A DNA stretch of 64,000 bases from an uncultured Holophagales bacterium (lineage in GTDB: Bacteria > Acidobacteriota > Thermoanaerobaculia > Multivoradales > UBA5704). The notes beneath the pieces are model-generated. The model ran no database searches, had not been told where the DNA came from, and saw nothing but the letters and a program-made list of their open reading frames with translations. The first letter of the stretch is position 1, and each line of letters opens with the position of its first letter. The DNA lies in NCBI GenBank assembly GCA_963842525.1, contig CAWJGT010000009.1, positions 960,001 through 1,024,000 of the forward strand, given 5' to 3'. Positions 1 through 64,000 of the stretch are shown here, one piece after another. A program made the translations under genes and the position numbers.

Positions 1-3000
1 TGGCGCCCAGGGTGATGTTCCCCTTGAGCATCCCCTTCTCGAACGGCACCGTGCCGTGGACGGTGAAGGCGCCGTCGTCGTAGTCGACGTCGATGTTGGC
101 GGTGAGGCCGTGGAAGCCGATGATGGCGTTGCCGTGGGCCTTGACCACGTAGTCGGTGCCACCTTCGCGGGGCTTCATCGAGGCCTCGACCGAGCCGCCC
201 TTGACCAGCGGGATGTCGGAGGCGAGCTGGAGGTTGCCCATGGCCTCGATGCCGACGGCCGGGTTGTACTTGACCTCCAGCGAGGCCTTCTCGATACCCC
301 GCATGTCGGGCTCGACCGCGCCCTTGGCCTCCCAGAGGTCGCCGTCGATCAGCACCTCGACGGTGGCCGACTTGACGCCCTTGAGCTTGCCGGACTTGAC
401 GCCCAGCTTGCCCTTGCCGCCGAATTTCTCGTCGCGGTACCAGACCTCGAATTCGGCGGGCGAGAAGAGGTCGCTCTCGAGCTCGAGCTTGCCTTTGAGG
501 CCGAAGCCCTTGGAGGTGGAGCCGAGGCCGTGCAGGCTGCCGTGGCCGAGCTTCTCGACGTCGAAGAAGACGTCGCCGAGGACCTCGAAGCCCCGGGTGC
601 CGGCATTGACGGTGAGGCTCGCGTCGGTCACCTTGATCGGGCCGGGGAAGGAGTAGTCGCCGATGTCGAACGTCTTGCTCAGGTAGACGTCGTCGCCTTC
701 GATGACGATGTCGATCTCGACGTTCTTGGAGAACAGGGGGATGCTGGGCCTGAGCTTGCCGCGGGCGATGATCCCCTTTTCAGGATCGAGCTCGGCGTTG
801 TCGATGGTGATAGGGCTCAGCCCCTTGGCCTTGAGCACCTTGCTCACGGCGCGGGTGACGGCGGATTGGGGCACGAAGCCGCCCCAGTCCACGGCGTCGG
901 ACTCCTGGATGGGGAAGCTCAGGGCCACCTGCTCGATGATCTTGTTGTCCTTGAACGCCGTGCCGCTGAGCGAGCCGCCCTTGCTCTTGCTGTAGTCGAC
1001 CTGGTTGATCCGGAAGTTCTTGCCGAATGGGAGGCTCACCTTCTTCGACGTGACCTTCTTGCCCCAGTCGATGAAGCGCACGCCGCCGCCGGTCTCGCTG
1101 GTGTAGATGGCCAGCTTGTCCGGGTCTCCCTCCAGGCCCGCGGCCTCGATCTGCTTCTTGGTCAGGGCGCTCAGGACGTCGATCTGCTCGCCGGCCTGGA
1201 TCTGGGGGAGCGTCCACGTCTCGGGTGTGCCCTTGGGGGCCAGCCCGCCGACCACGCTTTCGACCTTGATGGTGTAGGAGCGGCGGACCGCCTCCGCCGT
1301 GGGGGGCTTCCTGGTCCACACCGGGCCCGTGGCGGCGTCGATGAGCTTCTGGATGCGGGCGTTGCGCTCCACCCGGATCTGCCGGCCGGACTCCTGGTTG
1401 GGGCCGGACTCCAGCAGCCACATGTTGCCGATCTCATGGGGGCCGCCGAGCTGCAGCTCGAGCTGGTGATCGACGTCATGGAACTTCCGCTGGCCGTCCT
1501 TGCCCCAGAACGGCCGCAGGGCGCGCTGGCGGATGGCCTCCTTGTCGCCGATGACGTAGTTCTTGTCTCCCTTGAGCTTGAGGAAATGGATGGGCTGACC
1601 CTGCTGGGTCGCGCGCGGTGACTTCTCCTTGGTCAGCTTGGTCTTCAGCTTCGATTCGAGCCCCGGGCCCTCCTTGGCCACCTTCTCCCAGACGGCCCGC
1701 TGGTCGTCCGGCCGCTTGTCGTCGGTCTTCTGGGGCAGGTCGAAGGGCGTCTTGGTGAACTTCTTCTTGAAGGTGGGGACCTTCATCTCGGGAATGGACG
1801 CCTTCTGGGTGCGGCGGTTGATGGTCCCCTCGGGGCCGATGTACTCGTCGGGGTCGGTCGACTTGTTCTTGCTCTTCCCCTTCGCCCGCTGCACCACCTG
1901 GCGCTGCACGGCGCCGCTCTGCTGCACCACGTGGGTGGCCTCGTGGGCCATCAGGCCGAGGTCGTTCTGCGACTCGCCGCTGGCAAGCCAGATGTCCTGG
2001 CCGTGGGTGAAGGCGCGGGCATTCAGGTCTTCGGCGGATTTCTGGGCGGAGCTGTCGGAGTGCACCCGCACGCCGCTGAGGTCGCTGCCCAGGCGGTCCT
2101 CCAGCACGGAGCGGGTGCCGGTATTCAGAGGCTCGCCGCCGCCTTTTCCCGAGATGGCCTGCTCGGCGGCGTTGGCCATGGACGGAGCCGGGGCCGCCGG
2201 AGCCCCACCGCCACCCCCGGCGCCCGCCGTATCGGCCTGGACCGGCTCCTCGTCCTTGTCGCCGCCAGCTTTCTGAACCGGCTTCTTCTCGTCCTTCGGC
2301 GCCTCTGCCTTCTGAACCGGCTTCGCCTTCTCGTCCTTGCCGTCCTTGGTGTCCTTGGCGTCCTTTTGAACCGCCTTCTCTTCAGGCTTCTTGGCGGGCT
2401 CAGCTTTCTGCACCGGCTTTTCCGGGGGCTTTTTCTCCGGCGCCTCGGCCTTCTGGAGGGCGGCCTTCTCGCGGTCCTTCTCCGGACCCACGGTGCGGGG
2501 CTTCTCGGAGGGCGGGCCCTTCAACATCTCCTCGACGGGGGACGCCGCCGCTTTCTGGACCGGCTTTTCCTCGGGCTTTTTCTCCGCGGCAGCCTGGATG
2601 GCTTCGGTCTCCGGCTCGTCCTCGGCCTTCTGGACCGGTTTCTCCTCGGGCTTTTTCGCCGGCTCGGCTGCGGCCTGGATGGCCTCGGGCTCGGGCTCCT
2701 CCTCGGCCTTCTGAACCGGCTTGTCGTCAGGCTTCTTCTCGGCTGCGGCGGCCTGAACGGCCTCGGCCTCGCCCTCGCCCTCGTCTTCCGCCTTCTGGAC
2801 CGGCTTGTCCTCAGGCTTCTTGGCCGGCTCGGCGGCGGCTGCCTGGACCGGCTCGTCCTCTTCGGCCTTCTGGACAGGCTCTTCGTCCTCGGCCTTCTGG
2901 ACGGGCTTCTCCTCGGGCTTCTTCTCCGGGGCTGCCGCGCTCTGGACCTCGTCCTCGCCTTCGTCCATGGCCCGCTGCACGGCCCAGCGCTGGGCTCCTC

Positions 3001-3289
3001 CCCCCATGCTGCCGGGCGCGATGCTGGAAATGGCTGGCGCGTCGAGGCCGGAGGTGACGCGCTGGGCGACCGACTCGGCCTCCTGCTCGTAGCGGTCGCC
3101 GGGCTGGCCGAGGACCGGCTTGCGCTGCACGCCGGCACCCCCACCGCCAAGGCCGATCATCGGGCCCTCGGCGAAGTGCGGCCCGCGGGCGGCCGCGGAC
3201 TGCCGTGCCGCGGCGGCAGGGGCCGGCCCGGCGCCTTCGCCTCCGGAAGCGCCCGGCTTTCCTTTGGACTTGCCGCGGCTATGGCTCAT
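1..3289 (-). CDS. Large DUF4157 (eCIS core domain) protein with (P/A)VQK acidic repeats, an HNH-like nuclease motif and a beta-rich region; 3' end lies outside the window
   Basis: Missing from the ORF track, presumably because it runs off the edge; translated by hand from ATG 3289, which overlaps the ATPase stop (ATGA). Contains QPGDRYEQEAESVAQRV, about 20 VQK/VQA/IQA units, DLSGVRVHSD..ARAFTHGQDI..LMAHEATHVVQQ (DUF4157, HExxH) and DVDHQLELQLGGPHEIGNMWLLESGPN. Confidence 0.85.
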   Translation of the reverse strand, partial: MSHSRGKSKGKPGASGGEGAGPAPAAAARQSAAARGPHFAEGPMIGLGGGGAGVQRKPVLGQPGDRYEQEAESVAQRVTSGLDAPAISSIAPGSMGGGAQRWAVQRAMDEGEDEVQSAAAPEKKPEEKPVQKAEDEEPVQKAEEDEPVQAAAAEPAKKPEDKPVQKAEDEGEGEAEAVQAAAAEKKPDDKPVQKAEEEPEPEAIQAAAEPAKKPEEKPVQKAEDEPETEAIQAAAEKKPEEKPVQKAAASPVEEMLKGPPSEKPRTVGPEKDREKAALQKAEAPEKKPPEKPVQKAEPAKKPEEKAVQKDAKDTKDGKDEKAKPVQKAEAPKDEKKPVQKAGGDKDEEPVQADTAGAGGGGGAPAAPAPSMANAAEQAISGKGGGEPLNTGTRSVLEDRLGSDLSGVRVHSDSSAQKSAEDLNARAFTHGQDIWLASGESQNDLGLMAHEATHVVQQSGAVQRQVVQRAKGKSKNKSTDPDEYIGPEGTINRRTQKASIPEMKVPTFKKKFTKTPFDLPQKTDDKRPDDQRAVWEKVAKEGPGLESKLKTKLTKEKSPRATQQGQPIHFLKLKGDKNYVIGDKEAIRQRALRPFWGKDGQRKFHDVDHQLELQLGGPHEIGNMWLLESGPNQESGRQIRVERNARIQKLIDAATGPVWTRKPPTAEAVRRSYTIKVESVVGGLAPKGTPETWTLPQIQAGEQIDVLSALTKKQIEAAGLEGDPDKLAIYTSETGGGVRFIDWGKKVTSKKVSLPFGKNFRINQVDYSKSKGGSLSGTAFKDNKIIEQVALSFPIQESDAVDWGGFVPQSAVTRAVSKVLKAKGLSPITIDNAELDPEKGIIARGKLRPSIPLFSKNVEIDIVIEGDDVYLSKTFDIGDYSFPGPIKVTDASLTVNAGTRGFEVLGDVFFDVEKLGHGSLHGLGSTSKGFGLKGKLELESDLFSPAEFEVWYRDEKFGGKGKLGVKSGKLKGVKSATVEVLIDGDLWEAKGAVEPDMRGIEKASLEVKYNPAVGIEAMGNLQLASDIPLVKGGSVEASMKPREGGTDYVVKAHGNAIIGFHGLTANIDVDYDDGAFTVHGTVPFEKGMLKGNITLGA
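2240..2990 (-). repeat. Coding low-complexity repeat (KKPEEKPVQKAE-type units) in the DUF4157 protein
   Basis: Recurrent ggccttctggaccggctt-like units on the + strand, translating to PVQKAE/VQAAA on the minus strand. Confidence 0.85.
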
Positions 3290-5410
3290 GACAGGGCGTC
3301 CAGGAAGGCCTCCATGCCACCGCGCCGGTCCATCCGCGGGCGATCGGTGAGCGGGCAGGCGGCGCCCGCCTTGCGGTATTCGGAGCGCACCGCCTGCTCC
3401 ACGTGGCGGCCGTCGACCGCTACGCCCTCGTCGAGCGCCAGCAGTGCGGCGTGCAGCGCGGCATTGCGGATCTGGCCGCCGGTCAGGGCGCAGCGCAGGG
3501 CCACGTCCTCCAGGGTGCCGGGGTCGCACGAGCGGTCCTGGGGCAGGTGGATCTGCCAGATCTGCCAGCGCTCCTCGGCTTCCGGCGGCAGGAACTCGAC
3601 CACCGCGTCCATGCGGCGCTGGAAGGAGCGGTCGATGCGCTCGCCGGCATTGGTGGTGATGACGACGATGCCCTGGAAGGTCTCCAGGCGCTGCAGCAGG
3701 TAGTTGGTCTCCAGGTTGGCGTAGCGGTCGTTGGCGCTGCGTACGTCCGTACGGTTGCCGAGCAGGGCGTCGCCCTCGTCGAGGAGCAGCACCACGTCGA
3801 GCTCCTCGGCCCGGGCGAGGACGCGGTGGAGGTTCTTCTCGGTCTCGCCGACGTACTTGTCCACCACGGCCGCGAGGTCGACCCGGTAGAGGTCGCGCTC
3901 CAATTCGGTCGCCAGGATGCGGGCGGCCAGGGTCTTGCCGGTGCCGCTGGGGCCGGTGAAGAGGGCGCGGACGCCACGGTGGGGACCGTTGCCGAAAGCG
4001 GGCCCCAGGCCGTCGGCCAGCGCCTCGCGGTGGCGGCAGCGCCGGCCGAGGTCGTGCAGGCGCGAAAGAGTGGGGCCGGAGGTCACCAGCGTGTCCCAGG
4101 AGCTGCCGGTCTCCAGGCGGCTGGCCAGGGTGTCCAGCTCCTGGCGGTTGAGCGTGCGGCACGCCTCGCGCACATCGGCCGGCCGTACCTCGCCGCGGCC
4201 GTCCAGGGCCGCCTGGGCGCGGGCGATGCCGGCGGCTCGCCGGATGTGCCCTTCGGGAAGATGAAAGCCGGCGGCGATCTCGTCCAAGCCTTCCACCGGA
4301 TGCCCGGCCAGCGACTCCTCCCAGCAGCGCCGGCGCTCGTCGCGGCGCGGCGCCGGCAAAATGAAAGTGACCGCGCGCTCCAGGGCCGGCCCGGAGAGGC
4401 CGCCTTCGAAGCCGAGGGCCACACCCACGGAGCCGGTATAGCCGGGCAGCTCCGGCACCGCGGCGGTCTGACCGGGCGGCAGGTCGAAGGTGAAGACCGG
4501 CAGCGACCGGGTAGCGACGCAGAGCGGACCGAGCAGGCGCCGGGCCGCCTCGGGAATCTTGCCTTCCTGGGCCTCCACCTCCAGGACACCGCGCCCGAGC
4601 GCGGCGGCAACGGCCCCGAGCACGCGCACACGGTCGCTGCCGCGCAGGCCGCGCGCCACGGCGGCGCCTGCCTCTCCCGAGGCGAGCAGGCCGGGGAGAT
4701 GGCGCAGGCGCGCCAGCAGGGGAGGCGGCAGGACCAGGCCGTCCACGCCGGGGAAGCTCGCCGCGGGGTGCAGCCGGCAGCCGGCCGGCATTTCGGGTGT
4801 CACGTCGCCGCGCACCGCGTCCCACACCGGCGGCGGCACGCGCAGCACCCATTCGGAGCGCGGCGCGCGCTCGTCCAGAGGCTGGAGCAGGCCGGCCTGG
4901 AGGAGCGGCCGGCAGAGCGACCAGGGGTCGGACTCGCGGCCGGGCCGGGGGCCGCCGAGCATGAGCCGGCCCACCAGCTCGACGCACGGCCGCCGTTCGG
5001 CGAGCGGCGCCTGGAGCTCGGCGAAGAGGGCGCCGAAGCGCGGGTCTTCCTCCACCAGGCCTGCGGTCAGGAGCGCCAGCCGGCCGGCGAAGCCTGCACC
5101 AGCGGCCTCGGCCAGCGCGGCGAGAGGCAGGTGGATAGTCCGCGGCCTTCTCCCACGCCAGAACCTCGGCCTCCCACCAGCCGAGGGCGCCGTCCCAGCC
5201 CAGGCCCTCGGGGAGGAGCGGGCGCATCTCCTCGTAATAGCCACCCAGGAAGGGATAGCGGCGCAGCACGCCCTCCAGCCCCGCGGGGCTCGCGCCCGCC
5301 GCGCGCAGGGAATGGAAGAGCCGGTAGAGGGCGGCATACAGGCAGAGCCGGAAATGGGAGGCCGCGGTCCGTGGCAGGTCGGCGAAGGCGGAGGATTCGG
5401 TGGCGCTCAC
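3286..5410 (-). CDS. eCIS AAA+ ATPase (Afp15/Pvc15-like); frameshift near 5135
   Basis: Walker A GPSGTGKT, VDKYVGETEKNL, Walker B LLLDEGDALLG, ANDRYANLETNYLLQRLE. The plausible N-terminus (GTG 5410 after GGAG; MSATESSAFADLPRTAASHFRL) is in another frame and joins at about HLPLAAL. Confidence 0.88.
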
Positions 5411-5420
5411 GGGCGGGCTC

Positions 5421-7610
5421 CTAGTGGAAGTGGAACTGGACGACACGGCCGAACGCCGGGAGCCACCCCGGATCGCGGTCGAGCCCGGAGACACGGACCG
5501 GCATGGAGATGCTCGCGAGGTCCAGGACCACGTCCACGTGCGTGGTGGTGACATGGACGCGGCCGGGCCGCAGCAGCAGGAGCGGCGGCAGCTCCTCCGG
5601 CCGCGCAGGGTCGAGCCCCAGGCCCTGGGCCAGGCGCAGGCGGAGATAGGGGAGAGCGAGGGCCGTCCAGCGAGCGAGCCCGCCGTGCACGAGCCCGTGC
5701 TGCTGCGACTCGACCCCGTGCGGCTGCCGCTCACCCTTGTTTCGCAGCAAATCGACCTCGCCGCGATGCAAATCAGCCTCGATTCGCATCGCCGCGAGCC
5801 CGCTTTGATGCGAACCAGGCTCGTGCGGCTGCCACTCGACCCCGTGTGGCAGCGGCGCGACCCCGAGCGGCCCGCGCACGACCCCGCGCGGCAGCGGCGC
5901 GCCCTCGTGTGGCAGCGGCACGACCGTGTGCGGCAGCGGCACGAGCGTGTGCAGCAGCGGCAGCACCTCCATTTGCATCACAGCGGCCTCGTGCAGCACG
6001 GGCCAGGAGGCCGGCGGGCGCAGCTCATGGGTACCCGTATAGCCACGGCCGGGAGGCTCGTCGGGCTCCCGGCCGGCAAGCACCGCCAGCACGCGCCAGA
6101 CAGGGTCCGCCGCGAGATGGCCTGCCTCACCGAGGAGGCCGCGGGCGATCGCCTCCAGGACGCCCCAGGCCCCGACCCGGCTCGCGAGACGCCAGTCCTC
6201 CTCGAAGCAGTCGGGGAGGTCGAGCGACGTCATGAGGTTGATCAGGTAGAAGATACCGGCGACCTCGGTGGCGACGCCGTCCTCGAAGAGGAGGGATGGG
6301 GGTTCCTCGAACGCCTCGATCTCGTTGTCTACGGCAGGCTCATCCGTGCTGGCCTGCACCTGCTCTGCTGCCGAGAGGGGCTCGGGCATGGGCGCCGCCC
6401 TACCGACCTCCCCATCCGTTGCATCCCCCACTGTAGAGACGCCCCGTGGGGCGTCTCCGAAGCGGCGAGATCCTTCCGAAGGCCGCTGCGGATGCGCGGT
6501 CGCCTCGATGGCGTCCGGATCGGTTCGTCTATCCCCGGCGCCCGATCGGTCCTGTGGTTCATCGGGACGGCCTTGCCGCCGCGGAGACGCCCCACGGGGC
6601 GTCTCTACAGTGGGTGGTGGCGCCCCCTCTCCCGGGGGATGGGAGTGCGGATGGGAGAGGGGGTCGGGGGGTGAGGGCTCCGCGCTGCGCACGCGGCCTG
6701 GTGGTGACCGCCGGGGCCCCCCAACCTTATTTATATAGGGCGCCGGCCACTCCAGCGGCGCCCCCCCCTCCCACCACTCCCGCAGCTCCGTGGCAAAGAC
6801 GGCGCTTCGTGCCCTTGCCGGCTCCTCGAAGAGGGCCAGGGAGACGGCGAGGAGGACCCTCTGTGCCGGGGCGAGCCGGGCGGCGTCCGGGATCTCGCGG
6901 AGACGCTTCTGCCACGCTGGTTGGGGAGAGGTGGCAGAGAACGTCTGTGGCTTGGCGGATGCCACGATGGGATCCGGGGCCGTTTTACCCGCCCGACCCC
7001 CGGCGGGCGGGACGCCCGCGGTCCCAGGGGAGAGATCCGGAGCTCCGTAGGTCTGGGCGACGGTTTCGAGGATCGATAGGGCTTCGGCCTCGGAGAGAGG
7101 CTTGCAGACCTCGACGGCGCGTCCCTGCCTCGCAAGCTGATGGAGGAGGGCGGGCACGTGCGTGGGCTCGGCGGCGAGGAGCCTTGGGAGGTCCCTGGCA
7201 CCTCGGCGGCGCAGGACCTGGCTCCACCACCAGCAGCCGACGGCATTGCCGCGGGCGAGGTCGAGGGCCAGGCAGGCGAGCATCTCGGCCTCGTCGGCGA
7301 AGAGGACGGCCTCGGCGTCCGGCGGCACCGGGCCGTGGGCTGGACGGGCGGCGCGCCGGCAGAAGGTGTCGAGGGCGGTGCGGGCCGCCCGCTCCCAGGT
7401 GGGATCGGGCAGGGCCGGCCCGTTGCTCGGGAGCTTCCCGGGCAGCGGGTCGGCCATGCGGCGGACGATGAGCATGGCGGACGGCGGCAGCTCGGCGGGG
7501 TGCAGATCCGCGCTCCCCAGCCAGGCGCCCGCGGCGAGGCGGACCGCCGGCGTGTCGCCGGCGGCCGATCGCACCCGGAGCGTCCCTACCTCGGCCGTGC
7601 CTGCCACCAT
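5421..7610 (-). CDS. eCIS tape-measure-like protein with in-frame repeat insertions
   Basis: ATG 7610 lies just after the upstream stop. The C-terminus RPGRVHVTTTHVDVVLDL..VRVSGLDRDPGWLPAFGRVVQFHF resembles the CIS tape-measure family C-terminus. Adjacent to the ATPase. Confidence 0.65.
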   Translation of the reverse strand: MVAGTAEVGTLRVRSAAGDTPAVRLAAGAWLGSADLHPAELPPSAMLIVRRMADPLPGKLPSNGPALPDPTWERAARTALDTFCRRAARPAHGPVPPDAEAVLFADEAEMLACLALDLARGNAVGCWWWSQVLRRRGARDLPRLLAAEPTHVPALLHQLARQGRAVEVCKPLSEAEALSILETVAQTYGAPDLSPGTAGVPPAGGRAGKTAPDPIVASAKPQTFSATSPQPAWQKRLREIPDAARLAPAQRVLLAVSLALFEEPARARSAVFATELREWWEGGAPLEWPAPYINKVGGPRRSPPGRVRSAEPSPPDPLSHPHSHPPGEGAPPPTVETPRGASPRRQGRPDEPQDRSGAGDRRTDPDAIEATAHPQRPSEGSRRFGDAPRGVSTVGDATDGEVGRAAPMPEPLSAAEQVQASTDEPAVDNEIEAFEEPPSLLFEDGVATEVAGIFYLINLMTSLDLPDCFEEDWRLASRVGAWGVLEAIARGLLGEAGHLAADPVWRVLAVLAGREPDEPPGRGYTGTHELRPPASWPVLHEAAVMQMEVLPLLHTLVPLPHTVVPLPHEGAPLPRGVVRGPLGVAPLPHGVEWQPHEPGSHQSGLAAMRIEADLHRGEVDLLRNKGERQPHGVESQQHGLVHGGLARWTALALPYLRLRLAQGLGLDPARPEELPPLLLLRPGRVHVTTTHVDVVLDLASISMPVRVSGLDRDPGWLPAFGRVVQFHFH
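5690..6000. repeat. Degenerate 21-bp-period repeat tract, in-frame in the tape-measure-like gene
   Basis: gcagcggc recurs every 21 nt around 5890-5960, giving heptads VPLPHT/VVPLPHE/GAPLPRG/VAPLPHG. Confidence 0.7.
6427..6614. repeat. GTAG-type REP doublet (REPIN-like): perfect 33-bp inverted repeat
   Basis: CCCACTGTAGAGACGCCCCGTGGGGCGTCTCCG at 6427-6459 and its exact reverse complement at 6582-6614; each arm is itself a hairpin preceded by GTAG. Confidence 0.85.
6623..6682. repeat. About 58-bp palindromic element, family A, copy 1 (in-frame)
   Basis: CCCCTCTCCC..GGGAGTGCGGATGGGAGAGGGG..GGGGGTGAGGG; nearly identical to 38685-38742. Confidence 0.85.
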
Positions 7611-7614
7611 GCGC

Positions 7615-9915
7615 TCAGGGCCTCCAGCGCAGCCCCAGGAGGAGGGTCGAGAAGTCGATGTCCGGGCTGGCGAAGACGCGGTGGAAGTTGTAGCCGAGCT
7701 CCACCCCGAAGCCGGAGGGGAACATGTGCAGCACCCCGAAGCCGGCATTGGCCCCGGAGTCGCTCCCGCCGGGGTCGACGTCGTAGGAGCCGACGCCCCC
7801 GTTCACGAAGGGCTGCCAGAAGCCGCCCGGGAAGAAGAGCTTGGCGTTGACCGAAAGCTGATCGATCTCCGGGTCCGGCAGATCCTCCACCCCCGCGAAT
7901 TCGTGGTGGCCGTAGAGCAGCTCCAGGGTGACGCGGTCGGTGAGCCGGAATTCGAGGTCCACCATCCAGCTCAGGTCGCCGTCCGCGATATCGGCGAGGT
8001 CGCCGTGCGGCTCGTTGATGCCGGCGTGGAGGCTGAAGCCGAAGCGGCCGGTGCCGCCCGTACCGGTGGTGCCGGTGCGGCCGCCGATCCGGGCTACGGC
8101 CGTGACCTTGCGGACCTCGCCGGGCTTGAACCGCTGGGGCTTGGTGTCCAGGGCGAGCTCGACCCCTTCCAGGCCGGGCGGTATGTGGGCGTCCAGTTGC
8201 AGGAAGATCGTCTTCTCTTCGCGGGTGGGATTGCCCACCTCGAACTGGAAGCGGATCTCTCCCTGCTGCTGGAGCACGCCGACGGGGATGAGTTGGACGA
8301 TGCCGCCGATCTCTTCGTGGAAGTTGTAGGGAGGCTTGTCCGAGGGCGGCTGGCCGGTCCCGAAGCCTCGCACCTGGATGATGAGGTGGTCGCGGCCGAG
8401 CTTTTCGAGATCGGCCGGCGGCAGCAATACGTGTCCTCCCGGGTCCCGCACGACCGGCGGGTCCTGCTCGCCGCCCGGCTCCTCGCGCTGCAGGGGGGCG
8501 AAGAGCAGAGGCGCGGAGAGCGAGGCGGTCCGGACCTCCGGGCGTGGCAGGTCGGGCTGCCGGTCCAGCAGGGCCACCTGGCAGGCCGCGTCGGGGCAGA
8601 CCGCGGACTCGGCGAGCCGCGAGATGTTCTGCTGCGCCGAATGATGGCCGCTCAACCCGTAGACGTCCGACATCTGCGTGAGCTGCGCGTCGGTGGTGAT
8701 GGCCAGGATGTCGGCCTCGTCGAAGTCGGGCTTGAACGCCGGTGGCAGCACGTAGACCCGGATGCAGGGGTGACCGGTCAGCCCGATCAGGCCGGCCGTC
8801 GTCTCGATCGATTTGAGGCAGGTCCGCGCGCTCGCCGGCAGGCTGACGTTCTTGCGCAGCTCCACCACGGTCCAGTCCGGGACGCCGATGCCATAGCGGC
8901 CGCGCAGGAAGAGGAGGTTGCGGGTCTGGGGCGAGGAGCTGCTGTTGTTGAAGCACCCCTCCACCCGGAGCCTGCAGGGGTCGGCCGGGTAGTAGGAGTT
9001 GTCCTGCACGTTGCAGCGGTACGCGTCCACGTCGTTGCTGATCCAGTAGGCGGGGACGTGCGACAGCCAGACGTCGGGGGGCGGCGTGGTTACATAGCCC
9101 GTGGCCCACGTGTCGGGGATCGACCAGCCGTCCTGGCAGCCGTTGACCGGGTTGTCGGCATTGGTGACCGGCAGGTTGTTGGGGATGCTGGCGCCGTAGC
9201 CGTCGCACACCCCCGACACGCAGGTGCCGAAGTCGTTGACCACTGCCAGGGCCGCGCCCACGTCCCCCGCCGGGTTGCCGAGCAGGGCGAGGGGGATCTC
9301 GACCTCCACGGTGTAGCGCGTCGGAGCGGAGAGCTGGCGCACGGCGACCGTGGGCGTCTGCGCGGCGGGCAGCCCGGCGGTGATGTCGTTCCAGACCGGG
9401 TGGCCGCAGAAGCCCGGGTCTCCGGAGCCGTCGAAGACCGTCACCTGGACGTTTTCCAACTCCAGGTCGGCATCGAGCTGCTCCCAGCGGTGGACGATCT
9501 GGACCTTGTAGTCCTTGGCGACGTCGGCTCCCGCCCCGGCCAGGACCCCGCCACCGCTCAGGTTGGCGTCGAACTGGAAGGCGATCCGTTCACCGTTGAG
9601 CAGGAGCCCGCCGCCGAACTCGGTGCTGGTGTCGTTGACCTCGAGGAAGAAACCGAGGTAGTTGACGCCGGTCCTGGTATAGCGCTTGCTGAAGACGGTG
9701 ATGTCCTTGGACACGCCGTCCTCGTCCAGCAGCGTCTCGAAGCAGGGGCTGGCGGAGGTGAGCTGCGACGCGTCGTTCCACTCCGCTCCCTGGACGCCGT
9801 CGACGGTCACCGCGGTCCCGGTCTGCAGGCCGATCGGACAGGGGGAGGTGGCGGCCAGCGGTGGGGCCAGGGCGAGCAGGAGCGCCACGGCCGGGAGGAC
9901 AGATCGGGATCTCAT
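7615..9915 (-). CDS. Exported Cys-containing protein with a C-terminal outer-membrane beta-barrel
   Basis: Signal peptide MRSRSVLPAVALLLALAPPLAA; TVDG..EWNDA (DOMON/CBM9-like start); paired Cys; last ~145 aa are amphipathic strands (WQPFVNGGVGSY, VELGYNFHRV, LLLGLRWRP). AGGAG RBS. Confidence 0.7.
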   Translation of the reverse strand: MRSRSVLPAVALLLALAPPLAATSPCPIGLQTGTAVTVDGVQGAEWNDASQLTSASPCFETLLDEDGVSKDITVFSKRYTRTGVNYLGFFLEVNDTSTEFGGGLLLNGERIAFQFDANLSGGGVLAGAGADVAKDYKVQIVHRWEQLDADLELENVQVTVFDGSGDPGFCGHPVWNDITAGLPAAQTPTVAVRQLSAPTRYTVEVEIPLALLGNPAGDVGAALAVVNDFGTCVSGVCDGYGASIPNNLPVTNADNPVNGCQDGWSIPDTWATGYVTTPPPDVWLSHVPAYWISNDVDAYRCNVQDNSYYPADPCRLRVEGCFNNSSSSPQTRNLLFLRGRYGIGVPDWTVVELRKNVSLPASARTCLKSIETTAGLIGLTGHPCIRVYVLPPAFKPDFDEADILAITTDAQLTQMSDVYGLSGHHSAQQNISRLAESAVCPDAACQVALLDRQPDLPRPEVRTASLSAPLLFAPLQREEPGGEQDPPVVRDPGGHVLLPPADLEKLGRDHLIIQVRGFGTGQPPSDKPPYNFHEEIGGIVQLIPVGVLQQQGEIRFQFEVGNPTREEKTIFLQLDAHIPPGLEGVELALDTKPQRFKPGEVRKVTAVARIGGRTGTTGTGGTGRFGFSLHAGINEPHGDLADIADGDLSWMVDLEFRLTDRVTLELLYGHHEFAGVEDLPDPEIDQLSVNAKLFFPGGFWQPFVNGGVGSYDVDPGGSDSGANAGFGVLHMFPSGFGVELGYNFHRVFASPDIDFSTLLLGLRWRP

Positions 9916-9945
9916 CGTTCTTCTCCTCTTTTCGGGTGCCCCATG

Positions 9946-12482
9946 TCACTGTGGCTCCGGGGACACGAAGATGTTGAAGGACTCCGGATGGGCGCCCGAG
10001 AGCGCCGGCTCGAGACCGACGGACTCGGCCCGCACGGTGAACGTCGCCGCTCGGCCGAGGGCATTGGGCGTCCGCACCAGCACCTGCACCTGCCGCATCG
10101 CTCCCGGGGTCAGCATGACCTCGCGCCGGAAGGTGCCGGGCGCCGGGTTGTCGGCCGGTTGCGCCGTGTCGATGGCGACCTGCCAGCCCGAGAGCGGGTT
10201 CGCCAGCAGCGCGACGATGAAGAAGAAGGCGGCCGGTGGCGCCGGCTCCTCCCCGGGCGGCGGAGGAGGTGCGGTGTAGGTCAGGTTGAAGGCGTAGGTC
10301 AGGACGGTGTTGAGCGGAGCGTTCTCCGTATCCTGCGACGGCCGCTGTACCGTCGATTCGAACTCGACCCGCCGGAGCACCGCCTCGCCCGGTTCGGAGC
10401 CGACCTCCAGGTCGAAGGTGGTCTGCTGCGTCCGGTCGTTGGGGGGGCCGATGTGGGCGGTGATGGTGAGGACGGCGGTCTCGCCGACTTCGGCGTCCTG
10501 CGGAGCGCGCACCCGTGCTTCGAGGACCGCCTGGCCGCCGCTGGGGAGGTCGATCTCGGAGGCTTCCTGGCCGGTGGCGGCGCGGTGGAGCGTGGTGGAG
10601 CCCTGCCAGTCGCCGGTAGGGGCCACGGTGCCGGCCTCGAGATGGAAGGTGAGCCGCCGGTCGGTGCTGTTGAAGAGAGTGACGCGATGGGGGAACGGCT
10701 CGGCGCGGCCAGGCACCAGGACCTCGCCTTGCGGGCTCTGTTTGTCGCCCAGCGAGAAGGGCCCGACGGCGACCCCCTCGCCGCTCCACGCGCCGACGAA
10801 GCGGTTGATCTCGTCCTGGGCACGCACCGCGGCCAGCAGGTCGTCGGCGTTGACCGAAGGAAGGAGCCCCGGCTCGCCGTGGCTGAGCACCTGGTCGAGC
10901 AGCCGGGTCAGGGCCTGGCCGAACGGCCGCCGGCTCTGGGTGTCCGGGACGCCGGCGATGTCGGAGTCCAGCAGGCCGGAGAGTCGCGCTGGATGCCGTG
11001 GATCTGGCGGAACGCCTCCAGGGACGCCGGGGTGTCCAGGGTGAAGGCGGCGGCGCGCGATGCGTGGCGGTTGGCCAGGTCGGTCACGTCGCGCACCGCG
11101 GCGGAGATCGAGACGCGGGCCGCCACCTCGGCGGCGACGCTGCCCATGGGCAGGAAGATGCGCCGCCGGATGAGGCCGCGGTAGGCGTTCCAGGCGTCCT
11201 CGAAGGCGTGGGTCACCCCGTCGCGGCTGCTCGGGCCGTCGAGGGAACGGCTGGCGAAGAGCAGGTAGAGCTGGTCCGACCGGTCCGCCGTCACCGCTGC
11301 AACGTTCTCGTCGATCCGGAAGGCCTGGAAGACCGCCCTTCCCGCCAGGTCCACGGCCGGCTGGCGGAACGACCGCTCCAGGAGCTCGGTGGCGAGCCCG
11401 GCCGGCAGGCGGTCCGGCTGCCCCGCGGTGAAGGCCTGCAGGAAGCCGCTGGGGCTCAACCCCCGCGGCGAGCCGGCGCCGGTGACCGGCACATACGCCG
11501 CCGGTGGCACGAAGCGGAACAGCCGTTCGAGGCGCATGGAGGAGAGCTGGGCCGGCGGGCGCGTGATGTCGCGCAGGTGGTCGAGGAACTGGAGCAGCCG
11601 CTCGAGGCCGTCGGCGGCGAGCAGCGACAGGTCGGCCGGCGCCGGCCGCCAGCGCGCCACACGGCGCACCGCCCAGCGGTCGAGGAAGCGGACGCCGCCG
11701 TTGTCCCAGCGCAGGAGCGCCAGCGGCACGTCGCAGTCGCCCAGGCCGCCGCTCGCGCGCAGGTCGTCGAGCGCCGACGGGGCCGCGTCGAACGCGGGCG
11801 CCTCGCCGGCACGCAGGCGCGTTGTCCCGACGGCGCCGGCCGAGGAGCGCAGGCAGAGGTGCGCCAGCAGGTTGCGCAGCCGCGACAGGCTTTCGGCGTC
11901 GCTCAGGGCGAGGAGGCCCTGGACCTCGGTGCGCACCGGGTCGTCACCGCCACCCGTCAACGGCAGCCGCACCAGGCGGAAGCGCACGCCTTCGACGGCA
12001 TAGCGGCTGCCGCAGCCGGCGAGGGTGCGCTCGTCGCCCAGCTCGCGGCCCGGAGCGCGCTCGCGGAAGCCGGAGGCCGGGCAGACGGCCAGCACATAGG
12101 CCCCGGCGCCGGTCAGTATCAATTCGCCTCCGGGGTTGGCGCAGGAGGAGAACAGGCCGGCTTCGGGCGGGACCTCTTCGATCCGCTGGGTCAGGGCCAG
12201 CTCCACCCCCTGGGCCAGGGCCAGCGTGTCGCCGCGGTGGTTCAGGGCGAGCCCCGCCGACACCGTCACCCGCGGCACCCGGCTGCCCGAGCCGGCGTCG
12301 GCCAGCTCCACCTCCAGGCCCTGCACCACCCCTTCGCCGATCGCGCGGCCGAGCTGGCGGTGGTGGCCGCGGTTGGCCTCCTGCTCCGTGCGCAGGTCTT
12401 CGGCGGTCAGCCAGCGGCCGTTGAAGAAGTGCGTGTTGCGGATGCCGCCGTCGAGGATCGTCTCGTCGAGCTGTCGTGCCAT
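9946..12482 (-). CDS. eCIS baseplate-anchored fibre-like protein with Ig-like C-terminal domains; frameshift near 10980
   Basis: N-terminal THFFNGRWLTAEDLRTEQ..LGRAIGEGVVQGLEV is typical of eCIS fibre/baseplate anchor domains. ORFs 10908-12482 and 9946-10890 join through one frame change. Confidence 0.65.
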
Positions 12483-12515
12483 GGCGTCCGTTCTCCCTTC
12501 ATGCCTCGGCCGGGC

Positions 12516-14837
12516 TCACTGCGGCCGCAGCCGGCCGACGACGGCCGGAGTAATCCCAATCGCCTGGAGGTCGTCCAGCGATGAGAAGCTCCCCACCTCG
12601 TTGCGCCGCGCGAGGATACGGTCCGCCAGGGCCGGGCCGATGGTGGGGACGGTCAGCAGCTCCTCCCGCGTGACCGTGTTGAGGTCGAAGCCTCCGCGGA
12701 TGATCAAGCCGAGCCGGAATTCGGCCCAGCTCTCGAAGCGCCCTCCCTGGAGGCCGAAGACGGAGCCCGAGGGATGGCTGCCGGTGGTCAGCTCGCCGCG
12801 CAGGTGCTCGGCGTCGACCGCCCGGCCGCTCTCGTCGACGACGAAATCGCCGCGCAGCACGACGGTGAAGCGCGCCGGCTGCGCCAGGACGTCGTTGGAG
12901 AGGAGCGCGCGGTTGAAGACCAGGGCGGCGCCGGGCGCCAGCGGCCCGGGGATGCGCCGGGCGCTGACGATGAGCTGCCCCTGGAGCTGGATGTTGTCGA
13001 TCGGCACGACCTCGAGCGGGACGATGCGCAGTTGGTTGCGCAGCTCGCCCTGTCCCTCGCTGAAGAGCTGGAAGGTGTTGGCGTCCAGAGAGCCGGCGCG
13101 CACCACCACGCGACCGGTGAAACGCAGGGCGACCGCCGTGACCGTCTGGGTGTCCAGGACCAGGTTGAAGGAGCTGTTGCCGCCATGCGTCCAGCTCAGC
13201 GCGTCGATGCGCACCAGGTCGCTTTCGATGATCTCAACCTCCGGCGGCGGGGCGGCCGTGACAGGGAGCGGCGTCCACTGGTTGTTGAAGAAGGTCAGCA
13301 CCTCGTTCGGGTTGGGCGCCACGGTGGAGACGACACGGCCGCGCAACCCGGCCACCGTCGGGTTGGGGTAGGTCGTTGCCAGGTCGCCGCCGGCCGCCTG
13401 GCCGAACGTCAATGCCTGGCCGCTCGCCGTGGCCTGCGCGAGGTTGGTGATCCGGTTGTTGCCGGCGCTCAGGTTGCCGGTCAGCGCCCGGGTGCCGCTG
13501 GCCAGCAGGTACTGCGGATGGTCGTCGGCGCCGAGCCCGGTGAGGGCCGAGTGCGCCGTGACGCCACTGCCCCCCTGGGGCGGGCGTGGCATCCACTGGC
13601 CTTCGGAGAAGGTGAGCACCTGGTTCTCGTTGGGCTGCTGCGGGGAGACGAAGCGGCCTTGCAGACGGGTGACCGAGGGATTGGGATAGGTCAATCCCAG
13701 GTCGCCGCCGGCCGCCTGGCTGAACGGCATGGCCTCGCCCGCGTTCTGCGCCTGCGCGAGATTGTTGATCCGGTTGCCGCCGGCGCTCAGATTGCCGGAC
13801 AGCGCCCGGGTGCCGTTGGCCAGCAGGTACTGCGGGTGGTCGTCGGCGCTCAGCCCCTGGAGCTCGGCGTGAACGTTGACGTCCTCGATGTCCGTCGAGC
13901 CGGTCAGCATCTCCTGGAGCAGGCGGGTATGGAGGAGCACCGGCCGCCTGTCGACGGAGACCTGAGGGTCGCCGGTGAGGGCGAGGTCGTCATCGACGTC
14001 GAGGTCGAGGCGCGCGAGGAGCACGCAGTCCTCGGCCGGCTCGCCCGCGCAGCCGCCACCGGGGATGGCCGGCCGCACCTCGCCGACCCAGACCCGGTAG
14101 GCCGCGCGCAGGATGCGGCGGATGTCGTCCGGATGGACGTGGATGACGTCGCTGCCGGGCGGCGACTCCGGTCCGGCCGGAGGCGAGGCTTCCTCCAGGA
14201 GGCCGCGCACCAGATCCTCCATCTCCTCCTCTGTGATCTCGCTCGGCTGGTCTTCTTCGATGTCGATGCGGCCGAGCAGCTCGCCGAAGCGGCGCACCAT
14301 GTCCTCCTCGGCCTGGTCCGGCGGGTCGAGGGAGATCTCCAGCTCGAAGGACTCGGTGATGCGCGATGGCGCCAGGCTGTCCTCCTGCGAGCGGCAGGGT
14401 CCGCCCGGGATGGGCACCGGGTCGGTCTCGCAGTCGCGGAAGCAGAGCCGCACGTAGAGCGGCAGCGGCCCCGCCGCGGGCGGCGAGCCGAGGCGGCCGA
14501 GGACCTCCTCGCGATGGCGCAGCAGCCAGGCGCCGAGCTGCGCGCACTGCGCCTCGGGCACCCGCACCACGTTGCCGCGGGGGGTCACCGCGAGGCCGGG
14601 CTCGACCCGCACCTCGGTGTCGCCGCCGTCCGGCGCGGTCGAGACGCGGAGGCCGCAGGCCACGCCATAGCCGTGGAGCAGCCGGTTGTGCAGCTTGTCC
14701 CGTTCCAGGAAGTGGAGCTGTTCCTGCCGGAACTCGTCCTCTCCCAGCACGAGGCCGAGGGTGTAGTTGACCCGCTTGGCGGGGTCGAGCGTCCCGCGCG
14801 AGAGCGGGCTGGCGGTCTGGAAACAGGAGCAGGTCAT
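12516..14837 (-). CDS. eCIS tail-fibre-like protein with a duplicated shaft repeat and a C-terminal ComEA-type helix-hairpin-helix domain
   Basis: KRVNYTLGLVLGEDEFRQEQ..LHGYGVACGLRV anchor; two 106-aa repeats (DDHPQYLL..RI[N/T]NLA..AGGDL..YPNP); C-terminal DLNTVTREELLTVPTIGPALADRILARRNEVGSFSSLDDLQAIGI. Confidence 0.75.
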   Translation of the reverse strand: MTCSCFQTASPLSRGTLDPAKRVNYTLGLVLGEDEFRQEQLHFLERDKLHNRLLHGYGVACGLRVSTAPDGGDTEVRVEPGLAVTPRGNVVRVPEAQCAQLGAWLLRHREEVLGRLGSPPAAGPLPLYVRLCFRDCETDPVPIPGGPCRSQEDSLAPSRITESFELEISLDPPDQAEEDMVRRFGELLGRIDIEEDQPSEITEEEMEDLVRGLLEEASPPAGPESPPGSDVIHVHPDDIRRILRAAYRVWVGEVRPAIPGGGCAGEPAEDCVLLARLDLDVDDDLALTGDPQVSVDRRPVLLHTRLLQEMLTGSTDIEDVNVHAELQGLSADDHPQYLLANGTRALSGNLSAGGNRINNLAQAQNAGEAMPFSQAAGGDLGLTYPNPSVTRLQGRFVSPQQPNENQVLTFSEGQWMPRPPQGGSGVTAHSALTGLGADDHPQYLLASGTRALTGNLSAGNNRITNLAQATASGQALTFGQAAGGDLATTYPNPTVAGLRGRVVSTVAPNPNEVLTFFNNQWTPLPVTAAPPPEVEIIESDLVRIDALSWTHGGNSSFNLVLDTQTVTAVALRFTGRVVVRAGSLDANTFQLFSEGQGELRNQLRIVPLEVVPIDNIQLQGQLIVSARRIPGPLAPGAALVFNRALLSNDVLAQPARFTVVLRGDFVVDESGRAVDAEHLRGELTTGSHPSGSVFGLQGGRFESWAEFRLGLIIRGGFDLNTVTREELLTVPTIGPALADRILARRNEVGSFSSLDDLQAIGITPAVVGRLRPQ

Positions 14838-17722
14838 CTCGGGTTCTCCTGGAAACCGGAGGCGGCCGGGGACACGCCGCTGACACCGCCGACGCGATCG
14901 CGTCCGGCGACGAAGCGGTCCGGCTCGCCCCAGGGGTGGGAAGGCGGCAGATAGCTCTCGCCCAGATAGGCGCCGCCGAGCGCCAACGGCAACAGACGGC
15001 CGCCCTGGTCGACGGTCGTATCGAGCCCTACCCGCGCCTGGCCGACGCGGAACAGGGCCCAGAACTCGCGCACCTCGAAACGGGTGTGGGCCGGTTTTTC
15101 CCGCTCCACGACCCTCTGCACCAGCTCCAGCCGGCGCTGGCGTGCCACGGTGTCCTCGTCCACCGCCACCGGCACCAGCACGGTGAAGCGGTGGGCGTTG
15201 CGCCGCAACGGCAGGGCCGTGGAGACGAAACGGATCCAGTCGGCCAGCGGTGCGCCGGAGGAAGGCAGCTCGGCAGGCAGCGGCACGTCGGCGAAGGAAG
15301 CTGGAGCTGTCGATCCAGTCAGGCCCCAGGCCCGGTTGAGCTCGGAGATGCGGCGGTAGCGGTGGGCCAGGAAGGCGCGCCAGGCGGGTGCATCGCCGGC
15401 GCCGGCCGCGGTATAGGTGAAGCCGATCTCCCAGCGGGTGAAGCGCAGCCAGTCTTCGCGGCGGGCGTTATCTTCCGGGGGTGGCACGAGCGCCGGCAGG
15501 CGCAGCTCGGCGAAGCTCTGGTAGCTCGTGCCGCCCCAGGCCGCGTTCAGGGCCTCGATCTCCTCATGGACCCGCTGCAGATAGTCGCGCCAGAGCTGGT
15601 GGAGCGGCCCGGCGCCGAGCGCCGGGGTCCACGCCTGGCCGGCCGCCACCAGCCGCGGCATCTCCAGCTCCTCGGGGTCGCCCACGCTCACCCCGGGCTG
15701 CCCTCGGGTGAGGAAGCTCTCCAGGATGCGCACCGAGCGCCGCGTCGCCGCCACCCGCGGGTCGGTGACGTCCTCGGTGAACAGGCCGTCGTCCACGCAG
15801 CCGTCGAGGGCCAGGCGGAGCATGCGGATCAGCCCGGCGGTGGTGCCGCGCTGCTGGAACAGCTCCGGAGCGTGGCGCAGGAACAGGCGCTGGCGCGCCG
15901 CGTCCCAGGACGGATCGAGCTCGGCGCCCAGCCAGCCGGCGAGCCAGTCGAGGTATTCGCTGGCGTCGCGGTCCCACAGCTCCTGCGCCTGCTCGATGCG
16001 CCCTTCGAGCGTGGTGAAGATCCCCTCGACGTTGGCGAGGTAGCGGTCCAGGAACGAGGCCGAGGCCTCGTCCAGCCGGTAGGCCTGCGGCAGGTACTCC
16101 TTGAGGTAGGAGAAGCGCGGGTACCAGGCGCGCAGCGCCCGCACCCGCGGCGTGGCCCGCCGGTTGCCGGAGAAGGTCAGGCGGAGCTGGATCCAGCGCC
16201 CGCGGGCACGCTGGAAGAGCAGCTCCCACGTGCCGATACCGGCGGTCCGGCCGCGCCGCAGCTCCTCGGCGGACCAGACGCGGATGTACGGCAGCTCGGG
16301 CCCGCCGGCGCGCAGATAGGGGTCGGGCTCCCGCTCCCAGGGCAGGCCGGCGAGCAGGTCCGGCCGTTCGGCGGCGCGGCTCTCGACCGCCACCGCGGTG
16401 CCTTCGGGGATGCAGGCGTCGAGCAGCAGCCGGTGCCAGACGCACTCGGGGTCGCGGCCGTCGAGCGGCGCCGTGGTGAGCGACCCTTCGGTCAGGAAAC
16501 GGGGCCGCGGCGCCTCGGCGAGCGGCAGCCAGCGCTCGCCCGAGTCGTAGTGGGCACCACCCTCCGACGCATCCGGCCCGCCTCCTGCCACCAGGCCGCG
16601 TCCGCCGGCGCGCCGCATGGGGTAGTAGCTGCGCTGGAGCGTGAGCCGCAGCTCCTCGCCGTCCACCTCCAAGGCGAAGGCGAAGGACTGGTTGCCGTCG
16701 GCGCCGCCGAGGAAGAGCGTGCCCCGGACCTGATCGTGCGACAGGCCGGCGGCCGGCACGAAGGCGAGGTCGAAGGCGGTGAGGCCGGCCGTCCCCTCTT
16801 CGGCCGCTCCTTCGAGGGCGCGATCGAGCACGATCTCGGGACCCAGGAACCGGCCGCAGCGCAGGCGGTGGAGGCGCGACCACCCCTCGCCCGGCCGGGT
16901 CTCCAGGACCAGGACGCTGCCGTCCGGCAGGGCCTCGACCGCGGTGGCATGGATGGGCTCCGGCGGCGAGCCGAGCGCCAGAGGAACGCCCTGCGGGCGC
17001 GGCCGGCCGGCGCGGCGCCGGGGCGTCTGGCCGTGCGGCGCGAAGTCCCCTTCCTCGTCCACGCCCGGCTCGGGCTCGCCGAGCATGCGGAGGTGGCGGT
17101 CCAGGGTCCACAGGAGCGGCGGACCGTCCGGCGCAAGCTCCGCGGCGTCGAGAGGCCGGTCGAGGATGACGACGCCGCCCGCCGGCAGCGGCGCCATGTC
17201 GAACGGCTCGAAACGGTCGCCGGCCGGCCAGGGGAGCACGCTCAGGGGCGGACCGCCGGCGTGGAGGTCGAAGACCAGCAGGCCCGGCGGGTCGAGCACG
17301 CCGACGACGAGGTAGTGGTCGCAGGTCACGGCGAGACCACGCAGGCGCGGCTCCACGGTCGCCGGAGCTGGAGCCAGGGGCTGGAAACCGCTCTGTGGCG
17401 CCAGTGGGCAGACGGTTGGAGGAACCGGCCAGAACCGCTCAGAGGCTGTGGCGCCCGGAGGCAGGAAGCGGACCTCCCGCTCATCCCCTTCATCGGTGCC
17501 GATCCAGTACCAGTTGCCATAGCGGTCGCGGGCGGCGCCGCGGCGGTCCTCCAGGCGGGGCGGCCGGTCGCCGGGCGGCGTGGAGAAGCGGAAGAGCTGG
17601 GCCTCCAGCCCGACGCCGTTGCGCTCCTCGTCGAAGGCGAGGCCGCCGTCCGCAGGGAGCAGGGGCTCCCAGTCGCGCCTGCCCAGCAGGAGATGGAACC
17701 GCGTGCCGTTGACGTCGCCCAT
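14834..17722 (-). CDS. eCIS baseplate wedge / phage tail protein (P2 gpI-like domain)
   Basis: YLPQAY..FLDRYLANVEG..YLDWLAGWLG..LFQQRGTTAGL and VVEREKPAHT motifs; ATG 17722 follows the baseplate J stop. Confidence 0.8.
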   Translation of the reverse strand: MGDVNGTRFHLLLGRRDWEPLLPADGGLAFDEERNGVGLEAQLFRFSTPPGDRPPRLEDRRGAARDRYGNWYWIGTDEGDEREVRFLPPGATASERFWPVPPTVCPLAPQSGFQPLAPAPATVEPRLRGLAVTCDHYLVVGVLDPPGLLVFDLHAGGPPLSVLPWPAGDRFEPFDMAPLPAGGVVILDRPLDAAELAPDGPPLLWTLDRHLRMLGEPEPGVDEEGDFAPHGQTPRRRAGRPRPQGVPLALGSPPEPIHATAVEALPDGSVLVLETRPGEGWSRLHRLRCGRFLGPEIVLDRALEGAAEEGTAGLTAFDLAFVPAAGLSHDQVRGTLFLGGADGNQSFAFALEVDGEELRLTLQRSYYPMRRAGGRGLVAGGGPDASEGGAHYDSGERWLPLAEAPRPRFLTEGSLTTAPLDGRDPECVWHRLLLDACIPEGTAVAVESRAAERPDLLAGLPWEREPDPYLRAGGPELPYIRVWSAEELRRGRTAGIGTWELLFQRARGRWIQLRLTFSGNRRATPRVRALRAWYPRFSYLKEYLPQAYRLDEASASFLDRYLANVEGIFTTLEGRIEQAQELWDRDASEYLDWLAGWLGAELDPSWDAARQRLFLRHAPELFQQRGTTAGLIRMLRLALDGCVDDGLFTEDVTDPRVAATRRSVRILESFLTRGQPGVSVGDPEELEMPRLVAAGQAWTPALGAGPLHQLWRDYLQRVHEEIEALNAAWGGTSYQSFAELRLPALVPPPEDNARREDWLRFTRWEIGFTYTAAGAGDAPAWRAFLAHRYRRISELNRAWGLTGSTAPASFADVPLPAELPSSGAPLADWIRFVSTALPLRRNAHRFTVLVPVAVDEDTVARQRRLELVQRVVEREKPAHTRFEVREFWALFRVGQARVGLDTTVDQGGRLLPLALGGAYLGESYLPPSHPWGEPDRFVAGRDRVGGVSGVSPAASGFQENPR

Positions 17723-17724
17723 CC

Positions 17725-19973
17725 TCAGCACTCCTCCGGGACTACGGGCACGGGCACGCGGCGGGGTCCGCCGGGTGCGGCGGGCGCCGGGCCGGCCAGC
17801 TCGGAGAGCGGCGCCGGGTCGCCCGCCTGGACCGACAGGGCGGCGAGGCGCGGCAGCTCCAGGCCGGCGAGGTCGATGCGGTCGGCGGGCGTCGGCCCGC
17901 CGCGGCCGAGCAGCACACCGGTGACTTTGGCGACGCCGTCGACCCGCGCGGCGACCGCCCACAGCTCCAGGGCCTCGACCGGGTTGGACAGCGGCCAGCC
18001 GGTGCCGTCGCGCCCGCCTTCGAGCGGGGAGAGGAAGCGGCGCAGCTCGCGCTTGACCGCCTCGCGCGCCCCGGCCTGGTCGCGGCCGGCCACCACTTCA
18101 ATGCCGACCGACAGCCAGACCGGCACGTAGACCGGGCCGCTCACCCACAGCTCGGTGGTGACCAGCCGGCGCGGCGACAGGTAGGCGCACAGGGTCTCCA
18201 GGAAGCGCGCGTCCGGCTCCGGCGCCTCCGGATGGAGCGGGTCGAAGCGCGGGATGACCATCAGCGTCACCACCCCCTCGGCCGGCGTATCGGGAGCGTC
18301 GGGCTGGAACAGGGGCAGCACCTCCACGCGGCCGACGTCCACGCCGGGAGCGCGGCGGGCGATCTCCTCGAAATCGCGCTCCGACACCAGCCGGTCGCGG
18401 TGGCGCAGGGTCTGCGGGATGCGCTGCTCGGCGTCGCGCACGGTCTCGGCGTCGGCGCCGCCCCAGGTGGGGACCGGGTTGGCGACCTGCATGCCGGCCG
18501 GCAGGCTCGTCCCCTTGCTGACCGCGCCGATCCCGACCATGCCGGCGCGCCCGCCGCCGAAGTCGTAGCTCGCCTGGATCACCGCTCCCGCCGTGGGCCG
18601 GGCGCCGCGCAGGCCGTCGCCAAAGCGCACGGCGCCGGTGGCGCGGTCGACGGTGAACGCCCGCGCCGCCGCCGGATCGGCCCCATCACTCCCACCCCGG
18701 AGACCCCAGGAAACATCTCCCAGCGGCACCTCGGGCGCCGCCAGGCGGAGGTCCTCCACCTCGCGCCACGGCTCACCGCCGACGCTGAGCGAGACGCTCC
18801 CGGGGAGCACCGGCGTGTTGGCCAGGCGCAGCTCCTGGTCGGGCTCGCCCGTGCCGCGGCCGAGCACCTCGCCGGCCACGTGGGCACGCTGCACGACCCG
18901 TGCGGCGTTGATCCCGAGCCAGCTCAGACGGCCCGACGGCCTGCCGGTGTCCGAGGCAGTTCCCGACGGCGCCCGCAGGCCGACGCGGAGCCAGGTCACA
19001 AGGCGGTCGGCCAGGGAATCCTCGGCCAGCGCCGGCGGGAAGTCGCCCGTGCCCTCGTCCTGCGGCTCGAGGTCGTCCCACAGCCGCAGCCGTTCGGCGC
19101 CGGGGAGCGGCAGCTCCACGATCCCCGGCTCGTCCAGCAGGTCGCCGCTCGACCGGGCGTCGAGCGGGTCGAAGCGAGCCACCCGCTCGCCCGACGGACC
19201 CAGGTCGTCGCGGCCGGTGGGCCGCGGCAGCGACCAGGTGAGGGAGGGCTGGGCGCCGGCCTCCACGCGGCCGCCGGGCGGCAGCTCGCGGGCGCCGCCT
19301 GGGGCGGCCGGTACGACCCCCAGGGTCAGCACCTGGCCGGCGATGGCGTGCCGCGCCGCCTCCACGTCGGCCGGCGAGCGGGCGAAGAGCGCCACCCAGA
19401 GCGAGCCGTCCACGGTGCTCCCCAGGTCGAGCTTCCGGGGGGAGCGCGCCGGATCGCGGCGCCGGGAGCTTCCCGCGTCTCGTAGAAGGCGAGCACGGAG
19501 CCTTCGCCGGTCAGCGCCGCGAAGAGCTGGTCGTAGAGCGACCGCACCTCGGCCTCGCGGTCGCCGGGCAGCTCGGCCTTGTAGAAGACCCGCGACTCGA
19601 CCGGCAGCACGGCCAGGCCGTCGACGGTGCGGAACGGCACCTGGCCGGCGGTCAGCTCCAGGTCCGGCGGCAGCACGCGGGCCTCGACCGCGCCGCGCAG
19701 GTTGGAGAACGCCACCAGCCCCCGCGCCGCCTCGGCCGGCTGCAGCGGGATGCCGAGGAGGTTCAGGAACTTGATGCGGTTGCGCTCCGGGATGCGGTTG
19801 GCGCGGTAGAGCAGGCTCTCCGTCATGAAGGAGAAGAGCTGGAGGAGCGTGACGCCCGGGTCGGCGTCGTTGAAGTTGGTCCATTCCGGCAGGTGGACCG
19901 GGATGCGCGCCAGCGCCTCTTCCAGGATCTGGCGATAGGTGCGGTCGTCGAGGACCGGTTCGGTCAGGGCCAT
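17725..19973 (-). CDS. Baseplate J-like assembly protein (Afp11/gp6-like); frameshift near 19450
   Basis: LDDRTY..IPVHLPEWTNFNDADPGVTLLQLF N-terminus, then VRFGDGLRGARP, GGADAET, LRHRDRLVSERDFE and RRLVTTEL in the second frame. Confidence 0.88.
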
Positions 19974-19987
19974 GGTCTCTCTTCTCC

Positions 19988-20389
19988 CTAGCCCGCCAGG
20001 CGGACGCTCAGGTCGATGCGGTCGGACGATCCGGTCGCGACCAGGGCATAGCGGATGGTGACCGCCGCCGACTGCACGGTGGTCGCGTCGGTCGCGTCGG
20101 CTTCGACCGTCACCGACTCCAGGCGGATGCGCGGCTCCCACAGCGAGAGCGCGCGGACGATGCGTTCCTCGATCAGCCGGTGGGTCGCCACCGTGTTGGG
20201 TTGGAACAGGAACCGGGCGAGGCCGGCGCCGAAGTCGGGCAGCAGGATCCGCTCGCCGGGCTCGGTGAGCAGGATGATGCGGATGGCCTCGCGGATGTTC
20301 TCCGGGCCGACCGAGAGGGCCACCCGGCCGTCCGGCCCCAGCCTTGGGGGGAACGCGAAACCCTGTCCGAAGATGCGTGCCTCGTCCAT
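19988..20389 (-). CDS. GPW/gp25 family baseplate protein (Afp9-like)
   Basis: GQGFAFPP, IREAIRIILLTEPGERILLPDFGAGL, LSLWEPRI. Confidence 0.92.
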   Translation of the reverse strand: MDEARIFGQGFAFPPRLGPDGRVALSVGPENIREAIRIILLTEPGERILLPDFGAGLARFLFQPNTVATHRLIEERIVRALSLWEPRIRLESVTVEADATDATTVQSAAVTIRYALVATGSSDRIDLSVRLAG

Positions 20390-20392
20390 CGC

Positions 20393-21979
20393 CTAGCTCG
20401 CCTTCAGCTTGAGAGGCAGGCAGATCCGGAAGAACGGGATCCACCAGAACACGATGTTGAGGACGAAGACGATGATCAGCAGCAGGATGAGGGCGCAGAT
20501 GGTGATGATGGGGATGGACAGCGAGCAGATCATCCCCAGGCTGAAGCCGCCCTCGTCGCCGACGTCGCCGTTGTCCAGGTCCTCCAGCTTGATCCCCTGG
20601 ATGCGCGACATCTGGCGCCGGAGCTGGTCGGAGATTAGGAAGGAGACGGCGCGCGGGAACTTGCGCAGCCCCTTGATGCTGGTGTCGACCGGCATCTGGA
20701 TGCGGATCTGGCGGGCCGGCGCGTCGGGGTCGAAGAAAGTGGCGAGCTGGAAGGCCTGGCTCGGCGCGCTCACCGCCGGCGGATGGATGCCCGCGCAGAC
20801 CGGCCGCTCGTAGACGCACCGCACCACGTAGAGGGCGCCGGCCGACGGGTCGAGCTTGGGCACCGCGGGCACGGCCGCCGCGGGCGGGTCCGGGATCTGG
20901 GCAGAGTCGAAGGCCGCGATCACCGCCGCCTTCAGCGCGTCCGCTATGGGTGCAGGCTGGAAAACGGCGTTGCGCAGGTCGTACATGGGCAGGCTGGGAT
21001 CCGCGCCGGACTCCAGGATCTCGGCCCGCCGGTCGTCCACCTCGCGCAGGGCCTCGGACCAGGTCGAGCCTCCGACAGAGTCGGTGCGCAGGCGCGTCCA
21101 GAGGTCGCGCCTGGGTCCCGTTAGCGAGCTTGTGTTGAACGGCAGGGCGTTCCACACCGTGCTGGCGTGGGTCCGGAGGTATTCGGCCAGATCGAGCAGG
21201 ATGAAGAGCGACGTGGTCCGGGCGAGATCCGTGCCGCTGGCCGTCAGCGGGATGTCCGCCAGCTCGCGCAGCGCCCCGATCACCCGTTCGTCGAGCTCGT
21301 GGTGCCGCGGGTCACCGAGGTCGTCGCCGGGATCGGCGATCGGCGACAGCTCCGGCCCCGCGGCAAAGGTCTCGCGGCTCGCGGCCGGCACCAGGCCGAA
21401 GAGGAGGCGGCGCGGGTGGCCGTTGGCCTTGAAGCTCAGCGGGAAGAGCGGCAGGCGCTCCTCGCCGGGCAGGACGGTTGGAACACTCGCATCCTGCACA
21501 GGCCGCCATCCCTGGCCGGGCACCCAGCCGTGCTCGCGGAAGGTCGAAGGCACGTTGGGATTGACGGTGCCATCCGCCACGGCCGGCACCAGGCGGCGCA
21601 GCACGAACGTGGTGGTCTCGCCGGCCCCGGCGTCGATCTTCCGGTCGGGGAAGCCCGGGGTGCGGCAGACCAGGCTCGCCGTCACGAGATAGAACCGGCC
21701 ATGGACCGGCTGGTAGAGCTTGAGCGTGCGGGCGAGCAGAGGGTCGCCCGGCTCGAGCCAGCCGGCGCCGGGATCGCGCCAGGTCTCGGGGTGCGCCACC
21801 AGGCCGGCCAGGTCCGGCGCCGCCGTGGCGAGGCGCGCCTGCACCTGCTCCATGAAGTCGTCGCCCGCCAGCCGGAGCAGCGCCGGCCGCCGGAAGCGGT
21901 CGGCGACGGGAGCGGACACTCCTCCCTGTAACGCCCGGTTCCACAGCGGCTGTGCCGTCAACCATTCGATCGGATGCAT
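20393..21979 (-). CDS. Uncharacterised eCIS protein with a C-terminal hydrophobic (transmembrane) segment
   Basis: Intact ORF between spike and gp25; LKLYQPVHGRFYLVTASLVC; ends ICSLSIPIITICALILLLIIVFVLNIVFWWIPFFRICLPL. Alternative GTG start at 21982. Confidence 0.75.
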   Translation of the reverse strand: MHPIEWLTAQPLWNRALQGGVSAPVADRFRRPALLRLAGDDFMEQVQARLATAAPDLAGLVAHPETWRDPGAGWLEPGDPLLARTLKLYQPVHGRFYLVTASLVCRTPGFPDRKIDAGAGETTTFVLRRLVPAVADGTVNPNVPSTFREHGWVPGQGWRPVQDASVPTVLPGEERLPLFPLSFKANGHPRRLLFGLVPAASRETFAAGPELSPIADPGDDLGDPRHHELDERVIGALRELADIPLTASGTDLARTTSLFILLDLAEYLRTHASTVWNALPFNTSSLTGPRRDLWTRLRTDSVGGSTWSEALREVDDRRAEILESGADPSLPMYDLRNAVFQPAPIADALKAAVIAAFDSAQIPDPPAAAVPAVPKLDPSAGALYVVRCVYERPVCAGIHPPAVSAPSQAFQLATFFDPDAPARQIRIQMPVDTSIKGLRKFPRAVSFLISDQLRRQMSRIQGIKLEDLDNGDVGDEGGFSLGMICSLSIPIITICALILLLIIVFVLNIVFWWIPFFRICLPLKLKAS

Positions 21980-21994
21980 CACGTTTCCTCGTCC

Positions 21995-22711
21995 CTACCA
22001 GATATTTCCAGCGCCGGGCGTATAGCTGGCGCTGACCACGGAATTGGTGATCACGGTGTCGGCCTGCACCACGCCGCTGAACTTGGACATGCCGGCATTG
22101 ACCGTCACCATGCCGGCCGAGATCTCGACCGTGCTTGCGGTGACCGTGACCTTGGCCGACGTGGTGACCGACACCCCCTCGGGCGCGGCCTTGATCTGGT
22201 TGCCGTTGCTGTCGCGCACCTCGACCGAGCGCGCGCCGTCGTCGAGCAGCACGGTGTGGCCGCCGGGGGTCTCCAGCTTCAGGACCTCGCGGCCGTCGCT
22301 GTCGTCGAGCGTGATCTTGACGCCGTTGCGCGAGCGCAGCAGCTTGACCGGGTTCCTGCCAGCGCCGTCCATGCTCTGCGGCGGGGCGTCGACGCCGTTC
22401 CACAGGCTGCCGACCACATAGGGCCGCCGAGGGTCGCCCGCCTCGAAGGCGAGCAAGACTTCATCGCCCACGTCGGGCACGAACCAGCTCCCGCGGTTGT
22501 TGCCCGCCATCAGGGTGGCGAGCCGCGCCCAGGCCTCGTACGCCTGGCCGTCGCCGTCCGGCGACCACGGGAGCTTGACCTTGACGCGGCCCTGCCCCTG
22601 CGGGTCCGAGATGTCCGAGACCACGGCGGCGTAGACCCCATAGAAGAGCCCGCCGAAGCCGCGGCTCACCCGCGCATCGAGCAGCTCGTCCAGGGCTTCA
22701 GCTACGGGCAT
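21995..22711 (-). CDS. Baseplate spike, gp5/gpV OB-fold protein
   Basis: DPQGQGRVKVKLPW, WARLATLMAG..RGSWFVPDVGDEVLLAFEAGDPRRPYVVGSLWNG; ends YTPGAGNIW. Confidence 0.92.
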   Translation of the reverse strand: MPVAEALDELLDARVSRGFGGLFYGVYAAVVSDISDPQGQGRVKVKLPWSPDGDGQAYEAWARLATLMAGNNRGSWFVPDVGDEVLLAFEAGDPRRPYVVGSLWNGVDAPPQSMDGAGRNPVKLLRSRNGVKITLDDSDGREVLKLETPGGHTVLLDDGARSVEVRDSNGNQIKAAPEGVSVTTSAKVTVTASTVEISAGMVTVNAGMSKFSGVVQADTVITNSVVSASYTPGAGNIW

Positions 22712-22713
22712 GC

Positions 22714-23799
22714 TCAGGGCCTCCCCAGGTTGGGCCGCTCGACGGCGAAGCGGGTGCGGTAGCCATGGAGGGCATCGAACGTCTGCCGCACCTCGGTGAC
22801 GTAGTACTCGCCTTCAAAAAGAGACCCGACGGATTTGAGGTCCACCCGCGTGCCGACCCGGATGCGCGCGTCGCCGTCCGAGATCCCCTGGCCGGTCAGG
22901 AACCGGCGGGCCATGCCGCGGAAGCGCGCCTTGGCCAGGCCGTCGGCCTCGCCGGGGGTGAGCGAGACGAGATGGACGATGCGCTCCGGCCGGTCGCCGA
23001 AGGCGCTCTTGAGGACCTTGGCGCCCGAATCGCCGCCGTTCAGCTCGGACTGCACCGCGCTGTCCGAGGCTTCGCCCTTGATCCCTTCCTTGGCGGCCAC
23101 ATCCCAGCCGGATACGGTGAGGCTGGTGCGCTGGGCGGCCAGGTCGGCGAGGACCGAGAATTCGCGCAGCGTGCGGCCGTACTCCAGCGACACCTGGCCG
23201 GCGTTGCGGCGCGCCCGTGCCTGGGCGTGCAGGGTGGCGCCCTCGACCCAGACCTCGGCGTCGGCGGCGCGCGCCCGCTCGCGCAAAAAGGCCAGGTCGC
23301 TCTGGTTGACCTGGGCGAGCACGGTATGGGTCGGCCCGTCGAGGTCCACCTGCGCCGTGAGGCCGTGCTTGGAGGCGATGAAGCGCGCCACGTCGGCGTC
23401 GCTCGAATCCTCGTAGGTGCGGCTGCGGCGGGTCATGCGCAGGTCCTGCAACCGGTCCTCGGCGAGCACGGCGATCTCCGGCGGCCGGCCTTCGGGGAAG
23501 TGGGCTTCGAGGCCGGTGACCTTCCCCGTGAAGACCTTGGCGGCGGCATCGCCGTCGCCCATGTCCACCTCCAGCGGCTTGCCGAAGTCGAAGGCGGCGC
23601 GGTCGAAGAAGAGGAAGCCGGGAGCGCCGTCCTTGGTCCCCCAGTTGCCGAACACCGCCTCGCAGCGGTAGAGGCCCGCCGTGGTCTCCTCGACGACCAG
23701 CGACAGCAGACCGTCGACGAGGCCCGGCTGGTCGCGGCCGTCCAGGCGGAAGCGCGGGCGGGCGCTGTAGAGGGCCGAGGTGGGGAGGAACGGCGGCAT
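22714..23799 (-). CDS. Late control D / gp27-like baseplate hub protein
   Basis: QVNQSDLAFLRERAR, VSGWDV, GSLFEGEYYVTEVRQTFD..GYRTRF. Confidence 0.9.
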   Translation of the reverse strand: MPPFLPTSALYSARPRFRLDGRDQPGLVDGLLSLVVEETTAGLYRCEAVFGNWGTKDGAPGFLFFDRAAFDFGKPLEVDMGDGDAAAKVFTGKVTGLEAHFPEGRPPEIAVLAEDRLQDLRMTRRSRTYEDSSDADVARFIASKHGLTAQVDLDGPTHTVLAQVNQSDLAFLRERARAADAEVWVEGATLHAQARARRNAGQVSLEYGRTLREFSVLADLAAQRTSLTVSGWDVAAKEGIKGEASDSAVQSELNGGDSGAKVLKSAFGDRPERIVHLVSLTPGEADGLAKARFRGMARRFLTGQGISDGDARIRVGTRVDLKSVGSLFEGEYYVTEVRQTFDALHGYRTRFAVERPNLGRP

Positions 23800-23811
23800 G
23801 CTCTCGTTCTC

Positions 23812-23998
23812 CTAATGCGCCCGCAGCCGGGTCGGTGCGCGCGGCTTGATGGCGCAACAGGTTGCGCAGCTCTTCGAGGCTGAGGGACGGCGGTGAGGCG
23901 GCGCGGCGGCCTCCCGTCCGGCCGGCCCGGCGGCGCCGCGGCGCCTCGCCGGCCGGCGGCGCGGCCACGACATCCAGCTCGTTGATGATCACGCCCAT
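23812..23998 (-). CDS. Small eCIS-associated hypothetical protein (about 60 aa, frameshifted)
   Basis: GGA-preceded ATG MGVIINELDVVAAPP, then LEELRNLLRHQAAR, and RLRAH-stop in an adjacent frame just before the next RBS. Confidence 0.5.
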
Positions 23999-24016
23999 GC
24001 AGTCAGGTCCTTCCGC

Positions 24017-24741
24017 TTAGCGCCTGCCGCCGCCGGGGCTCAGCAGGCCCGGGAGGACGGCGCGGGTTGTCCACGTTGTTGGCTTCGGCGAGGGGGCGCC
24101 AGTTCTCGGCTTGGCCCTGGCGGCCGGCCACGCCCTGCACGGTCTCGCCCTGCCGCACCGGCTCCTGCGGCGTGCGGCCCGGAGCGCCCTGGCCACCCGC
24201 CCCGCCGGCGCCTGCACCGCTTCCGGGGGCGCCTGGCAGGTCGCGGATCTCTCGCTGAATGTCCTGGCTGAGCAGGCTGACCGAGACCTTGGAGCGCAGC
24301 GGCCGGCCTTCTTCGGAGAAGAGCTTCCAGGCTCTCGTTGAGCGACTCCATGATCCCGTCGAACAGGAAGCTCCCCCAGGCGAAGCGCACCCCCGGCGGC
24401 ACCGGGTTCTTCTGCTTGGGGTCCTTCTTCGGCGTGATGAAGTAGGAGACCTCGCGGGTGAGCAGGCGCACGTCGTTGGGTGCCCCCGGCGCGCGGTCGT
24501 CCGGATCGACCGTGACGTCGAACCAGAGGTCGAGCGTCAGCTTGGTGGTGCTCTTGGAGACGAACTGCACGGCCGCCTTCTTGCCCTGGTCGCCGCCGCC
24601 GAGCTGGTTGCTGTAGGCCACCTTCAGGCTGTCGGGGTTGAACTGCACGCGCACCTTCTTCTCCAGCTCGACCACCTGCTGGTTGTTGTCCCACTTGATC
24701 TCCTGCAGCTCGGCCTTGGCGATGGTCTGCGGCTCGGGCAC
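24017..24741 (-). CDS. CIS tube-initiator protein with LysM-like C-terminus (Afp7-like); frameshifts near 24330 and 24060
   Basis: VRVQFNPDSL, LTLDLWFD, PPGVRFAWGSFLFDGIMESL, then FSEEGRPLRSKV and RQGETVQGVA..NWRPLAEANNVDNPR in another frame. Confidence 0.8.
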
Positions 24742-24765
24742 GGTCGATCTCTCCCCCTTTAGGGC

Positions 24766-25233
24766 CTAGGCCCCGGGCGGCACAAGCTGCAGCCGCTCGT
24801 AGGCGATGTTCATCTCTTCGATGGCGATCTGGCCGTCCTTGGCGTTCAGCGCCGGCATCCTCAATTTGGTCGGCAGGCAGCCGGTCAGGGTGAAGGTCAG
24901 CGCCCGCTCGCGCACCCGGTCCTGCGGCAGCAGCACCACCTGGCCGAAGGCGCGGATGCCGCGCGTGTCGCGGCGCAGCACGCGGTCGAACCACGCCCAG
25001 AGGTCGAGCGTGCGGGTGACGCCGCGCTTCAGAACGAGCTGGCCATAGGCCGTGGGGCCCAGCAGGTGGATGGGCCGCGAGTTGTTGCCCCCTTCGCGGA
25101 TGGTCTGCGGCGTCATGGTCACTTCCAGGCCGTCGCACTCGGAGAACTCGGCGTTGCAGAAGATCTGGCCGCCGGGGACCTGGAGCTCCACCAGGAAGTT
25201 GAAGGTGGAGAAGGGGCGCTCGATCTCGGCCAC
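24766..25233 (-). CDS. Tail tube protein, T4 gp19-like (Afp5-like)
   Basis: PFSTFNFLVE, FSECDGL, IREGGNN, LVLKRG, PALNA..IAIEEMNIAYE. Confidence 0.93.
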   Translation of the reverse strand: MAEIERPFSTFNFLVELQVPGGQIFCNAEFSECDGLEVTMTPQTIREGGNNSRPIHLLGPTAYGQLVLKRGVTRTLDLWAWFDRVLRRDTRGIRAFGQVVLLPQDRVRERALTFTLTGCLPTKLRMPALNAKDGQIAIEEMNIAYERLQLVPPGA

Positions 25234-25235
25234 GC

Positions 25236-28071
25236 TCAGGCCTCCTCCAGGAACGGCGGCTCCTGGCCTGCCTGGACCAGGCGCACGGTGAGGAAGGCCA
25301 GCGGGCGCGACGGCGCCACCCGCAGCTCGACGACGAAGCGGCCCAACTCGGCGGTGCCCGGCGGGTTGACCGAGGAGTCGATCACCACGCGGTAGGCCTC
25401 GGCGGGCGTGGCGCCGGTGAAGGCGCCGCGGATGTAGAGCCCGGCCAGCACCTGGTCGAACCGCCGCCAGACGCGGCGCCGGAAGGTGTCGTCGTGCGGC
25501 TCGAAGACGTAGGTGGTCCCCTCGCGCAGCGCCAGCCGGCGGAGCAACGACAGCAACCGGCGGACGTTGACCGGCCGCACCTCCGCGTCATTCGCTGAGC
25601 GTGTCCGCCGAAAGGGCTAGAAAACCGCGCGGGTCGGAGCGCAGCAGGTTGACGCGGACGTTCAGGAGGCGCGCCCAGGAACGGGTGCTGAACGGCGGGT
25701 CCAGGGCCACCACGTCGCGCAGCGGTACGTTGGCCGGCGCGATCCAGGCGCCGCGCGATCGCGCCAGGGCTGCATAGGTGCCGCCGACCGCACCTTCCGG
25801 AGGAGCCCAGAGGGCCTCGCCGCCTGCCGCCACCCCCACCCCCCCAACACCCCGCCGGGCGATCCACGGGTGATAGAGGGCGCCATAGCCGAGCACCGGC
25901 CGCTCGCCGTCGGTGAAGAGCGGCACGCCGCCGGGAGCGAGCAGCGGCACGCCGGCCACAGCCTCGGGCGCGGCGCCGGGGGTCAGATGCGTCAGGTGGT
26001 CCAGCGCCTCCTCCTCGCGGAACGAGCGGGGGAGCGCGAGGAGCGCCAGCAGGTCGCCGCGCGCGCAGCAGAAGCGCAGCAGCGCCCGTTGCACCGCGGC
26101 CAGGACGGTGGCGTCACCGTCGCCCTCGCTGGAGGTCGTCATCCGCCAGGCCGTGGGCGGGGGCGCCGAGCGTCGCAGGGTGATCGACCATGGGCCGCTT
26201 TCGCCATCCCGCACGGCGCGCACGCGGTAGAGGAGCGTCCGTGCCGGGGGGCCGGAGAACCGGTGGGATGTGCCGGAGGCGATGCGGGTCGGGCGGGCGT
26301 CGGCGAAGGACGGATCGGCCGACTCTTCGACGACATAAGCGGTCGCACCAGGAACGCCGGCCCAGAGGAGGACGTCGCCCTCGGGCGGCGAGCCGTACGG
26401 CTCCAGGTGCGGCTCCGGCGTTGCCAGCGGCTCCTCGTCGCAACGGACGAAGGGCTCGGCGGGCAGCACGGCGCGGACGGTGTTGGACCACGGCCCGGCC
26501 TCGCTGCCGCGGTCGGCCCGCACGCGGAACCAGCGCGCCGCGGGACAGGCGACGGGCGGGGGCACATCGAGGAGAAGGCCGGCGATCCCATCCCAGCTCC
26601 GCACGGCGCGGCCAAGGCCGGCATCGTCCCCCTCCTCGACCCGGAAGGTCACGTCCGCCGGTCCCGTCCAGGTCCAGGTCAGGTCCACGCCTTCATCGGA
26701 TTCCGGCGCGGCAACGAGCACCGGCGCCGGCAGCTCGGGCGTGATCTCGGGCGTCTCGCGCTCCCAGCCGGCATGGACGGCATCGGGCACTGCCAGCAGG
26801 CTGACCTCTTCCAGGGGAAGGAGCGCGTGGAGCCCGCCGAGGTCTTCGCCGACCACATACAGCCGGTGGTTGGCCTCGGCGAGGAGCGAGCCGGCGCCGA
26901 GCTGGGCGAGCCGCCGGTCCAGGAAGAGAAGGGCGCCGAAATTCGCCAGGCCGTCGCGCTCCAGTGCCGTGTCCGGCGAAGCGTCCGTGGACGGGCCGCG
27001 GGCCGCGTCCGCCGCAGGGGCCGACGGCATGGCGACGGGCAGATAGAGAGGCGCCGGGTCGTCCGGGCCGGCGAAGGGGAAGCGGGGCGTTGCGGCATCC
27101 CTGGCCAGCGGCCCGCTGGCGGGCACGCCATGGGGCGGCGCCGCCAGGAGCCCGGCGTCGGTAGGCAGGCCACCCCAGAAGCGCGGGTGGGCGGCGGCGA
27201 AGCCGAGCCGGCTGAGCCGGGCGCGCAGCCCGTCACCTTCCCAGGCCAGCAGCTCGAAGGTGAGCCGGCGCACCGACGGCACCCCCGCGAGCGGCGGGCT
27301 GGCCAGGCGGATCGCCTCCCACAGCGCCAGACCGTCGGTCTCGGAGATCGGGATCAGCCGCCGCAGGCCGGGCTCAAGGGCCGACGGCGGCGAGCCCTGT
27401 AGCTCCGGCAGCGCCCAGAACCCCTGGCTGGAGGTCAGCAGCAGGCCGCGCCGCCGGGGCTCCGGCTGCGTCACGGCCTCGACCGGCAGGAAGAGGACCG
27501 GGCCCTGATCGTTGATGGGGTCGAAGTCGAGCTCCAGGAGGTCGCCCGGAGCGGCGCCACCGGGCGGCAGGGAGAGGTACAGGCGGTAGTCGTTGGGAGC
27601 GGCGGAGAACGGCTCGCCCTGGGAGGGATCGAGCGGCAGCCCCTCGCGGTCGAGCACGGCGCCGGCGCGCAGGCGGTCGGCCCAGCTCCCCTCGGCGCGG
27701 GCGCGTGTTTCGGCCGGCTCCCAGGAGTCGGCCCGCACCAGGCCGGGCACCGGAAAGCGCTGGGTGCTCGCTCCGGCGCCGGCTACCCGCACCACCCAGC
27801 AGCGCCGGCCGCCGTTGCGGAAGAAGTCCTCGACCGCGGCGCCCAGGTGAGCGGTCTGCAGCCGTCCGGTTTCGGCGTCCCAGGCGAGCGGCGCGTCGCC
27901 GCCGAACAGGTCGCGAAAGCGCGCCGCGTCCTCCACCGCCACCGGCATCCCCACGGGGCCGGCGGCGGCGAAGCCCACGAACGCCGCCACGTCCATGCGC
28001 GGCAGGGCACGCTCCGCGGCCGGTGGCTCGGCCCGGAACCGGACTCCTGGCAGCTCCGCTTCGAGGATCAC
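25236..28071 (-). CDS. Second, enlarged tail sheath protein with two FnIII-like insertions; frameshift near 25585
   Basis: PRMDVAAFVGFAAAGP, VEDFFRNGGRRCWVVRV, YGALYHPW, RGAWIAPAN; the C-terminal ORF 25236-25580 has VNVRRLL, YVFEPHD, ELRVAPSRPLAFL. Confidence 0.85.
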
Positions 28072-28084
28072 CGCGGCCTCCGCC

Positions 28085-28544
28085 TCACGTGGTCTCCAGC
28101 ACGATCCGCTCGGAGGCCAGGACGAGCTCCTCGATGGCCACGTCCGTGCCCTTGCCGTTGAGCGCCGGGCCGGTGTACTTCATGGGCCGCGCGTTCTTGA
28201 GCTTCCCACTTGACCGCGGTCTCCGACCGGTCCTGGGTGAGCAGCTCGATCGTCACGTCCTTGAGGGCGTCCTGGGCGCCGTTGCGCACCTCCTCCAGCC
28301 ACTGGTAGAGGTTGGTCGCGCCGATGACGCCGCGCTTGAGCGTGATGTCCGGGGTCTTGTACGTGCCGGTGATCTTCATCGGCGCGTTGTCCTTGAAGTT
28401 GCCGGCGCGGTATTCGGCCACGGTGATCTCCATGCCGAGGCCGCTGATCTCCTGGAAGCCGGCCTTGACGTCCGTGGCGTCAAGGCCTTCCCAGCTCACC
28501 AGGAAGTTGAACTGGCTGTAGGGGCGGTCACGTTCGATGGCCAT
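28085..28544 (-). CDS. Tail tube protein, T4 gp19-like (Afp1-like); frameshift near 28205
   Basis: PYSQFNFLV, GFQEISGL, EYRAGN, ITLKRG; continues LKNARPMKYTGPALNGKGTDVAIEELVLASE-stop in another frame. Confidence 0.9.
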
Positions 28545-28561
28545 CGTCTAGCCTCCTCGGG

Positions 28562-30490
<1,929 letters not shown>

Positions 30491-30512
30491 TGCGGTCTTC
30501 CTCCTGATCGGG

Positions 30513-31421
30513 TTACGGGGGCGAGCCCGCTGCTTCGACGAGCAGCTCGGGCCGGCCGGAGGTGCGCAGCACCAGCTCGCGGCCGTAGGCCAGCTCGGCC
30601 TCCAGCTCCGGGATGGTGGGGCCGGCATCCGGCCACAGCCGTGCCGGCTCCTGGTGCCGGATGGCGCGCAGGTCGGGCACGCCCCAGGCGACGGGTTGAG
30701 TGGGAAGCCCGGGTGACCAGCGCACCCGGGCGGTGAGGTGCCAGCGCTGCCCCGCCAGCGGCGGGAACGTGCCGTTGGGCGGCGACGTGGCGATCGTGCC
30801 GGTGACGGTAGGCCAGGGGAGGAGCACGGTCACGCTGCCGCGGCGGTCGGCCAGGCCATACCAGCGGTCGCCCCCCTCCAGCTCCAGCTCCAGCAGCGCA
30901 TGCGCCGCCGGCGCCGGTGCACCATCCGGCCCGCTGCTGTCCGCGTCGGCGAGCTGGGCCCGCACCACGGCCAAGCCGGGGCCTGCCGGCCGGTTGGGGG
31001 ACGAGAACAGATAGCAGCGCGCCGATGCCGCGGACAGCGGGCTCGCATCGAGCCCGGGATTCCACGGGCCGCGGTAGGGGAGCGGCAGGTCCACCGCGAA
31101 CGCCACGGGCAGGAAGCGGCGCCGCGCGTCCTCGACGCTCACCAGGAAGCGCACCGAGAGCGGCTCCGGCGGGCTCGCCAGCAGCTCGGTATCATCGTCA
31201 GAGCGCTCCAGGGCGCGCAGGCCCGGCAGGCCGTGAAAGGCCCACAGCCCGCCGGCGGTGCGCACGGCCGTGCGCTCGGGCCCCACGCCGTCGGCGCGCC
31301 GCGCCCGCACCAGCAGGCTGTCGCGCACCTGCTCGTCGAGAGCGGGGTCCCAGAAGCGGATGCCCAGGAGCGTCCGTACGGTGAGCTCCTCCAGGACACG
31401 GACGTCGACCAGAGGCTCCAT
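30513..31421 (-). CDS. Uncharacterised eCIS-associated protein (beta-rich)
   Basis: Intact ORF between DUF4255 and sheath, tightly coupled to both. Confidence 0.7.
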   Translation of the reverse strand: MEPLVDVRVLEELTVRTLLGIRFWDPALDEQVRDSLLVRARRADGVGPERTAVRTAGGLWAFHGLPGLRALERSDDDTELLASPPEPLSVRFLVSVEDARRRFLPVAFAVDLPLPYRGPWNPGLDASPLSAASARCYLFSSPNRPAGPGLAVVRAQLADADSSGPDGAPAPAAHALLELELEGGDRWYGLADRRGSVTVLLPWPTVTGTIATSPPNGTFPPLAGQRWHLTARVRWSPGLPTQPVAWGVPDLRAIRHQEPARLWPDAGPTIPELEAELAYGRELVLRTSGRPELLVEAAGSPP

Positions 31422-31422
31422 C

Positions 31423-32049
31423 TCAGGCCCTCTCAACAACGCCGTGGCGGAAGCGCCGTTCCTGGACCAGCGGCCGGTCGGCCGGCCCTGCGCCGGCCTC
31501 GCCCGTTGCCGTCTCGGTCTCCACCTGCTCCAGCCACACCGCCCGCGCCTGGTAGGGGACCGACAGGTGGTATTCGTTCTGCGCCAGGTTCTCCCACAGC
31601 CGCAGGAGGTCCTCGGTGGACAGCTCGGTGGGGGAGAGCTCCACCGTCTCCTCGGGCCGGAAGACGTCCGCGGTCACCCGGTTGAGCAGGCCGGCGGGCA
31701 GCACCGGGTGGTCCTCCAGGACGCGCATGGCCCAGCCGGCCACGCGGTGCTGGAGAGAGGCCTCGCGGCCCCAGAACGACAGCAGGAAGTGCAGATCAAG
31801 GGGGAGCTGGTGAGGCGCCTGCACCCCGCCCGGCCCCAGGCGGCCGGCCGGCAGGCGGTGGGTGCCATTGATGTAGACCCGGTAGAGGAAGAGCGACACC
31901 CCGGCGTTCAGCGGCTCTTCCTTGAGCTGCCGGGCGGTGAGCACCCGGAACTGCAGCTCGTGATCGTCGAGCTCCGCCGCAGCGGATTCGGAGCGCAGCA
32001 GCCCCATCACCGCCTCGCAGACCGCCGACACCGCCCGGAAGTCGGCCAT
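31423..32049 (-). CDS. DUF4255 / Pvc16-Afp16-like cap (tail terminator) protein
   Basis: VSAVCEAVMGLL, GVSLFLYRV, LPLDLHFLLSFW, MRVLEDHPVL, LSVPYQARAV. Confidence 0.88.
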   Translation of the reverse strand: MADFRAVSAVCEAVMGLLRSESAAAELDDHELQFRVLTARQLKEEPLNAGVSLFLYRVYINGTHRLPAGRLGPGGVQAPHQLPLDLHFLLSFWGREASLQHRVAGWAMRVLEDHPVLPAGLLNRVTADVFRPEETVELSPTELSTEDLLRLWENLAQNEYHLSVPYQARAVWLEQVETETATGEAGAGPADRPLVQERRFRHGVVERA

Positions 32050-32331
32050 CAGGCGTCCTCCCGCGCGGTGAGGAGCGACCGGACATCGTCCAGCCGTTCG
32101 GGGTCGATCCGGTAGTGGAGCCGCGAGCTGCCGTTGCGCCGCTCGAGCAGAAGCCCGCGGGCGGTGAGCTCCCGAGATCGCCTCGCGGACCTTCTGCATC
32201 TCGTCCGCGATGTAGCGCTCGAGCAGCCACCACTGGACGATCCCCTCCAGGGTGTCCTGGGCCGCGGGATTGTCGGCGAGGTAGGCGAGCACCTCGTAGG
32301 CGAGCGGTGAGCGGAGCTTCGATCGGTCCAT
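32049..32331 (-). CDS. Small winged-helix-like protein, first gene of the eCIS operon; frameshift near 32170
   Basis: EVLAYLADNPAAQDTLEGIVQWWLL..VREAI, continuing ELTARGLLLERR..HYRIDP in another frame; its stop overlaps the DUF4255 start (TGATG). Confidence 0.7.
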
Positions 32332-32347
32332 CGGCACGGCGCTGGAA

Positions 32348-32363
32348 AGCAACCGCGATGCCA
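32348..32363 (-). promoter_or_regulatory. Sigma54 -24/-12 promoter of the eCIS operon
   Basis: Minus strand reads TGGCATCGCGGTTGCT (GG-N10-GC, near consensus TGGCACG-N4-TTGC), 17 nt before the first ATG and next to a sigma54 activator gene. Confidence 0.8.
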
Positions 32364-32368
32364 TGGCC

Positions 32369-32390
32369 TAAGTCATTGAAAATAAAGAAC
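32369..32390 (-). promoter_or_regulatory. Putative IHF binding site
   Basis: Minus strand TTTCAATGACTTA (one mismatch to WATCAA-N4-TTR) in a locally AT-rich patch just upstream of the -24 box. Confidence 0.55.
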
Positions 32391-32460
32391 AATATCTCGC
32401 AGGCTAGGATCTTTTCGTCCGCGTGGCCGGGGCGTGCTTCGGGGATTCCGCCAGTGCGGG

Positions 32461-32519
32461 CAGGGTGGACGAATTTGTCCTAGCCCTGAGGGGAAATGTC
32501 CCTGAGGAAAATTCCCCTG
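32461..32519. promoter_or_regulatory. Candidate upstream activator sequences
   Basis: Imperfect palindrome GGACGAATTTGTCC flanked by CAGGG/CCCTG, followed by related GGGGAAATGTCC and GGAAAATTCCCC, 100-150 bp upstream of the promoter. Confidence 0.4.
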
Positions 32520-32618
32520 CTCCTCGTTTACTTCGAATGTAGCGAACTTGCTCTGAGTGTCGCCTAAGCTTGTAGAGGATCTCTCGCCGGCGAGAGCCGT
32601 CGAATGCGGAGCGCAAGG

Positions 32619-33647
32619 ATGGGGACCAGCACGCACAGCTCGCAACAGGAGATGGTGCAGCGGCTCAAGGAAACTCTGGGCTTGAAACGCCTGATCGGCG
32701 AAAGCCCTGCCTTCCTCGAACAGATCCAGAAGCTGCCGGCCGTGGCGCGCTGCGACGCCGGTGTGCTGATCTCCGGCGAGACCGGCACCGGCAAGGAGCT
32801 CATCGCCCGCGCCATCCACTACCTGAGCCCGCGCGCGAGCGGCCCCTTCATTCCCGTCAACTGCGGTGCGATCCCGGTCGACCTGCTGGAGAACGAGCTG
32901 TTCGGGCACGAGCGTTCCGCCTTCACCGGCGCCCAGACCGCCCAGCCTGGCCTCATCGAGGAGGCGGACGGCGGCACCCTGTTCCTGGACGAGGTGGACT
33001 CGCTGCCGTTGCTCGCCCAGGTCAAGCTGCTGCGCTTCCTGCAGGAGAAGGAGTTCCGGCGTCTCGGCTCGACCCGGGTGCAGAAGAGCGATGCGCGGGT
33101 GATCGCGGCCACCAACGCCGACGTCGAAGCCGCCGTGGCCCAGGGGAAGATCCGCCGTGACCTCTACTACCGGCTGAACGTCATCCCCCTCGTCTTGCCG
33201 CCGCTGCGCGAGCGCAGGGAGGACATCTCCCTCCTTGCCCACCATTTCCTGCGCCGGTACGCCGAGGAGCTCGGGCAACCGTGCTGCGGCTTGACCGCCG
33301 AAGCGACGCAGATGCTCCAGGGGTACGACTGGCCGGGCAACGTCCGGGAGCTCGAGCACGTGATCGAGCGCGCGGTCGTGCTCTCCGGAGACCGGGAACA
33401 GATCGAGGCCGAGGCGATCGACCTCCCCCGGTCCGGGCCCGAGCCCGCGCTCCCGCGGTCCTTCCAGGAAGCCAAGGCCCTGGCGATTGCCCGCTTCGAG
33501 AGGAGCTACCTCGAAGAGCTGCTCGCCCTCTGCGGAGGCAACATCAGCCGCGCAGCCCGCACCGCCCAGAAGCACCGCCGCGCCTTCTGGGAGCTGATCC
33601 GCAAGCATTCGATCGACGCCCGGCGGTTCCGGTCGCCCGAGGTGTAG
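32619..33647 (+). CDS. Sigma54-dependent transcriptional activator (AAA+ and Fis-type HTH) without an N-terminal sensor domain
   Basis: GETGTGKE, ENELFGHERSAFTGA, GGTLFLDE, DLYYRLNV, WPGNVRELE, GNISRAAR; start uncertain (32604, 32619 or 32652). Confidence 0.93.
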   Translation: MGTSTHSSQQEMVQRLKETLGLKRLIGESPAFLEQIQKLPAVARCDAGVLISGETGTGKELIARAIHYLSPRASGPFIPVNCGAIPVDLLENELFGHERSAFTGAQTAQPGLIEEADGGTLFLDEVDSLPLLAQVKLLRFLQEKEFRRLGSTRVQKSDARVIAATNADVEAAVAQGKIRRDLYYRLNVIPLVLPPLRERREDISLLAHHFLRRYAEELGQPCCGLTAEATQMLQGYDWPGNVRELEHVIERAVVLSGDREQIEAEAIDLPRSGPEPALPRSFQEAKALAIARFERSYLEELLALCGGNISRAARTAQKHRRAFWELIRKHSIDARRFRSPEV

Positions 33648-33659
33648 ACCACCCGATCA

Positions 33660-33940
33660 CTCCCTGCCGCTGGGACCGTGCTCCCTGTGACTGGGACCGC
33701 GAAACGCGCCTGGGACCCGCGGCCCGCGTTGCTGGGACCGCCAGACGCGTGAAGCGGAGCGTGGTCCCAATGGCAGGGAGGGTGCTCCCAGTGACAGGGA
33801 GAGTGGTCCCTGCAGCGCGGACCGCCAAGCTCGCTCCGGACCCGCCAGTCCAGTCGCAGGGACGGTGGTCCCTGTCGCGCGGACCGCGGTCCGGGTCACG
33901 CGTTTGGCAGGTCGGCTCGCAGGTTTTGTGCTCCCAGGGG
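33660..33940. repeat. Degenerate, roughly 21-bp-period intergenic repeat tract
   Basis: GGGACC, GGTCCC and GCTCCC words recur at about 21-nt spacing; no convincing ORF. Confidence 0.55.
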
Positions 33941-33980
33941 GGGCGGATCTACAGGCCACAAGGCCACCGTTCCCCTCGAC

Positions 33981-34010
33981 ATGGACATCTCTCCTCTGTA
34001 ATATGTCCAT
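33981..34010 (+). promoter_or_regulatory. TA operator inverted repeat overlapping a probable -10 element
   Basis: ATGGACAT-N14-ATGTCCAT directly upstream of the antitoxin RBS. Confidence 0.6.
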
Positions 34011-34023
34011 CTGGGGAGCAGAC

Positions 34024-34314
34024 ATGAACTGGAAGATCGCCGAAGCCAAACAGAGATTCTCCGAGCTCGTCAAAGCGGCCGAGGACGAGCCGCAGTGGAT
34101 CTACAACCGGGACAAGCTGGTGGCTGCAGTCGTCCCTGCCGAGACCCTGCAAGAGTTCCTCGGCTGGCGCCAACAGAGCGAGGGGCGGACCCTTGGAGAG
34201 GCCTTCGCCGAGCTCCGCCGCATCTGCGAAGAAGAGGACTACACCCTGGAGATTCCGCCGCGGCAGGAGCGGCCCAATCCATTTCCCGATGCTCTCGACG
34301 AGCTTTCTCGCTGA
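34024..34314 (+). CDS. Phd/YefM family antitoxin
   Basis: MNWKIAEAKQRFSELVKAA..PQWIYNRDKLVAAVV; GGAG RBS. Confidence 0.88.
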   Translation: MNWKIAEAKQRFSELVKAAEDEPQWIYNRDKLVAAVVPAETLQEFLGWRQQSEGRTLGEAFAELRRICEEEDYTLEIPPRQERPNPFPDALDELSR

Positions 34315-34696
34315 CACCAACATCCTCAGCGAGCTGGTGAGGAAAAGACCCGATCCGGGCGTCCTCCAATGGGCGCAGGAGGTCAGGCGCGTGGCGATCA
34401 GCACCATCACTGTGGAGGAGGTGTACTTCGGGCTCTCCTGGAAACCGAATGCGCGAATCCTGCTCTGGTTCGAAGGATTCCTCGAGACCAACTGCGACAT
34501 CCTGCCAGTGACTGCCGAGATTGCGAAGCGGTCCGGAGAGATCAGGGGACAGCTCCAGGCGCGCGGTAAGACTCGGTCCTCGTGGGACATGATCATCGCC
34601 TCGACAGCGCAAGAGCACGACCTGACTCTCGTCACCCGCAACGTGAGGCACTTCGAGGACTGCGGAATCCCACTCCTCAATCCCTTTCAGGAGTAG
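34289..34696 (+). CDS. vapC: VapC PIN-domain toxin
   Basis: FLADTNILSEL, ISTITVEE, DMIIASTA..LTLVTRNVRHF; overlaps the antitoxin; start approximate. Confidence 0.9.
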   Translation: MLSTSFLADTNILSELVRKRPDPGVLQWAQEVRRVAISTITVEEVYFGLSWKPNARILLWFEGFLETNCDILPVTAEIAKRSGEIRGQLQARGKTRSSWDMIIASTAQEHDLTLVTRNVRHFEDCGIPLLNPFQE

Positions 34697-34755
34697 GAGC
34701 AAAGCCCGTCCATGCCGCCCTGCCGTGCTAGAGTGCCTGGTTGGAGGAGCGGTGT

Positions 34756-34992
34756 ATGACCGTGATTTCGATCGAAGAGGCTCAAGCGAAGCTACCGGAT
34801 TTGATCCACCGTCTGCATTCGGGCGGCGAAGTCGTCATCACGGAGAATAATCAGCCGGTCGCTTGGCTGGTTCCCACTACCAGTGAGCCACAGCAGAAGC
34901 CTCGCCGTCCAGGAACGCTGCGGGGATCGGTTCTGTACATGGCTCCGGACTTCGACGCGCCTCTGGAGGATTTCAAGGACTACATGGAATGA
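34756..34992 (+). CDS. Phd/YefM-type antitoxin
   Basis: IEEAQAKLPDLI..GEVVITENNQPVAWL..RRPGTLRG..MAPDFDAPLEDFKDYME. Confidence 0.85.
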   Translation: MTVISIEEAQAKLPDLIHRLHSGGEVVITENNQPVAWLVPTTSEPQQKPRRPGTLRGSVLYMAPDFDAPLEDFKDYME

Positions 34993-35018
34993 GGGTCCTG
35001 CTCGATACCCACGCGGTG
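34989..35018 (+). pseudogene. 5' stub of a VapC toxin gene
   Basis: ATGA-coupled MRVLLDTHA (PIN N-terminal motif) loses similarity after 9 codons, where the opposite-strand gene ends. Confidence 0.65.
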
Positions 35019-35228
35019 TCAGGCGCGTTGTGCCCGCAGCTTCAGGAGCGACAGGAACTCGGCCAGATCGACGAGACCCTTGGCTTCCCTCCTCTCATCA
35101 GGAGTCAGCTCCTCGCCTCGGTCTTGACGGTCGAGCAGACCTTGCAGACGGTCGTCGACCCCCCGCGGAAGACGGAAGTGTGCCAGATCTTCGGGCAGCT
35201 CGAGCTTGACGAGAACCTGTTGAGACAT
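35019..35228 (-). CDS. Small antitoxin-like hypothetical protein
   Basis: FRLPRGVDDRLQGLLDRQDRGEELTPDERREAKGLVDLAEFLSLLKLRA; AAGGA RBS and TAGAAT upstream. Confidence 0.65.
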   Translation of the reverse strand: MSQQVLVKLELPEDLAHFRLPRGVDDRLQGLLDRQDRGEELTPDERREAKGLVDLAEFLSLLKLRAQRA

Positions 35229-35387
35229 GCAGATCCTTTCGAGGGCCGTCTGCCGGACCTTCATTCTACACGGCCTACACGGCCTCCCGGTCTGCGCCGT
35301 CCCTGGGCGTCGTCATAGACTACTGTCCTCCGAGCTGCGCATTCGACCGCAACGGCGGTGGCGCGTATGTCGGGGTAGGGTGAAGAG

Positions 35388-35684
35388 CTACGCGTGGATG
35401 ACGGAATGAATGGCAAGGAAACGTGGCCCGATGCTGGCTTCGGCGGCTTTCAGGTCGTAGTCGGCCTGCAGGTTGAGCCAGTATTGCGGCGACTGGTCAA
35501 GTGCCCGCCCAAACAGCAGGGCCAGCTCAGCCGTCACGGGACGCGAACCCTTGATCACATGCGAAATCCGCATTGACGACACTCCGAGGACGCGTGCGAA
35601 CGCGGCTTGGGAGACGCCTAGCTCCTCCAGTGTTTCCGCCAGGAATGCGCCCGGATGAATGGCAGGCAAGCCCTTCTTGGTCAT
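35388..35684 (-). CDS. higA: HigA family antitoxin (HTH-XRE)
   Basis: IHPGAFLAETLEELGVSQ..VTAELALLFGRAL..SPQYWLNLQADYDL. Confidence 0.92.
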   Translation of the reverse strand: MTKKGLPAIHPGAFLAETLEELGVSQAAFARVLGVSSMRISHVIKGSRPVTAELALLFGRALDQSPQYWLNLQADYDLKAAEASIGPRFLAIHSVIHA

Positions 35685-35694
35685 GATGCTGTCC

Positions 35695-35712
35695 TCAGTG
35701 GTAATCCAGGTA
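35695..35712 (-). pseudogene. 3' stub of a HigB toxin gene
   Basis: Minus strand reads CTG GAT TAC CAC TGA (LDYH-stop), the usual HigB C-terminus, 10 nt before higA; the rest is absent. Confidence 0.5.
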
Positions 35713-35719
35713 AAACATT

Positions 35720-36937
35720 CTATTTATGGCTGTCAAGTGAAGCACCGCATCGCTCCCGCAGCCCCGCCAGCGCCGGCAGCGCCTCCAGGATCGACTGCGT
35801 GTCCGCCCCGAAGTCGATCAGGCAGGCGGCCTCGTCGGCGCCGATGGCGCGCAGGCGGTCGATCATCTGGGCGCATTTGTCCGGATGGCCGAGGAGCGAC
35901 AGGCTGGCGTAATAGTTCTCGAACGCCACGCCCAGCACCGTGTCCACGTCCTCCCGTCGCACCTCTCCTGTTGCTCCTCCGGCGAGGAAGCTGTACTGGT
36001 CGAGATAGGTGCGCAGGTAGGCGATCATCGGGGCGCGGACCTTCTCGCGCACGGCGTTCTCGTCGTCTCCCACATAGGTGTGGAGCATCACCGCGACCTG
36101 TCCGGCTTCGGGGTCCAGGCCCGCCGCGGCGCGGGCTGCGCGGTAGCGGGCGATCTGCGCGGCGAGCACCGGCAGCGGCTGCACGATGGTGAGGACATGG
36201 GCGCCGATGGCGCCAGCCCGGTCCCAGGTCGCCGGGCTCGTCGAGGCGGTCACCCAGAACGGCAGCTCCGCCTGCACCGGCCGCGGCAGCACCCGCACGT
36301 CGATCTCGCGGCCGTCCACACCGGTCTGGCGGACGGCCTCGCCGCGCCAGAGCCGGCGGATGGTCTCGATCCCCTCGAACATCCGCTCCTTGCGGTCCGC
36401 GAACGCCTCCGGATTGAGGGCGAAATCGGTGGGGTGCCATCCCGAGGCGAAGGAGACTCCGGCGCGGCCGTGCGAGATGTTGTCCACCACGGCCCACTCC
36501 TCGGCCACCCGCAGGGGATTGTGCAGGGGGAGGACGACGCTGCCGGCGCGGATGCCGATGTGCTGCGTCATGGCGGCGAGATGGGCACCGAGCACCGAGG
36601 GGTTGGGGTAGAAGCCGCCGAACTGGCCGAAGTGCCGCTCCGGGGTCCAGACCGCGTCGAAGCCGTGCTCGTCGCCAAAGCGCGCGGTCGCCAGGAGCAG
36701 CTCGTAGCTTTCGGCAGGGGTCTTCGATTCCCCCTCGGAAAAGAAGAACAGGCTGAAGCGGATCGGCCGGTCGGAGCCTGCGGGCTCGGCGAGGCCGGGC
36801 GCCGGTGGGGAAGGCTGTGGAGCCGTCCCTGCCGGCGGGACGACGGCGTCAAGCCCTTTCTTCTTGAGCCGCCGGAGGAGGAGCTCGCGCTGCTCGGGGC
36901 TCAGGCCGGCCAGGCGCTTGGAGAGGTCATCCGCCAT
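35720..36937 (-). CDS. Luciferase-like flavin monooxygenase (natural-product type) with an N-terminal docking helix
   Basis: MADDLSKRLAGLSPEQRELLLRRL; [65 protein letters not shown]. Confidence 0.9.
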   Translation of the reverse strand: MADDLSKRLAGLSPEQRELLLRRLKKKGLDAVVPPAGTAPQPSPPAPGLAEPAGSDRPIRFSLFFFSEGESKTPAESYELLLATARFGDEHGFDAVWTPERHFGQFGGFYPNPSVLGAHLAAMTQHIGIRAGSVVLPLHNPLRVAEEWAVVDNISHGRAGVSFASGWHPTDFALNPEAFADRKERMFEGIETIRRLWRGEAVRQTGVDGREIDVRVLPRPVQAELPFWVTASTSPATWDRAGAIGAHVLTIVQPLPVLAAQIARYRAARAAAGLDPEAGQVAVMLHTYVGDDENAVREKVRAPMIAYLRTYLDQYSFLAGGATGEVRREDVDTVLGVAFENYYASLSLLGHPDKCAQMIDRLRAIGADEAACLIDFGADTQSILEALPALAGLRERCGASLDSHK

Positions 36938-39900
36938 GAGCGCCTTCTTCCAGCTCCATCTCTTCGGCGAGGAGGCGTTCCAGCTCCGCGGGGGAGAGGC
37001 CCTCGATCTCGTCCAGGATGTGGTCCACTTCGGCGAGCGCCTCCGCGCCCAGCCGCTGTGCCTCCACCCCGCGGGCGAGCCCGGCCACGGTCGGTGCCTC
37101 GAAGATCGCGCTCATCGAGAGGTCGACGTCGAACGCCTTGCGGATACGGGTGACGATCTGGATGGCCGTCAACGAGTTGCCCGCCAGCTCGAAGAAGTTG
37201 TCGTCGACGCCCACGGGCTCGATCCCCAGCAGCTCCTGCCAGATGCGGGCGATACCCGCCTCGACGTCGCTGTTCGGCGCGGTGTAGGGCGTCGAGAGCG
37301 CCGGCCGCGGATGGCCGCCCATGCCTGCGTCCGGCTGCTGGGCGAGCAGGTTGGCGGTCAGCGAGTTGTGGTGGGCGATGACGGTCACGAGGTCGCCGGT
37401 CGAGACGATGACCCGCGGCGCACCGGTGGCGAGAGCCCGCGCGAAAGCCTCCAGGGCCTCGCTTTCGTCGATGCCGAAGAGCTCCAGGGACCGCTTGAGC
37501 TCGGCCTGCATGCCGGCCGGGCCGCCGCCGAGCTGCTCCTGCCATTCCTCCCAACGGAACGAGCCCCAATCGATCGCCACGACCGGCAGGCCGCCCGTTG
37601 CCCGCTGTCCGGCGGCGAAGGCGTCGAGGAAGTTGTTGGCGGCGCAGAAGTCCACCTGCCCGAGGCCGCCGGTCACCGCGATGGTCGACGAGAACAGGGC
37701 GACGAAGTCCAGAGGGATGCCGTCCAATGCCGCGGCCAGCGCCCGGGTGCCCTCGACCTTGGGACGGAGGACCGGCGCCGAAGCCTCCGGGGTCTTGAGC
37801 TGGATCAGGCCCGCGCCCGGGACCATGTCGACGTGGAGCACGCCGTGAATGTCGCCGAACCGTTCGAGCGTCCGGGCGACAGCCTCCCGCGCGCCCTCCT
37901 CGTCCGCTGTGTCGGCTGGAACGAGCAGCACCTCGCCGCCTGTCGCCTCGATCTCACGTACGGTCCCCACGGCCCGCGCCACCGGGTCGTGAGAGCCGTT
38001 GCCGGCCGAAGCGGCGAGCAGGTCGTCCCAGCGTTCGCGGTCCGGGAAGGCGGGCGGCACGGCCAGGGCGATGCGAGCGCCGAGGTTGCGGACCAGGAGC
38101 CGCGCGAAGACCTGGCTCGTGAGATCGAGCCCGCCGGTGATGAGGTAGACGCCGCCCTGGCGGAGGGCCGCCGGCCGCGAGAACCGCTCGTCGAGCGGCA
38201 CGGCTTCCCACCCCTGCACCCAGCGGTGCCGGCCCCGGAAAGCCACGATCGGATCGGTGGCTCCGCCGGCCAGCTCGGCGATCAGGCGGTCGGCCAGCTC
38301 TCGTTCCAGCGTAGAAGACGAAGGCGGCGTCACCTCGAAGGAGCGGAAGGCGACCTGGGCCTGCTCCTGGGGCACCACCCGGCAGAGGCCGAGAGCCAGG
38401 GCCTTGTCGGGATCGATCGCCTCGTCGCCGGTCACGGGATGGAGCCGGTCCGCCACCGCGCCGATCTGCACCCCCCCGGCAGGAGCCTCCTCAGCCATCG
38501 CCTGGGTCAGATAGAGCAGGGACCAGAAGGAGCGCTCGCGGTCGACAGAACTTCCTGAGGTGATCCCCCAGAGGTGGAGCGCGCGGAGGCCCTCACCCCC
38601 CTGGCCCCCCTCTCCCATCCGCACTCCCGATCCCCCGGGAGAGGGGGGAAAAGACGCGGCAAGAGAGCTTTCGGGTTGGGGGCTCCCCTCTCCCGGCGGT
38701 TGGGAGTGCGGATGGGAGAGGGGTCGGGGGTGAGGGCTCCGCAGCAACGCATCGTAGTCCTTGCGCTCGCCGGGGCGCAGCGCAATCGTCCCATCCTCAC
38801 GGACCTCGAAACGCTCGCCAGGGATTACGGCGAGGGCCGTCGCTCCCCGCTCCCGCAGCCGCTCGACGATCCGCCGGCCCAGGCCGTCCTCATCCAGGAA
38901 GACCAGCCAGGACGAGCCCGCGATGTCGGCCGGCGGCTCGATCCGTTCCTCCTGCCGCCAGGAAGGGAGATAGAACCATTTTTCGAGCGGCTCCTTAGTC
39001 AACCCGCCCGTCGGCGCCGTGCCGAGCGGGTCGGCCAGAGGAGCGCCTGGAGCCGCCTGGTGCGATGTGCCGGGCTCGATCCAATAGCGCTGCCGCTCGA
39101 AGGGATAGGTAGGGAGCGTCACGCGCCGCCGGCGCTCGGTCGAGGAGGAGAACGCCTGCCAGTCCACGGCTGCACCGGCATTCCACAGCCGGCCGAGAGC
39201 GTGGAGCACGCGCGAGAGGTCCGAGACCTCCTCGGCCGACTCTCGCGGCCGGCGCAGCGACGGCACCGCGACCCGGGCCGTTCGGTCCCCCGGCATCTGC
39301 CCGGCGAGCGTCGTCAGCGCCTGCCCGGGCCCGACCTCCAGCAGCACCCGGTCGGGATCGGAGAGCAGCTCGGCGAGGCCGTCGCCGAAGCGGACCGTCT
39401 GCCGGATGTGCCGCACCCAGTAGGCCGGATCGGTCGCCTCCTCGGGCCGGATCCATGTCCCGGTCACGTTCGAGAGATACGGGATCTGCGGCGGCCGGAG
39501 CGCGACCCGGCCAACCCGTCCGGTGAAGGGTCCCAGGATCGGGTCCATCATCGCGGAGTGGAAGGCGTGCGACGTGTGGAGACGGGTGCACTCGACCCCC
39601 TCCGCATCGAGCCGCACGCGTAGCGCCTCGACCGCCGTTTCAGGGCCGGATACCACGCAGAATTCCGGGCCGTTGACTGCGGCAAGCGCGAGCCCTTCGC
39701 CGACCTCCGCCAGCTTCGCCGCCACCTCGGCTTCGGGCTGCGGAACCGCCAGCATCGCGCCGCCTGGCAGGCCCTGGATCAGCCGGCCGCGCGCCGCCAC
39801 CAGGGCAAGGGCATCCTCCAGCGAGAAGACCCCGGCCAGGCAGGCAGCCACGTATTCGCCGACGCTGTGGCCGAGCATCGCCGCCGGCCGCACCCCCCAG

Positions 39901-41805
39901 GACATCCAGAGCCGGGCGAGCGCGTATTCGACGACGAAGAGCGCCGGCTGGGTCAGCTCCGTCCGTTCCAGCCGCTGTGCCGCCGACTCCCGGTCCGCAG
40001 AGGGATAGAGCACCTCCCGCAGGTCGAGGCCGAGATGCGGCCGAAGGATCTCCGCGCAGCGGTCGACCTCAGCGCGGAAGACCGCCTCGCCCCGGTAGAG
40101 CTCCAGCGCCATGTCCGGATGCTGCGATCCCTGGCCCGGGAAGAGAAAGACGACCGGCCGCTCGTGGTCGCCTGCCGCCGCCGTCGCCGTCCGCGCCGGA
40201 TCGAGCGAGCGCAGAGCGGCCACGACCTCGGCGGCATCGCGGCCGACCACGATCTGCCGGTGCGGAAATGAGCGCCGTCCCGTCTGCAGGGTCCAGGCAA
40301 TATCCGCGAGAGTGCTTTCCCCCCTCTCCCGGGGGGTTGGGAGTGAGGATGGGAGAGGGGGGCTAGGGGGGTGAGGGTCCAAAAACGCCGCCAGATTCGC
40401 CGTCATCGCCTCCAGCGCCGCCGAAGTCTTCGCGGACAGTGGGAGCACCTGCCACGGCCGCGAGGCTCCCAACGGTGCGGAGGGCGCGGGAGCCTCCTCC
40501 AGCACCACATGCGCATTGCTGCCGCCGACCCCGAACGAGCTCACACCGGCCCGCCGCGGCCCACCGCCTTCCGGCCACTCGCGGAGCCTGGTGTTGACGA
40601 AGAACGGGCTTACCGCGAAATCGATCTCCGGATTGGGCTTTTCGAAGCCGAGGCTCGGAGGGATCAGCCCGTTCTCCAGGGAGAGCACCGCTTTGATCAA
40701 CCCGGCGACGCCGGCCGCGGCGTCCAGATGGCCGATGTTGGTCTTGACCGACCCCAGGGCGCAGAACCCCCGGCGCGCTGCTCCCCGGGAGCGGAAGGCG
40801 CGGGTCAGCGCGGCCACCTCGATCGGATCGCCCAGGCGGGTGCCCGTGCCGTGGGCCTCCACATAGCCGATCGTCTCGGGCTCCACCCCGGCGACCCCCA
40901 GGGCTTCGGCGATCACCTCGGCCTGGCTGTCCAGGCTGGGTGCGGTATAACCGACCTTGCCGGAGCCGTCGTTGTTGGTGGCCGAGCCGCGGATCACCGC
41001 GCGGATGCGGTCGCCGTCCCGCAGAGCGTCGGCGAGCCGCTTCAGGGCCACGATCCCCACGCCGTCGCCGAGCACCGTGCCGCGCGCCTCGGCGTCGAAA
41101 GCACGGCAGTGGCCGTCCGGCGAGTAGATGCTCCCCTCCTGGTAGAAATAGCCGACCTTCTGCGGCAGATTGACCCCGACCCCGCCGGCCAGGGCCATGT
41201 CGCACTCGCCGTCGAGCAGCCCCTGGCACGCCACATGGACGGCCACCAGAGACGTCGAGCAGGCGGTCTGCACCGCGAAGCTCGGCCCCCGCAGGTTGAG
41301 GCGGTAGGAAACCTGGGTGGTGAGGAAGTCCTTGTCGACGCTGATCCGCCCCTGGATGCCGCCGACCGACATCATCAGGTCGTGGTTGGACAGCAGGTTG
41401 TAGAGCAGATACGAGCTCAGGTTGGCGCCGCCGTAAACGCCAATCCGGCCGGCGAAGCGCTCCGGGTCGCAACCCGCGCCCTCCAGGGCCTCCCAGGCGC
41501 ACTCCAGGAACAGCCGGTGCTGCGGGTCCATGAGCGCCGCCTCGCGCGGCGTCAGGCCGAAGAAGGATGCGTCGAACAGCTCGATCCTCTCCAGGTACGG
41601 CTTGGCGCGCACATACGCGGGGTCTCGCCATACCGTCTCTGGGACGCCGGAGGCTGCGAGCTCCTCGTCGCTGAAGAAGGTGATGGACTCGACGCCGTCG
41701 CGCAGGTTCTCCCAGAACCGCTCGAGGCTGGGAGCGCCGGGGAAGCGGCCCGCCATGCCGACGATGGCGATCGCGTTGGGATAAAGGTCGTTCGAACTCG
41801 CTCAT
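36927..41805 (-). CDS. Type I PKS module KS-AT-KR(degenerate)-ACP; frameshift in the first codons near 41790
   Basis: KS VQTACSTSL, EAHGTGT, NIGHL; AT GHSVG and HAFH (malonyl type); KR ITGGLDLTS and GQVDFCAAN; ACP FFELAGNSL. ATG 41805 after GGGAG; NAIAIVG precedes MAGRFPG. Confidence 0.93.
38589..38742. repeat. Inverted pair of family A palindromic elements, in-frame in the PKS
   Basis: Copies at 38589-38647 and 38685-38742 in opposite orientation encode PHPRPLSHPHSQPPGEG..PPSPGGSGVRMGEGGQGGEG. Confidence 0.85.
40319..40378. repeat. Family A palindromic element, in-frame in the KS-AT linker
   Basis: CCCCTCTCCCGGGGGGTTGGGAGTGAGGATGGGAGAGGGGGGCTAGGGGGGTGAGGG encodes PHPPSPPLPSSLPTPRERG. Confidence 0.85.
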
Positions 41806-41928
41806 GCCGTGCTCCCTGCAGGGGGTCTGCGAACCCGACCAGACAACGACCGGGGGATCGGAAACCCTCGCGCCGGACCGGGTGTGCGATTCTACCCGTG
41901 GTAGCCTCCTGCGCAGGAGGTGTCCACG

Positions 41929-42462
41929 ATGCCGCAGACCGGCCGTCCCCAGGCGGGGGAATACGCCCCGTACTTCGACCGCTATCTCTCGCTGATCGAG
42001 GGAGAGGACCCTCTGCAGCCCCTGGAGGCCCAGGTGGCGTCCTTCCAGGCCCTGGCCGGATTGCCGGAGGACCAGGCCGGGCACCGGTATGCCGAGGGGA
42101 AGTGGACGGTGCGCGAGGTCCTCGGCCACGTGATCGACACAGAGCGCATCTTCGGCTACCGGGCGTTGCGCATTGCCCGCGGCGACCAGACTCCGCTACC
42201 CGGGTTCGACGAGAACTCCTACGCCGAGGCTGCGGGCCACGACGCCTGTCCGCTCGCCGAACTGGTGGAGGAGCTCGTCCTCGTCCGCCGCGGCCACCTC
42301 CTGCTCTTCCGCCATCTCCCCCCCGAGGCGTGGACCCGCCAGGGGGTGACCAATGCGAATCCTGCCTCCACCCGCGCCCTCGCCTTCATGATGGCTGGCC
42401 ATGCGGCCCACCACCTGGCCATTCTCCGCGACCGGTACGGGATCGCGGCAGCTCCCCGCTGA
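41929..42462 (+). CDS. DinB/YfiT-like family protein
   Basis: EYAPYFDRY, YAEGKWTVREVLGHVIDTERIFGYRALRIARGD..LPGFDEN, AGHAAHH; AGGAGG RBS. Confidence 0.9.
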   Translation: MPQTGRPQAGEYAPYFDRYLSLIEGEDPLQPLEAQVASFQALAGLPEDQAGHRYAEGKWTVREVLGHVIDTERIFGYRALRIARGDQTPLPGFDENSYAEAAGHDACPLAELVEELVLVRRGHLLLFRHLPPEAWTRQGVTNANPASTRALAFMMAGHAAHHLAILRDRYGIAAAPR

Positions 42463-42480
42463 GAGGTGGGCGGCAGAGGA

Positions 42481-44592
42481 ATGGAGACGCATTTCGAATC
42501 GAGGACAGCGGTTACCGACGTCAGCACGACCGCCAGAGCACTCGAGCTCCTCCGCCTTGGGACGGGCCTTCAGCAAGCCAACTTTCGTGAAGGTCAAGAG
42601 GAAGCGATTCGTCATGTCGTAGAAGGTCGTGGCCGGCTGCTGGTGGTGCAGAAAACCGGCTGGGGCAAGAGCTTCGTTTACTTCATTGCCACCAAGCTGC
42701 TGCGCGAAGCAGGAGCAGGACCGGCGCTGCTCGTTTCGCCCTTGCTGGCGTTGATGCGCAACCAGATCGCGGCGGCCGAGCGGATGGGAGCGCGGGCGGT
42801 CACCATCAATTCCGACAATCAGGACGATTGGGCCGCCGTCGAGGAGGCGGTCCAACGCGACGAGGTGGATATCCTTCTCATCTCACCCGAGCGATTGGCC
42901 AACGAGCGCTTTCGGAATGAGGTGCTGGCAGGCATCGCGGGGAGGATCTCCTTGCTGGTGATCGACGAAGCGCACTGCATCTCGGATTGGGGGCACGATT
43001 TCCGGCCCCACTATCGTCTCCTGGAGCGCATTGTCCGCACGTTACCCACGAACCTGCGGCTGCTCGCTACGACGGCCACGGCGAACAACCGGGTGATGGA
43101 CGATCTGCAGAACGTGCTCGGGCCGAATCTCGCCGTCTCCCACGGCGATCTGCACCGGCCGTCGCTCGTGCTCCAGACGATTCGCCTGCCGAGCCAGGCG
43201 GAGCGTCTGGCTTGGCTGGCCGGGCAGTTGGCCATGCTGCCGGGCCACGGGATCATCTACACCTTGACGGTCCGCGATGCGGTCCAGGTGGCGGAGTGGC
43301 TCCGGTCCCGCGGCTTCAACGTGGCTTCCTATACGGGGGAGACAGGCGAAGAACGGCCCAGGCTGGAGCAGGCTTTGCTGGACAATCAAGTCAAGGCGCT
43401 GGTGGCCACGACGGCGCTGGGCATGGGGTTCGACAAGCCCGACCTGGCCTTCGTGATCCATTACCAGGCTCCAGGTTCGGTGGTGGCCTATTACCAGCAG
43501 GTCGGGAGGGCGGGCCGGGCCATCAAAGCGGCTTACGGGATATTGCTCAGCGGGGTCGAAGAGAAGGATATCATCGACTACTTCATCGATAGTGCGTTTC
43601 CGACGCGCGCTGAAGCCTCCAGTGTCATCGCAGCCCTGGAAGCGGCGCCAGAAGGCCTTTCGATTCCCGAGCTGCTGGGAAAAATCAATCTCAGCTATGG
43701 CCGTATCGAGAAGACCCTTGCTCTGTTGTCGCTGGAATCTCCGGCGCCGATCGTCAAACAGGGCACGAAGTGGCGGTTGACAGCGGTGAATCTGAGTGAG
43801 GCGTTCTGGCAGCGAGCGGAGCGGCTGACCGATGTACGGCGCGCCGAGCATCGGCAGATGCAGGATTATGTGAGCCTGACCTCGGGACATATGGAATTTC
43901 TCATCCGGGCGCTGGATGGGGATCCGGGCACGATCGGCCCGCCCGCGTTACCGCCGCTGCCGACGATCGCAGACCCTGCGCTGGTGCGTGAGGCCCTTAT
44001 GTTTCTTCGCCGGACCAGCTTGCCGATCGAGCCGCGCAAGGCGTGGCCGCAAGGAGGAATGCCCCGGTACGGGCTCAAAGGCAAAATTCCTGAGGGGCTT
44101 CAGGCACAGCCCGGCAAGGTGCTCTGCGTCTGGGGGGATGCCGGATGGGGTGGTCTGGTGCGCCATGGCAAATATCGGGACCGGTGCTTTGCCGATGAGC
44201 TGGTAGAAGCCTGTGCCAATCTGGTCCGAGAGTGGAGCCCGCAACCCCCGCCCGTCTGGGTGGCGTGCATTCCGTCCCTTCGATTCCCTGATCTGGTGCC
44301 GGACTTTGCCCGACGGCTGGCTGCGGCTTTGCAACTACCTTTTCATATGATTTTGGAGAAGACGGATGCCCGGCCGGAACAGAAGGCCATGGCCAACAGC
44401 ACCCAGCAGGCGCGCAACATCGACGGTTCCCTGGCGATCTGTGCTGAGCCGCTTCCCTCCGGCCCGGTCCTGCTCGTGGATGACATGGTGGACTCGCGTT
44501 GGACGTTGACGGTTGCGGCCTGGTTGCTGCGCTCCAACGGCAGCGGAGAGGTGTTCCCCTTGGCTCTTGCTCTGGCAGGACATGAAAAATGA
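42481..44592 (+). CDS. RecQ-like helicase with a C-terminal phosphoribosyltransferase domain (RqlH-like)
   Basis: [55 protein letters not shown]; PRTase loop [13 protein letters not shown]. Start uncertain. Confidence 0.9.
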
Positions 44593-45578
44593 GCATTTCA
44601 CTTTCTCCCAATACGCAGGCAATCCTGTTGCTGACGGCGCCGCTCATTGCGGGGCGCAATGAGCCTTCAGCCGATCTATTGACCCCGAGCGAGTACAAGC
44701 AGTTGGCGCGATTCCTCCGCGAAGAGCAACAGCAGCCGGCCGATCTGCTCGAGCTCGATGTATGGAAGCTGCTTGAGGAGCGGCAACGGCTTGTCGACTG
44801 CGACCGCCTCAAGCGCCTGCTGGCTCGCGGTTTTCTCCTGAGCCAGGCGATCGAGCGCTGGCAGGCACGATCGATCTGGGTCCTGAGCCGCGCCGATGCC
44901 GAGTATCCGAAGCGATTGAAAATGCGTCTCAAGGAGGACGCGCCTCCAGTTCTCTACGGCTGCGGGGACGCCGCGATCCTGGAGTCGGGCGGGTTGGCCG
45001 TCGTGGGCTCACGGCATGTGGATGAGGAGCTGATTGCCCAGACCGAAGACGTCGGCCGGCTTGCCGCCCGGGCGCGGCGTACCCTGGTCTCCGGCGGTGC
45101 GCGCGGTATCGACCAGGCCGCCATGCGCGGCGCGCTGGAAGCCGGCGGCCGGGTGACGGCGGTCCTGGCCGACAGCTTGGAACGGGCAGCCCTGAACCGC
45201 GGGCACCGGAGCTTCCTGATGGATGGTCAACTGGTCCTGATTTCGCCTTATGATCCCACGGCCGGTTTCAATGTGGGGCATGCCATGCAGCGGAACAAGC
45301 TGATCTATGCACTGGCAGATGCGGCGCTCGTCGTCAGCTCGGACTATGAAAAGGGCGGAACCTGGGCTGGTGCCGTCGAGCAACTCGACAAGCTGCGGCT
45401 CGTACCGGTCTACGTCCGTTCCAACGGGCAGACCAGCAAGGGGCTGGAGGCCCTCCAGAAAAAGGGTGCATTGCCCTGGCCCGATCCAGGGACTCCAGAA
45501 GCCTTGTCCGAGGTGCTCGCGGCGGAGGTGAGCCCGGGGCAGGACGCACCCAGCCAAGGCCACCTCTTTTCCTCCTGA
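44589..45578 (+). CDS. DprA/Smf family protein (RqlI-like)
   Basis: [49 protein letters not shown]; ATGA overlap with the helicase. Confidence 0.9.
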
Positions 45579-45789
45579 GCTTTCGAACGGCGAGGCGGCT
45601 CCCGGGCCGCCCCGCCGGGATCACCTCACGGCATCACGTCGAGGGCGTCGACGACGCCCATCGTGCCCGGCCGGCCCTCCGCGAGAGGTCGTGGAACGGT
45701 CAGAAAAGGGTCAAGAAACGGTCAAGGCCGCGGCCCCTGGCCTGATGGTCTGGGAGCGGGGCGGCCGGATCGCCGCGGCGCCGCCGAAT

Positions 45790-46209
45790 TCAGAGCCCTG
45801 CCAGCTCGAGGCACTCCTCGGCGCTCACAATGGCGATCTTCGAGGCCTTGTAGTCGCGCCGATTGCGGGTGACGATGGCTTCGAGATTCCACTCCGCTGC
45901 TGCGAAGTATTGGATCGCGTCCTCGAAATCGGTGAAGGTGGAGGCGAGAGCCAGATCGATGATCTTCTCGTTGACCGTGAGGACGCGGGTGACCAGCCTC
46001 AGTGTCCGGAGAATGGCGATCGCTTCCGCCCCGCCGCTCTCCTTCCGGAGGAGGTAAAAGAGGTTGGCAAAGGCCAGAGAGGAGACGTGTCCCTCCAGGT
46101 GCCCATCCTGAAAGGCAACGAACAGCCGGCTTGCCGAAGGGAAGAAGGGCTGTCGGCCGAGAAGCAGGTCGAGGATGACGTCCGTATCGACCAGGACGCG
46201 CCGGAACAT
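45790..46209 (-). CDS. PIN-domain toxin
   Basis: VLVDTDVILDLL, DFEDAIQY, IVTRNRRDY. Confidence 0.9.
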   Translation of the reverse strand: MFRRVLVDTDVILDLLLGRQPFFPSASRLFVAFQDGHLEGHVSSLAFANLFYLLRKESGGAEAIAILRTLRLVTRVLTVNEKIIDLALASTFTDFEDAIQYFAAAEWNLEAIVTRNRRDYKASKIAIVSAEECLELAGL

Positions 46210-46212
46210 GGC

Positions 46213-46461
46213 TCAGGAGTACTTCTTCCGCAGGTACTCGGTGTACTCCTCTCTGGGTTCACCGGTCTCCCTTCCCTTCAGCACGCCCGCCAACTCGGCC
46301 ACGACGCCTGTCAGCTTCTTCCGAGGCGGCTGCTCCGACTCCGCCAGCCTGAGGAAATAACTCTCGACAACTCTGGACAAGCTCAGGCCTCGGCGTTCGG
46401 CGTAGCGCTTCGCCTGTTCGATGGCCTCCTTGTCGAGCTTGAGCGTGAGCTTTGAGTCCAT
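46213..46461 (-). CDS. DUF6364-like ribbon-helix-helix antitoxin
   Basis: MDSKLTLKLDKEAIEQAKRYA..SLSRVVESYF..YTEYLRKKY; GGAG RBS. Confidence 0.82.
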   Translation of the reverse strand: MDSKLTLKLDKEAIEQAKRYAERRGLSLSRVVESYFLRLAESEQPPRKKLTGVVAELAGVLKGRETGEPREEYTEYLRKKYS

Positions 46462-46483
46462 TGAGCGTCTCCATCCTTGGCGA

Positions 46484-46512
46484 GTACGTACGATTCTATC
46501 GGTAACGTACGT
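46484..46512 (-). promoter_or_regulatory. TA promoter/operator
   Basis: TAGAAT -10 (46493-46498, minus strand) flanked by two CGTACG palindromes (46487-46492 and 46506-46511). Confidence 0.6.
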
Positions 46513-46521
46513 CCAGTGCAA

Positions 46522-48171
46522 TCAATCGCCTGCCTGGAAGCGGGCGATCAGGTGGTCTGCGATCCGGAAGCTGTTGGCCAGGATGGTGAGGGTCGGCGAG
46601 GCGCCACCCGAGGTCGGCAGGAAGCTGCCGTCCACAACGTAGAGGTTGGGCACCTCGTGAGTCCGGCACCAGGGATCGAGCACCGAGGTCCGGGGATCGA
46701 GGCCGGCGCGGCAGGTGCCGTGGACGAGGTAGGACGAGGTGCCGCCCAGGCTCAGGGTCTGGAAGTCCTCGGCCCCCAGGTCGTCGAGGACCTCGCAGGC
46801 CCGCTGGAAGAGCCAGCCGCCCGCGGCCCGGTGGTGGGGCGGCACGTCCAGATGAATGCGCGCGACCGGAAGGCCCCACTTGTCGCGCACCTCGGGGTCG
46901 AGCTCGACGAACGTCCGGTCGTTGGGCAGGAAGTCGTGGAAGGCCTCGAAGAAGACGGCCCGCCGGTCCTGGACCTCCTCGCGCAGGCGCCGCTTGAGCT
47001 CCATCCCCCAGAGCGGCGGACCGGAGCCGGCGATCCGGCCGTAGGCGGCGAGCGGGTTTGCCGGGCTCATGTCAAACCGCAGGACGCCTCCCTTGGGAAA
47101 GTCGCTCACCCCTGCCGGCAGGAAGTAGTGGTCCATGACCGACACGCCCAGGAACGGATGCCAGGGACGCAGGGGTAGGCCGGGGTGGCGGTCGATGCGG
47201 AAGCTCGCCTGCCCCATGGTGACCCCATGGAACTGGAGGTGGCGCCCGACGAGGCCACTGCCGTTCGCCAGGCCGTCCGGGAAGCGGGCGGAGCGCGACA
47301 CGAGGAGCAGGCGCGCCGATTCGATCGCGGAGCAGCAGACGAGCACGACCCGCGCCCGCGCCTCGTGCTCCGCGCCGGAGGCATCGAGATAGACGCAGCC
47401 GGTCGCCCGGCCGTGGCGATCGACGAGGATCTCTTTCGCCATGCACCCCGTGCGGACCTCGCAACGGCCGGTCTGCTCGGCGCGCGGGATCAGCGCCTCC
47501 TGGACGCTCCCCTTGGCGCCCGTGCGGCAGCCGAATCCACCGCAGTTGTCGCAGTAGGCGCAGGCCGGCCGGTCCTGGTAGGGCAGGGAGTTGATCGCCC
47601 GCGGCGTGGGGAAGGGGTGGAGACCCCGCCGCCGGCACGCCTCCTCGATGTGCCGGGCCAGAGGATGGCTGTCGAGCGGCGGCAGGGGATAGGGCGCCGA
47701 GCGCGGCCCTTCGAACGGCGTGGCGCCACCCTGCCCGGCCACGCCCACCTCGCGCTCGGCCCGGACGTAGTAGGGCTCGATGTCGTCATAGCCGAAGGGC
47801 CAGTCGGCGATCTCCTCGTAGGGGCCGAAACGGCTGCGCAGGCGGAAGTCGTCGGGGTGGAAGCGGTAGAGATAGGACCCCATGTGAACCGTGCCGCCGC
47901 CCAGGCAGACGGCGATCCAGCCAAGCTCGGTGGGGATGGGGGTGGTCGTCCTGGGCGTGACGACGGTGTGCGGCTCGTCGGCGAGCCTGGGGACGAACGG
48001 CCGCCGCCGGGCATGCTCGATCTCGTCGGCGGGGTAGTCCTCGCGGCAATAGCGCGGTCCCTTTTCGAGGACCAGGATGTCGAGACCCGCCTGCGCGAGG
48101 GCCAGGGCGAGCGGGCCACCGCCGGCGCCGCTGCCGAGGATCAGGGCATCTCGCGGACCGGCACGCGGCAT
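46522..48171 (-). CDS. GMC family flavoprotein oxidoreductase
   Basis: ILGSGAGG, LEKG, LGGGTVH, WPFGYDDIEPYY, CAYCDNCGGFGC, NGSGLVGR, HGTCRAG, NLYVVDGSFLPTSGG..PTLTILA. Confidence 0.92.
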   Translation of the reverse strand: MPRAGPRDALILGSGAGGGPLALALAQAGLDILVLEKGPRYCREDYPADEIEHARRRPFVPRLADEPHTVVTPRTTTPIPTELGWIAVCLGGGTVHMGSYLYRFHPDDFRLRSRFGPYEEIADWPFGYDDIEPYYVRAEREVGVAGQGGATPFEGPRSAPYPLPPLDSHPLARHIEEACRRRGLHPFPTPRAINSLPYQDRPACAYCDNCGGFGCRTGAKGSVQEALIPRAEQTGRCEVRTGCMAKEILVDRHGRATGCVYLDASGAEHEARARVVLVCCSAIESARLLLVSRSARFPDGLANGSGLVGRHLQFHGVTMGQASFRIDRHPGLPLRPWHPFLGVSVMDHYFLPAGVSDFPKGGVLRFDMSPANPLAAYGRIAGSGPPLWGMELKRRLREEVQDRRAVFFEAFHDFLPNDRTFVELDPEVRDKWGLPVARIHLDVPPHHRAAGGWLFQRACEVLDDLGAEDFQTLSLGGTSSYLVHGTCRAGLDPRTSVLDPWCRTHEVPNLYVVDGSFLPTSGGASPTLTILANSFRIADHLIARFQAGD

Positions 48172-48566
48172 CCGTCGCCTTTCATCTCGTCCGGCGGATA
48201 CCCGAGATAGCTCCATCCCGGGCCGGGAGACCCCGCAAAACCCTCGACGCAGAGGCGGACGAGCCGCGTAAAGAAGTGGCGGAGGGCCGGATCGGGGAGG
48301 GCCTGGAGCCGCCGGAGGACCTCATCCTGCTGCTCCGGGCCTGCCGCGGCAAAGCCGGTCCCGAATGCCGCGCCGGCGACCTCCTCGATGCGATCGAGGC
48401 CGTGGCAGAACAGCGGGTGCCAGCCCAGCAGCCGCTCTTCGTCGAGCGCCGTGGCGACATAGTCAGCGGCTCCGGTCTCCACGGCGCCGGGTCCGTCGTC
48501 CGAGGGCAGGATCCGCCCGGCTGCGGCGGCGAGGGTGCGGCGTTGGAGGTCGGTCAGCTCAGGCAT
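48141..48566 (-). CDS. Gluconate 2-dehydrogenase subunit 3-like partner protein
   Basis: TLAAAAGRILPSDDGPGAVETGAADYV, FAAAGPEQQDEVL, GWSYLGYP; overlaps the GMC gene; no Tat signal seen. Confidence 0.8.
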   Translation of the reverse strand: MPELTDLQRRTLAAAAGRILPSDDGPGAVETGAADYVATALDEERLLGWHPLFCHGLDRIEEVAGAAFGTGFAAAGPEQQDEVLRRLQALPDPALRHFFTRLVRLCVEGFAGSPGPGWSYLGYPPDEMKGDGCRVPVREMP

Positions 48567-48671
48567 TGCTTGGGGGTCAGGTGTCGAGATCACATCACAG
48601 CGACTTTCCAGGGGCAACCCGGGCGGAAGCGGCGGGGTGGTTGGGTCCACCCCGCCGGCAGGACGACGGGC

Positions 48672-48902
48672 TCAGAGGCAATGATGGGGTGGGCAGGGAG
48701 TACAGATAGCGGTCCCGTTGCAGCTCGGGCCAGTGCAGTAATCCACGGTACAGCAGCCACCCGTGATCGACTTCAAGACCTCGTCGTCCAGAGGAGCGGC
48801 GCCGGCCGGATGTGCACCCAGGCTGGCGCGCTCTTCCTCAGTGAGGCTCAAGTAATAGTCCTCGTCTCTCCAGGCGCGGGCTACATCGATGTTTTTCTTC
48901 AT
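48672..48902 (-). CDS. lanA: Class II lanthipeptide precursor (mersacidin/lichenicidin-type leader)
   Basis: Leader MKKNIDVARAWRDEDYYLSLTEEERASLGAHPAG..LKSITGG; core CCTVDYCTGPSCNGTAICTPCPPHHCL; AGGAG RBS; directly downstream of lanM. Confidence 0.92.
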   Translation of the reverse strand: MKKNIDVARAWRDEDYYLSLTEEERASLGAHPAGAAPLDDEVLKSITGGCCTVDYCTGPSCNGTAICTPCPPHHCL

Positions 48903-48966
48903 CTTTCGACTCCTCTCTTCTACACCGCGCGGGAACCGTTCCCGCAACGGATCCGAAATCCGACTG

Positions 48967-51900
48967 TCAACGCGGTCCCTCCAGGATGAGCACGGAGGGT
49001 ACGCGGTGCGGAGCGGCCAGCCGCAGCAGCCCATAACCGATCCCGGCGAGGCCGACCATCAGGCCGGGCGGCTCGGTGCGGCCGGGAATCCCGAACAGCC
49101 AGCCGTGCTCCCGGATGCTCGCCAGAATCCCGCCGGCGATCGCCCCGGACCGCTCCGCCCAGTCCGGCCGCCCCAGGCGCTCCGCCGCCAGGGTCACAAC
49201 CTCCAGGTTGCCCAGGTCCCCATGGCAGAGGCAGTGATTGCGGCCGAAGCCCCTTTCGAGCGTCGATTCGACGGCCGTCTCGATCTCGCCGCGGACAGCG
49301 GGGTCGTCCAGCCAGGGGAGGCCGGCAAGCCGCCCGAGGCCGATGCCGGGCGCGCCGTGGCACCAGGCCCACATGAAATGCGGCTCCGGGGCCCCTTCCA
49401 GGGTGGCCCCCTCCCGCAGGTCGGGCCAGTTGCGCCGTGCAGGATTGTAGAGCGACCGCTCGTATTCGATTCCCTGGAGGGCGGCCTCGCGGAAGCGCTC
49501 GTCGCCGGTCAGCGCGGCCAGGCGGAGCAGCGGCCAGGCGATCCCCGCAACTCCGTGCGAGAGGCCGGCGAGCGGCGTCGGTCCGGCGATCTCCAGAAGC
49601 CAGCCGAGGCCTTGTTCCATAGGAAGGGCGCGCGCCAGGAGCCTCTCGCCGCACTGGACGGCGGTCTCGGCCAGACGGTCCGAGGGGCGGATATCGTGGA
49701 GCGTCAGAAGGCTGATCAGGCAGCCCGCCGCGCCGGCGATCAGGTCGCTGCTCATGTCCTTGGGGATCAGCGGCGGGATCACCTCCAGGGCGATGCGCTC
49801 GGCTTCGGCCTGGAGCGGCTCCTCACCCCATTTCTCACCCCATTTCTCACCCCATAAGGCGCCCAGGTGCGTGAGCGTCCAGACGACGCCGCCCCAACCC
49901 GAGAAGGCGCCGATGCCGGAGCCGAGCTTCTGCCGGATCTGCTCGCGCATCGTGACCACGGAGGCGCGGGCCAGGTCGGTATAGCGCGGCTCGCCCGTGA
50001 GCTCGCCGAGCCAGGCAAGGAACAGGGCGATTCCCGGCAGTCCGAGGTGGAGGTCGAGCCGCGCGGGCTGCAGCACCCAACTCGTCGAGCCAGCCATCTG
50101 CGGCGCGAGCCAGTGTGCGTCCCGCGGGCCGCGCAGCGCCAGGATCTCCAGCCGGTCGCCCACCTCCACGGCCGCCGCCAGGAGATCCTCACGGGACGGG
50201 GGATCGGCCGTGCGGAAGGCGTACTCGGCGTGGTGTCCGGACTGCAGATCGAGCGCCGCCAGCGAGTTGTGAACCAGCCAGGCCTGTCGGATCGTCTCCC
50301 GTTCGTCGAGCCCGGCGAGCCGCCGCACGACCCGTTCCAGGCCGGCGTCGGGCTGCAGGTCCGCGAAGCGCTGGCCGTCCGAGCTCCAGACGTCCCGTGT
50401 GCCGGGCTGGGTGGTGAACATGGGGATGTCCCCGCGCAGCAGGTCGTGGCGTTCGGCCGCGATCAGCCGTTCGGCCACCGGGTGCTCGGCCGCCGCCAGC
50501 CAGAGGCGATCGAGCAGGCGGTCGCGGTCCAGGGCGTCGCCCAGCACATAGGGATGGAAGCTCTCGGAGAACAGGAGGGCATAGGTGCGGGTGGGTCGGA
50601 CGATGACCCGCACCTCGGCCTCCGCGAAGGCCGCGAGCGGCCCGTCCGGCGCGGCCATCTCCTCCCGGTGCTCGCGGAACAGGCGGACCATGCGAGTGAA
50701 GCCGTCGACCACCTCGTCGAGATAGAGGGAGACAGGGGCCGCCTCGCCGCCAAGGGTCGGCAGGTTGTCTCCGGCCGGGATCTCCACCGGCCGGAGCGCG
50801 AAGTGCATCTCGTCCGTGCCCGCATTCTCCGTGCGCAGGACGGGCGGCGTGGTCTGTCCGCTGGTCCCCGCGAGGCCGCTCAGGTCGACCCCCGCGCCGT
50901 CCCTGTCCGCCCAGACGCGGGTGGGGAGAAGGCCGGTGGAGAGGACGGTCTTTTCCAGCACACGGCCGACCCGTGCGTCGTCCAGTTCCCTGCCGAGCTC
51001 ATGCGGCCGGGGCTCGAACAGGGCCTCCAGGTCCACCAGGATCGGATGCTCGCCCGACGCGATCAGGTTCTCCCAGTGGACGTCCGCGGCCTCCAGGAGC
51101 CAGAGCAGGGCCAGGGATCCGCCCTGGCGCCGGTAGAAGCGGCGCACCGCCTCCACATCGGCGCAGGGGCCGGCCACCACGAATTCGATCCAGCCGTAGA
51201 GGCCCTGGTCGAGCAGGCGCAGGGTGCGGAAGCGAGGCTCGAAACCCTTCCGGCCGAGCCATTCCAGGAGGCCCTGGAAGGCGGTCTCGACCCCCAGGGG
51301 CTTCGGCTTGTAGATCAGGCGCAACCCGGAGGCGAAACGGAAAAGGGCCACTGTACGTCCGCCGCGGTGCGAGTCCCCGAGGCCGGTCCGCAGCTCGACC
51401 AGCGCGCCGGGCAAGGTGTCTGTTGCGAAGAGGGCGTGCAGATCCATCCAGTCGGCGGCGAGGCGCTCCAGAAGCTCCCGGCTCACCTCCTGCCAACGGT
51501 CCACCGTTTCGACCGCGGCCCGGGCGAGGACCGGATACTGGCGCAGGATGGCCAGCGCGACCTCCGGGGTCCGCAGGCTCTCGACGAAGCTCTGGAAGCG
51601 CTCCTCGGGCGTCTCGCCGGCGAGACGCCCCTCCTGGCGGGCGAGCTGCAGCTCCAGCACCATCGTTCGGTTCATCACGAGTTGTAGGGAGGAGGGGAGG
51701 TGCGCGGCCAGAAGAGGGCCCGCCGTGGCCGCGTCGAACGGGGCGCCCGGGTGGCGCCTCTCGATCTCACGAATCCTCGCCAGCAGCCGCGAGTACGCGG
51801 TATCGAGGAGAGGCCGGACGGCATGGAGAAAACCGATCGAGGGGCTCTCCGAGGGCACCGGGGGGAACATGTCCGGCGCCGGCCGTCGGAACGCTTCCTC

Positions 51901-52191
51901 CAGGGCCTTCAGCCAGGCAGGGGATGTGGCCTCACGCTCCCGCATTGCCTCCGCCGGTTCGCCCAGGAGGGCGCGGAGCCCGGCCTCGGTCAGGCCGTCG
52001 AGGGCGAGCCGCCGCGCGAAGAAGCCGTCGCGAGGAAAAGGCTCCTGCGCACGCCATCGGGCAAATCGCCTCTCGGCGAGAGCCTCGTCCGTCGCGGCGG
52101 CGTTGCGCGCGGAACGGCCGCACACCGCCGCGCGCTCGCTCAGGGTCAGGGCCCTGTACCAGCCGGACGACGCGAAGACCGATCCATCCAT
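48967..52191 (-). CDS. lanM: Class II lanthipeptide synthetase LanM
   Basis: GDSHRGG, LIYKPK, YGWIEFV, DVHWENLIA, LVDLEALF, RPTRTY, GDIPMF; cyclase GLSHGVAG, WCHGAPG, CLCHGDLG, GLMVGLAG. Confidence 0.95.
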   Translation of the reverse strand: MDGSVFASSGWYRALTLSERAAVCGRSARNAAATDEALAERRFARWRAQEPFPRDGFFARRLALDGLTEAGLRALLGEPAEAMREREATSPAWLKALEEAFRRPAPDMFPPVPSESPSIGFLHAVRPLLDTAYSRLLARIREIERRHPGAPFDAATAGPLLAAHLPSSLQLVMNRTMVLELQLARQEGRLAGETPEERFQSFVESLRTPEVALAILRQYPVLARAAVETVDRWQEVSRELLERLAADWMDLHALFATDTLPGALVELRTGLGDSHRGGRTVALFRFASGLRLIYKPKPLGVETAFQGLLEWLGRKGFEPRFRTLRLLDQGLYGWIEFVVAGPCADVEAVRRFYRRQGGSLALLWLLEAADVHWENLIASGEHPILVDLEALFEPRPHELGRELDDARVGRVLEKTVLSTGLLPTRVWADRDGAGVDLSGLAGTSGQTTPPVLRTENAGTDEMHFALRPVEIPAGDNLPTLGGEAAPVSLYLDEVVDGFTRMVRLFREHREEMAAPDGPLAAFAEAEVRVIVRPTRTYALLFSESFHPYVLGDALDRDRLLDRLWLAAAEHPVAERLIAAERHDLLRGDIPMFTTQPGTRDVWSSDGQRFADLQPDAGLERVVRRLAGLDERETIRQAWLVHNSLAALDLQSGHHAEYAFRTADPPSREDLLAAAVEVGDRLEILALRGPRDAHWLAPQMAGSTSWVLQPARLDLHLGLPGIALFLAWLGELTGEPRYTDLARASVVTMREQIRQKLGSGIGAFSGWGGVVWTLTHLGALWGEKWGEKWGEEPLQAEAERIALEVIPPLIPKDMSSDLIAGAAGCLISLLTLHDIRPSDRLAETAVQCGERLLARALPMEQGLGWLLEIAGPTPLAGLSHGVAGIAWPLLRLAALTGDERFREAALQGIEYERSLYNPARRNWPDLREGATLEGAPEPHFMWAWCHGAPGIGLGRLAGLPWLDDPAVRGEIETAVESTLERGFGRNHCLCHGDLGNLEVVTLAAERLGRPDWAERSGAIAGGILASIREHGWLFGIPGRTEPPGLMVGLAGIGYGLLRLAAPHRVPSVLILEGPR
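49823..49855. repeat. 12-bp in-frame tandem repeat in lanM
   Basis: CTCACCCCATTT about 3 times, encoding WGEKWGEKWGEE. Confidence 0.8.
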
Positions 52192-52310
52192 GCGCGAGGT
52201 AATCCGAGTCGAGGCCCGCGAGAGGGCCTCCTACCCAAAGGAGTGCGCGAGGGTGGGAGGCGAGCCGCGCGGTCTTCCACTATCCTAATCCTAATGGCGG
52301 AGGAGCCTGC

Positions 52311-53333
52311 ATGGAAGCGTTCCGGACGACCGAGGGCGGTTTGGACGAAGGGCCGGTCGGCGGGGTCATCGACTGTGCCGGCTATGTCGGCGGCCGGCGG
52401 GTCGCCAGTCTCGAGATCGGCGGCGCGCGGGAGTTCATGGCCGGCGATCCGGCGCGCTTTGTCTGGATCGGCCTCTACGAGCCTGGCGAGGAGCTGCTGC
52501 GCGAGGTGCAGCTCGAGTTCGGGCTCCACGACCTCGCCATCGAAGACGCCCACAGCGCCCATCAGCGGCCCAAGGTCGAGCTCTACCAGGACTCTCTTTT
52601 CGTCGTCCTGAGGACCGCCCGGCTGGTGGAGGGGCGGCGGATCGATCTCGGCGAGACCCACATCTTCCTCGGTCCGCAGTACGTCGTCACCGTCCGGCAC
52701 GGGTCGCTGCGGTCGCACAGCGGCCTGCGGGCGCGCTGCGAAGCGGCGCCGCGGCTGCTCATCAAGGGACCGGCGTACGTCCTCTATGCGCTCATGGACT
52801 TCGTGGTCGACCAGTACCTGCCGATCCTGGAAGCCCTGGACGACCGCCTGGAGGCGCTCGAAGCGCGCATCTTCGGCGACGCCCCGCAGCGGGGTACGAC
52901 CGCCGAGATCTACGATCTGAAGCGGCAGGTCCTGGTGCTTGAGCGCGCCGTAGCGCCGCTTGCCGAGATGTGCGCGCGGCTGACCCGCTTCGACCTCGAC
53001 CTGGTGCCGGCCGACACCCAGCCCTACTTCCGCGACGTGTTGGACCAGGTGGTGCGCATCCAGGAGACCCTCGGCAACTTCCGTGAGCTTCTGACCTCGG
53101 CTCTGGACGCCAACCTGGCGCTGCTCTCCGTCTCCCAGAACGAGGACGTCAAGCGCCTCGCAGCCTGGGCGGCGATCCTGGCCGTGCCGACGATGGTGGC
53201 CGGCCTCTACGGCATGAACTTCCGCTTCATGCCCGAGCTCCAGTGGCAGTGGGGCTATCCGCTCGTCCTCGCCGGCATGGCGGCGGTCTGCACCGGGCTC
53301 TGGGTCGGCTTCCGCCGTTCCGGCTGGCTGTGA
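52311..53333 (+). CDS. corA: Magnesium/cobalt transporter CorA
   Basis: FVWIGL, HQRPKVE, YFRDV, PTMVAGLYGMNFRFMPELQWQWGYP. Confidence 0.95.
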   Translation: MEAFRTTEGGLDEGPVGGVIDCAGYVGGRRVASLEIGGAREFMAGDPARFVWIGLYEPGEELLREVQLEFGLHDLAIEDAHSAHQRPKVELYQDSLFVVLRTARLVEGRRIDLGETHIFLGPQYVVTVRHGSLRSHSGLRARCEAAPRLLIKGPAYVLYALMDFVVDQYLPILEALDDRLEALEARIFGDAPQRGTTAEIYDLKRQVLVLERAVAPLAEMCARLTRFDLDLVPADTQPYFRDVLDQVVRIQETLGNFRELLTSALDANLALLSVSQNEDVKRLAAWAAILAVPTMVAGLYGMNFRFMPELQWQWGYPLVLAGMAAVCTGLWVGFRRSGWL

Positions 53334-53428
53334 GCCGCGGAGCGGGCGTCCTCTGGAGAGGTCGCTCCTGTGCCGGTTCGTGGAGGCTTCCGAAGGGTTT
53401 TTCGAGCTGTCTCCCTCTATCCCGCGGC

Positions 53429-53444
53429 AGGCATTCCGCTTGCA
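53429..53444 (+). promoter_or_regulatory. Possible sigma54 promoter
   Basis: AGGCATTCCGCTTGCA (GG-N10-GC) about 54 nt upstream of the ATG at 53498. Confidence 0.35.
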
Positions 53445-53497
53445 ATCCCGGCTCGCCAGCAGGTCCGGATCCTTTGAAAGGGTAAGGGAGGAAGGTC

Positions 53498-54244
53498 ATG
53501 AACAAAAAGGTTTTAGGATGGATAGTGACGAGTGGATTGATGGCGGCGGGCAGTCTGTCGGCTCAGCCTTTGAACGATCTGCAGGCGCGCCTCGCCGAGC
53601 TGCGCAACGACCGGCCGATCCGTCTCAACGTGGACGTCGTGCTGGAGCACAAGGGCAGGGCTCCTCTGCACGCGAATGACTCCAGGCAGCATGGAAAGGC
53701 CGTCGTCGTCTTTGGCCGGCACGGCGCGGAGGTGCGGGAGCAGAGGTGGACGAAGAGGTCGTCACGTTTTTCGCTCTGGCGCAAGGCGAAGAACGTCGAC
53801 ACGGAGACCTCGCTGGTCGACGAGTCCGAGGCCGGCGACCTGGTCGATCCGGTCGCCGCCATGGAGCTCCTCCTGCGCGACGCCACCCTGCTGTCCGACG
53901 AAGAGGTGACCTGGCAAGGGCAGCCGGCGCGCCTGCTGGTGATCCGGCCCGGCCTGCTCGCGTCCGAGCAGAAGGGGAAGAAGGATGACGGGGATGGCCC
54001 TGCGCGCTTCAACCTCGAAGCGAAGATCTGGCTGGACGGCGACGGCTCTCCCTTGGCTCTGGAGCGCTGGGTCGAAATCCGGCTCGGGCCAGTCCTGACG
54101 ACGACGACGCACCAGACCCTCACGTTCCAACAGGTCGACGGGCGCCTGCTCGTCGATGAAGCCGAAGAGAGCTTCTCCGGCAAGGCGCTGGCGATGCTGA
54201 ATGGCGAGGACGTGAAGAGGATGAAGGTCACCGTGGCCCGCTGA
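53498..54244 (+). CDS. Exported hypothetical beta-rich protein
   Basis: Signal peptide MNKKVLGWIVTSGLMAAGSLSA; GGAGG RBS; KIWLDGDG.PL motif reminiscent of LolA-like folds. Confidence 0.7.
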   Translation: MNKKVLGWIVTSGLMAAGSLSAQPLNDLQARLAELRNDRPIRLNVDVVLEHKGRAPLHANDSRQHGKAVVVFGRHGAEVREQRWTKRSSRFSLWRKAKNVDTETSLVDESEAGDLVDPVAAMELLLRDATLLSDEEVTWQGQPARLLVIRPGLLASEQKGKKDDGDGPARFNLEAKIWLDGDGSPLALERWVEIRLGPVLTTTTHQTLTFQQVDGRLLVDEAEESFSGKALAMLNGEDVKRMKVTVAR

Positions 54245-54382
54245 CGAAGGCCCCCGGTCCCGCGACCCCCCTGTGCTATCCTTCCGTGCAAGGAAGGGGG
54301 CGGGGGTCGCGCTTCCTTCTTGCCTTTTGCCCGGGATGCGGAATAGGATTTTCCGGAGAAACGATCCGAAAGGGAGCATGCC

Positions 54383-55180
54383 ATGAGCCAGCCAGCCGTC
54401 GCGGCGCTCGCGCCTCTGCCCTTCGAGCTCGTCTACGACGACGGAGAGCCTTTGGAGACCGAATGGCATACCTGGGAGCTTCCCCTGCTCCGGGAGCTGA
54501 TCTGCCAGGTCATGGAGGAGCAGGGACGGACCGACTTCTATGCCGGCATGAACATGTTCGTCTACTACTCGGTGGAGCAGGCGCGGGAGGTGGCGTTGGA
54601 GGTGAGGGAGGGGAAGAAGCCGCGAACTGCCTTCCGGGGTCCGGACGTCTTCTGGGTGGGCGGCATCAGCCGGCGCAAGCGGCAGGCCTGGGTGTCGTGG
54701 GAGGAGGGGGGGCGCCTTCCGGACCTCATCGTCGAGATGGCGTCCCAATCGACCGCGGAGATCGACCGCACCGTCAAGAAGGATCTTTACGCGCGGGTCT
54801 TCCGGACGAAGGAGTACTTCATCTACGACCCGAAGGCGGGCGATCTGGAAGGCTTCGATCTGGCGCTCCGGGCCTATCAGCCGAAGGTTCCCGATGAGCA
54901 GGGGCGGCTCTGGAGCGCACAGCTCAGAGCCTTCGTGGGCGTCTGGCACGGTGCAGTGAAGGATAAGGAGTACGACTGGGTCCGGCTGTTCCGTCCTGAT
55001 GGGAGCTTGGTGCCCACGGCGGACGAACGTGCTGAGGCAGAACGCGAGCGTGCCAAGGCGGCGGAGCAACGGGCCGGGACCGCCGAGCAACGGGCCGAGG
55101 CGGAACGCGAGCGGGCCGAAGCTGCGGAGGCCGAGCTGGCCCGTCTGCGGGCGCTGCTGGAAGTGTCAAAAATCCCCTGA
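54383..55180 (+). CDS. Uma2/DUF820 family endonuclease-fold protein with a C-terminal coiled coil
   Basis: YDDGEPLETEWH, NMFVYY, FRGPDVFWV, PDLIVEMASQST..D, EYFIYDP; ERAEAE repeats. Confidence 0.9.
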   Translation: MSQPAVAALAPLPFELVYDDGEPLETEWHTWELPLLRELICQVMEEQGRTDFYAGMNMFVYYSVEQAREVALEVREGKKPRTAFRGPDVFWVGGISRRKRQAWVSWEEGGRLPDLIVEMASQSTAEIDRTVKKDLYARVFRTKEYFIYDPKAGDLEGFDLALRAYQPKVPDEQGRLWSAQLRAFVGVWHGAVKDKEYDWVRLFRPDGSLVPTADERAEAERERAKAAEQRAGTAEQRAEAERERAEAAEAELARLRALLEVSKIP

Positions 55181-56288
55181 AGATTTCCTTCGCGGCTGCG
55201 AGCTCGTCGAGCAGCGTCTGTATGGTCTCCGCGTCTTTCCCAACGAGGACGAAGCCGTACACCCCGGGCGTGCGCTCGAAGGCATAAATGGCCTCTCCTT
55301 CGCGGTCCACCCGGGCGGCGAGCGCTTGCGCTTCCGCCGCCGGCAGGACGCCGTGGGCGGCGAGCTCTTCACGTTCTCGGGATGGACCAGGAAGAGAGCA
55401 TTCAGGCGCGGGTATCTGCGGTAATCGGCGAGGATTCCCGGCTCGCTCCAGGCGGCCTCCTCGGAGTACATCGAGGCGACGTGCAGTGTCCGGCGCACGG
55501 ACCACCGCAGGCCGGTTCCAAGCCGGGCGTCGGACATCAGGTACATCTCGCTGAGGAGGAGCTGCGGGGCGGCGAGCGACGGGCCGAACGCGCTCTCGAG
55601 CGTCCGGAGATAGGTGTCCACGAAAAGGTTATCGAACAGCGTCCTGCCCTCTGCGAGCCAGCCGTCGAGTATCGGTAGGAGGGCCTTGCCCGCGCGATCG
55701 ATGTTTGGGTTGTTGTAGAAGGAGCCCTCTTTCGCTTGCCAGGCCGCGAAGCGTTCCGGCGCCATGACGGCGCGGCCGATCATGCCGTTGCCGAGAGCCG
55801 TGGCGAGCGCTTCGTTGAGCAGGTTGTAGGCGGCGATCGACGAGGCATGTCCCCTGACGAGGAAGCGCTTCTGGAGCTCGGCGAAGGCGGCGTCCGAGGG
55901 GCTGTCGAAGAGGAAATGGCAGAGCTCGTGGATCACCACATCGATCCGGTCTTCCGGCCGCTCGTCCGGCAGGAACTCGACGACCGACGTGCCCTCGACC
56001 TGCTGCCCGGAGGTGCTCGCTTCGCCCAGCCCCGGCCGCGCCATGAGAGAGATGCGGAGCAGTGAGCCGTCGAGCTCCGGGGCATAGAAACGCTCGATGC
56101 GTGCCAGCGCATTGGCGACTGCCGGAGCAGCGAGGAGCGCTTCGATGCTGCGGGCGAAAGGTGTCCCTCGGGGAAGGGCCTGGGACTTCCACCAGGTGTC
56201 GAAGGCGGCGGAGGTCGGCATGGGCAGCCTCGCTGGCCAGCACCAGGAGCATGAGAAGGATCAGGGCTCGAACGGCTCGCTGCGGCAT
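55166..56288 (-). CDS. Exported gluzincin-like (HExxH..E) protein; frame disruptions near 56215 and 55370
   Basis: Signal peptide MPQRAVRALILLMLLVLASEAAHA at 56288 with GAGG RBS; VVIHELCHFLF..LLNEALATALG in the next frame; 3' end uncertain. Confidence 0.55.
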
Positions 56289-56356
56289 GGTGTTCCTCGT
56301 CTGGTTTCTTCCGAGAAGCGCACGATGATACCGCCCCGGCAACCGGCACGTTCGGC

Positions 56357-56756
56357 GGACCACTGGGAGCCACCGCAGTGAGCGTCCATGGTCCTGTGGT
56401 GGCTCCTGCCGGTGCCGCGGGACCGTTGCGCGCCACCGCAGTGAGCGTCTATGGTCCCGTGGTGGCTCCTGCCGGTCCCGCGGGACCGTTGCGCGCCACC
56501 GCAGTGAGCGTCTATGGTCCCGTGGTGGCTCCTGCCGGTCCCGCGGGACCACTGCGCGCCACCGCAGTGAGCGTCTATGGTCCCGTGGTGACTCCTGCCG
56601 GTCCCGCGGGACCGTTGCGCGCCACCGCAGTGAGCGTCCATGGTCCTGTGGTGAATCCCGCCGGTCCCGCGGGACCGCTGCGCGCCACCGCAGGGAGCAT
56701 CCATGGTCCCGTGGTGAATCCTGTCGGTCCCGCGGGACCACTGCGTGCCACCGCAG
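56357..56756. repeat. Tandem array of a 63-bp unit, about 6.3 copies
   Basis: GGACC starts at 56357, 56420, 56483, 56546, 56609, 56672 and 56735; most junctions carry the palindrome GGTCCCGCGGGACC; no unique spacers. Confidence 0.92.
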
Positions 56757-56800
56757 GTGTGGAGGTAACGCCCCCGGGGTGGGCGGCGAGCGCGGCGCCC

Positions 56801-56903
56801 CGCCCGGCGATGAATCGCCGGGCTAGGAATGGCGCCCCATGAATGGGGCTTTGAAGCCGGGTTTACCCGGCGCTGTTCCTAGCCCGGGCATTCATGCCCG
56901 GGC
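56801..56903. repeat. Nested palindromic REP-like doublet overlapping the NRPS stop codon (may also act as terminator)
   Basis: GCCCGGCGATGAATCGCCGGGCTAGGAA ... TTCCTAGCCCGGGCATTCATGCCCGGGC, with inner hairpins GCCCCATGAATGGGGC and CCGGGTTTACCCGG. Confidence 0.7.
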
Positions 56904-59900
56904 GGCAGGGCGCCACCGGCGTCGCTCCCGCGCCTCCCGCCGCGTCTGGATGCGCTGGTCGATCGACGCGGAAGGCTCTTCACCGCCCTCGCCGGCGGCC
57001 AGGTGACGGGCGAGGGCGCCGACGGTGGGGTGGCGGAAGAGGTCGACCATGGAGAGGTCGCGGCCGAGGACGGCACGCAGACGGCTGTGGACCTGGGCGA
57101 CGGCGAGCGAGGTGCCACCCAATTCGAAGAAGTTGTCCTGGACGCCCACGCGCTCGGCGTTCAGGACCTCCTGCCAGACGGCGGCGATCTTCCGTTCGAT
57201 CTCGTTGCGGGGCGGGACCCAGGCTGCTCCCGTGGCCAGGCGGCCGGCCTCTGGAGCGGGCAGGGCGCGGCGGTCGAGCTTGCCGTTCGGGGTGAGCGGC
57301 AGCCGCTCCAGGGGGACGAAGGCGGAGGGGACCATGGGCTCGGGCAGCCGGTCCAGGAGGAAGGCGCGCAGGTCTCCCACCGAGGGGACGGCGGAATCCC
57401 GTGGCACGAGCCAGGCGATCAGGCGGTCCTCTCCCGCAGCGCGCCGGACGGCCACGGCGCAGTCGGCGACCGCGGGATGGAGACGCAGCGCCTCTTCGAC
57501 CTCGCCGGGCTCGATGCGCACCCCGCGGACCTTGACCTGCTGGTCGAGACGGCCGCGGAACTCCAGAGTCCCGTCCGCCAGGTGCCGGCCCAGGTCGCCC
57601 GTGCGATAGAGGCGCGCGCCGGGAATCTCCGAGAAAGGATCGGGGACGAACCGCTCGGCGGTCAGCTCCGGACGGTCCAGGTAGCCGCGGGCCACCCCGG
57701 CGCCGCCGATCACCAGCTCGCCGAGGCTCCCGGCCGGCATCGGCCGCAGCTCCCGGTCCACGGCCTGGATGACAGTGTTGGCGATCGGCCGGCCGAGCGG
57801 CGCTGCACCACCAACCGTGCCAGGCGCCTCTCCCATCCAGGTCGCGGACCATACGGTCGTCTCCGTCGGCCCGTACATGTTGCTGACGCCGCCCGGAAGG
57901 CGGGGTAGCCTCTCCAGCAGGGCCGGCGGCAGCGCCTCGCCGCCGAGAAGGAGGGTGTGCAGGGAGCCGAGCGCAGCCAGCGACTCCGGGTCCGCCGCAA
58001 GCATCCCGGCCAGGGTCGGGGTGCATTGGAGGTGGGTGACGCCATGGCGGCGGATCTGCTCCGCGATGGTCACAGCCTCCTCGACCTCCTCCGCGGGATC
58101 TTCCTGCCGGGCCGTTGGCTCGGGCCGGCTGCGGCGGCGGACCTCGTCGAGGAGCTCCAGGCTGGCGAGCACGCGGCCGGTGTCGACGCCGAAATCGATC
58201 AGGCAGGCGACCTCGTCGACGCCGATCTCCGCCAGCCGGGCGACGGTCCGCAGGCAGCTCTCAGGGGTGCCCATCAGGCCGGCGGTCTCGAAGTAGCGCT
58301 CGAAGGCGTGCTCCAGCAGCGCGTCCATCTCCTCCGTGCCCAGCGCCTCCAGGTCCGTGCCCTGATTGCCGAGCGTGCGGGCAAGGTCGCGGATCAGCCC
58401 GAGCGAGCTGCGGAGATAGCGCTTCATCGGCGCGCGCACGGTCTCGCGCACCTCGTCGAGGCTCTCGCCGACGAACGTGTGGAGCATCAGGGAGACCGTC
58501 CCCGGCCCGCCGTCGCAGAGCCGACGGGCCTCGCGGTAGACCGCGATCTTCTCGGCCAGCTCCTCGAGGCTCTGCCCCAGGAGATGCGTGAGGAGGTTCG
58601 CCCCGGCCTCGCCGGCGGCCTGGAAGGTCTCGGGGCTTCCGGCCGCGGTCACCCAGACGGGGAGCTCCGGCTGGACCGGCCGGGGGAGGATCGAGACATC
58701 GACAGGGTTGCCGGCGCCGTCCGGCACCCGGACCGACTCGCCGCGCCACAGCCGCCGCACAATGTCGATGCCGCGGAGCATGGTGTCGCGGCGATCCTCA
58801 TAGCTCCCGGGCGCCAGGACGAAGTCGTTGGTGTGCCAGCCCGAAGCGAAAGAGATCCCCACCCGGCCGTGCGACAGGTTGTCGACCAGAGACCACTCCT
58901 CGGCCACCCGGATCGGGTTATGGAGGGGGAGGACGACGCTGCCGGCCCGGATCTGCACCCGCTCGGTGACTGCCGCGATGGCGGCCCCGGTCACCGACGG
59001 ATTGGGATAGAGGCCGCCAAAGGCATGGAAGTGCCGCTCCGGGGTCCAGACCGCGGTAAAGCCGCGGGCATCGGCGATTTTCGCCCCTTCGAGCAGCAGG
59101 CGGTAGAGGTCGCCGCTGCCGTTCTCGGCCGCCGCGAAGTAGAAGAGGCTGAAGTCGATCTCTCGCGCCGCGGCCTGCGAGACCGGTTGGATCGGCAGCG
59201 TGGGCGTTGCGGCCGGCCGGTCGGGATGGACCACGACGGTGAAGCCGCGGGTTAGGGTCCAGAGCAGCTCGAGGACCGAGATGTCGAAGGAGACGCTGGT
59301 CACGGCGAGCCACGTTCCAGGAGAGGTGCCAGGCGATTCGCGGCGACCCTCCGGACACAGCGCGGCGTCCATGCCGGCGAAGAAGCTGAGGACGTTCCGG
59401 TGGGTGACGGCGACGCCTTTGGGTCGCCCGGTGGAGCCGGAGGTGTAGAGGAGGTAGGCGGCGGTGGATCTCTCACCCCCCGGCCCTCCGATCGCCCCGG
59501 GTTTACACCCGGGGCTACCCAGTTCCGCCCTCCGGGCTCTCGAACCCTGGGCACTACGACCGCCATTCTCCTGAGCCCGGAGGGCGACATTCGGTAGCCC
59601 AGGGTGTGAACCCTGGGCGAGGGTTTCGGGGATCCCTGGAAATCTTCCCGCAGTCCGGGGATCAACCACGACGGCTGCCAGGCCGGCATCCTCCACCAGC
59701 CAGGCGAGCCTCTCGGCGGGCCAGGTCGGGTCGAGGGGGACGTAGGCGCCTCCGGCTTCGAGCACTCCGAGGAGGGCGACGACCAGGTCGGCCGAGCGGT
59801 GGAGCGAGATTCCGACCCGGCTCTCGGGTCCGATCCCCAAGGAGCGCAGGTGTGCGGCGAGAGCACGGGATCGGTCCAGCAGCTCCCGGTAGGTGAGGCG

Positions 59901-62900
59901 TGTGCTGCCGGCGATAATGGCCTCGACGTCGGGCGTGCGCGCTACCTGCTCCTCGACGAGGCGGTGGATCGTCGCCGCCTGCGTCTGTGTGGCGGCGGTG
60001 TCGTTCCATTCCAGGAGCCGCCGATGCCGCTCGGCCTCGGTCTCCAGGGGAAGATCCGCGACCGATTGCTCGGGAGTGGCGAGAATCCCCGCGATCAACG
60101 TCCGGAGCTGAAGCGCCCACCGCTGGACCGTCGGCGGGTCGAACAGGTCGGTGTTGTATTCGAAGCGCCCGCCGATCTCCTCCGTTCCCTCGACGAGGTC
60201 GAGCGTCAGGTCGTAGCGCGCCGCGCCGCTTCCCACCTCCAGCGGACGCAGGCTCAGGCCCGGAAGGTCCAGGCTGCTGCGCGGGGTGTTCTGGAGGGAG
60301 AACATCACCTGGAACAGGGGCGGCCGGCTGAGGTCGCGCTCGGGCTTCAGCTCCTCGACCAGCCGTTCGAAGGGCAGCTCCTGGTGGAAGAGCGCGCCCA
60401 GGGTGACCTCGCGGACGCGGCGCAGGGCTTCGGCGAAACTCGGCCGCCCGGACAGATCTGTGCGTAGCACCAGCATGTTGGTGAAGAGCCCGATCAGCGG
60501 CTCGGCTTCGGCCGATCCGAGGCCGGCCACGGGGGAGCCGGCGGTCACGTCCTCGCGGCCGGTGAGACGGTGGAGAAGGATCTGGAAGGCCGCGAGGAGG
60601 GTCATGAAGAGCGTGGCCCCGGTGCGCTGGGCGAGCGCCCGCAGGCCTTCCGTCTCGTCGCGGCCGAGCGCGAAGGGGACCGAAGCGCCGCGCCAGGTCT
60701 GGACCGGCGGCCGAGGGCGGTCCGCCGGCAGGTCCAAAGGCGCGAGGTCGCCCGCGAGCTGGCGGCGCCAGTAGTCGAGCTGGGCTTCGAGGATGTCGCC
60801 CTGGAGCCAGCGGCGCTGCCAGGCGGAGAAATCGGCGTACTGGATCGGCAGATCCGGCAAGGGGGACGGCCGGCCTGCGGCGATGGCGGGGTAGAGAGCG
60901 CCAAGCTCGCGAAGCAGGACCCCCATCGACCAGCCGTCGGCGACGATGTGATGGAAGGTGAGGAGGAAGACGGCGCCCCCCCGGCTCTGCACGACCAGCA
61001 GGGCCCTCCAGAGCGGACCGCCCGCCAGGTCGAACGGCCGGACAGACTCGATCGCTGCGAGGCGCCGCGATTCGGCTTCCCGCAGCTCCTCCGGGAGAAT
61101 GGAGAGATCGATTCGTGGAAGGGGCCGCTTCGACGGCGGATGGACCTCCTGGGTGGCTCGGCCGTCCACCGCCGGGAAGGTGGTGCGCAGCACCTCATGC
61201 CGGCGCTCGATCTCGCCGAGGGTGGCTTCCAGGACTGCGATGTTCAGGGTGCCGGTAAGCTGGACCGCGAGCGGTACGTTGTAGGCGGCGGTGCCGGGAT
61301 CGATCCGGTCGAGGAACCAGAGGCGCTGCTGGGCGAACGAGAGGAGGCGCTCCTCGCCGGGGGACACGGGCCGCAGCGGGGGAGGCGAGCCGGCGCCGGC
61401 CTCAGCGGCCTCGATGGCCTCCAGGATGCCCGCGAGCCCGGCCGGCGTAGGGCTCTCGAAGAGCTGCCGCAGCGGCAGAGGCACGGCGAATTTCTCGCGC
61501 AGGCGGGCGGCCAGGCGGCTGGCGAGGAGCGAGTGGCCGCCGAGCGCGAAGAAATCGTCATGGGCTCCCACCTGCTCGACGCCGAGGAGGTCGGCGAAGA
61601 GGCTGGCCACCGTCTCCTCGGCCGGCGTCCGCGGAGACACATACCCATGCCGTTCCATGGCCTCGCTGGGCTCCAGGCGGGCCAGCGCGCGGCGGTCCAC
61701 CTTGCCGTTCGGGGTGAGAGGCATCCGTTCTAGGAGAAGCCAGGCCGAAGGCACCATGGGCTCGGGGAGCCGTTCCTTCAAATGAGCGCGCAGGATCCCC
61801 GGGGTGGCGTCCGTGCCCTTCGGCACCACACAGGCCACCAGCCGCCGGTCGCCCGGTGAGACCTCGCGGGCCAGGACGGCGGCTTCGCGCACCGCGGGGT
61901 GGCTGGCGAGCGCCGCTTCGATCTCTCCCAGCTCGATCCGCACGCCGCGGACCTTCACCTGCTCGTCGAGCCCGGCCGAGGAAGTCGATCGCGCCGTCCG
62001 GCCGCCAGCGGGCGAGGTCGCCGGTCGCATAGAGCCGGCCTCCCGCGTCCTCCGGTCCGGCGAAAGGATCGGGGACGAAGCTCTCGGCCGTGAGGTCCGG
62101 CCGGCCGCGGTAGCCGCGTGCCAGCCCGATGCCGCCGACATGGAGCTTCTCCGGGGACGCCGATCGGGACCGGGTGCAGGGAGCGGTCCAGGAGCCGGAC
62201 CTGGAGGTTGGAGATCGGGCGGCCGATCGGCGGGTTGATCGCTCCAGTGGGAACGGGGCCGGCGGTGGTGACCACGGTGCTCTCGGTGGGGCCGTAGTGG
62301 TTGACCAGGTGGATGGGAAGGTCGGGGCCGCGGTGGAGGCGGTCGCCTCCGGTGAGGAGAACCTCACCCCCTGTCCCCCTCTCCCATCGCCCCCCCTGCC
62401 ACCGGGAGAGGGGGAACGCGGGCGATGCCATGAGGGCTTCGGCGAGCGGGGTGGGAATGAAGGCGTGGGTGATGCGCTTGCGGACCAGGAGATCGGCCAG
62501 GGCCTCGGGATCGAGAGAGACCTCGGTGGGGACGAGATGGACCTCGGCTCCGGCGGCGAGATAGGGCCAGATTTCCCAGACCGAGGCGTCGAAGCCCAGA
62601 CCGGCGAGCTGCGTGGCGCGATCGCCCGGCCTTACCTGGTAGGTCTGGAGGTGCCAGGTGATTAAATTGGCGAGGCCGGCGTGGGTGATCTCGACGCCTT
62701 TGGGCGTCCCGGTCGATCCGGAGGTGTAGATCACGTAGGCCAGGGAGCGGGGATCGAGATTGGTCTCTGATACCTGGCCTTCGAGCCCGTCCTCCAGGTC
62801 CGTCAGAACCGTGGCTGCGTCCGCATCCTCCAGAATGACCGCCGCCCGCTCATCCGGGGTGCCGGGATCGAGAGGCAGATACGCCGCTCCGGCCAGGAGC

Positions 62901-64000
62901 ACGCCGAGCAGGCTGCAGACCATCTCCGGCGACCGCTCCATGCGGATGGCGACGACCGACTCGGGGCCGATCCCTGTACCGCGCAGGTGCTGCGCCAGGG
63001 CCGAGGCCCGCTGGTACAGCTCGGCATAGGTGAGCGAGCGGCCATCCATCGCCACCGCAGTGGCCCCGGGGGTCCGGGCCGCCCAGACCGCGACACGCTG
63101 GTGGACGAGAAGCGTCCCAGGCTCGCGAATCGTGTCGTTCCACTCCACCCGGACCTGCTGCTCTTCCGCCTCGCTCTGCAGAGCCAGGTCCGAGAGGCGT
63201 CGATCGGCGCTGGCGTCCGCAAGCAGAGTCTCGAGATAGCCGAGCATCCGTTGCACCGTCGCCCGTTCGAACAGGCCGGCGCTGCCATCGAAGGAAAGGA
63301 AGAGCCCATCGGCGGTCTCGGCGGCCGTGAGGGTGAGGTCATACATGGCGCCCACATCGCCGAACGGGACCTCTTCCAGGGGGAGCGCCGGGCCTTGTGA
63401 TGAGGGGCCGGGGACGTTCTGGAACGCGAGCATCACCTGGAACAGCGGGGTCCGGGAGAGGTCCCTCTCCGGATGCAGCTCCTCGACCAGGCGCTCGAAG
63501 GGGACGTCCTGGTGCTCGAAAGCCCCGACCGCCGCCTCCCGCACGCGGCCGAGGAGCTCGCCGAACACGGGGTCGCCCGCCAGATCGGCGCGGACCGGCA
63601 GGCTGTTGACGAAGAACCCGATCAGCCGCTCGGTCTCTACCCGCTTGCGACCGGCCACCGGGGTGCCGACCGCGAATCCGGTCTGGCCGGTGATCCGGTG
63701 AAGCAGGGCCTGGAACGCGGCCATGAGAACCATGAAGAGCGTGGCGTCCGCCGCGTACCCCAGGGTCTTCAACCGTTCGAGGATCTCCGGCGAGACCGTG
63801 CCGGAGGCCCGGACCCCGCGATGATCCGGGACGGGCGGGCGCGGCAGATCGGTGGCCAGCTCCAGGACCGGCGGAGCCTCCCCCAGCCGTTGGCGCCACC
63901 AGGAGAGCTGAGACGCGAGGGTCTGTCCCTCCAGGGCCTGCCGTTGCCACTGCGCGAAATCAGCGTACTGGACCGGCAGCTCTGGAAGCGGCGAGGGGAG
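56892..64000 (-). CDS. NRPS, 5' end outside the window: C(partial)-A-PCP-C-A(with embedded luciferase-like monooxygenase)-PCP; frameshifts near 62150 and 61975
   Basis: QYADFA.WQR, YTSGSTG.PKG twice, NHYGPTE and NMYGPTE, LYATGDL and [16 protein letters not shown] and [18 protein letters not shown]; LLM block [16 protein letters not shown]; no TE. Confidence 0.93.
59472..59620. repeat. GTAG-type REP doublet, in-frame in the NRPS A domain
   Basis: GCCCCGGGTTTACACCCGGGGCTAC..CGCCCTCCGGGCTC..GAGCCCGGAGGGCG..GTAGCCCAGGGTGTGAACCCTGGGC; adds about 45 aa before the A3 motif. Confidence 0.8.
62362..62414. repeat. Family A palindromic element, in-frame in the NRPS A domain
   Basis: CCTCACCCCCTGTCCCCCTCTCCCATC..CCGGGAGAGGGGG encodes [18 protein letters not shown] just before LLTGGD. 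Confidence 0.8.

Follow-up and report, generated by a model that had tools for sequence, protein, structure and literature searches.

A genuine contractile injection system (CIS) of about 33 kb lies at the left end of the window, i.e. the whole stretch of 64,000 nucleotides analysed here. Genes were called by GC3 phase, and at least one Pfam family was found in 17 of the 22 open reading frames (ORFs) scanned. The operon starts at a sigma-54 promoter (32363-32349), and its last gene stops 865 bases left of the window, which makes about 33.2 kb from promoter to stop. It had been predicted as a co-oriented operon of 32 kb; the co-orientation holds, with every structural gene on the minus strand, but the length was too short since the last gene leaves the window. 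The features are, in operon order:

32604..33647, plus: sigma-54 enhancer-binding activator, 347 aa (Pfam Sigma54_activat 4.7e-67, AAA_lid_14, HTH_8)
32489..32518, no strand: inverted repeat, candidate activator-binding site (13-nt arms, 4-nt spacer, arms 85% complementary)
32349..32363, minus: sigma-54 -24/-12 promoter, TGGCAT-N5-TTGC (one mismatch to consensus)
31423..32331, minus: cap / tail terminator, Cis16, DUF4255 (Pfam Pvc16_N 3.4e-28)
30513..31439, minus: conserved 308-aa protein without assigned function, between cap and sheath
28562..30493, minus: sheath (Cis2), 643 aa (Pfam Phage_sheath_1 and Phage_sheath_1C)
28085..28544, minus: inner tube protein, gp19 type (Pfam Phage_T4_gp19, profile positions 2-102 of 134 only)
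25236..28071, minus: long second sheath-like protein, 827 + 114 aa in two frames joining near 25590
24766..25233, minus: second gp19-type tube protein (Pfam Phage_T4_gp19 1e-28)
24003..24741, minus: CIS_tube family protein, tube initiator type (Pfam CIS_tube 1.5e-14, first 137 residues)
22714..23799, minus: baseplate hub, gpD type (Pfam Phage_GPD 2.7e-09)
21995..22711, minus: spike, OB-fold gpV type with beta-helical end (Pfam Phage_base_V 4.7e-27)
20393..21982, minus: membrane-tailed protein, 529 aa (hydrophobic segments at 478-515)
19988..20389, minus: gp25-type baseplate wedge protein (Pfam GPW_gp25 4.6e-22)
17725..19973, minus: Baseplate J, Cis11 (Pfam Baseplate_J)
14834..17962, minus: Cis12 baseplate protein, at most 1042 aa, long extensions (NCBIfam CIS12_fam 7.2e-40, Pfam Tail_P2_I)
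12516..14837, minus: HHH_3-tipped fibre, 773 aa, CIS13-type N-terminus (NCBIfam CIS13_fam, residues 35-178)
10908..12482, minus: second CIS13-like protein, 524 aa (NCBIfam CIS13_fam, residues 18-91)
9946..10890, minus: Ig-like protein, 314 aa (weak Pfam FixG_C Ig-like match, 2.8e-4)
7615..9915, minus: exported protein, 766 aa (N-terminal hydrophobic segment, OMP_b-brl match)
5421..7610, minus: putative tape measure / length determinant, about 730 aa (also called as 733-775 aa), directly upstream of the ATPase
3286..5400, minus: AAA+ ATPase, Cis15 type, start uncertain (Pfam AAA 4.1e-23)
1..3289, minus, ending 865 bases left of the window: DUF4157 (eCIS_core) protein, 1384 aa (Pfam eCIS_core 2.5e-23)

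It is strongly supported that the operon encodes a complete particle, with cap, two sheaths, tubes, hub, spike, a gp25/J/Cis12 baseplate, two Cis13 fibres and ATPase; a putative tape measure is counted among the parts. The original prediction, a contractile injection locus under sigma-54 control from a promoter and activator of its own, is borne out by this Pfam and NCBIfam content and by the promoter. As also predicted, capsid, terminase and T6SS membrane-complex families are missing from the locus and from both flanks (20 kb to the left, 12 kb to the right). The left flank, which the original prediction had proposed to retrieve, carries eight proteins (TPR, glycosyltransferases, a methyltransferase-GT25 protein, an NRPS and one without assignment), none of them capsid or terminase. 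The right flank contains ten ORFs, including PIN, HTH, luciferase-like, PKS, DinB, helicase and DprA. No lysis genes (holin, endolysin, spanin) were recognised, and the PAAR family is matched by none of the ORFs scanned.

The N-terminal 100 or so codons of the cap gene may be a separate small ORF or carry an indel; the GC3 phase changes at 32075-32135, and an extra G stands beside GAGCTC compared with genome G005. The 308-aa protein matches nothing in Pfam or NCBIfam, and homologues occupy the same position in G005, G026, G049 and G002. In the second sheath, Sheath_1C is confined to the 114-aa piece, and in G049 both pieces are matched in one frame, 10 bases apart. The CIS12_fam match of Cis12 is partial and under the equivalog cut-off, a Glyco_hydro_42-like stretch is also found in this protein, and its true start is probably downstream of 17962.

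The activator consists of an AAA+ domain and a Fis-type HTH, lacks an N-terminal sensor domain and is divergent from the operon. The inverted repeat, its candidate binding site, lies about 125-155 bp upstream of the -12 element. Sigma-54 matches with at most two mismatches are no commoner in the window than expected by chance (53 found, 52.6 expected), so the promoter call leans on position and conservation. The same -24/-12 element precedes the first CIS gene in three other genomes, where an activator homologue adjoins that gene (G005, 86%; G026, 62%; G010, 69%). The genome also contains rpoN. The sequence thus strongly supports a single minus-strand operon that is driven from a -24/-12 promoter by a sigma-54 activator lacking a sensor.

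Downstream of the baseplate genes follow the fibres and accessory proteins. The 773-aa fibre ends in a ComEA-type helix-hairpin-helix (HhH; Pfam HHH_3, 41.3 bits, cut-off 27, residues 716-771), and ComEA 8dss is found among PDB chains at 2.9e-05. Its C-terminal half can be aligned in G049 and L017, and its N-terminus weakly resembles Anabaena All3314 (E 0.19). No transmembrane helix is predicted in the fibre proteins. The Ig-like protein has no visible signal peptide. The exported protein combines a signal peptide, a CBM9-like domain, cysteine-rich beta domains and a C-terminal 8-stranded outer membrane (OM) barrel. The OMP_b-brl match is slightly below the cut-off (27.1 bits against 28.7), and an AlphaFold2 model compared by Foldseek resembles NspA (TMt 0.76), OmpA (0.65) and CBM9 (0.57-0.58). 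This family is rare, with 12 proteins, and keeps one conserved domain on two alternative anchors: a barrel in 6/11 and a helix with a basic tail in 5/11. From the barrel topology, the body of the protein would be periplasmic.

The putative tape measure has no match in Pfam or NCBIfam and is assigned by position. Its C-terminal 80 or so residues are 38-56% identical in G049, G003, L017 and L020, and L019 aligns over almost the whole length (32%). The start of the DUF4157 gene overlaps the ATPase stop. Its product has a charged repeat N-terminus, an HExxH domain, a conserved region of about 240 aa with an HNH-like motif and a beta-rich C-terminus. For the region 480-720 there are 250 representative relatives; 30 of these were scanned, and 29 contain eCIS_core. 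An HNH-DUF4157 cargo had been predicted. The DUF4157 domain is called by Pfam; the HNH stays at the motif level (D-H...N...N near residues 605-631), is called neither by Pfam nor by the PDB sequence search, and appears in one of 30 homologues below threshold (19.8 bits, cut-off 21.4). As the protein belongs to a conserved family of about 1200 aa, a fixed component fits as well as a toxin.

The N-terminal part of the 529-aa protein is soluble, while its C-terminus carries about 40 hydrophobic residues that are strongly conserved. At least 1818 relatives form an unnamed family, none with a Pfam family, and many columns of the tail are invariant. The AlphaFold2 model (mean pLDDT 79.5) has a long terminal helix at 481-520 and matches no solved fold. 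The protein is absent from the other CIS loci of the same genome. It is encoded between the spike and gp25 and PAAR is missing, which would fit a link to the spike. Complex prediction supports this weakly (median score 0.36, best control 0.00, at least 48% contact agreement between runs, partner pLDDT at least 69), at a level that by the tool's calibration misleads in the majority of cases unless there is a strong prior. Of 157 solved complexes 116 reached the mark, as did 2 of 215 mismatches, and passes scoring 0.60 or less comprise just 18 of the 157 solved complexes and both passing mismatches.

The accessory genes recur together. The block J-Cis12-fibre-fibre-(Ig protein)-exported protein-putative tape measure-ATPase-DUF4157 is repeated, in the same order, in 4/4 loci of the exported-protein family, in MAGs labelled Paracoccaceae, Longimicrobium, Woeseiaceae and Pyrinomonadaceae. 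The second CIS13-like protein is present in all four and in G049 and G003, and the Ig-like protein in three of the four, with a TIG-domain protein at its position in G049. This genome of another family has the block as diverged positional analogues. In five loci the exported protein stands inside the structural block. Since the block recurs in four other lineages, the locus is, judged by gene content and order, a conserved subtype. We place this subtype, which occurs in several bacterial phyla and has probably spread horizontally, in eCIS lineage II. PDB sequence searches and the available eCIS literature gave no characterised system with this accessory set, in line with the original prediction of an unusual set of non-core genes that may define an uncharacterised subtype. 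The envelope tethering and DNA interaction predicted with it we infer only from domain content.

We suggest that the operon encodes a released particle of this subtype, with the frameshifts described below being assembly errors, and give this proposal as a whole a probability of roughly one half. Most likely, the particle would be assembled in the cytoplasm as a single-shot device and released from the producer. The ligand of the HhH fibre tip would be DNA or some other polyanion of the target or matrix. The 529-aa protein would sit at or near the spike, replacing the missing PAAR cap, and carry a hydrophobic hairpin to a membrane. The CBM9-like protein, exported by Sec and fixed in the outer membrane through its barrel, would act in the producer's own envelope, where it may aid release, wall passage or self-protection. 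The DUF4157 protein would be cargo or a cargo-processing factor, possibly a nuclease.

However, the closest characterised sheath relatives are described as acting inside the cell or from a membrane rather than as released particles, which argues against release; one paper on them cautions that the mode of action is not readable from sequence. An anchored system would account at least as well for the presence, within the structural block, of an exported envelope protein and a tail-anchored membrane protein. A T6SS-like device, docked at the inner membrane by the tail-anchored 529-aa protein and fired outward through the producer's envelope on contact, is possible if rather unlikely. The extended Cis12 (1042 aa here) and the Cis13 proteins would possibly help docking, and the exported protein, fixed in the outer membrane or, among relatives, in the inner one through a C-terminal helix, would form the periplasmic section of a complex for anchoring or passage whose parts are unrelated to TssJLM. 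Anchors other than those of the T6SS have precedents in the Cis13 transmembrane helix and Cis12 extension of Anabaena (PMC8894136), CisA in Streptomyces and Hbor_38620 in haloarchaea (PMC11566945). Few parts of the 529-aa protein's family are as conserved as its hydrophobic tail, and the exported protein keeps both its place and a membrane anchor of one kind or the other. Yet the Pfam search of the locus found neither a ClpV-type recycling ATPase nor any TssJ/L/M/A family, the periplasmic body is deduced from topology, and no contact between exported protein and particle is predicted or measured. Two fibres, the putative tape measure, the Cis15 ATPase and the DUF4157 protein are described as hallmarks of released eCIS (PMC8213781).

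Single-base frameshifts break no fewer than five core genes in this assembly, namely those for tube, second sheath, tube initiator, baseplate J and ATPase. The first tube gene has an apparent +1 frameshift near 28199, with the missing C-terminus in the next frame. The CIS_tube gene is shifted near 24321, continues in another frame, and is perhaps shifted again near 24040. Baseplate J has two apparent +1 frameshifts (19466 and 19429), and in the ATPase the N-terminal 90 or so codons are in another frame (near 5150). If these insertions were real, the operon would be a non-functional remnant in this strain, which we consider improbable. At least five broken genes within 25 kb next to large unbroken neighbours (NRPS, 2203 aa; PKS, 1609 aa) would fit such decay, as would the unbroken form in related metagenome contigs. 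Contigs from three runs have one base fewer at 19434 and at 19470, and contig X3 (one run) at 25592 in the second sheath; one run's contig spans 25592 without the deletion, and 28199 and 24321 were not among the matches listed. The frameshifts could be real mutations; what these contigs establish is the existence of intact alleles. However, four of the sites have one 8-base motif in common, tied genome-wide to +1 phase changes on either strand at 3 to 7 times background. For GGAAGCTC the phase changes at 76 of 284 phased sites (26.8%) and for its reverse complement at 56 of 405 (13.8%), against a mean of 3.9% and a maximum of 8.2% for 25 random 8-mers. Such a bias suggests that basecalling or assembly errs systematically at GAGCTC. 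The GC3 coding signal is also strong on either side of each shift, and there are no premature stops or deletions apart from the shifts, so the frameshifts are most likely assembly errors, not decay.

A cytoplasmic cell-death system like those of Streptomyces, Roseiflexus and Deinococcota, whose particles would stay inside the producer and fire into the producer's membrane under stress with the membrane-tailed protein as trigger or adaptor and the DUF4157 protein as internal effector, is quite improbable: the sheath is as close to that of Streptomyces CIS-Sc as to any solved system, the nucleoid would offer the fibre tip an intracellular ligand, the lineage IId members imaged to date are reported as cytoplasmic and the CIS-Sc effectors and CisA as membrane proteins, but CIS-Sc clusters are described as lacking tail fibres and a typical tape measure (PMC10066040, PMC12237407) where two Cis13 proteins and a candidate tape measure are found here, it is not obvious what an exported OM protein would do in an internal system, and the 529-aa protein has no sequence relative among solved chains.

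By sheath sequence, the locus is nearest to haloarchaeal (IIa) and Streptomyces (IId) systems and not to Afp/PVC. The label "Afp/PVC/MAC-type" given originally was therefore imprecise: in the PDB sequence search the sheath matches the haloarchaeal and Streptomyces systems at about 1e-104, against about 1e-43 to 1e-37 for Afp (Afp3, 8.5e-43), PVC, the Anabaena tCIS and 7adz, which we take to be AlgoCIS. Over all Afp/PVC chains the sheath matches range from 1e-43 to 1e-20. The best sheath match among all solved chains is 9ezm (1.4e-104), the T6SS-like CIS of Halogeometricum borinquense, clade IIa (PMC11566945). It has Cis11/12/13-type baseplate parts and an associated conserved non-T6SS membrane protein. 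Unlike here, this anchor candidate spans the membrane with six helices and is encoded upstream of the cluster, the host is an archaeon without outer membrane, and the available text mentions neither an OM-barrel protein nor control by sigma-54 nor a terminal DUF4157 gene (PMC11566945).

The Streptomyces coelicolor CIS-Sc structures of type IId (8bky, 8bl4, 9gtp) give sheath matches of 9.3e-104 (8bky) and 1.3e-101. Function is reported to rely on the membrane proteins CisA and Sco4256-4258 (PMC10066040, PMC12237407). However, CisA is described as bitopic with an outside sugar-binding-like domain, while the 529-aa protein is predicted to be tail-anchored with its bulk N-terminal, and the host of CIS-Sc is Gram-positive. 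The thylakoid-anchored Anabaena CIS (7b5h) uses Cis13 and an extended Cis12 as membrane anchors (PMC8894136), and Cis12 is extended here too; its sheath is far more distant (2.9e-40) and the fibres here have no transmembrane helix.

Afp/PVC of Serratia and Photorhabdus (6rao, 6j0n) share sheath, tube, spike, gp25, J, fibre and DUF4255 cap, a length determinant beside the AAA ATPase and a payload gene at the 3' end. Here, however, the cap gene is first and not last, no PAAR is found, the regulator differs, and the membrane-tailed and exported proteins are additional. In the eCIS catalogues (PMC8213781, PMC12923769), as far as the available text goes, the conserved fibre-to-ATPase block is not described and OMP_b-brl occurs just twice, not enriched. 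Multi-fibre loci are enriched in Myxococcota. HhH fibre tips and sigma-54 activators are already catalogued, with HHH_3 found six times, including 1331-aa Algoriphagus proteins, HHH_3 and HHH_5 at fibre C-termini, and Sigma54_activat, classed as a "shell" domain of four phyla, counted 49 times among eCIS operons, none of these fibres or activators being reported there as studied experimentally. With these catalogued systems the locus shares the classic eCIS hallmarks of fibres, ATPase, DUF4255 and a 3' DUF4157 protein (PMC8213781).

The structural genes run on the minus strand throughout. At the 71% G+C of the window, ORF lists are crowded with false frames; gene calls were made from third-position GC and phase and checked against Pfam and NCBIfam, and 17 of the 22 scanned ORFs matched at least one Pfam family. 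From the activator leftwards, the locus reads as follows.

32604-33647, divergent from the operon: enhancer-binding activator, 347 aa, with AAA+ and HTH_8 parts only
32489-32518: inverted repeat, candidate activator site
32363-32349, operon strand: -24 GG/-12 GC promoter, one mismatch to the consensus
Minus strand, part 1: DUF4255 cap, unknown 308-aa protein, sheath, gp19 tube, long second sheath
Minus strand, part 2: second gp19 tube, CIS_tube protein, gpD hub, gpV spike
20393-21982, minus strand: 529-aa protein with a hydrophobic C-terminal tail ("membrane-tailed")
Minus strand, part 3: gp25, Baseplate J and, at 14834-17962, the 1042-aa Cis12
Minus strand, part 4: 773-aa CIS13-type fibre ending in HHH_3, second CIS13-like protein, Ig-like protein
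7615-9915, minus strand: 766-aa protein with a signal peptide and a predicted C-terminal OMP barrel ("exported")
5421-7610, minus strand: unknown protein of about 730 aa, putative tape measure
Minus strand, leftmost: AAA ATPase, then DUF4157 (eCIS_core) protein

The sheath, inner tube, hub/spike, gp25 and Baseplate_J that form the eCIS core set, as in Geller 2021, are all matched by Pfam in this one cluster, as is the trio of Pvc16_N (the DUF4255 cap, 3.4e-28), AAA ATPase (4.1e-23) and eCIS_core (DUF4157, 2.5e-23). The sheath, tube, baseplate, ATPase and DUF4255 gene set of the original prediction is thus in place, and so is the proposed lack of a T6SS membrane complex, as no family of the canonical T6SS parts (TssJ/L/M, ClpV) was seen among the locus or flank ORFs. 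No PAAR family matched in 30 locus and left-flank ORFs by profile search, which could pass over a diverged cap. The DUF4157 gene, whose ATG overlaps the ATPase stop, runs out of the window to a stop 865 bases further left in the annotated flank, giving a product of 1384 aa. For the 5421-7610 product, which has zero family matches, the tape-measure assignment comes from position and a conserved C-terminus. Cis12 matches the Glyco_hydro_42 profile in two stretches (9.6e-13) and has about 480 additional N-terminal residues, which recall the membrane-touching Cis12 extension of Anabaena. Between the CIS_tube and hub genes (23800-23998) there is a small ORF with coding-like GC3, whose frame continues into the hub gene.

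Capsid or terminase genes directly left of the window would have refuted the original reading, and none are there: on that side, downstream and co-oriented, the last CIS gene is followed by a gene for a TPR protein, two for family-2 glycosyltransferases and one for a methyltransferase-GT25 protein, with NRPS genes beyond them. The activator is flanked on its right by genes for PIN-domain and HTH proteins, a luciferase-like oxygenase, a PKS, DinB, a helicase and DprA. Capsid, portal and terminase genes are absent from the annotated flanks (20 kb left, 12 kb right), no holin or endolysin family occurs among the locus and flank ORFs, and the window has no tRNAs. A prophage, or a tailocin with lysis genes, was rejected, as the capsid, terminase, holin and endolysin families are all unseen at the locus and its flanks. 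The locus lies between a modular PKS (36927-41756, on the right) and the NRPS genes (L001:2780-11798, left-flank DNA). The next genes after the last CIS gene are those for TPR, GT2, GT2-TPR and methyltransferase-GT25 (L002:288-3132 and L001:13375-16233, at -3712 to -868 of the window and further left), and the locus may be linked to glycosylation through them; in a same-genus locus (G003), a GT2 homologue with 38% identity lies about 6 kb past the DUF4157 gene. Between the activator and the PKS cluster, a lower-GC stretch (62%, 34193-35684) encodes the PIN-domain protein (167 aa) together with one of HTH_3 type (98 aa); the two could form a toxin-antitoxin-like pair or mark the edge of an island.

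From the promoter, the adjacent activator and an rpoN gene found in the genome, the operon is predicted to be sigma-54 dependent. Across the window, -24/-12 matches with up to two mismatches are no commoner than chance (53 found against 52.6 expected), so the argument rests on position and conservation. The element also stands before the first CIS gene in a genome of the same genus (G005) and in two of further genera (G026 and G010), and in G026 it is the sole match within 13.5 kb. A homologue of the activator adjoins the CIS locus in the same three genomes, with 86%, 62% and 69% identity, respectively. In the other five related loci, absence of the element or activator cannot be judged, since the DNA or contig stops 0.6-2.5 kb upstream of the first gene, or the sole activator-like gene is about 28 kb off; one of the five, G003, has a contig that stops inside the sheath gene. 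The promoter and activator claimed for the operon as its own were accordingly upheld. The true start of the cap gene is probably the ATG at 32331, downstream of the promoter. In G005 (L012:1285-1610), the initial ~100 codons, before the DUF4255 domain, resemble a separate small winged-helix-like ORF, and comparison of this region with window 31423-32364 shows single-base indels in the 5' part of the cap gene.

Single-base shifts appear in five genes, as GC3 phase changes without stops and in three-frame translations. The sites, all in minus-strand genes, are:

About 28199: tube
About 25590: second sheath
About 24321, perhaps also 24040: CIS_tube protein
19466 and 19429: baseplate J
About 5150: ATPase

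Four of these (19429, 19466, 24321 and 28199) read GGAAGCTC on the sense strand, i.e., GAGCTC with one extra base. Genome-wide, a +1 phase change is found at 76 of 284 confidently phased GGAAGCTC sites (26.8%) and at 56 of 405 sites of its reverse complement (13.8%), against a background from 25 random 8-mers with a mean of 3.9% and a maximum of 8.2%. In the cap region, an extra G beside GAGCTC (32170) sets the window apart from G005. Contigs of related strains from soil metagenomes are one base shorter at both 19434 and 19470 (a single contig in each of three runs out of four, the fourth having no cover); at 25592 one contig omits a base, and a contig from another run covers the place without an omission there. 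Among the rows listed, this comparison bears on 19434, 19470 and 25592. Very probably the shifts come from an error of assembly or basecalling that systematically affects one motif on either strand. That they are real and the locus is decaying would agree with five genes of one operon being hit, and is improbable beside an enrichment of the motif across the whole genome and the bases omitted in related strains. Programmed frameshifting at GGAAGCTC was rejected because the reverse-complement motif is enriched too and the relatives are uninterrupted. GAGCTC itself is common, with 8411 copies in the genome. The probable error at this motif will break many gene calls genome-wide, a warning for the annotation of this assembly.

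The accessory block is a conserved subtype with synteny across phyla. When the alignment of the exported protein was searched against one genome per species, four loci were found, in MAGs labelled Paracoccaceae, Longimicrobium, Woeseiaceae and Pyrinomonadaceae. All four have the exported-protein homologue flanked by those of the second fibre on one side and of the putative tape measure on the other, and three have the Ig-like protein. Three of the four have the first fibre, and three the ATPase; the short L018 contig stops before both. In a genome from another family of the same order (G049), the whole operon is found in identical order, with a TIG-domain protein and a 750-aa protein, its barrel 32% identical, at two corresponding places. 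Co-occurrence of the accessory genes in related loci, which was proposed as a check, is borne out, the fibre-to-ATPase block recurring in the four MAG loci and, with positional analogues, in G049. Sheath relatives occur in 39 of the 61 related genomes searched, most of them of other CIS types. The source genome itself has four more sheath/tube/spike/gp25 clusters (C3:1826000-1839000, C3:1860000-1872000, C30:72000-94000 and C19:335000-342500), one with two DUF4157 genes; these four have neither membrane-tailed relatives nor the fibre-to-tape-measure block.

What stands out most is that the structural block contains two envelope proteins, one from a very large unnamed family and one from a very rare family. 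The rare one, the exported protein, belongs to a family of 12 proteins, including the window's own, among 5.8 billion clusters. It starts with an N-terminal hydrophobic segment, the signal peptide, and matches OMP_b-brl at 27.1 bits, just below the cut-off of 28.7. Its model (pLDDT 66.7) has eight strands at residues 625-764, with NspA as a structural match (TMt 0.76, rmsd 3.2) together with OmpA and OmpX, while the N-terminal domain matches family-9 carbohydrate-binding modules. On this model, the C-terminus is a predicted small 8-stranded outer-membrane beta-barrel of the OmpA/OmpX/NspA type. In even-stranded barrels such as OmpA and OmpX both ends are periplasmic, so the body of the protein would lie in the periplasm. 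The barrel end is present in six of 11 aligned proteins and a hydrophobic helix with a basic tail, which we assume to resemble C-terminal sorting signals, in the other five; these helix-anchored variants are consistent with the same side.

For the membrane-tailed protein, 8000 candidates were scored and at least 1818 proved to be relatives (E up to 0.001); none of these carries a Pfam family and all named ones are "hypothetical". Conservation in an alignment of 30 sequences, hand-chosen from 120 listed, is among the highest in the last ~45 residues. The model (pLDDT 79.5) combines a beta-rich N-domain with a helical domain and ends in a 40-residue helix; Foldseek gave no match at E up to 0.001. 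In a wide structural search the best Z, 7.0, was tied among generic Ig-like matches and was taken as no assignment; two T6SS cargo/adaptor chains scored Z 6.7-6.8. PDB sequence searches with this protein, the exported protein, the DUF4157 protein and Cis12 gave nothing useful. The gene sits between spike and gp25 in a locus lacking a PAAR match. Contact with the spike is weakly supported by a predicted complex with its beta-helical end in three copies (median 0.36, best control 0.00; contact agreement at least 48%, partner pLDDT at least 69). Among 157 solved complexes 116 reached the mark, against two of 215 mismatches; only 18 of the 157, and both passing mismatches, did so at 0.60 or under. 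If the family is a spike-associated membrane element, well over a thousand uncharacterised proteins would gain a role.

CIS13_fam of NCBIfam matches the N-termini of the 773-aa and 524-aa proteins, partially and far under the equivalog cut-off. The end of the 773-aa fibre matches HHH_3 (41.3 bits against a cut-off of 27, residues 716-771) and, in a PDB sequence search, the ComEA chain 8dss (2.9e-05), which makes it a ComEA-type helix-hairpin-helix tip that would, judging from its family, bind DNA and raises the question of extracellular DNA as a binding target. The C-terminal half of the fibre can be aligned in G049 and in one MAG locus (L017) and not in L019, L020 or G003, so the tip is exchangeable.

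Of the cargo, predicted as HNH-DUF4157, the eCIS_core part stands (2.5e-23), and the HNH is visible as a motif only, with no firm Pfam, PDB or Atlas call. The protein consists of ~360 residues of charged repeats, an HExxH domain, a ~240-residue region with a D-H...N...N motif and a beta-rich part of ~650 residues. HNH-clan profiles gave no Pfam match at E up to 1 and PDB none at E up to 10, and the Atlas leads score only 0.78-0.79. There are 250 representative relatives of the HNH-like region; a scan of 30 found eCIS_core upstream in 29 and, in one, a sub-threshold HNH match at the equivalent place. An N-terminal DUF4157, a long linker and a position at the 3' end are the norm in the part of Geller 2021 (PMC8213781) available to us.

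What a CIS does depends on where it is positioned, be it released from the cell, anchored to a membrane or free in the cytoplasm, and this position is not yet predictable from sequence; one published paper, in the part accessible to us, states that the mode of action cannot be predicted reliably in this way. For this locus, gene content, the conservation of promoter and activator, synteny across phyla and the domain and fold assignments are firm. The full eCIS hallmark set, including two fibres, places a released single-shot particle first, with a probability of about one half. The particle of this locus would be assembled in the cytoplasm, and the ATPase and the DUF4157 protein would serve loading or payload. 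An envelope-anchored system comes second and is a tentative reading; the two envelope proteins speak for it, as do the non-T6SS membrane anchors that excerpts of the respective papers describe for 9ezm, 8bky/8bl4 and the Anabaena system (PMC11566945, PMC10066040, PMC12237407, PMC8894136), and the hallmark set favours release.

A more specific form of anchoring, which we consider doubtful, is that a lineage-II CIS of diderms evolved a trans-envelope docking apparatus of its own, with parts unrelated to the T6SS membrane complex. The tail-anchored protein encoded between spike and gp25 would sit in the inner membrane, and the carbohydrate-binding protein of the periplasm would use its 8-stranded barrel as an outer-membrane anchor, with the C-terminal helix of relatives serving as an inner-membrane anchor instead. 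The fibres would be re-used as internal or envelope tethers, and the whole would be a convergent "type VI-like" secretion system of independent origin that fires across the envelope of its producer. An internal cell-death system, third in rank, is unlikely indeed; the sheath is close to that of a cytoplasmic type IId system, a type that has no tail fibre, no typical tape measure and a CisA membrane adaptor, and the two CIS13-type proteins here do not agree with the first of these traits. Two envelope proteins in a block conserved across phyla and under predicted sigma-54 control make this a defined, testable diderm case for how lineage-II systems meet the envelope.

By PDB sequence search, the sheath is closest to 9ezm from Halogeometricum borinquense (1.4e-104) and to 8bky (9.3e-104) and 8bl4 (1.3e-101) from S. 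coelicolor. Matches to Afp3 (8.5e-43), Pvc2 (4.3e-40), Anabaena tCIS (2.9e-40) and 7adz (4.6e-37), which we take to be AlgoCIS, are weaker. The "Afp/PVC/MAC-type" label is therefore imprecise, as these E-values put the sheath nearer to 9ezm and 8bky than to Afp3 and Pvc2. With lineage names (dbeCIS, Chen et al. 2019) used as quoted in excerpts of other papers, 9ezm is a haloarchaeal membrane-bound clade IIa system (PMC11566945) and 8bky/8bl4 a cytoplasmic type IId system (PMC10066040, PMC12237407). In the available parts of the eCIS catalogues (Geller 2021, PMC8213781; Nachmias 2026, PMC12923769), Sigma54_activat occurs 49 times in eCIS operons as a "shell" domain in 4 phyla, HHH_3 6 times and OMP_b-brl 2 times, not enriched; HhH domains occur at fibre ends, and multi-fibre loci are enriched in Myxococcota. 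The accessory set is thus unusual in its conserved block and two envelope proteins, of which the eCIS literature, with supplements searched by term and Geller 2021 in part, gave no description, and not in the sigma-54 activator or the HhH fibre ends, which are already catalogued. CIS-Sc, as described in the accessible text of PMC10066040 and PMC12237407, is without tail fibres and without a typical tape measure, whereas this locus has two CIS13-type proteins and a putative tape measure. The locus is a real, well-bounded, conserved and experimentally untouched variant of a known machine type, several of whose "unusual" parts are already catalogued.

What the first reader, a model, noticed from the sequence alone, without database searches (positions are those of the whole stretch)
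6623..62414. A roughly 58-bp palindromic element found five times, always in-frame inside proteins
Seen: copies at 6623-6682, 38589-38647, 38685-38742, 40319-40378 and 62362-62414 share CCTCACCCCC..CCCCTCTCCC..GGGAGAGGGG. They lie in three unrelated genes (eCIS, PKS, NRPS), in both orientations, giving PHPxPLS..GEG or PLSR..GEGGxGGE peptides. I saw no intergenic copy in the window. Known: Rickettsia palindromic elements insert into ORFs, whereas REPs are mostly intergenic. Inference: a mobile repeat family that adds peptide loops to megasynthases and structural proteins, mobilised in trans by an enzyme not encoded here.
Basis: partly seen in the sequence, partly recalled or inferred. Interest (0 to 1): 0.78.

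Follow-up and report, generated by a model that had tools for sequence, protein, structure and literature searches.

The report
Small DNA repeat translated inside genes
A short GC-rich DNA repeat, built like the BoxC "triplex motif" repeats of E. coli and mostly found between genes in related bacteria, sits in frame inside three large genes here and adds floppy proline- or glycine-rich loops, a behaviour already known from Rickettsia and some other bacteria.

Summary
Five copies of a ~55-75 bp GC-rich element lie at the stated coordinates. All five are in frame inside genes confirmed by homology: a type I PKS (three copies, two as an inverted doublet), an NRPS adenylation domain, and a conserved protein of a contractile-injection-system locus.

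Orthologues or homologues lack the insert at the doublet site and at the NRPS site, so these are DNA insertions. AlphaFold models both PKS inserts as disordered loops.

The element is more than a palindrome. It has three blocks (CCCTCACCCC / CCCCTCTCCC / long loop / GGGAGAGGGG), the block design of E. coli BoxC/PIT/TMECO "intrastrand triplex motifs", but with an 18-20 nt loop.

The family is abundant in Thermoanaerobaculia and Holophagales (Acidobacteriota) assemblies, as single units and as 125-216 bp inverted doublets. There it is mostly intergenic: 17 of 26 assessable sites, against 4 clearly in frame. "Always inside proteins" is therefore a feature of this window, not of the family.

In-frame repeats of this kind are already known (Rickettsia RPEs, intragenic REPs). 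I read it as a new, long-loop variant of a known kind that is tolerated in loops. How it spreads is unknown.

One point is unexplained: the element peptide is far better conserved between orthologues than the linker around it.

The parts
6623..6682 (-). Copy 1, single unit. Read from its C-rich strand as PSPPDPLSHPHSHPPGEGA in the central variable linker of the 729-aa locus protein.
   Evidence: orthologues P0004 and P0005 carry the same peptide in the same linker
38589..38647 (+). Copy 2, one arm of the inverted doublet. Read from its G-rich strand as PPSPGGSGVRMGEGGQGGEG (PKS residues 1037-1056).
38685..38742 (-). Copy 3, the other arm of the doublet. Read from its C-rich strand as SPHPRPLSHPHSQPPGEGS (PKS residues 1007-1025).
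38589..38742 (.). Inverted doublet (copies 2 and 3 with a 37-bp spacer), a long imperfect palindrome. It adds about 49 residues between the AT and KR regions.
   Evidence: DNA fold -61.5 kcal/mol, z -7.05; the site is empty in 8 of 8 aligned homologues, including three ~80%-identical orthologues; pLDDT <50 over PKS residues 1012-1054
40319..40378 (-). Copy 4, single unit in the KS-AT linker. Read from its C-rich strand as DPHPPSPPLPSSLPTPRERGE (PKS residues 460-480).
   Evidence: 94% complementary to copy 2 over 62 nt; pLDDT <50 over residues 463-479; orthologues P0150 and P0156 carry the element in the opposite orientation in the same loop
62362..62414 (+). Copy 5, single unit with a divergent loop, in the NRPS A domain. 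Read from its G-rich strand as [19 protein letters not shown] (residues 529-547).
   Evidence: this loop is 14 residues longer than in LgrA and 10-15 residues longer than in 108 of 120 homologous A domains
5421..7610 (-). Host gene 1: a conserved hypothetical protein (729 aa) of the contractile-injection-system locus. The start at 7610 is inferred from the upstream gene's stop at 7615-7617.
   Evidence: 167 homologues, many full length; no Pfam or NCBIfam family; neighbouring genes annotated
36927..41756 (-). Host gene 2: a type I polyketide synthase, KS-AT-KR-ACP, 1609 aa from the first ATG.
   Evidence: Pfam; recognisable KS, AT and ACP active-site motifs in the translation (motif identities recalled)
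61955..64000 (-). Host gene 3: an NRPS module (C-A). It runs off the window and is interrupted by a 1-base frameshift near 62147, after which it continues in ORF 56892-62141.
   Evidence: Pfam; sequence at the shift

Best explanation
The five copies belong to a family of short, non-autonomous, GC-rich DNA repeats. Each unit has a C block (CCCCTCTCCC), an 18-20 nt C-rich loop, the complementary G block (GGGAGAGGGG), and a third unpaired block (CCCTCACCCC, which reads GGGGTGAGGG on the G strand) 2-5 nt away.

This is the block design of the BoxC/PIT/TMECO 'intrastrand triplex motif' repeats of E. coli, with a much longer first loop.

The family is abundant in Thermoanaerobaculia and Holophagales (Acidobacteriota). 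It occurs as single units and as inverted doublets of 125-216 bp, and lies mostly in short intergenic spacers.

It spreads as DNA by a mechanism that is unknown and not encoded in this window.

Its composition leaves five of six reading frames open. The C strand reads Pro/Ser/Leu/His-rich and the G strand Gly/Glu/Arg-rich. A copy can therefore persist inside a gene if it lands in a length-variable surface loop or inter-domain linker, has a net length that is a multiple of three, and avoids the one frame holding TGA. Such copies are read through as disordered loops.

The window looks 'all coding' because it is filled with giant, loop-rich genes that tolerate such inserts, not because the element seeks ORFs.

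Shown here: the repeat family, its in-frame position, the empty orthologous sites, and the intergenic majority in relatives. Inferred: mobility in trans, translation of the inserts, and their near-neutrality.
For: Repeat and design:
- There are 5 copies against 0 expected.
- The CTCACCC block was not part of my database pattern. It lies within 20 nt upstream in 65 of 91 long-loop matches, against 227 of 20000 control windows counting either strand.
- The published TMECO pattern shares the blocks (PMC4666352, section 16).

Distribution:
- 55 loci carry units of this design. By my hand tally, 44 are Acidobacteriota: 36 Thermoanaerobaculia or Thermoanaerobaculaceae, 5 Holophagales and 3 other.
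- 21 are inverted doublets, counting the window's own.

Context:
- Outside the window, 26 sites have at least 600 nt on both sides. 17 are not spanned by an ORF, 4 are in-frame coding and 5 are unclear.
- Flanking genes are ordinary ones that abut the element.

Insertion:
- The doublet site is empty in 8 of 8 aligned PKS homologues. Three of these are ~80% identical in KS and AT.
- The A-domain loop is 10-15 residues shorter in 108 of 120 homologues.
- Five more distant PKSs have no insert in the KS-AT loop.

DNA level rather than peptide level: the same element gives PLSHPHS..PGEG, PPLPSSLPTPRERGE, PPSPGG..GEGGQGGEG or [13 protein letters not shown] depending on strand and frame.

Selection for frame: the four insertion sites of this element, plus two doublets of other repeat families in the same genes, all keep the frame. 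By my arithmetic, (1/3)^6 is about 0.001 if the lengths were unconstrained.

Loops: pLDDT is below 50 exactly over both PKS inserts, between confident helices and strands, while the AT core is above 90.

The same behaviour is seen elsewhere:
- In-frame copies in NRPS A domains (L037, L041), an NRPS C domain (L079) and an Anaerolineales biotin carboxylase (L048).
- Element peptides in 6 of 359 fetched homologues, against 0 of 362 reversed controls.
- An NRPS and a protein kinase among the 5 library hits to the doublet peptide.
Against: - No transposase, no target-site duplication and no terminal tag were found, so 'mobile' rests on presence/absence and copy number alone.
- A purely passive passenger does not explain the eCIS-locus protein. 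The element peptide is 20 of 22 and 21 of 22 identical to orthologues, while the 40 flanking alignment columns are 8/35, 7/35, 4/38 and 3/38 identical.
- A passive passenger also does not explain why orthologous PKSs carry the element in the opposite orientation in the same loop.
- The window has 4 of 4 sites in coding sequence against 4 of 26 elsewhere. By my own post hoc hypergeometric arithmetic this is about 0.003. The source genome may therefore differ from its relatives, and I could not retrieve it.
- Translation of the inserts is not shown.
- One host gene (the NRPS) has a frameshift about 70 codons downstream of copy 5 and may be broken.
- At copy 5 the element replaces the conserved 'LR' before LLTGGD, so it is not a clean addition.
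Confidence: 0.7

Rival explanations
1. The element keeps a nucleic-acid-level role even inside genes. As a hairpin, triplex or G-quadruplex-forming DNA or RNA structure it could pause replication, transcription or translation at domain boundaries. Alternatively, its sequence could be kept uniform by gene conversion between copies. The protein merely tolerates the encoded loop.
For: - The element peptide is 20-21 of 22 identical between orthologues whose surrounding linker is only about 10-20% identical.
- All three blocks are invariant in the five window copies.
- The copies sit at inter-domain linkers and at the variable loop before the YTSGSTG motif of A domains, repeatedly: L037, L041 and P0363.
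- The G strand carries four or more G runs.
- In E. coli, TMECO forms a stable triplex in vitro and marks unstable loci (PMC4666352: abstract, sections 18 and 20).
Against: - In E. coli no promoter, terminator or in vivo triplex signal was found for these motifs (PMC4666352: introduction passages and section 20).
- The doublet is absent from three close orthologues, so it is dispensable.
- I had no orthologous DNA to test synonymous sites.
- Independent insertions into the same unalignable linker would mimic conservation.
Confidence: 0.15
2. This is an RPE-like element specialised for protein-coding genes: it preferentially inserts into or survives in ORFs and is a regular source of new peptide loops.
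For: - 4 of 4 sites in the window are coding.
- NRPS and PKS genes are recurrent hosts in other assemblies.
- Five of six frames are open; the frame with TGA is never the one used.
Against: - 17 of 26 assessable sites in relatives are intergenic and only 4 are clearly coding. Restricted to Acidobacteriota loci these are 15 and 3 of 23.
- Only 5 proteins among 1.84 billion library representatives match the doublet peptide at E<=0.001, and three of them are short ORFs with no Pfam domain.
- A random 55-nt stretch at 70% G+C is also open in about 4 of 6 frames (my arithmetic), so open frames need no special explanation.
Confidence: 0.08
3. The repeated peptides are functional protein motifs selected at the protein level, for example His/Pro-rich or Gly/Glu-rich binding or docking loops. 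The DNA similarity would then be a by-product.
For: The peptide is conserved in the orthologues of the eCIS-locus protein. Similar GEGGQGGEG ends are seen in several proteins.
Against: - The same DNA is read on both strands and in different frames, giving unrelated peptides.
- Most family members are intergenic.
- The inserts are modelled as disordered.
- Close orthologues lack the doublet.
Confidence: 0.04
4. The pattern is an artefact: mis-assembly of repeats, or decaying pseudogenes in which in-frame status means nothing.
For: Two apparent 1-base frameshifts lie in the same gene clusters: in the NRPS near 62147, and at the PKS 5' end near 41780-41805. The element contains long C and G runs, which are prone to length errors.
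Against: - Host ORFs continue in frame with orthologous sequence on both sides of every copy.
- The PKS is open for 1609 codons with third-position G+C of 0.87.
- In-frame copies occur in independent assemblies from different projects.
Confidence: 0.03

Closest known systems
BoxC / PIT / TMECO intrastrand triplex motif repeats of E. coli and other Proteobacteria (Holder et al. 2015, PMC4666352; I read sections 15, 16, 18 and 20 part 1, plus passages)
   Same: - One C block (CCCTCNCCC) and two G blocks (GGGNGAGGG) on one strand, with the same block sequences.
- Multi-copy and highly conserved.
- Found in either orientation and also as closely spaced inverted pairs.
- No associated transposon or function known.
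   Different: - The first loop is 18-20 nt and has its own conserved sequence, against 3-6 nt. The published pattern finds 0 copies in the window, but it does find the Pseudomonas and Cupriavidus hits of my scan.
- The host is Acidobacteriota rather than Proteobacteria.
- TMECO is reported as always intergenic in E. coli MG1655, whereas here 5 of 5 copies are read through in genes.
- Common descent is not shown; the block design could be convergent.
Rickettsia palindromic elements (RPEs; Ogata et al. 2000 and 2002). I saw these only as summarised in passages of PMC10969869 and PMC3733652.
   Same: A short palindromic repeat inserted in frame in unrelated genes, encoding a peptide that the host protein's fold tolerates.
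   Different: - RPEs are about 100-150 bp and occur in AT-rich Rickettsia.
- Nearly half of RPE copies are in ORFs, against a minority here.
- I made no sequence comparison.
GTAG- and CGTC-tagged REPs / REPINs mobilised by RAYTs, including their intragenic copies (Di Nocera et al. 2013, PMC3733652; passages and Additional file 3)
   Same: - Mostly intergenic.
- Single units and inverted dimers.
- A minority sits in frame in ORFs and encodes 20-80 residues.
- The paper's Additional file 3 even lists a REP dimer inside a Pseudomonas syringae NRPS adenylation protein.
- Two true GTAG-tagged dimers lie in frame in the same window genes.
   Different: The element studied here has no GTAG or CGTC tag and carries a third unpaired block. 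No RAYT gene was seen in the window or near relatives' copies.
Bacterial MITEs with intragenic copies (ERIC and others; review PMC10969869, passages)
   Same: The doublet form is a 125-216 bp imperfect palindrome without coding capacity of its own, and it can form in-frame fusions.
   Different: No target-site duplication is evident and no parent insertion sequence is known.

Membership tests
BoxC / PIT / TMECO triplex motif | One C block CCCTCNCCC and two G blocks GGGNGAGGG in series on one strand | tested here: met
   5 of 5 copies match CCCTCNCCC-N10-30-GGGNGAGGG-N0-9-GGGNGAGG, against 0 expected.
BoxC / PIT / TMECO triplex motif | Loop lengths of the published pattern (first loop 3-6 nt, second loop 3 nt) | tested here: not met
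   The published pattern gives 0 matches in the window. The first loop is 18-20 nt. The same pattern does match 24 of the 115 fetched loci, namely the Pseudomonas, Cupriavidus and similar hits.
BoxC / PIT / TMECO triplex motif | Intergenic location (always intergenic in E. coli MG1655) | tested here: not met
   In the window 5 of 5 copies lie inside ORFs. In relatives, 17 of 26 assessable sites are intergenic.
BoxC / PIT / TMECO triplex motif | Also occurs as closely spaced inverted pairs | tested here: met
   The doublet at 38589-38742, and 21 doublets in total counting the window's.
BoxC / PIT / TMECO triplex motif | The G-rich strand folds into an intrastrand purine-motif triplex | not testable with these tools
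   The A and T/A positions of the two G blocks are mirror-related, as a triplex needs. This is my reading of the sequences; no triplex folding tool was available.
Rickettsia palindromic elements | In-frame insertion into ORFs of unrelated proteins | tested here: met
   PKS, NRPS and the eCIS-locus protein.
Rickettsia palindromic elements | A large share of copies lies inside ORFs | tested here: not met
   4 of 26 assessable sites in relatives are clearly coding. The source genome could not be examined.
Rickettsia palindromic elements | Sequence relationship to an RPE family | not tested
   No RPE sequence was at hand. The 70% G+C composition makes homology unlikely (inference).
REP / REPIN with RAYT | A GTAG or CGTC tetranucleotide at one end of the hairpin | tested here: not met
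   The alignment of the five copies with flanks shows no such tag. By contrast, the two other repeat pairs in the window do carry GTAG.
REP / REPIN with RAYT | Inverted dimer (REPIN) organisation | tested here: met
REP / REPIN with RAYT | A cognate Y1 transposase (RAYT) gene in the genome, flanked by the repeat | tested here: inconclusive
   None was found in the window ORFs scanned. None was found in 95 of 119 candidate ORFs flanking copies in relatives. Whole genomes were not available.
MITE | Terminal inverted repeats | tested here: met
   The doublets are long imperfect palindromes whose pairing extends 10-14 nt outside the CTCAC block.
MITE | Target-site duplication | tested here: inconclusive
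   I saw no direct repeat in the 14-nt flanks of 21 doublets, but the exact ends of the element are not defined.

The most novel reading that the evidence does not exclude
The element is a DNA or RNA structural module (hairpin, triplex or G-quadruplex-forming) whose sequence is actively maintained even inside protein-coding genes. It could be kept by selection for a nucleic-acid-level role at domain boundaries of megasynthases, such as pausing or recombination, or by continual gene conversion or re-insertion at the same loops. That would account for the element staying about 95% identical at the peptide level in orthologues whose surrounding linker has diverged to 10-20% identity. It would also account for orthologous PKSs carrying it in opposite orientations in the same KS-AT loop.
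Probability: 0.15. Interest if true: 0.8.

Novelty: new variant of a known kind. Interest (0 to 1): 0.5.

Why it matters
- **Range of triplex-motif repeats.** The finding extends the BoxC/TMECO design to Acidobacteriota and to a long-loop form. The published search, which allowed loops of 1-6 nt, could not have seen this form. It also shows that such repeats can be read through in genes.
- **Practical annotation.** The inserts mark permissive loops in PKS and NRPS domains: the KS-AT linker, the AT-KR region, the stretch before the YTSGSTG motif, and the loop before LLTGGD in A domains. They also explain odd Pro/Gly-rich segments in megasynthases predicted from metagenomes, and short hypothetical ORFs called across intergenic copies.
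- **Open biology.** The unusually strong conservation of the element inside a fast-evolving linker is a concrete, testable hint. It suggests that these repeats are either homogenised or under sequence-level selection.

Tried and rejected
1. **AT-domain swap cassette.** Copies 4 and 2, the most similar pair, flank the AT domain. Identity to three orthologues is nevertheless even across the regions: KS 80-85%, AT 81-83%, KR 70-74%. There is no sign of a swap.
2. **Target-site duplications.** None was evident at 21 doublets.
3. **Known RNA families.** The Rfam gathering scan of the window hit only Acido-Lenti-1, at a different repeat. Permissive scans around copies 1-3 gave only far-sub-threshold matches to eukaryotic microRNA hairpin models.
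4. **Direct similarity to E. coli.** blastn of copy 4 against all complete E. coli genomes found no match. The link to BoxC therefore rests on block design, not on alignment.
5. **A mobilising enzyme nearby.** Pfam found no transposase in the window ORFs scanned or in 95 ORFs flanking relatives' copies. I left out 24 of the 119 candidate ORFs by hand: 8 from the non-Acidobacteriota locus L039, those already scanned, and some overlapping antisense ORFs.
6. **Finding the source genome.** None of the 115 loci matches the window at more than about 77% identity.
7. **Degenerate extra copies in the window.** None was found.
8. **Prior description.** Six literature searches found no description of this family or of triplex-motif repeats inside genes. 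The supplement of PMC4666352 could not be searched, so its genome lists may bear on the taxonomic range.
9. Searches failed on a frame or length slip and were corrected.
Full report
**1. Is it there?**

Yes. The five copies are at the stated coordinates.
- GGGAGAGGGG occurs 10 times against 0.82 expected.
- The stem-loop-stem pattern gives exactly five matches against none expected, and so does a three-block pattern.
- A sensitive search with the copies themselves found no further or degenerate copy in the window.

Aligned in one orientation, the unit reads CCCTCACCCC(C), then 2-5 nt, then CCCCCTCTCCC, then an 18-20 nt C-rich loop (ATCCGCACTCCCAACCCCC in copies 1-4, divergent in copy 5), then GGGAGAGGGG.

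Only the second and last blocks pair. As single strands the units form a 10-12 bp stem, and one of the five folds no better than shuffled sequence (z -0.47 to -2.98). Copies 2 and 3 face each other across 37 bp and together fold as one long hairpin (-61.5 kcal/mol, z -7.05).

**2. Are the copies really inside genes?**

The window is about 70% G+C, so long ORFs occur by chance. I therefore relied on homology.

*PKS.*
- ORF 36927-41756 (minus strand) is a KS-AT-KR-ACP polyketide synthase.
- Copy 4 is residues 460-480, in the KS-AT linker.
- Copies 3 and 2 are residues 1006-1057, between AT and KR.

*NRPS.*
- ORF 61955-64000 (minus strand) is an NRPS C-A module.
- Copy 5 is residues 529-547, inside the A domain.

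*Copy 1* was the doubtful one.
- Its ORF has no Pfam or NCBIfam family, and codon periodicity fades around it.
- The upstream gene ends at 7615-7617, so the gene most likely starts at 7610.
- The 729-aa product has 167 homologues, many of them full length, in diverse bacteria.
- The alignment shows conserved N- and C-terminal parts joined by a hypervariable linker, and copy 1 lies in that linker.
- The gene sits in a contractile-injection-system locus, with sheath, tube, baseplate, Pvc16_N, AAA ATPase and eCIS_core genes.

**3. Are they insertions?**

*Doublet site.*
- Three orthologous PKSs (P0150, P0153, P0156) are 80-85% identical to the window protein in KS and 81-83% in AT.
- They run straight from ...KDYDLLMKETRxxxxT to RALHLWNV.
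- The window protein has about 49 extra residues there. Five more distant homologues are also empty at this site.

*A-domain site.*
- The loop is 14 residues longer than in the solved LgrA structure sequence.
- It is 10-15 residues longer than in 108 of 120 homologous A domains; 76 of these differ by exactly 11, and the remaining 12 differ by 0-9.
- The element also replaces the usual 'LR' before LLTGGD, so it is not a clean addition.

*KS-AT loop.*
- Five distant homologues have no insert.
- P0153 has an unrelated 14-residue filler.
- P0150 and P0156 carry PPRPAGREGVGEGGRGGEG-like peptides.
- tblastn against the collected element copies identifies these as the same element read from the opposite strand (E about 1e-6 and 1e-5). 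None of 362 reversed-sequence controls hit.

*Structure.* An AlphaFold model of PKS residues 380-1100 was built on a 32-sequence alignment (mean pLDDT 74, pTM 0.66).
- The AT core is above 90.
- pLDDT falls below 50 exactly over residues 463-479 and 1012-1054, between confident helices and strands.
- This is a prediction. It is consistent with tolerated surface loops.

**4. What kind of element is it?**

A text search for the block sequences led to Holder et al. 2015 (PMC4666352). I read the abstract, sections 15, 16, 18 and 20 (part 1), and passages.

What the paper reports:
- It describes the E. coli BoxC/PIT element, renamed TMECO. The pattern is CCCTCNCCC N3-6 GGGNGAGGG N3 GGGNGAGGG.
- It was found 3610 times in 262 proteobacterial genomes.
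- In MG1655 it is always intergenic and has 23 copies, with inverted pairs at five places.
- No link to transposons was found.
- It is associated with locally unstable loci.

How the window element compares:
- It has the same three blocks in the same order.
- Its first loop is 18-20 nt rather than 3-6 nt.
- The published pattern finds none of the five copies, while a relaxed-loop version finds exactly the five.

The third block is not an accident of my alignment. It was not in my database pattern, yet 65 of 91 long-loop matches have CTCACCC within 20 nt upstream. In controls, 227 of 20000 windows have it on either strand.

I found no alignment-level similarity to E. coli. The relation is one of design, and common descent is open.

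**5. Distribution in other genomes**

The hits fall into two classes:
- Classical short-loop TMECO-type motifs in Pseudomonas, Cupriavidus, Cyanothece and others. 24 loci match the published pattern.
- Long-loop units of the window's design. By my hand tally, 55 loci carry them and 44 are Acidobacteriota: 36 Thermoanaerobaculia or Thermoanaerobaculaceae, 5 Holophagales and 3 other. The other 11 (Anaerolineales, Chloroflexota, Armatimonas, a deltaproteobacterial MAG and others) have the same blocks with different loops.

Twenty-one sites are inverted doublets of 125-216 bp, counting the window's own. I saw no target-site duplication.

None of the loci is the source genome; the best match is about 66-77% identical. 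Three things point to a Thermoanaerobaculia-like acidobacterium as the source:
- source-given names of homologues such as P0153, P0148 and P0132;
- the taxa that carry the repeat;
- the Acido-Lenti-1 hit.

**6. Coding or intergenic?**

Of 61 sites, 31 had too little flank to judge. Of the 26 sites outside the window with at least 600 nt on both sides:
- 17 are not spanned by any ORF with 240 nt open on each side;
- 4 are in frame, with coding periodicity on both sides (L037, L041, L048, L079);
- 5 are unclear.

Restricted to Acidobacteriota loci, the counts are 15, 3 and 5 of 23.

Pfam confirms the four coding cases:
- a doublet and a single unit just before the YTSGSTG motif of NRPS A domains (L037, L041);
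- a unit in an NRPS C domain (L079);
- a variant unit in the ATP-grasp domain of an Anaerolineales biotin carboxylase (L048).

In L019, L026 and L053 the unit lies upstream of the first domain and is probably 5' of the gene.

Pfam on 95 of 119 candidate flanking ORFs shows ordinary genes that abut the elements, and no transposase. The 24 ORFs left out are listed under Tried and rejected.

The family therefore behaves like REPs and BoxC, mostly filling short spacers, with a minority read through in genes. The window's 4 of 4 coding sites differ from the 4 of 26 elsewhere. By my post hoc hypergeometric arithmetic this is about 0.003. The window is also about 90% coding (my rough estimate) and is dominated by giant multi-domain genes.

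**7. How common are translated copies?**
- tblastn of all 362 proteins held at that point against 83 element copies hit 9 proteins: the 3 window proteins and 6 of 359 others. The six are P0004 and P0005 (two sites each), P0148 (a doublet), P0150, P0156 and P0305.
- A full HMMER pass with the 54-residue doublet peptide over 1.84 billion representative proteins found 5 at E<=0.001.
- These five are a 3146-aa NRPS with the doublet directly before YTSGSTG, a Ser/Thr kinase with it in the C-terminal tail, and three short ORFs without Pfam domains, which may be gene calls across intergenic copies.
- Translated copies are therefore real but rare.
- In G-strand readings only the two frames that avoid TGA are seen (GGEG or GVR).

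**8. Mechanism**

The best-supported account is a non-autonomous DNA repeat that spreads by an unknown route. It survives inside genes only where three conditions meet: a length-variable loop, a net length divisible by three, and an open frame.

The four insertion sites of this element keep the frame. So do two doublets of other repeat families in the same genes (section 9). This argues that the host genes are under selection.

Two observations are not explained by a passive passenger.
- The element peptide in the eCIS-locus protein is 20 of 22 and 21 of 22 identical to orthologues P0004 and P0005. The adjacent 40 alignment columns are 8/35, 7/35, 4/38 and 3/38 identical.
- Orthologous PKSs hold the element in opposite orientations in one loop.

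Possible causes are independent insertions into the same permissive loops, decay of an ancestral doublet to different arms, homogenisation by gene conversion, or selection on the DNA or RNA structure. Without the orthologous DNA I cannot choose among them.

I tested whether the copies flanking the AT domain mark a domain swap and found no sign of one.

**9. Other repeats in the same genes**

Two further families lie in frame, and both are GTAG-tagged hairpin dimers.
- One is at 6433-6457 (+) and 6584-6608 (-), next to copy 1 in the same linker.
- The other is at 59495-59518 (-) and 59594-59617 (+), inside the downstream NRPS A domain just before YTSGSTG. One arm of this pair is the window's only Rfam hit, Acido-Lenti-1 (41.3 bits against a gathering score of 37).

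GTAG-tagged REPs and their in-frame intragenic copies were described by Di Nocera et al. 2013 (PMC3733652, passages). That paper's Additional file 3 lists a REP dimer inside a P. syringae NRPS.

**10. Novelty**

In-frame short repeats are known:
- RPEs, which I saw only as summarised in PMC10969869 and PMC3733652;
- intragenic REPs;
- intragenic ERIC elements.

Triplex-motif repeats are also known. What I did not find in print is:
- this long-loop acidobacterial family;
- any triplex-motif repeat read through in genes;
- its recurrent presence in PKS and NRPS loops.

The supplement of PMC4666352 could not be searched. I rate the finding a new variant of a known kind, of moderate interest.

Noticed in passing
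window 6422-6619 (cores 6433-6457 + and 6584-6608 -): An inverted pair of GTAG-tagged hairpins (GTAG AGACGCCCC GT GGGGCGTCT C), REPIN-like, lies in frame in the same linker as copy 1. It is read as TVETPRGASP and GDAPRGVSTV. The first arm is absent from orthologues P0004 and P0005. The same repeat occurs as a pair in locus L030.
   Followed up: partly
window 59492-59620: A second GTAG-tagged hairpin dimer lies in frame in the NRPS A domain (ORF 56892-62141, residues ~841-884), just before YTSGSTG. One arm (59574-59617, minus strand) is the window's only Rfam hit, Acido-Lenti-1 (RF01687, 41.3 bits). This suggests that this 'sRNA' family is, at least in part, a REP-type DNA repeat.
   Followed up: partly
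window ~62140-62150 and ~41780-41805: Two apparent single-base frameshifts. In the NRPS A domain the reading GVPGE.. shifts at GGAGAAGCTCC, and the protein continues in ORF 56892-62141. At the PKS 5' end an ATG at 41805 is out of frame with the KS start. These are either real lesions or homopolymer errors of the assembly.
   Followed up: partly
window 5822-5962 (also 5675-5968): A 21-bp tandem repeat (6.7 copies, 77% matches) encodes VPLPH-type heptads in the second variable region of the eCIS-locus protein. At this position orthologues P0004 and P0005 carry a second, G-strand-read copy of the element (IPPLPEEGRGWERGPGGE).
   Followed up: partly
window 56357-56756: A 63-bp tandem repeat (6.3 copies, 92% matches) lies between the end of the NRPS gene and the next gene. 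It contains internal inverted repeats.
   Followed up: no
window 2225-2936: Repeats of 81, 84 and 27 bp lie in the region upstream of the eCIS_core (DUF4157) domain, which maps to about 1906-2128 on the minus strand. The real gene boundaries here were not resolved.
   Followed up: no
window 1-32367 (minus strand), 32568-33644, 48970-52230: - A complete-looking extracellular contractile-injection-system locus: Pvc16_N, two sheath genes, tube, GPD, spike, gp25, baseplate J, Tail_P2_I, AAA ATPase and eCIS_core.
- A divergent sigma-54 activator next to it.
- A class II lanthipeptide synthetase (DUF4135 + LANC_like) between the PKS and NRPS genes.
   Followed up: no
window 54347-55177; L044 2842-3771: A Uma2-family putative endonuclease gene lies in the window, and another lies beside an element copy in L044. 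These are the only nuclease-like neighbours seen. With two cases, this may well be coincidence.
   Followed up: no
L048 2989-3035: In an Anaerolineales assembly, a variant unit (same three blocks, palindromic loop) is in frame in biotin carboxylase, read as SPPSPIGALPDGRGDGGEG, between the VPG and GYPLLIKAS motifs of the ATP-grasp domain. In-frame tolerance is therefore not confined to Acidobacteriota or to secondary metabolism.
   Followed up: partly
window 34001-36000: This is the lowest-G+C stretch of the window (0.617). It contains ORFs without Pfam matches, lies between the sigma-54 activator and the luciferase-like monooxygenase gene, and carries no copy of the element.
   Followed up: no
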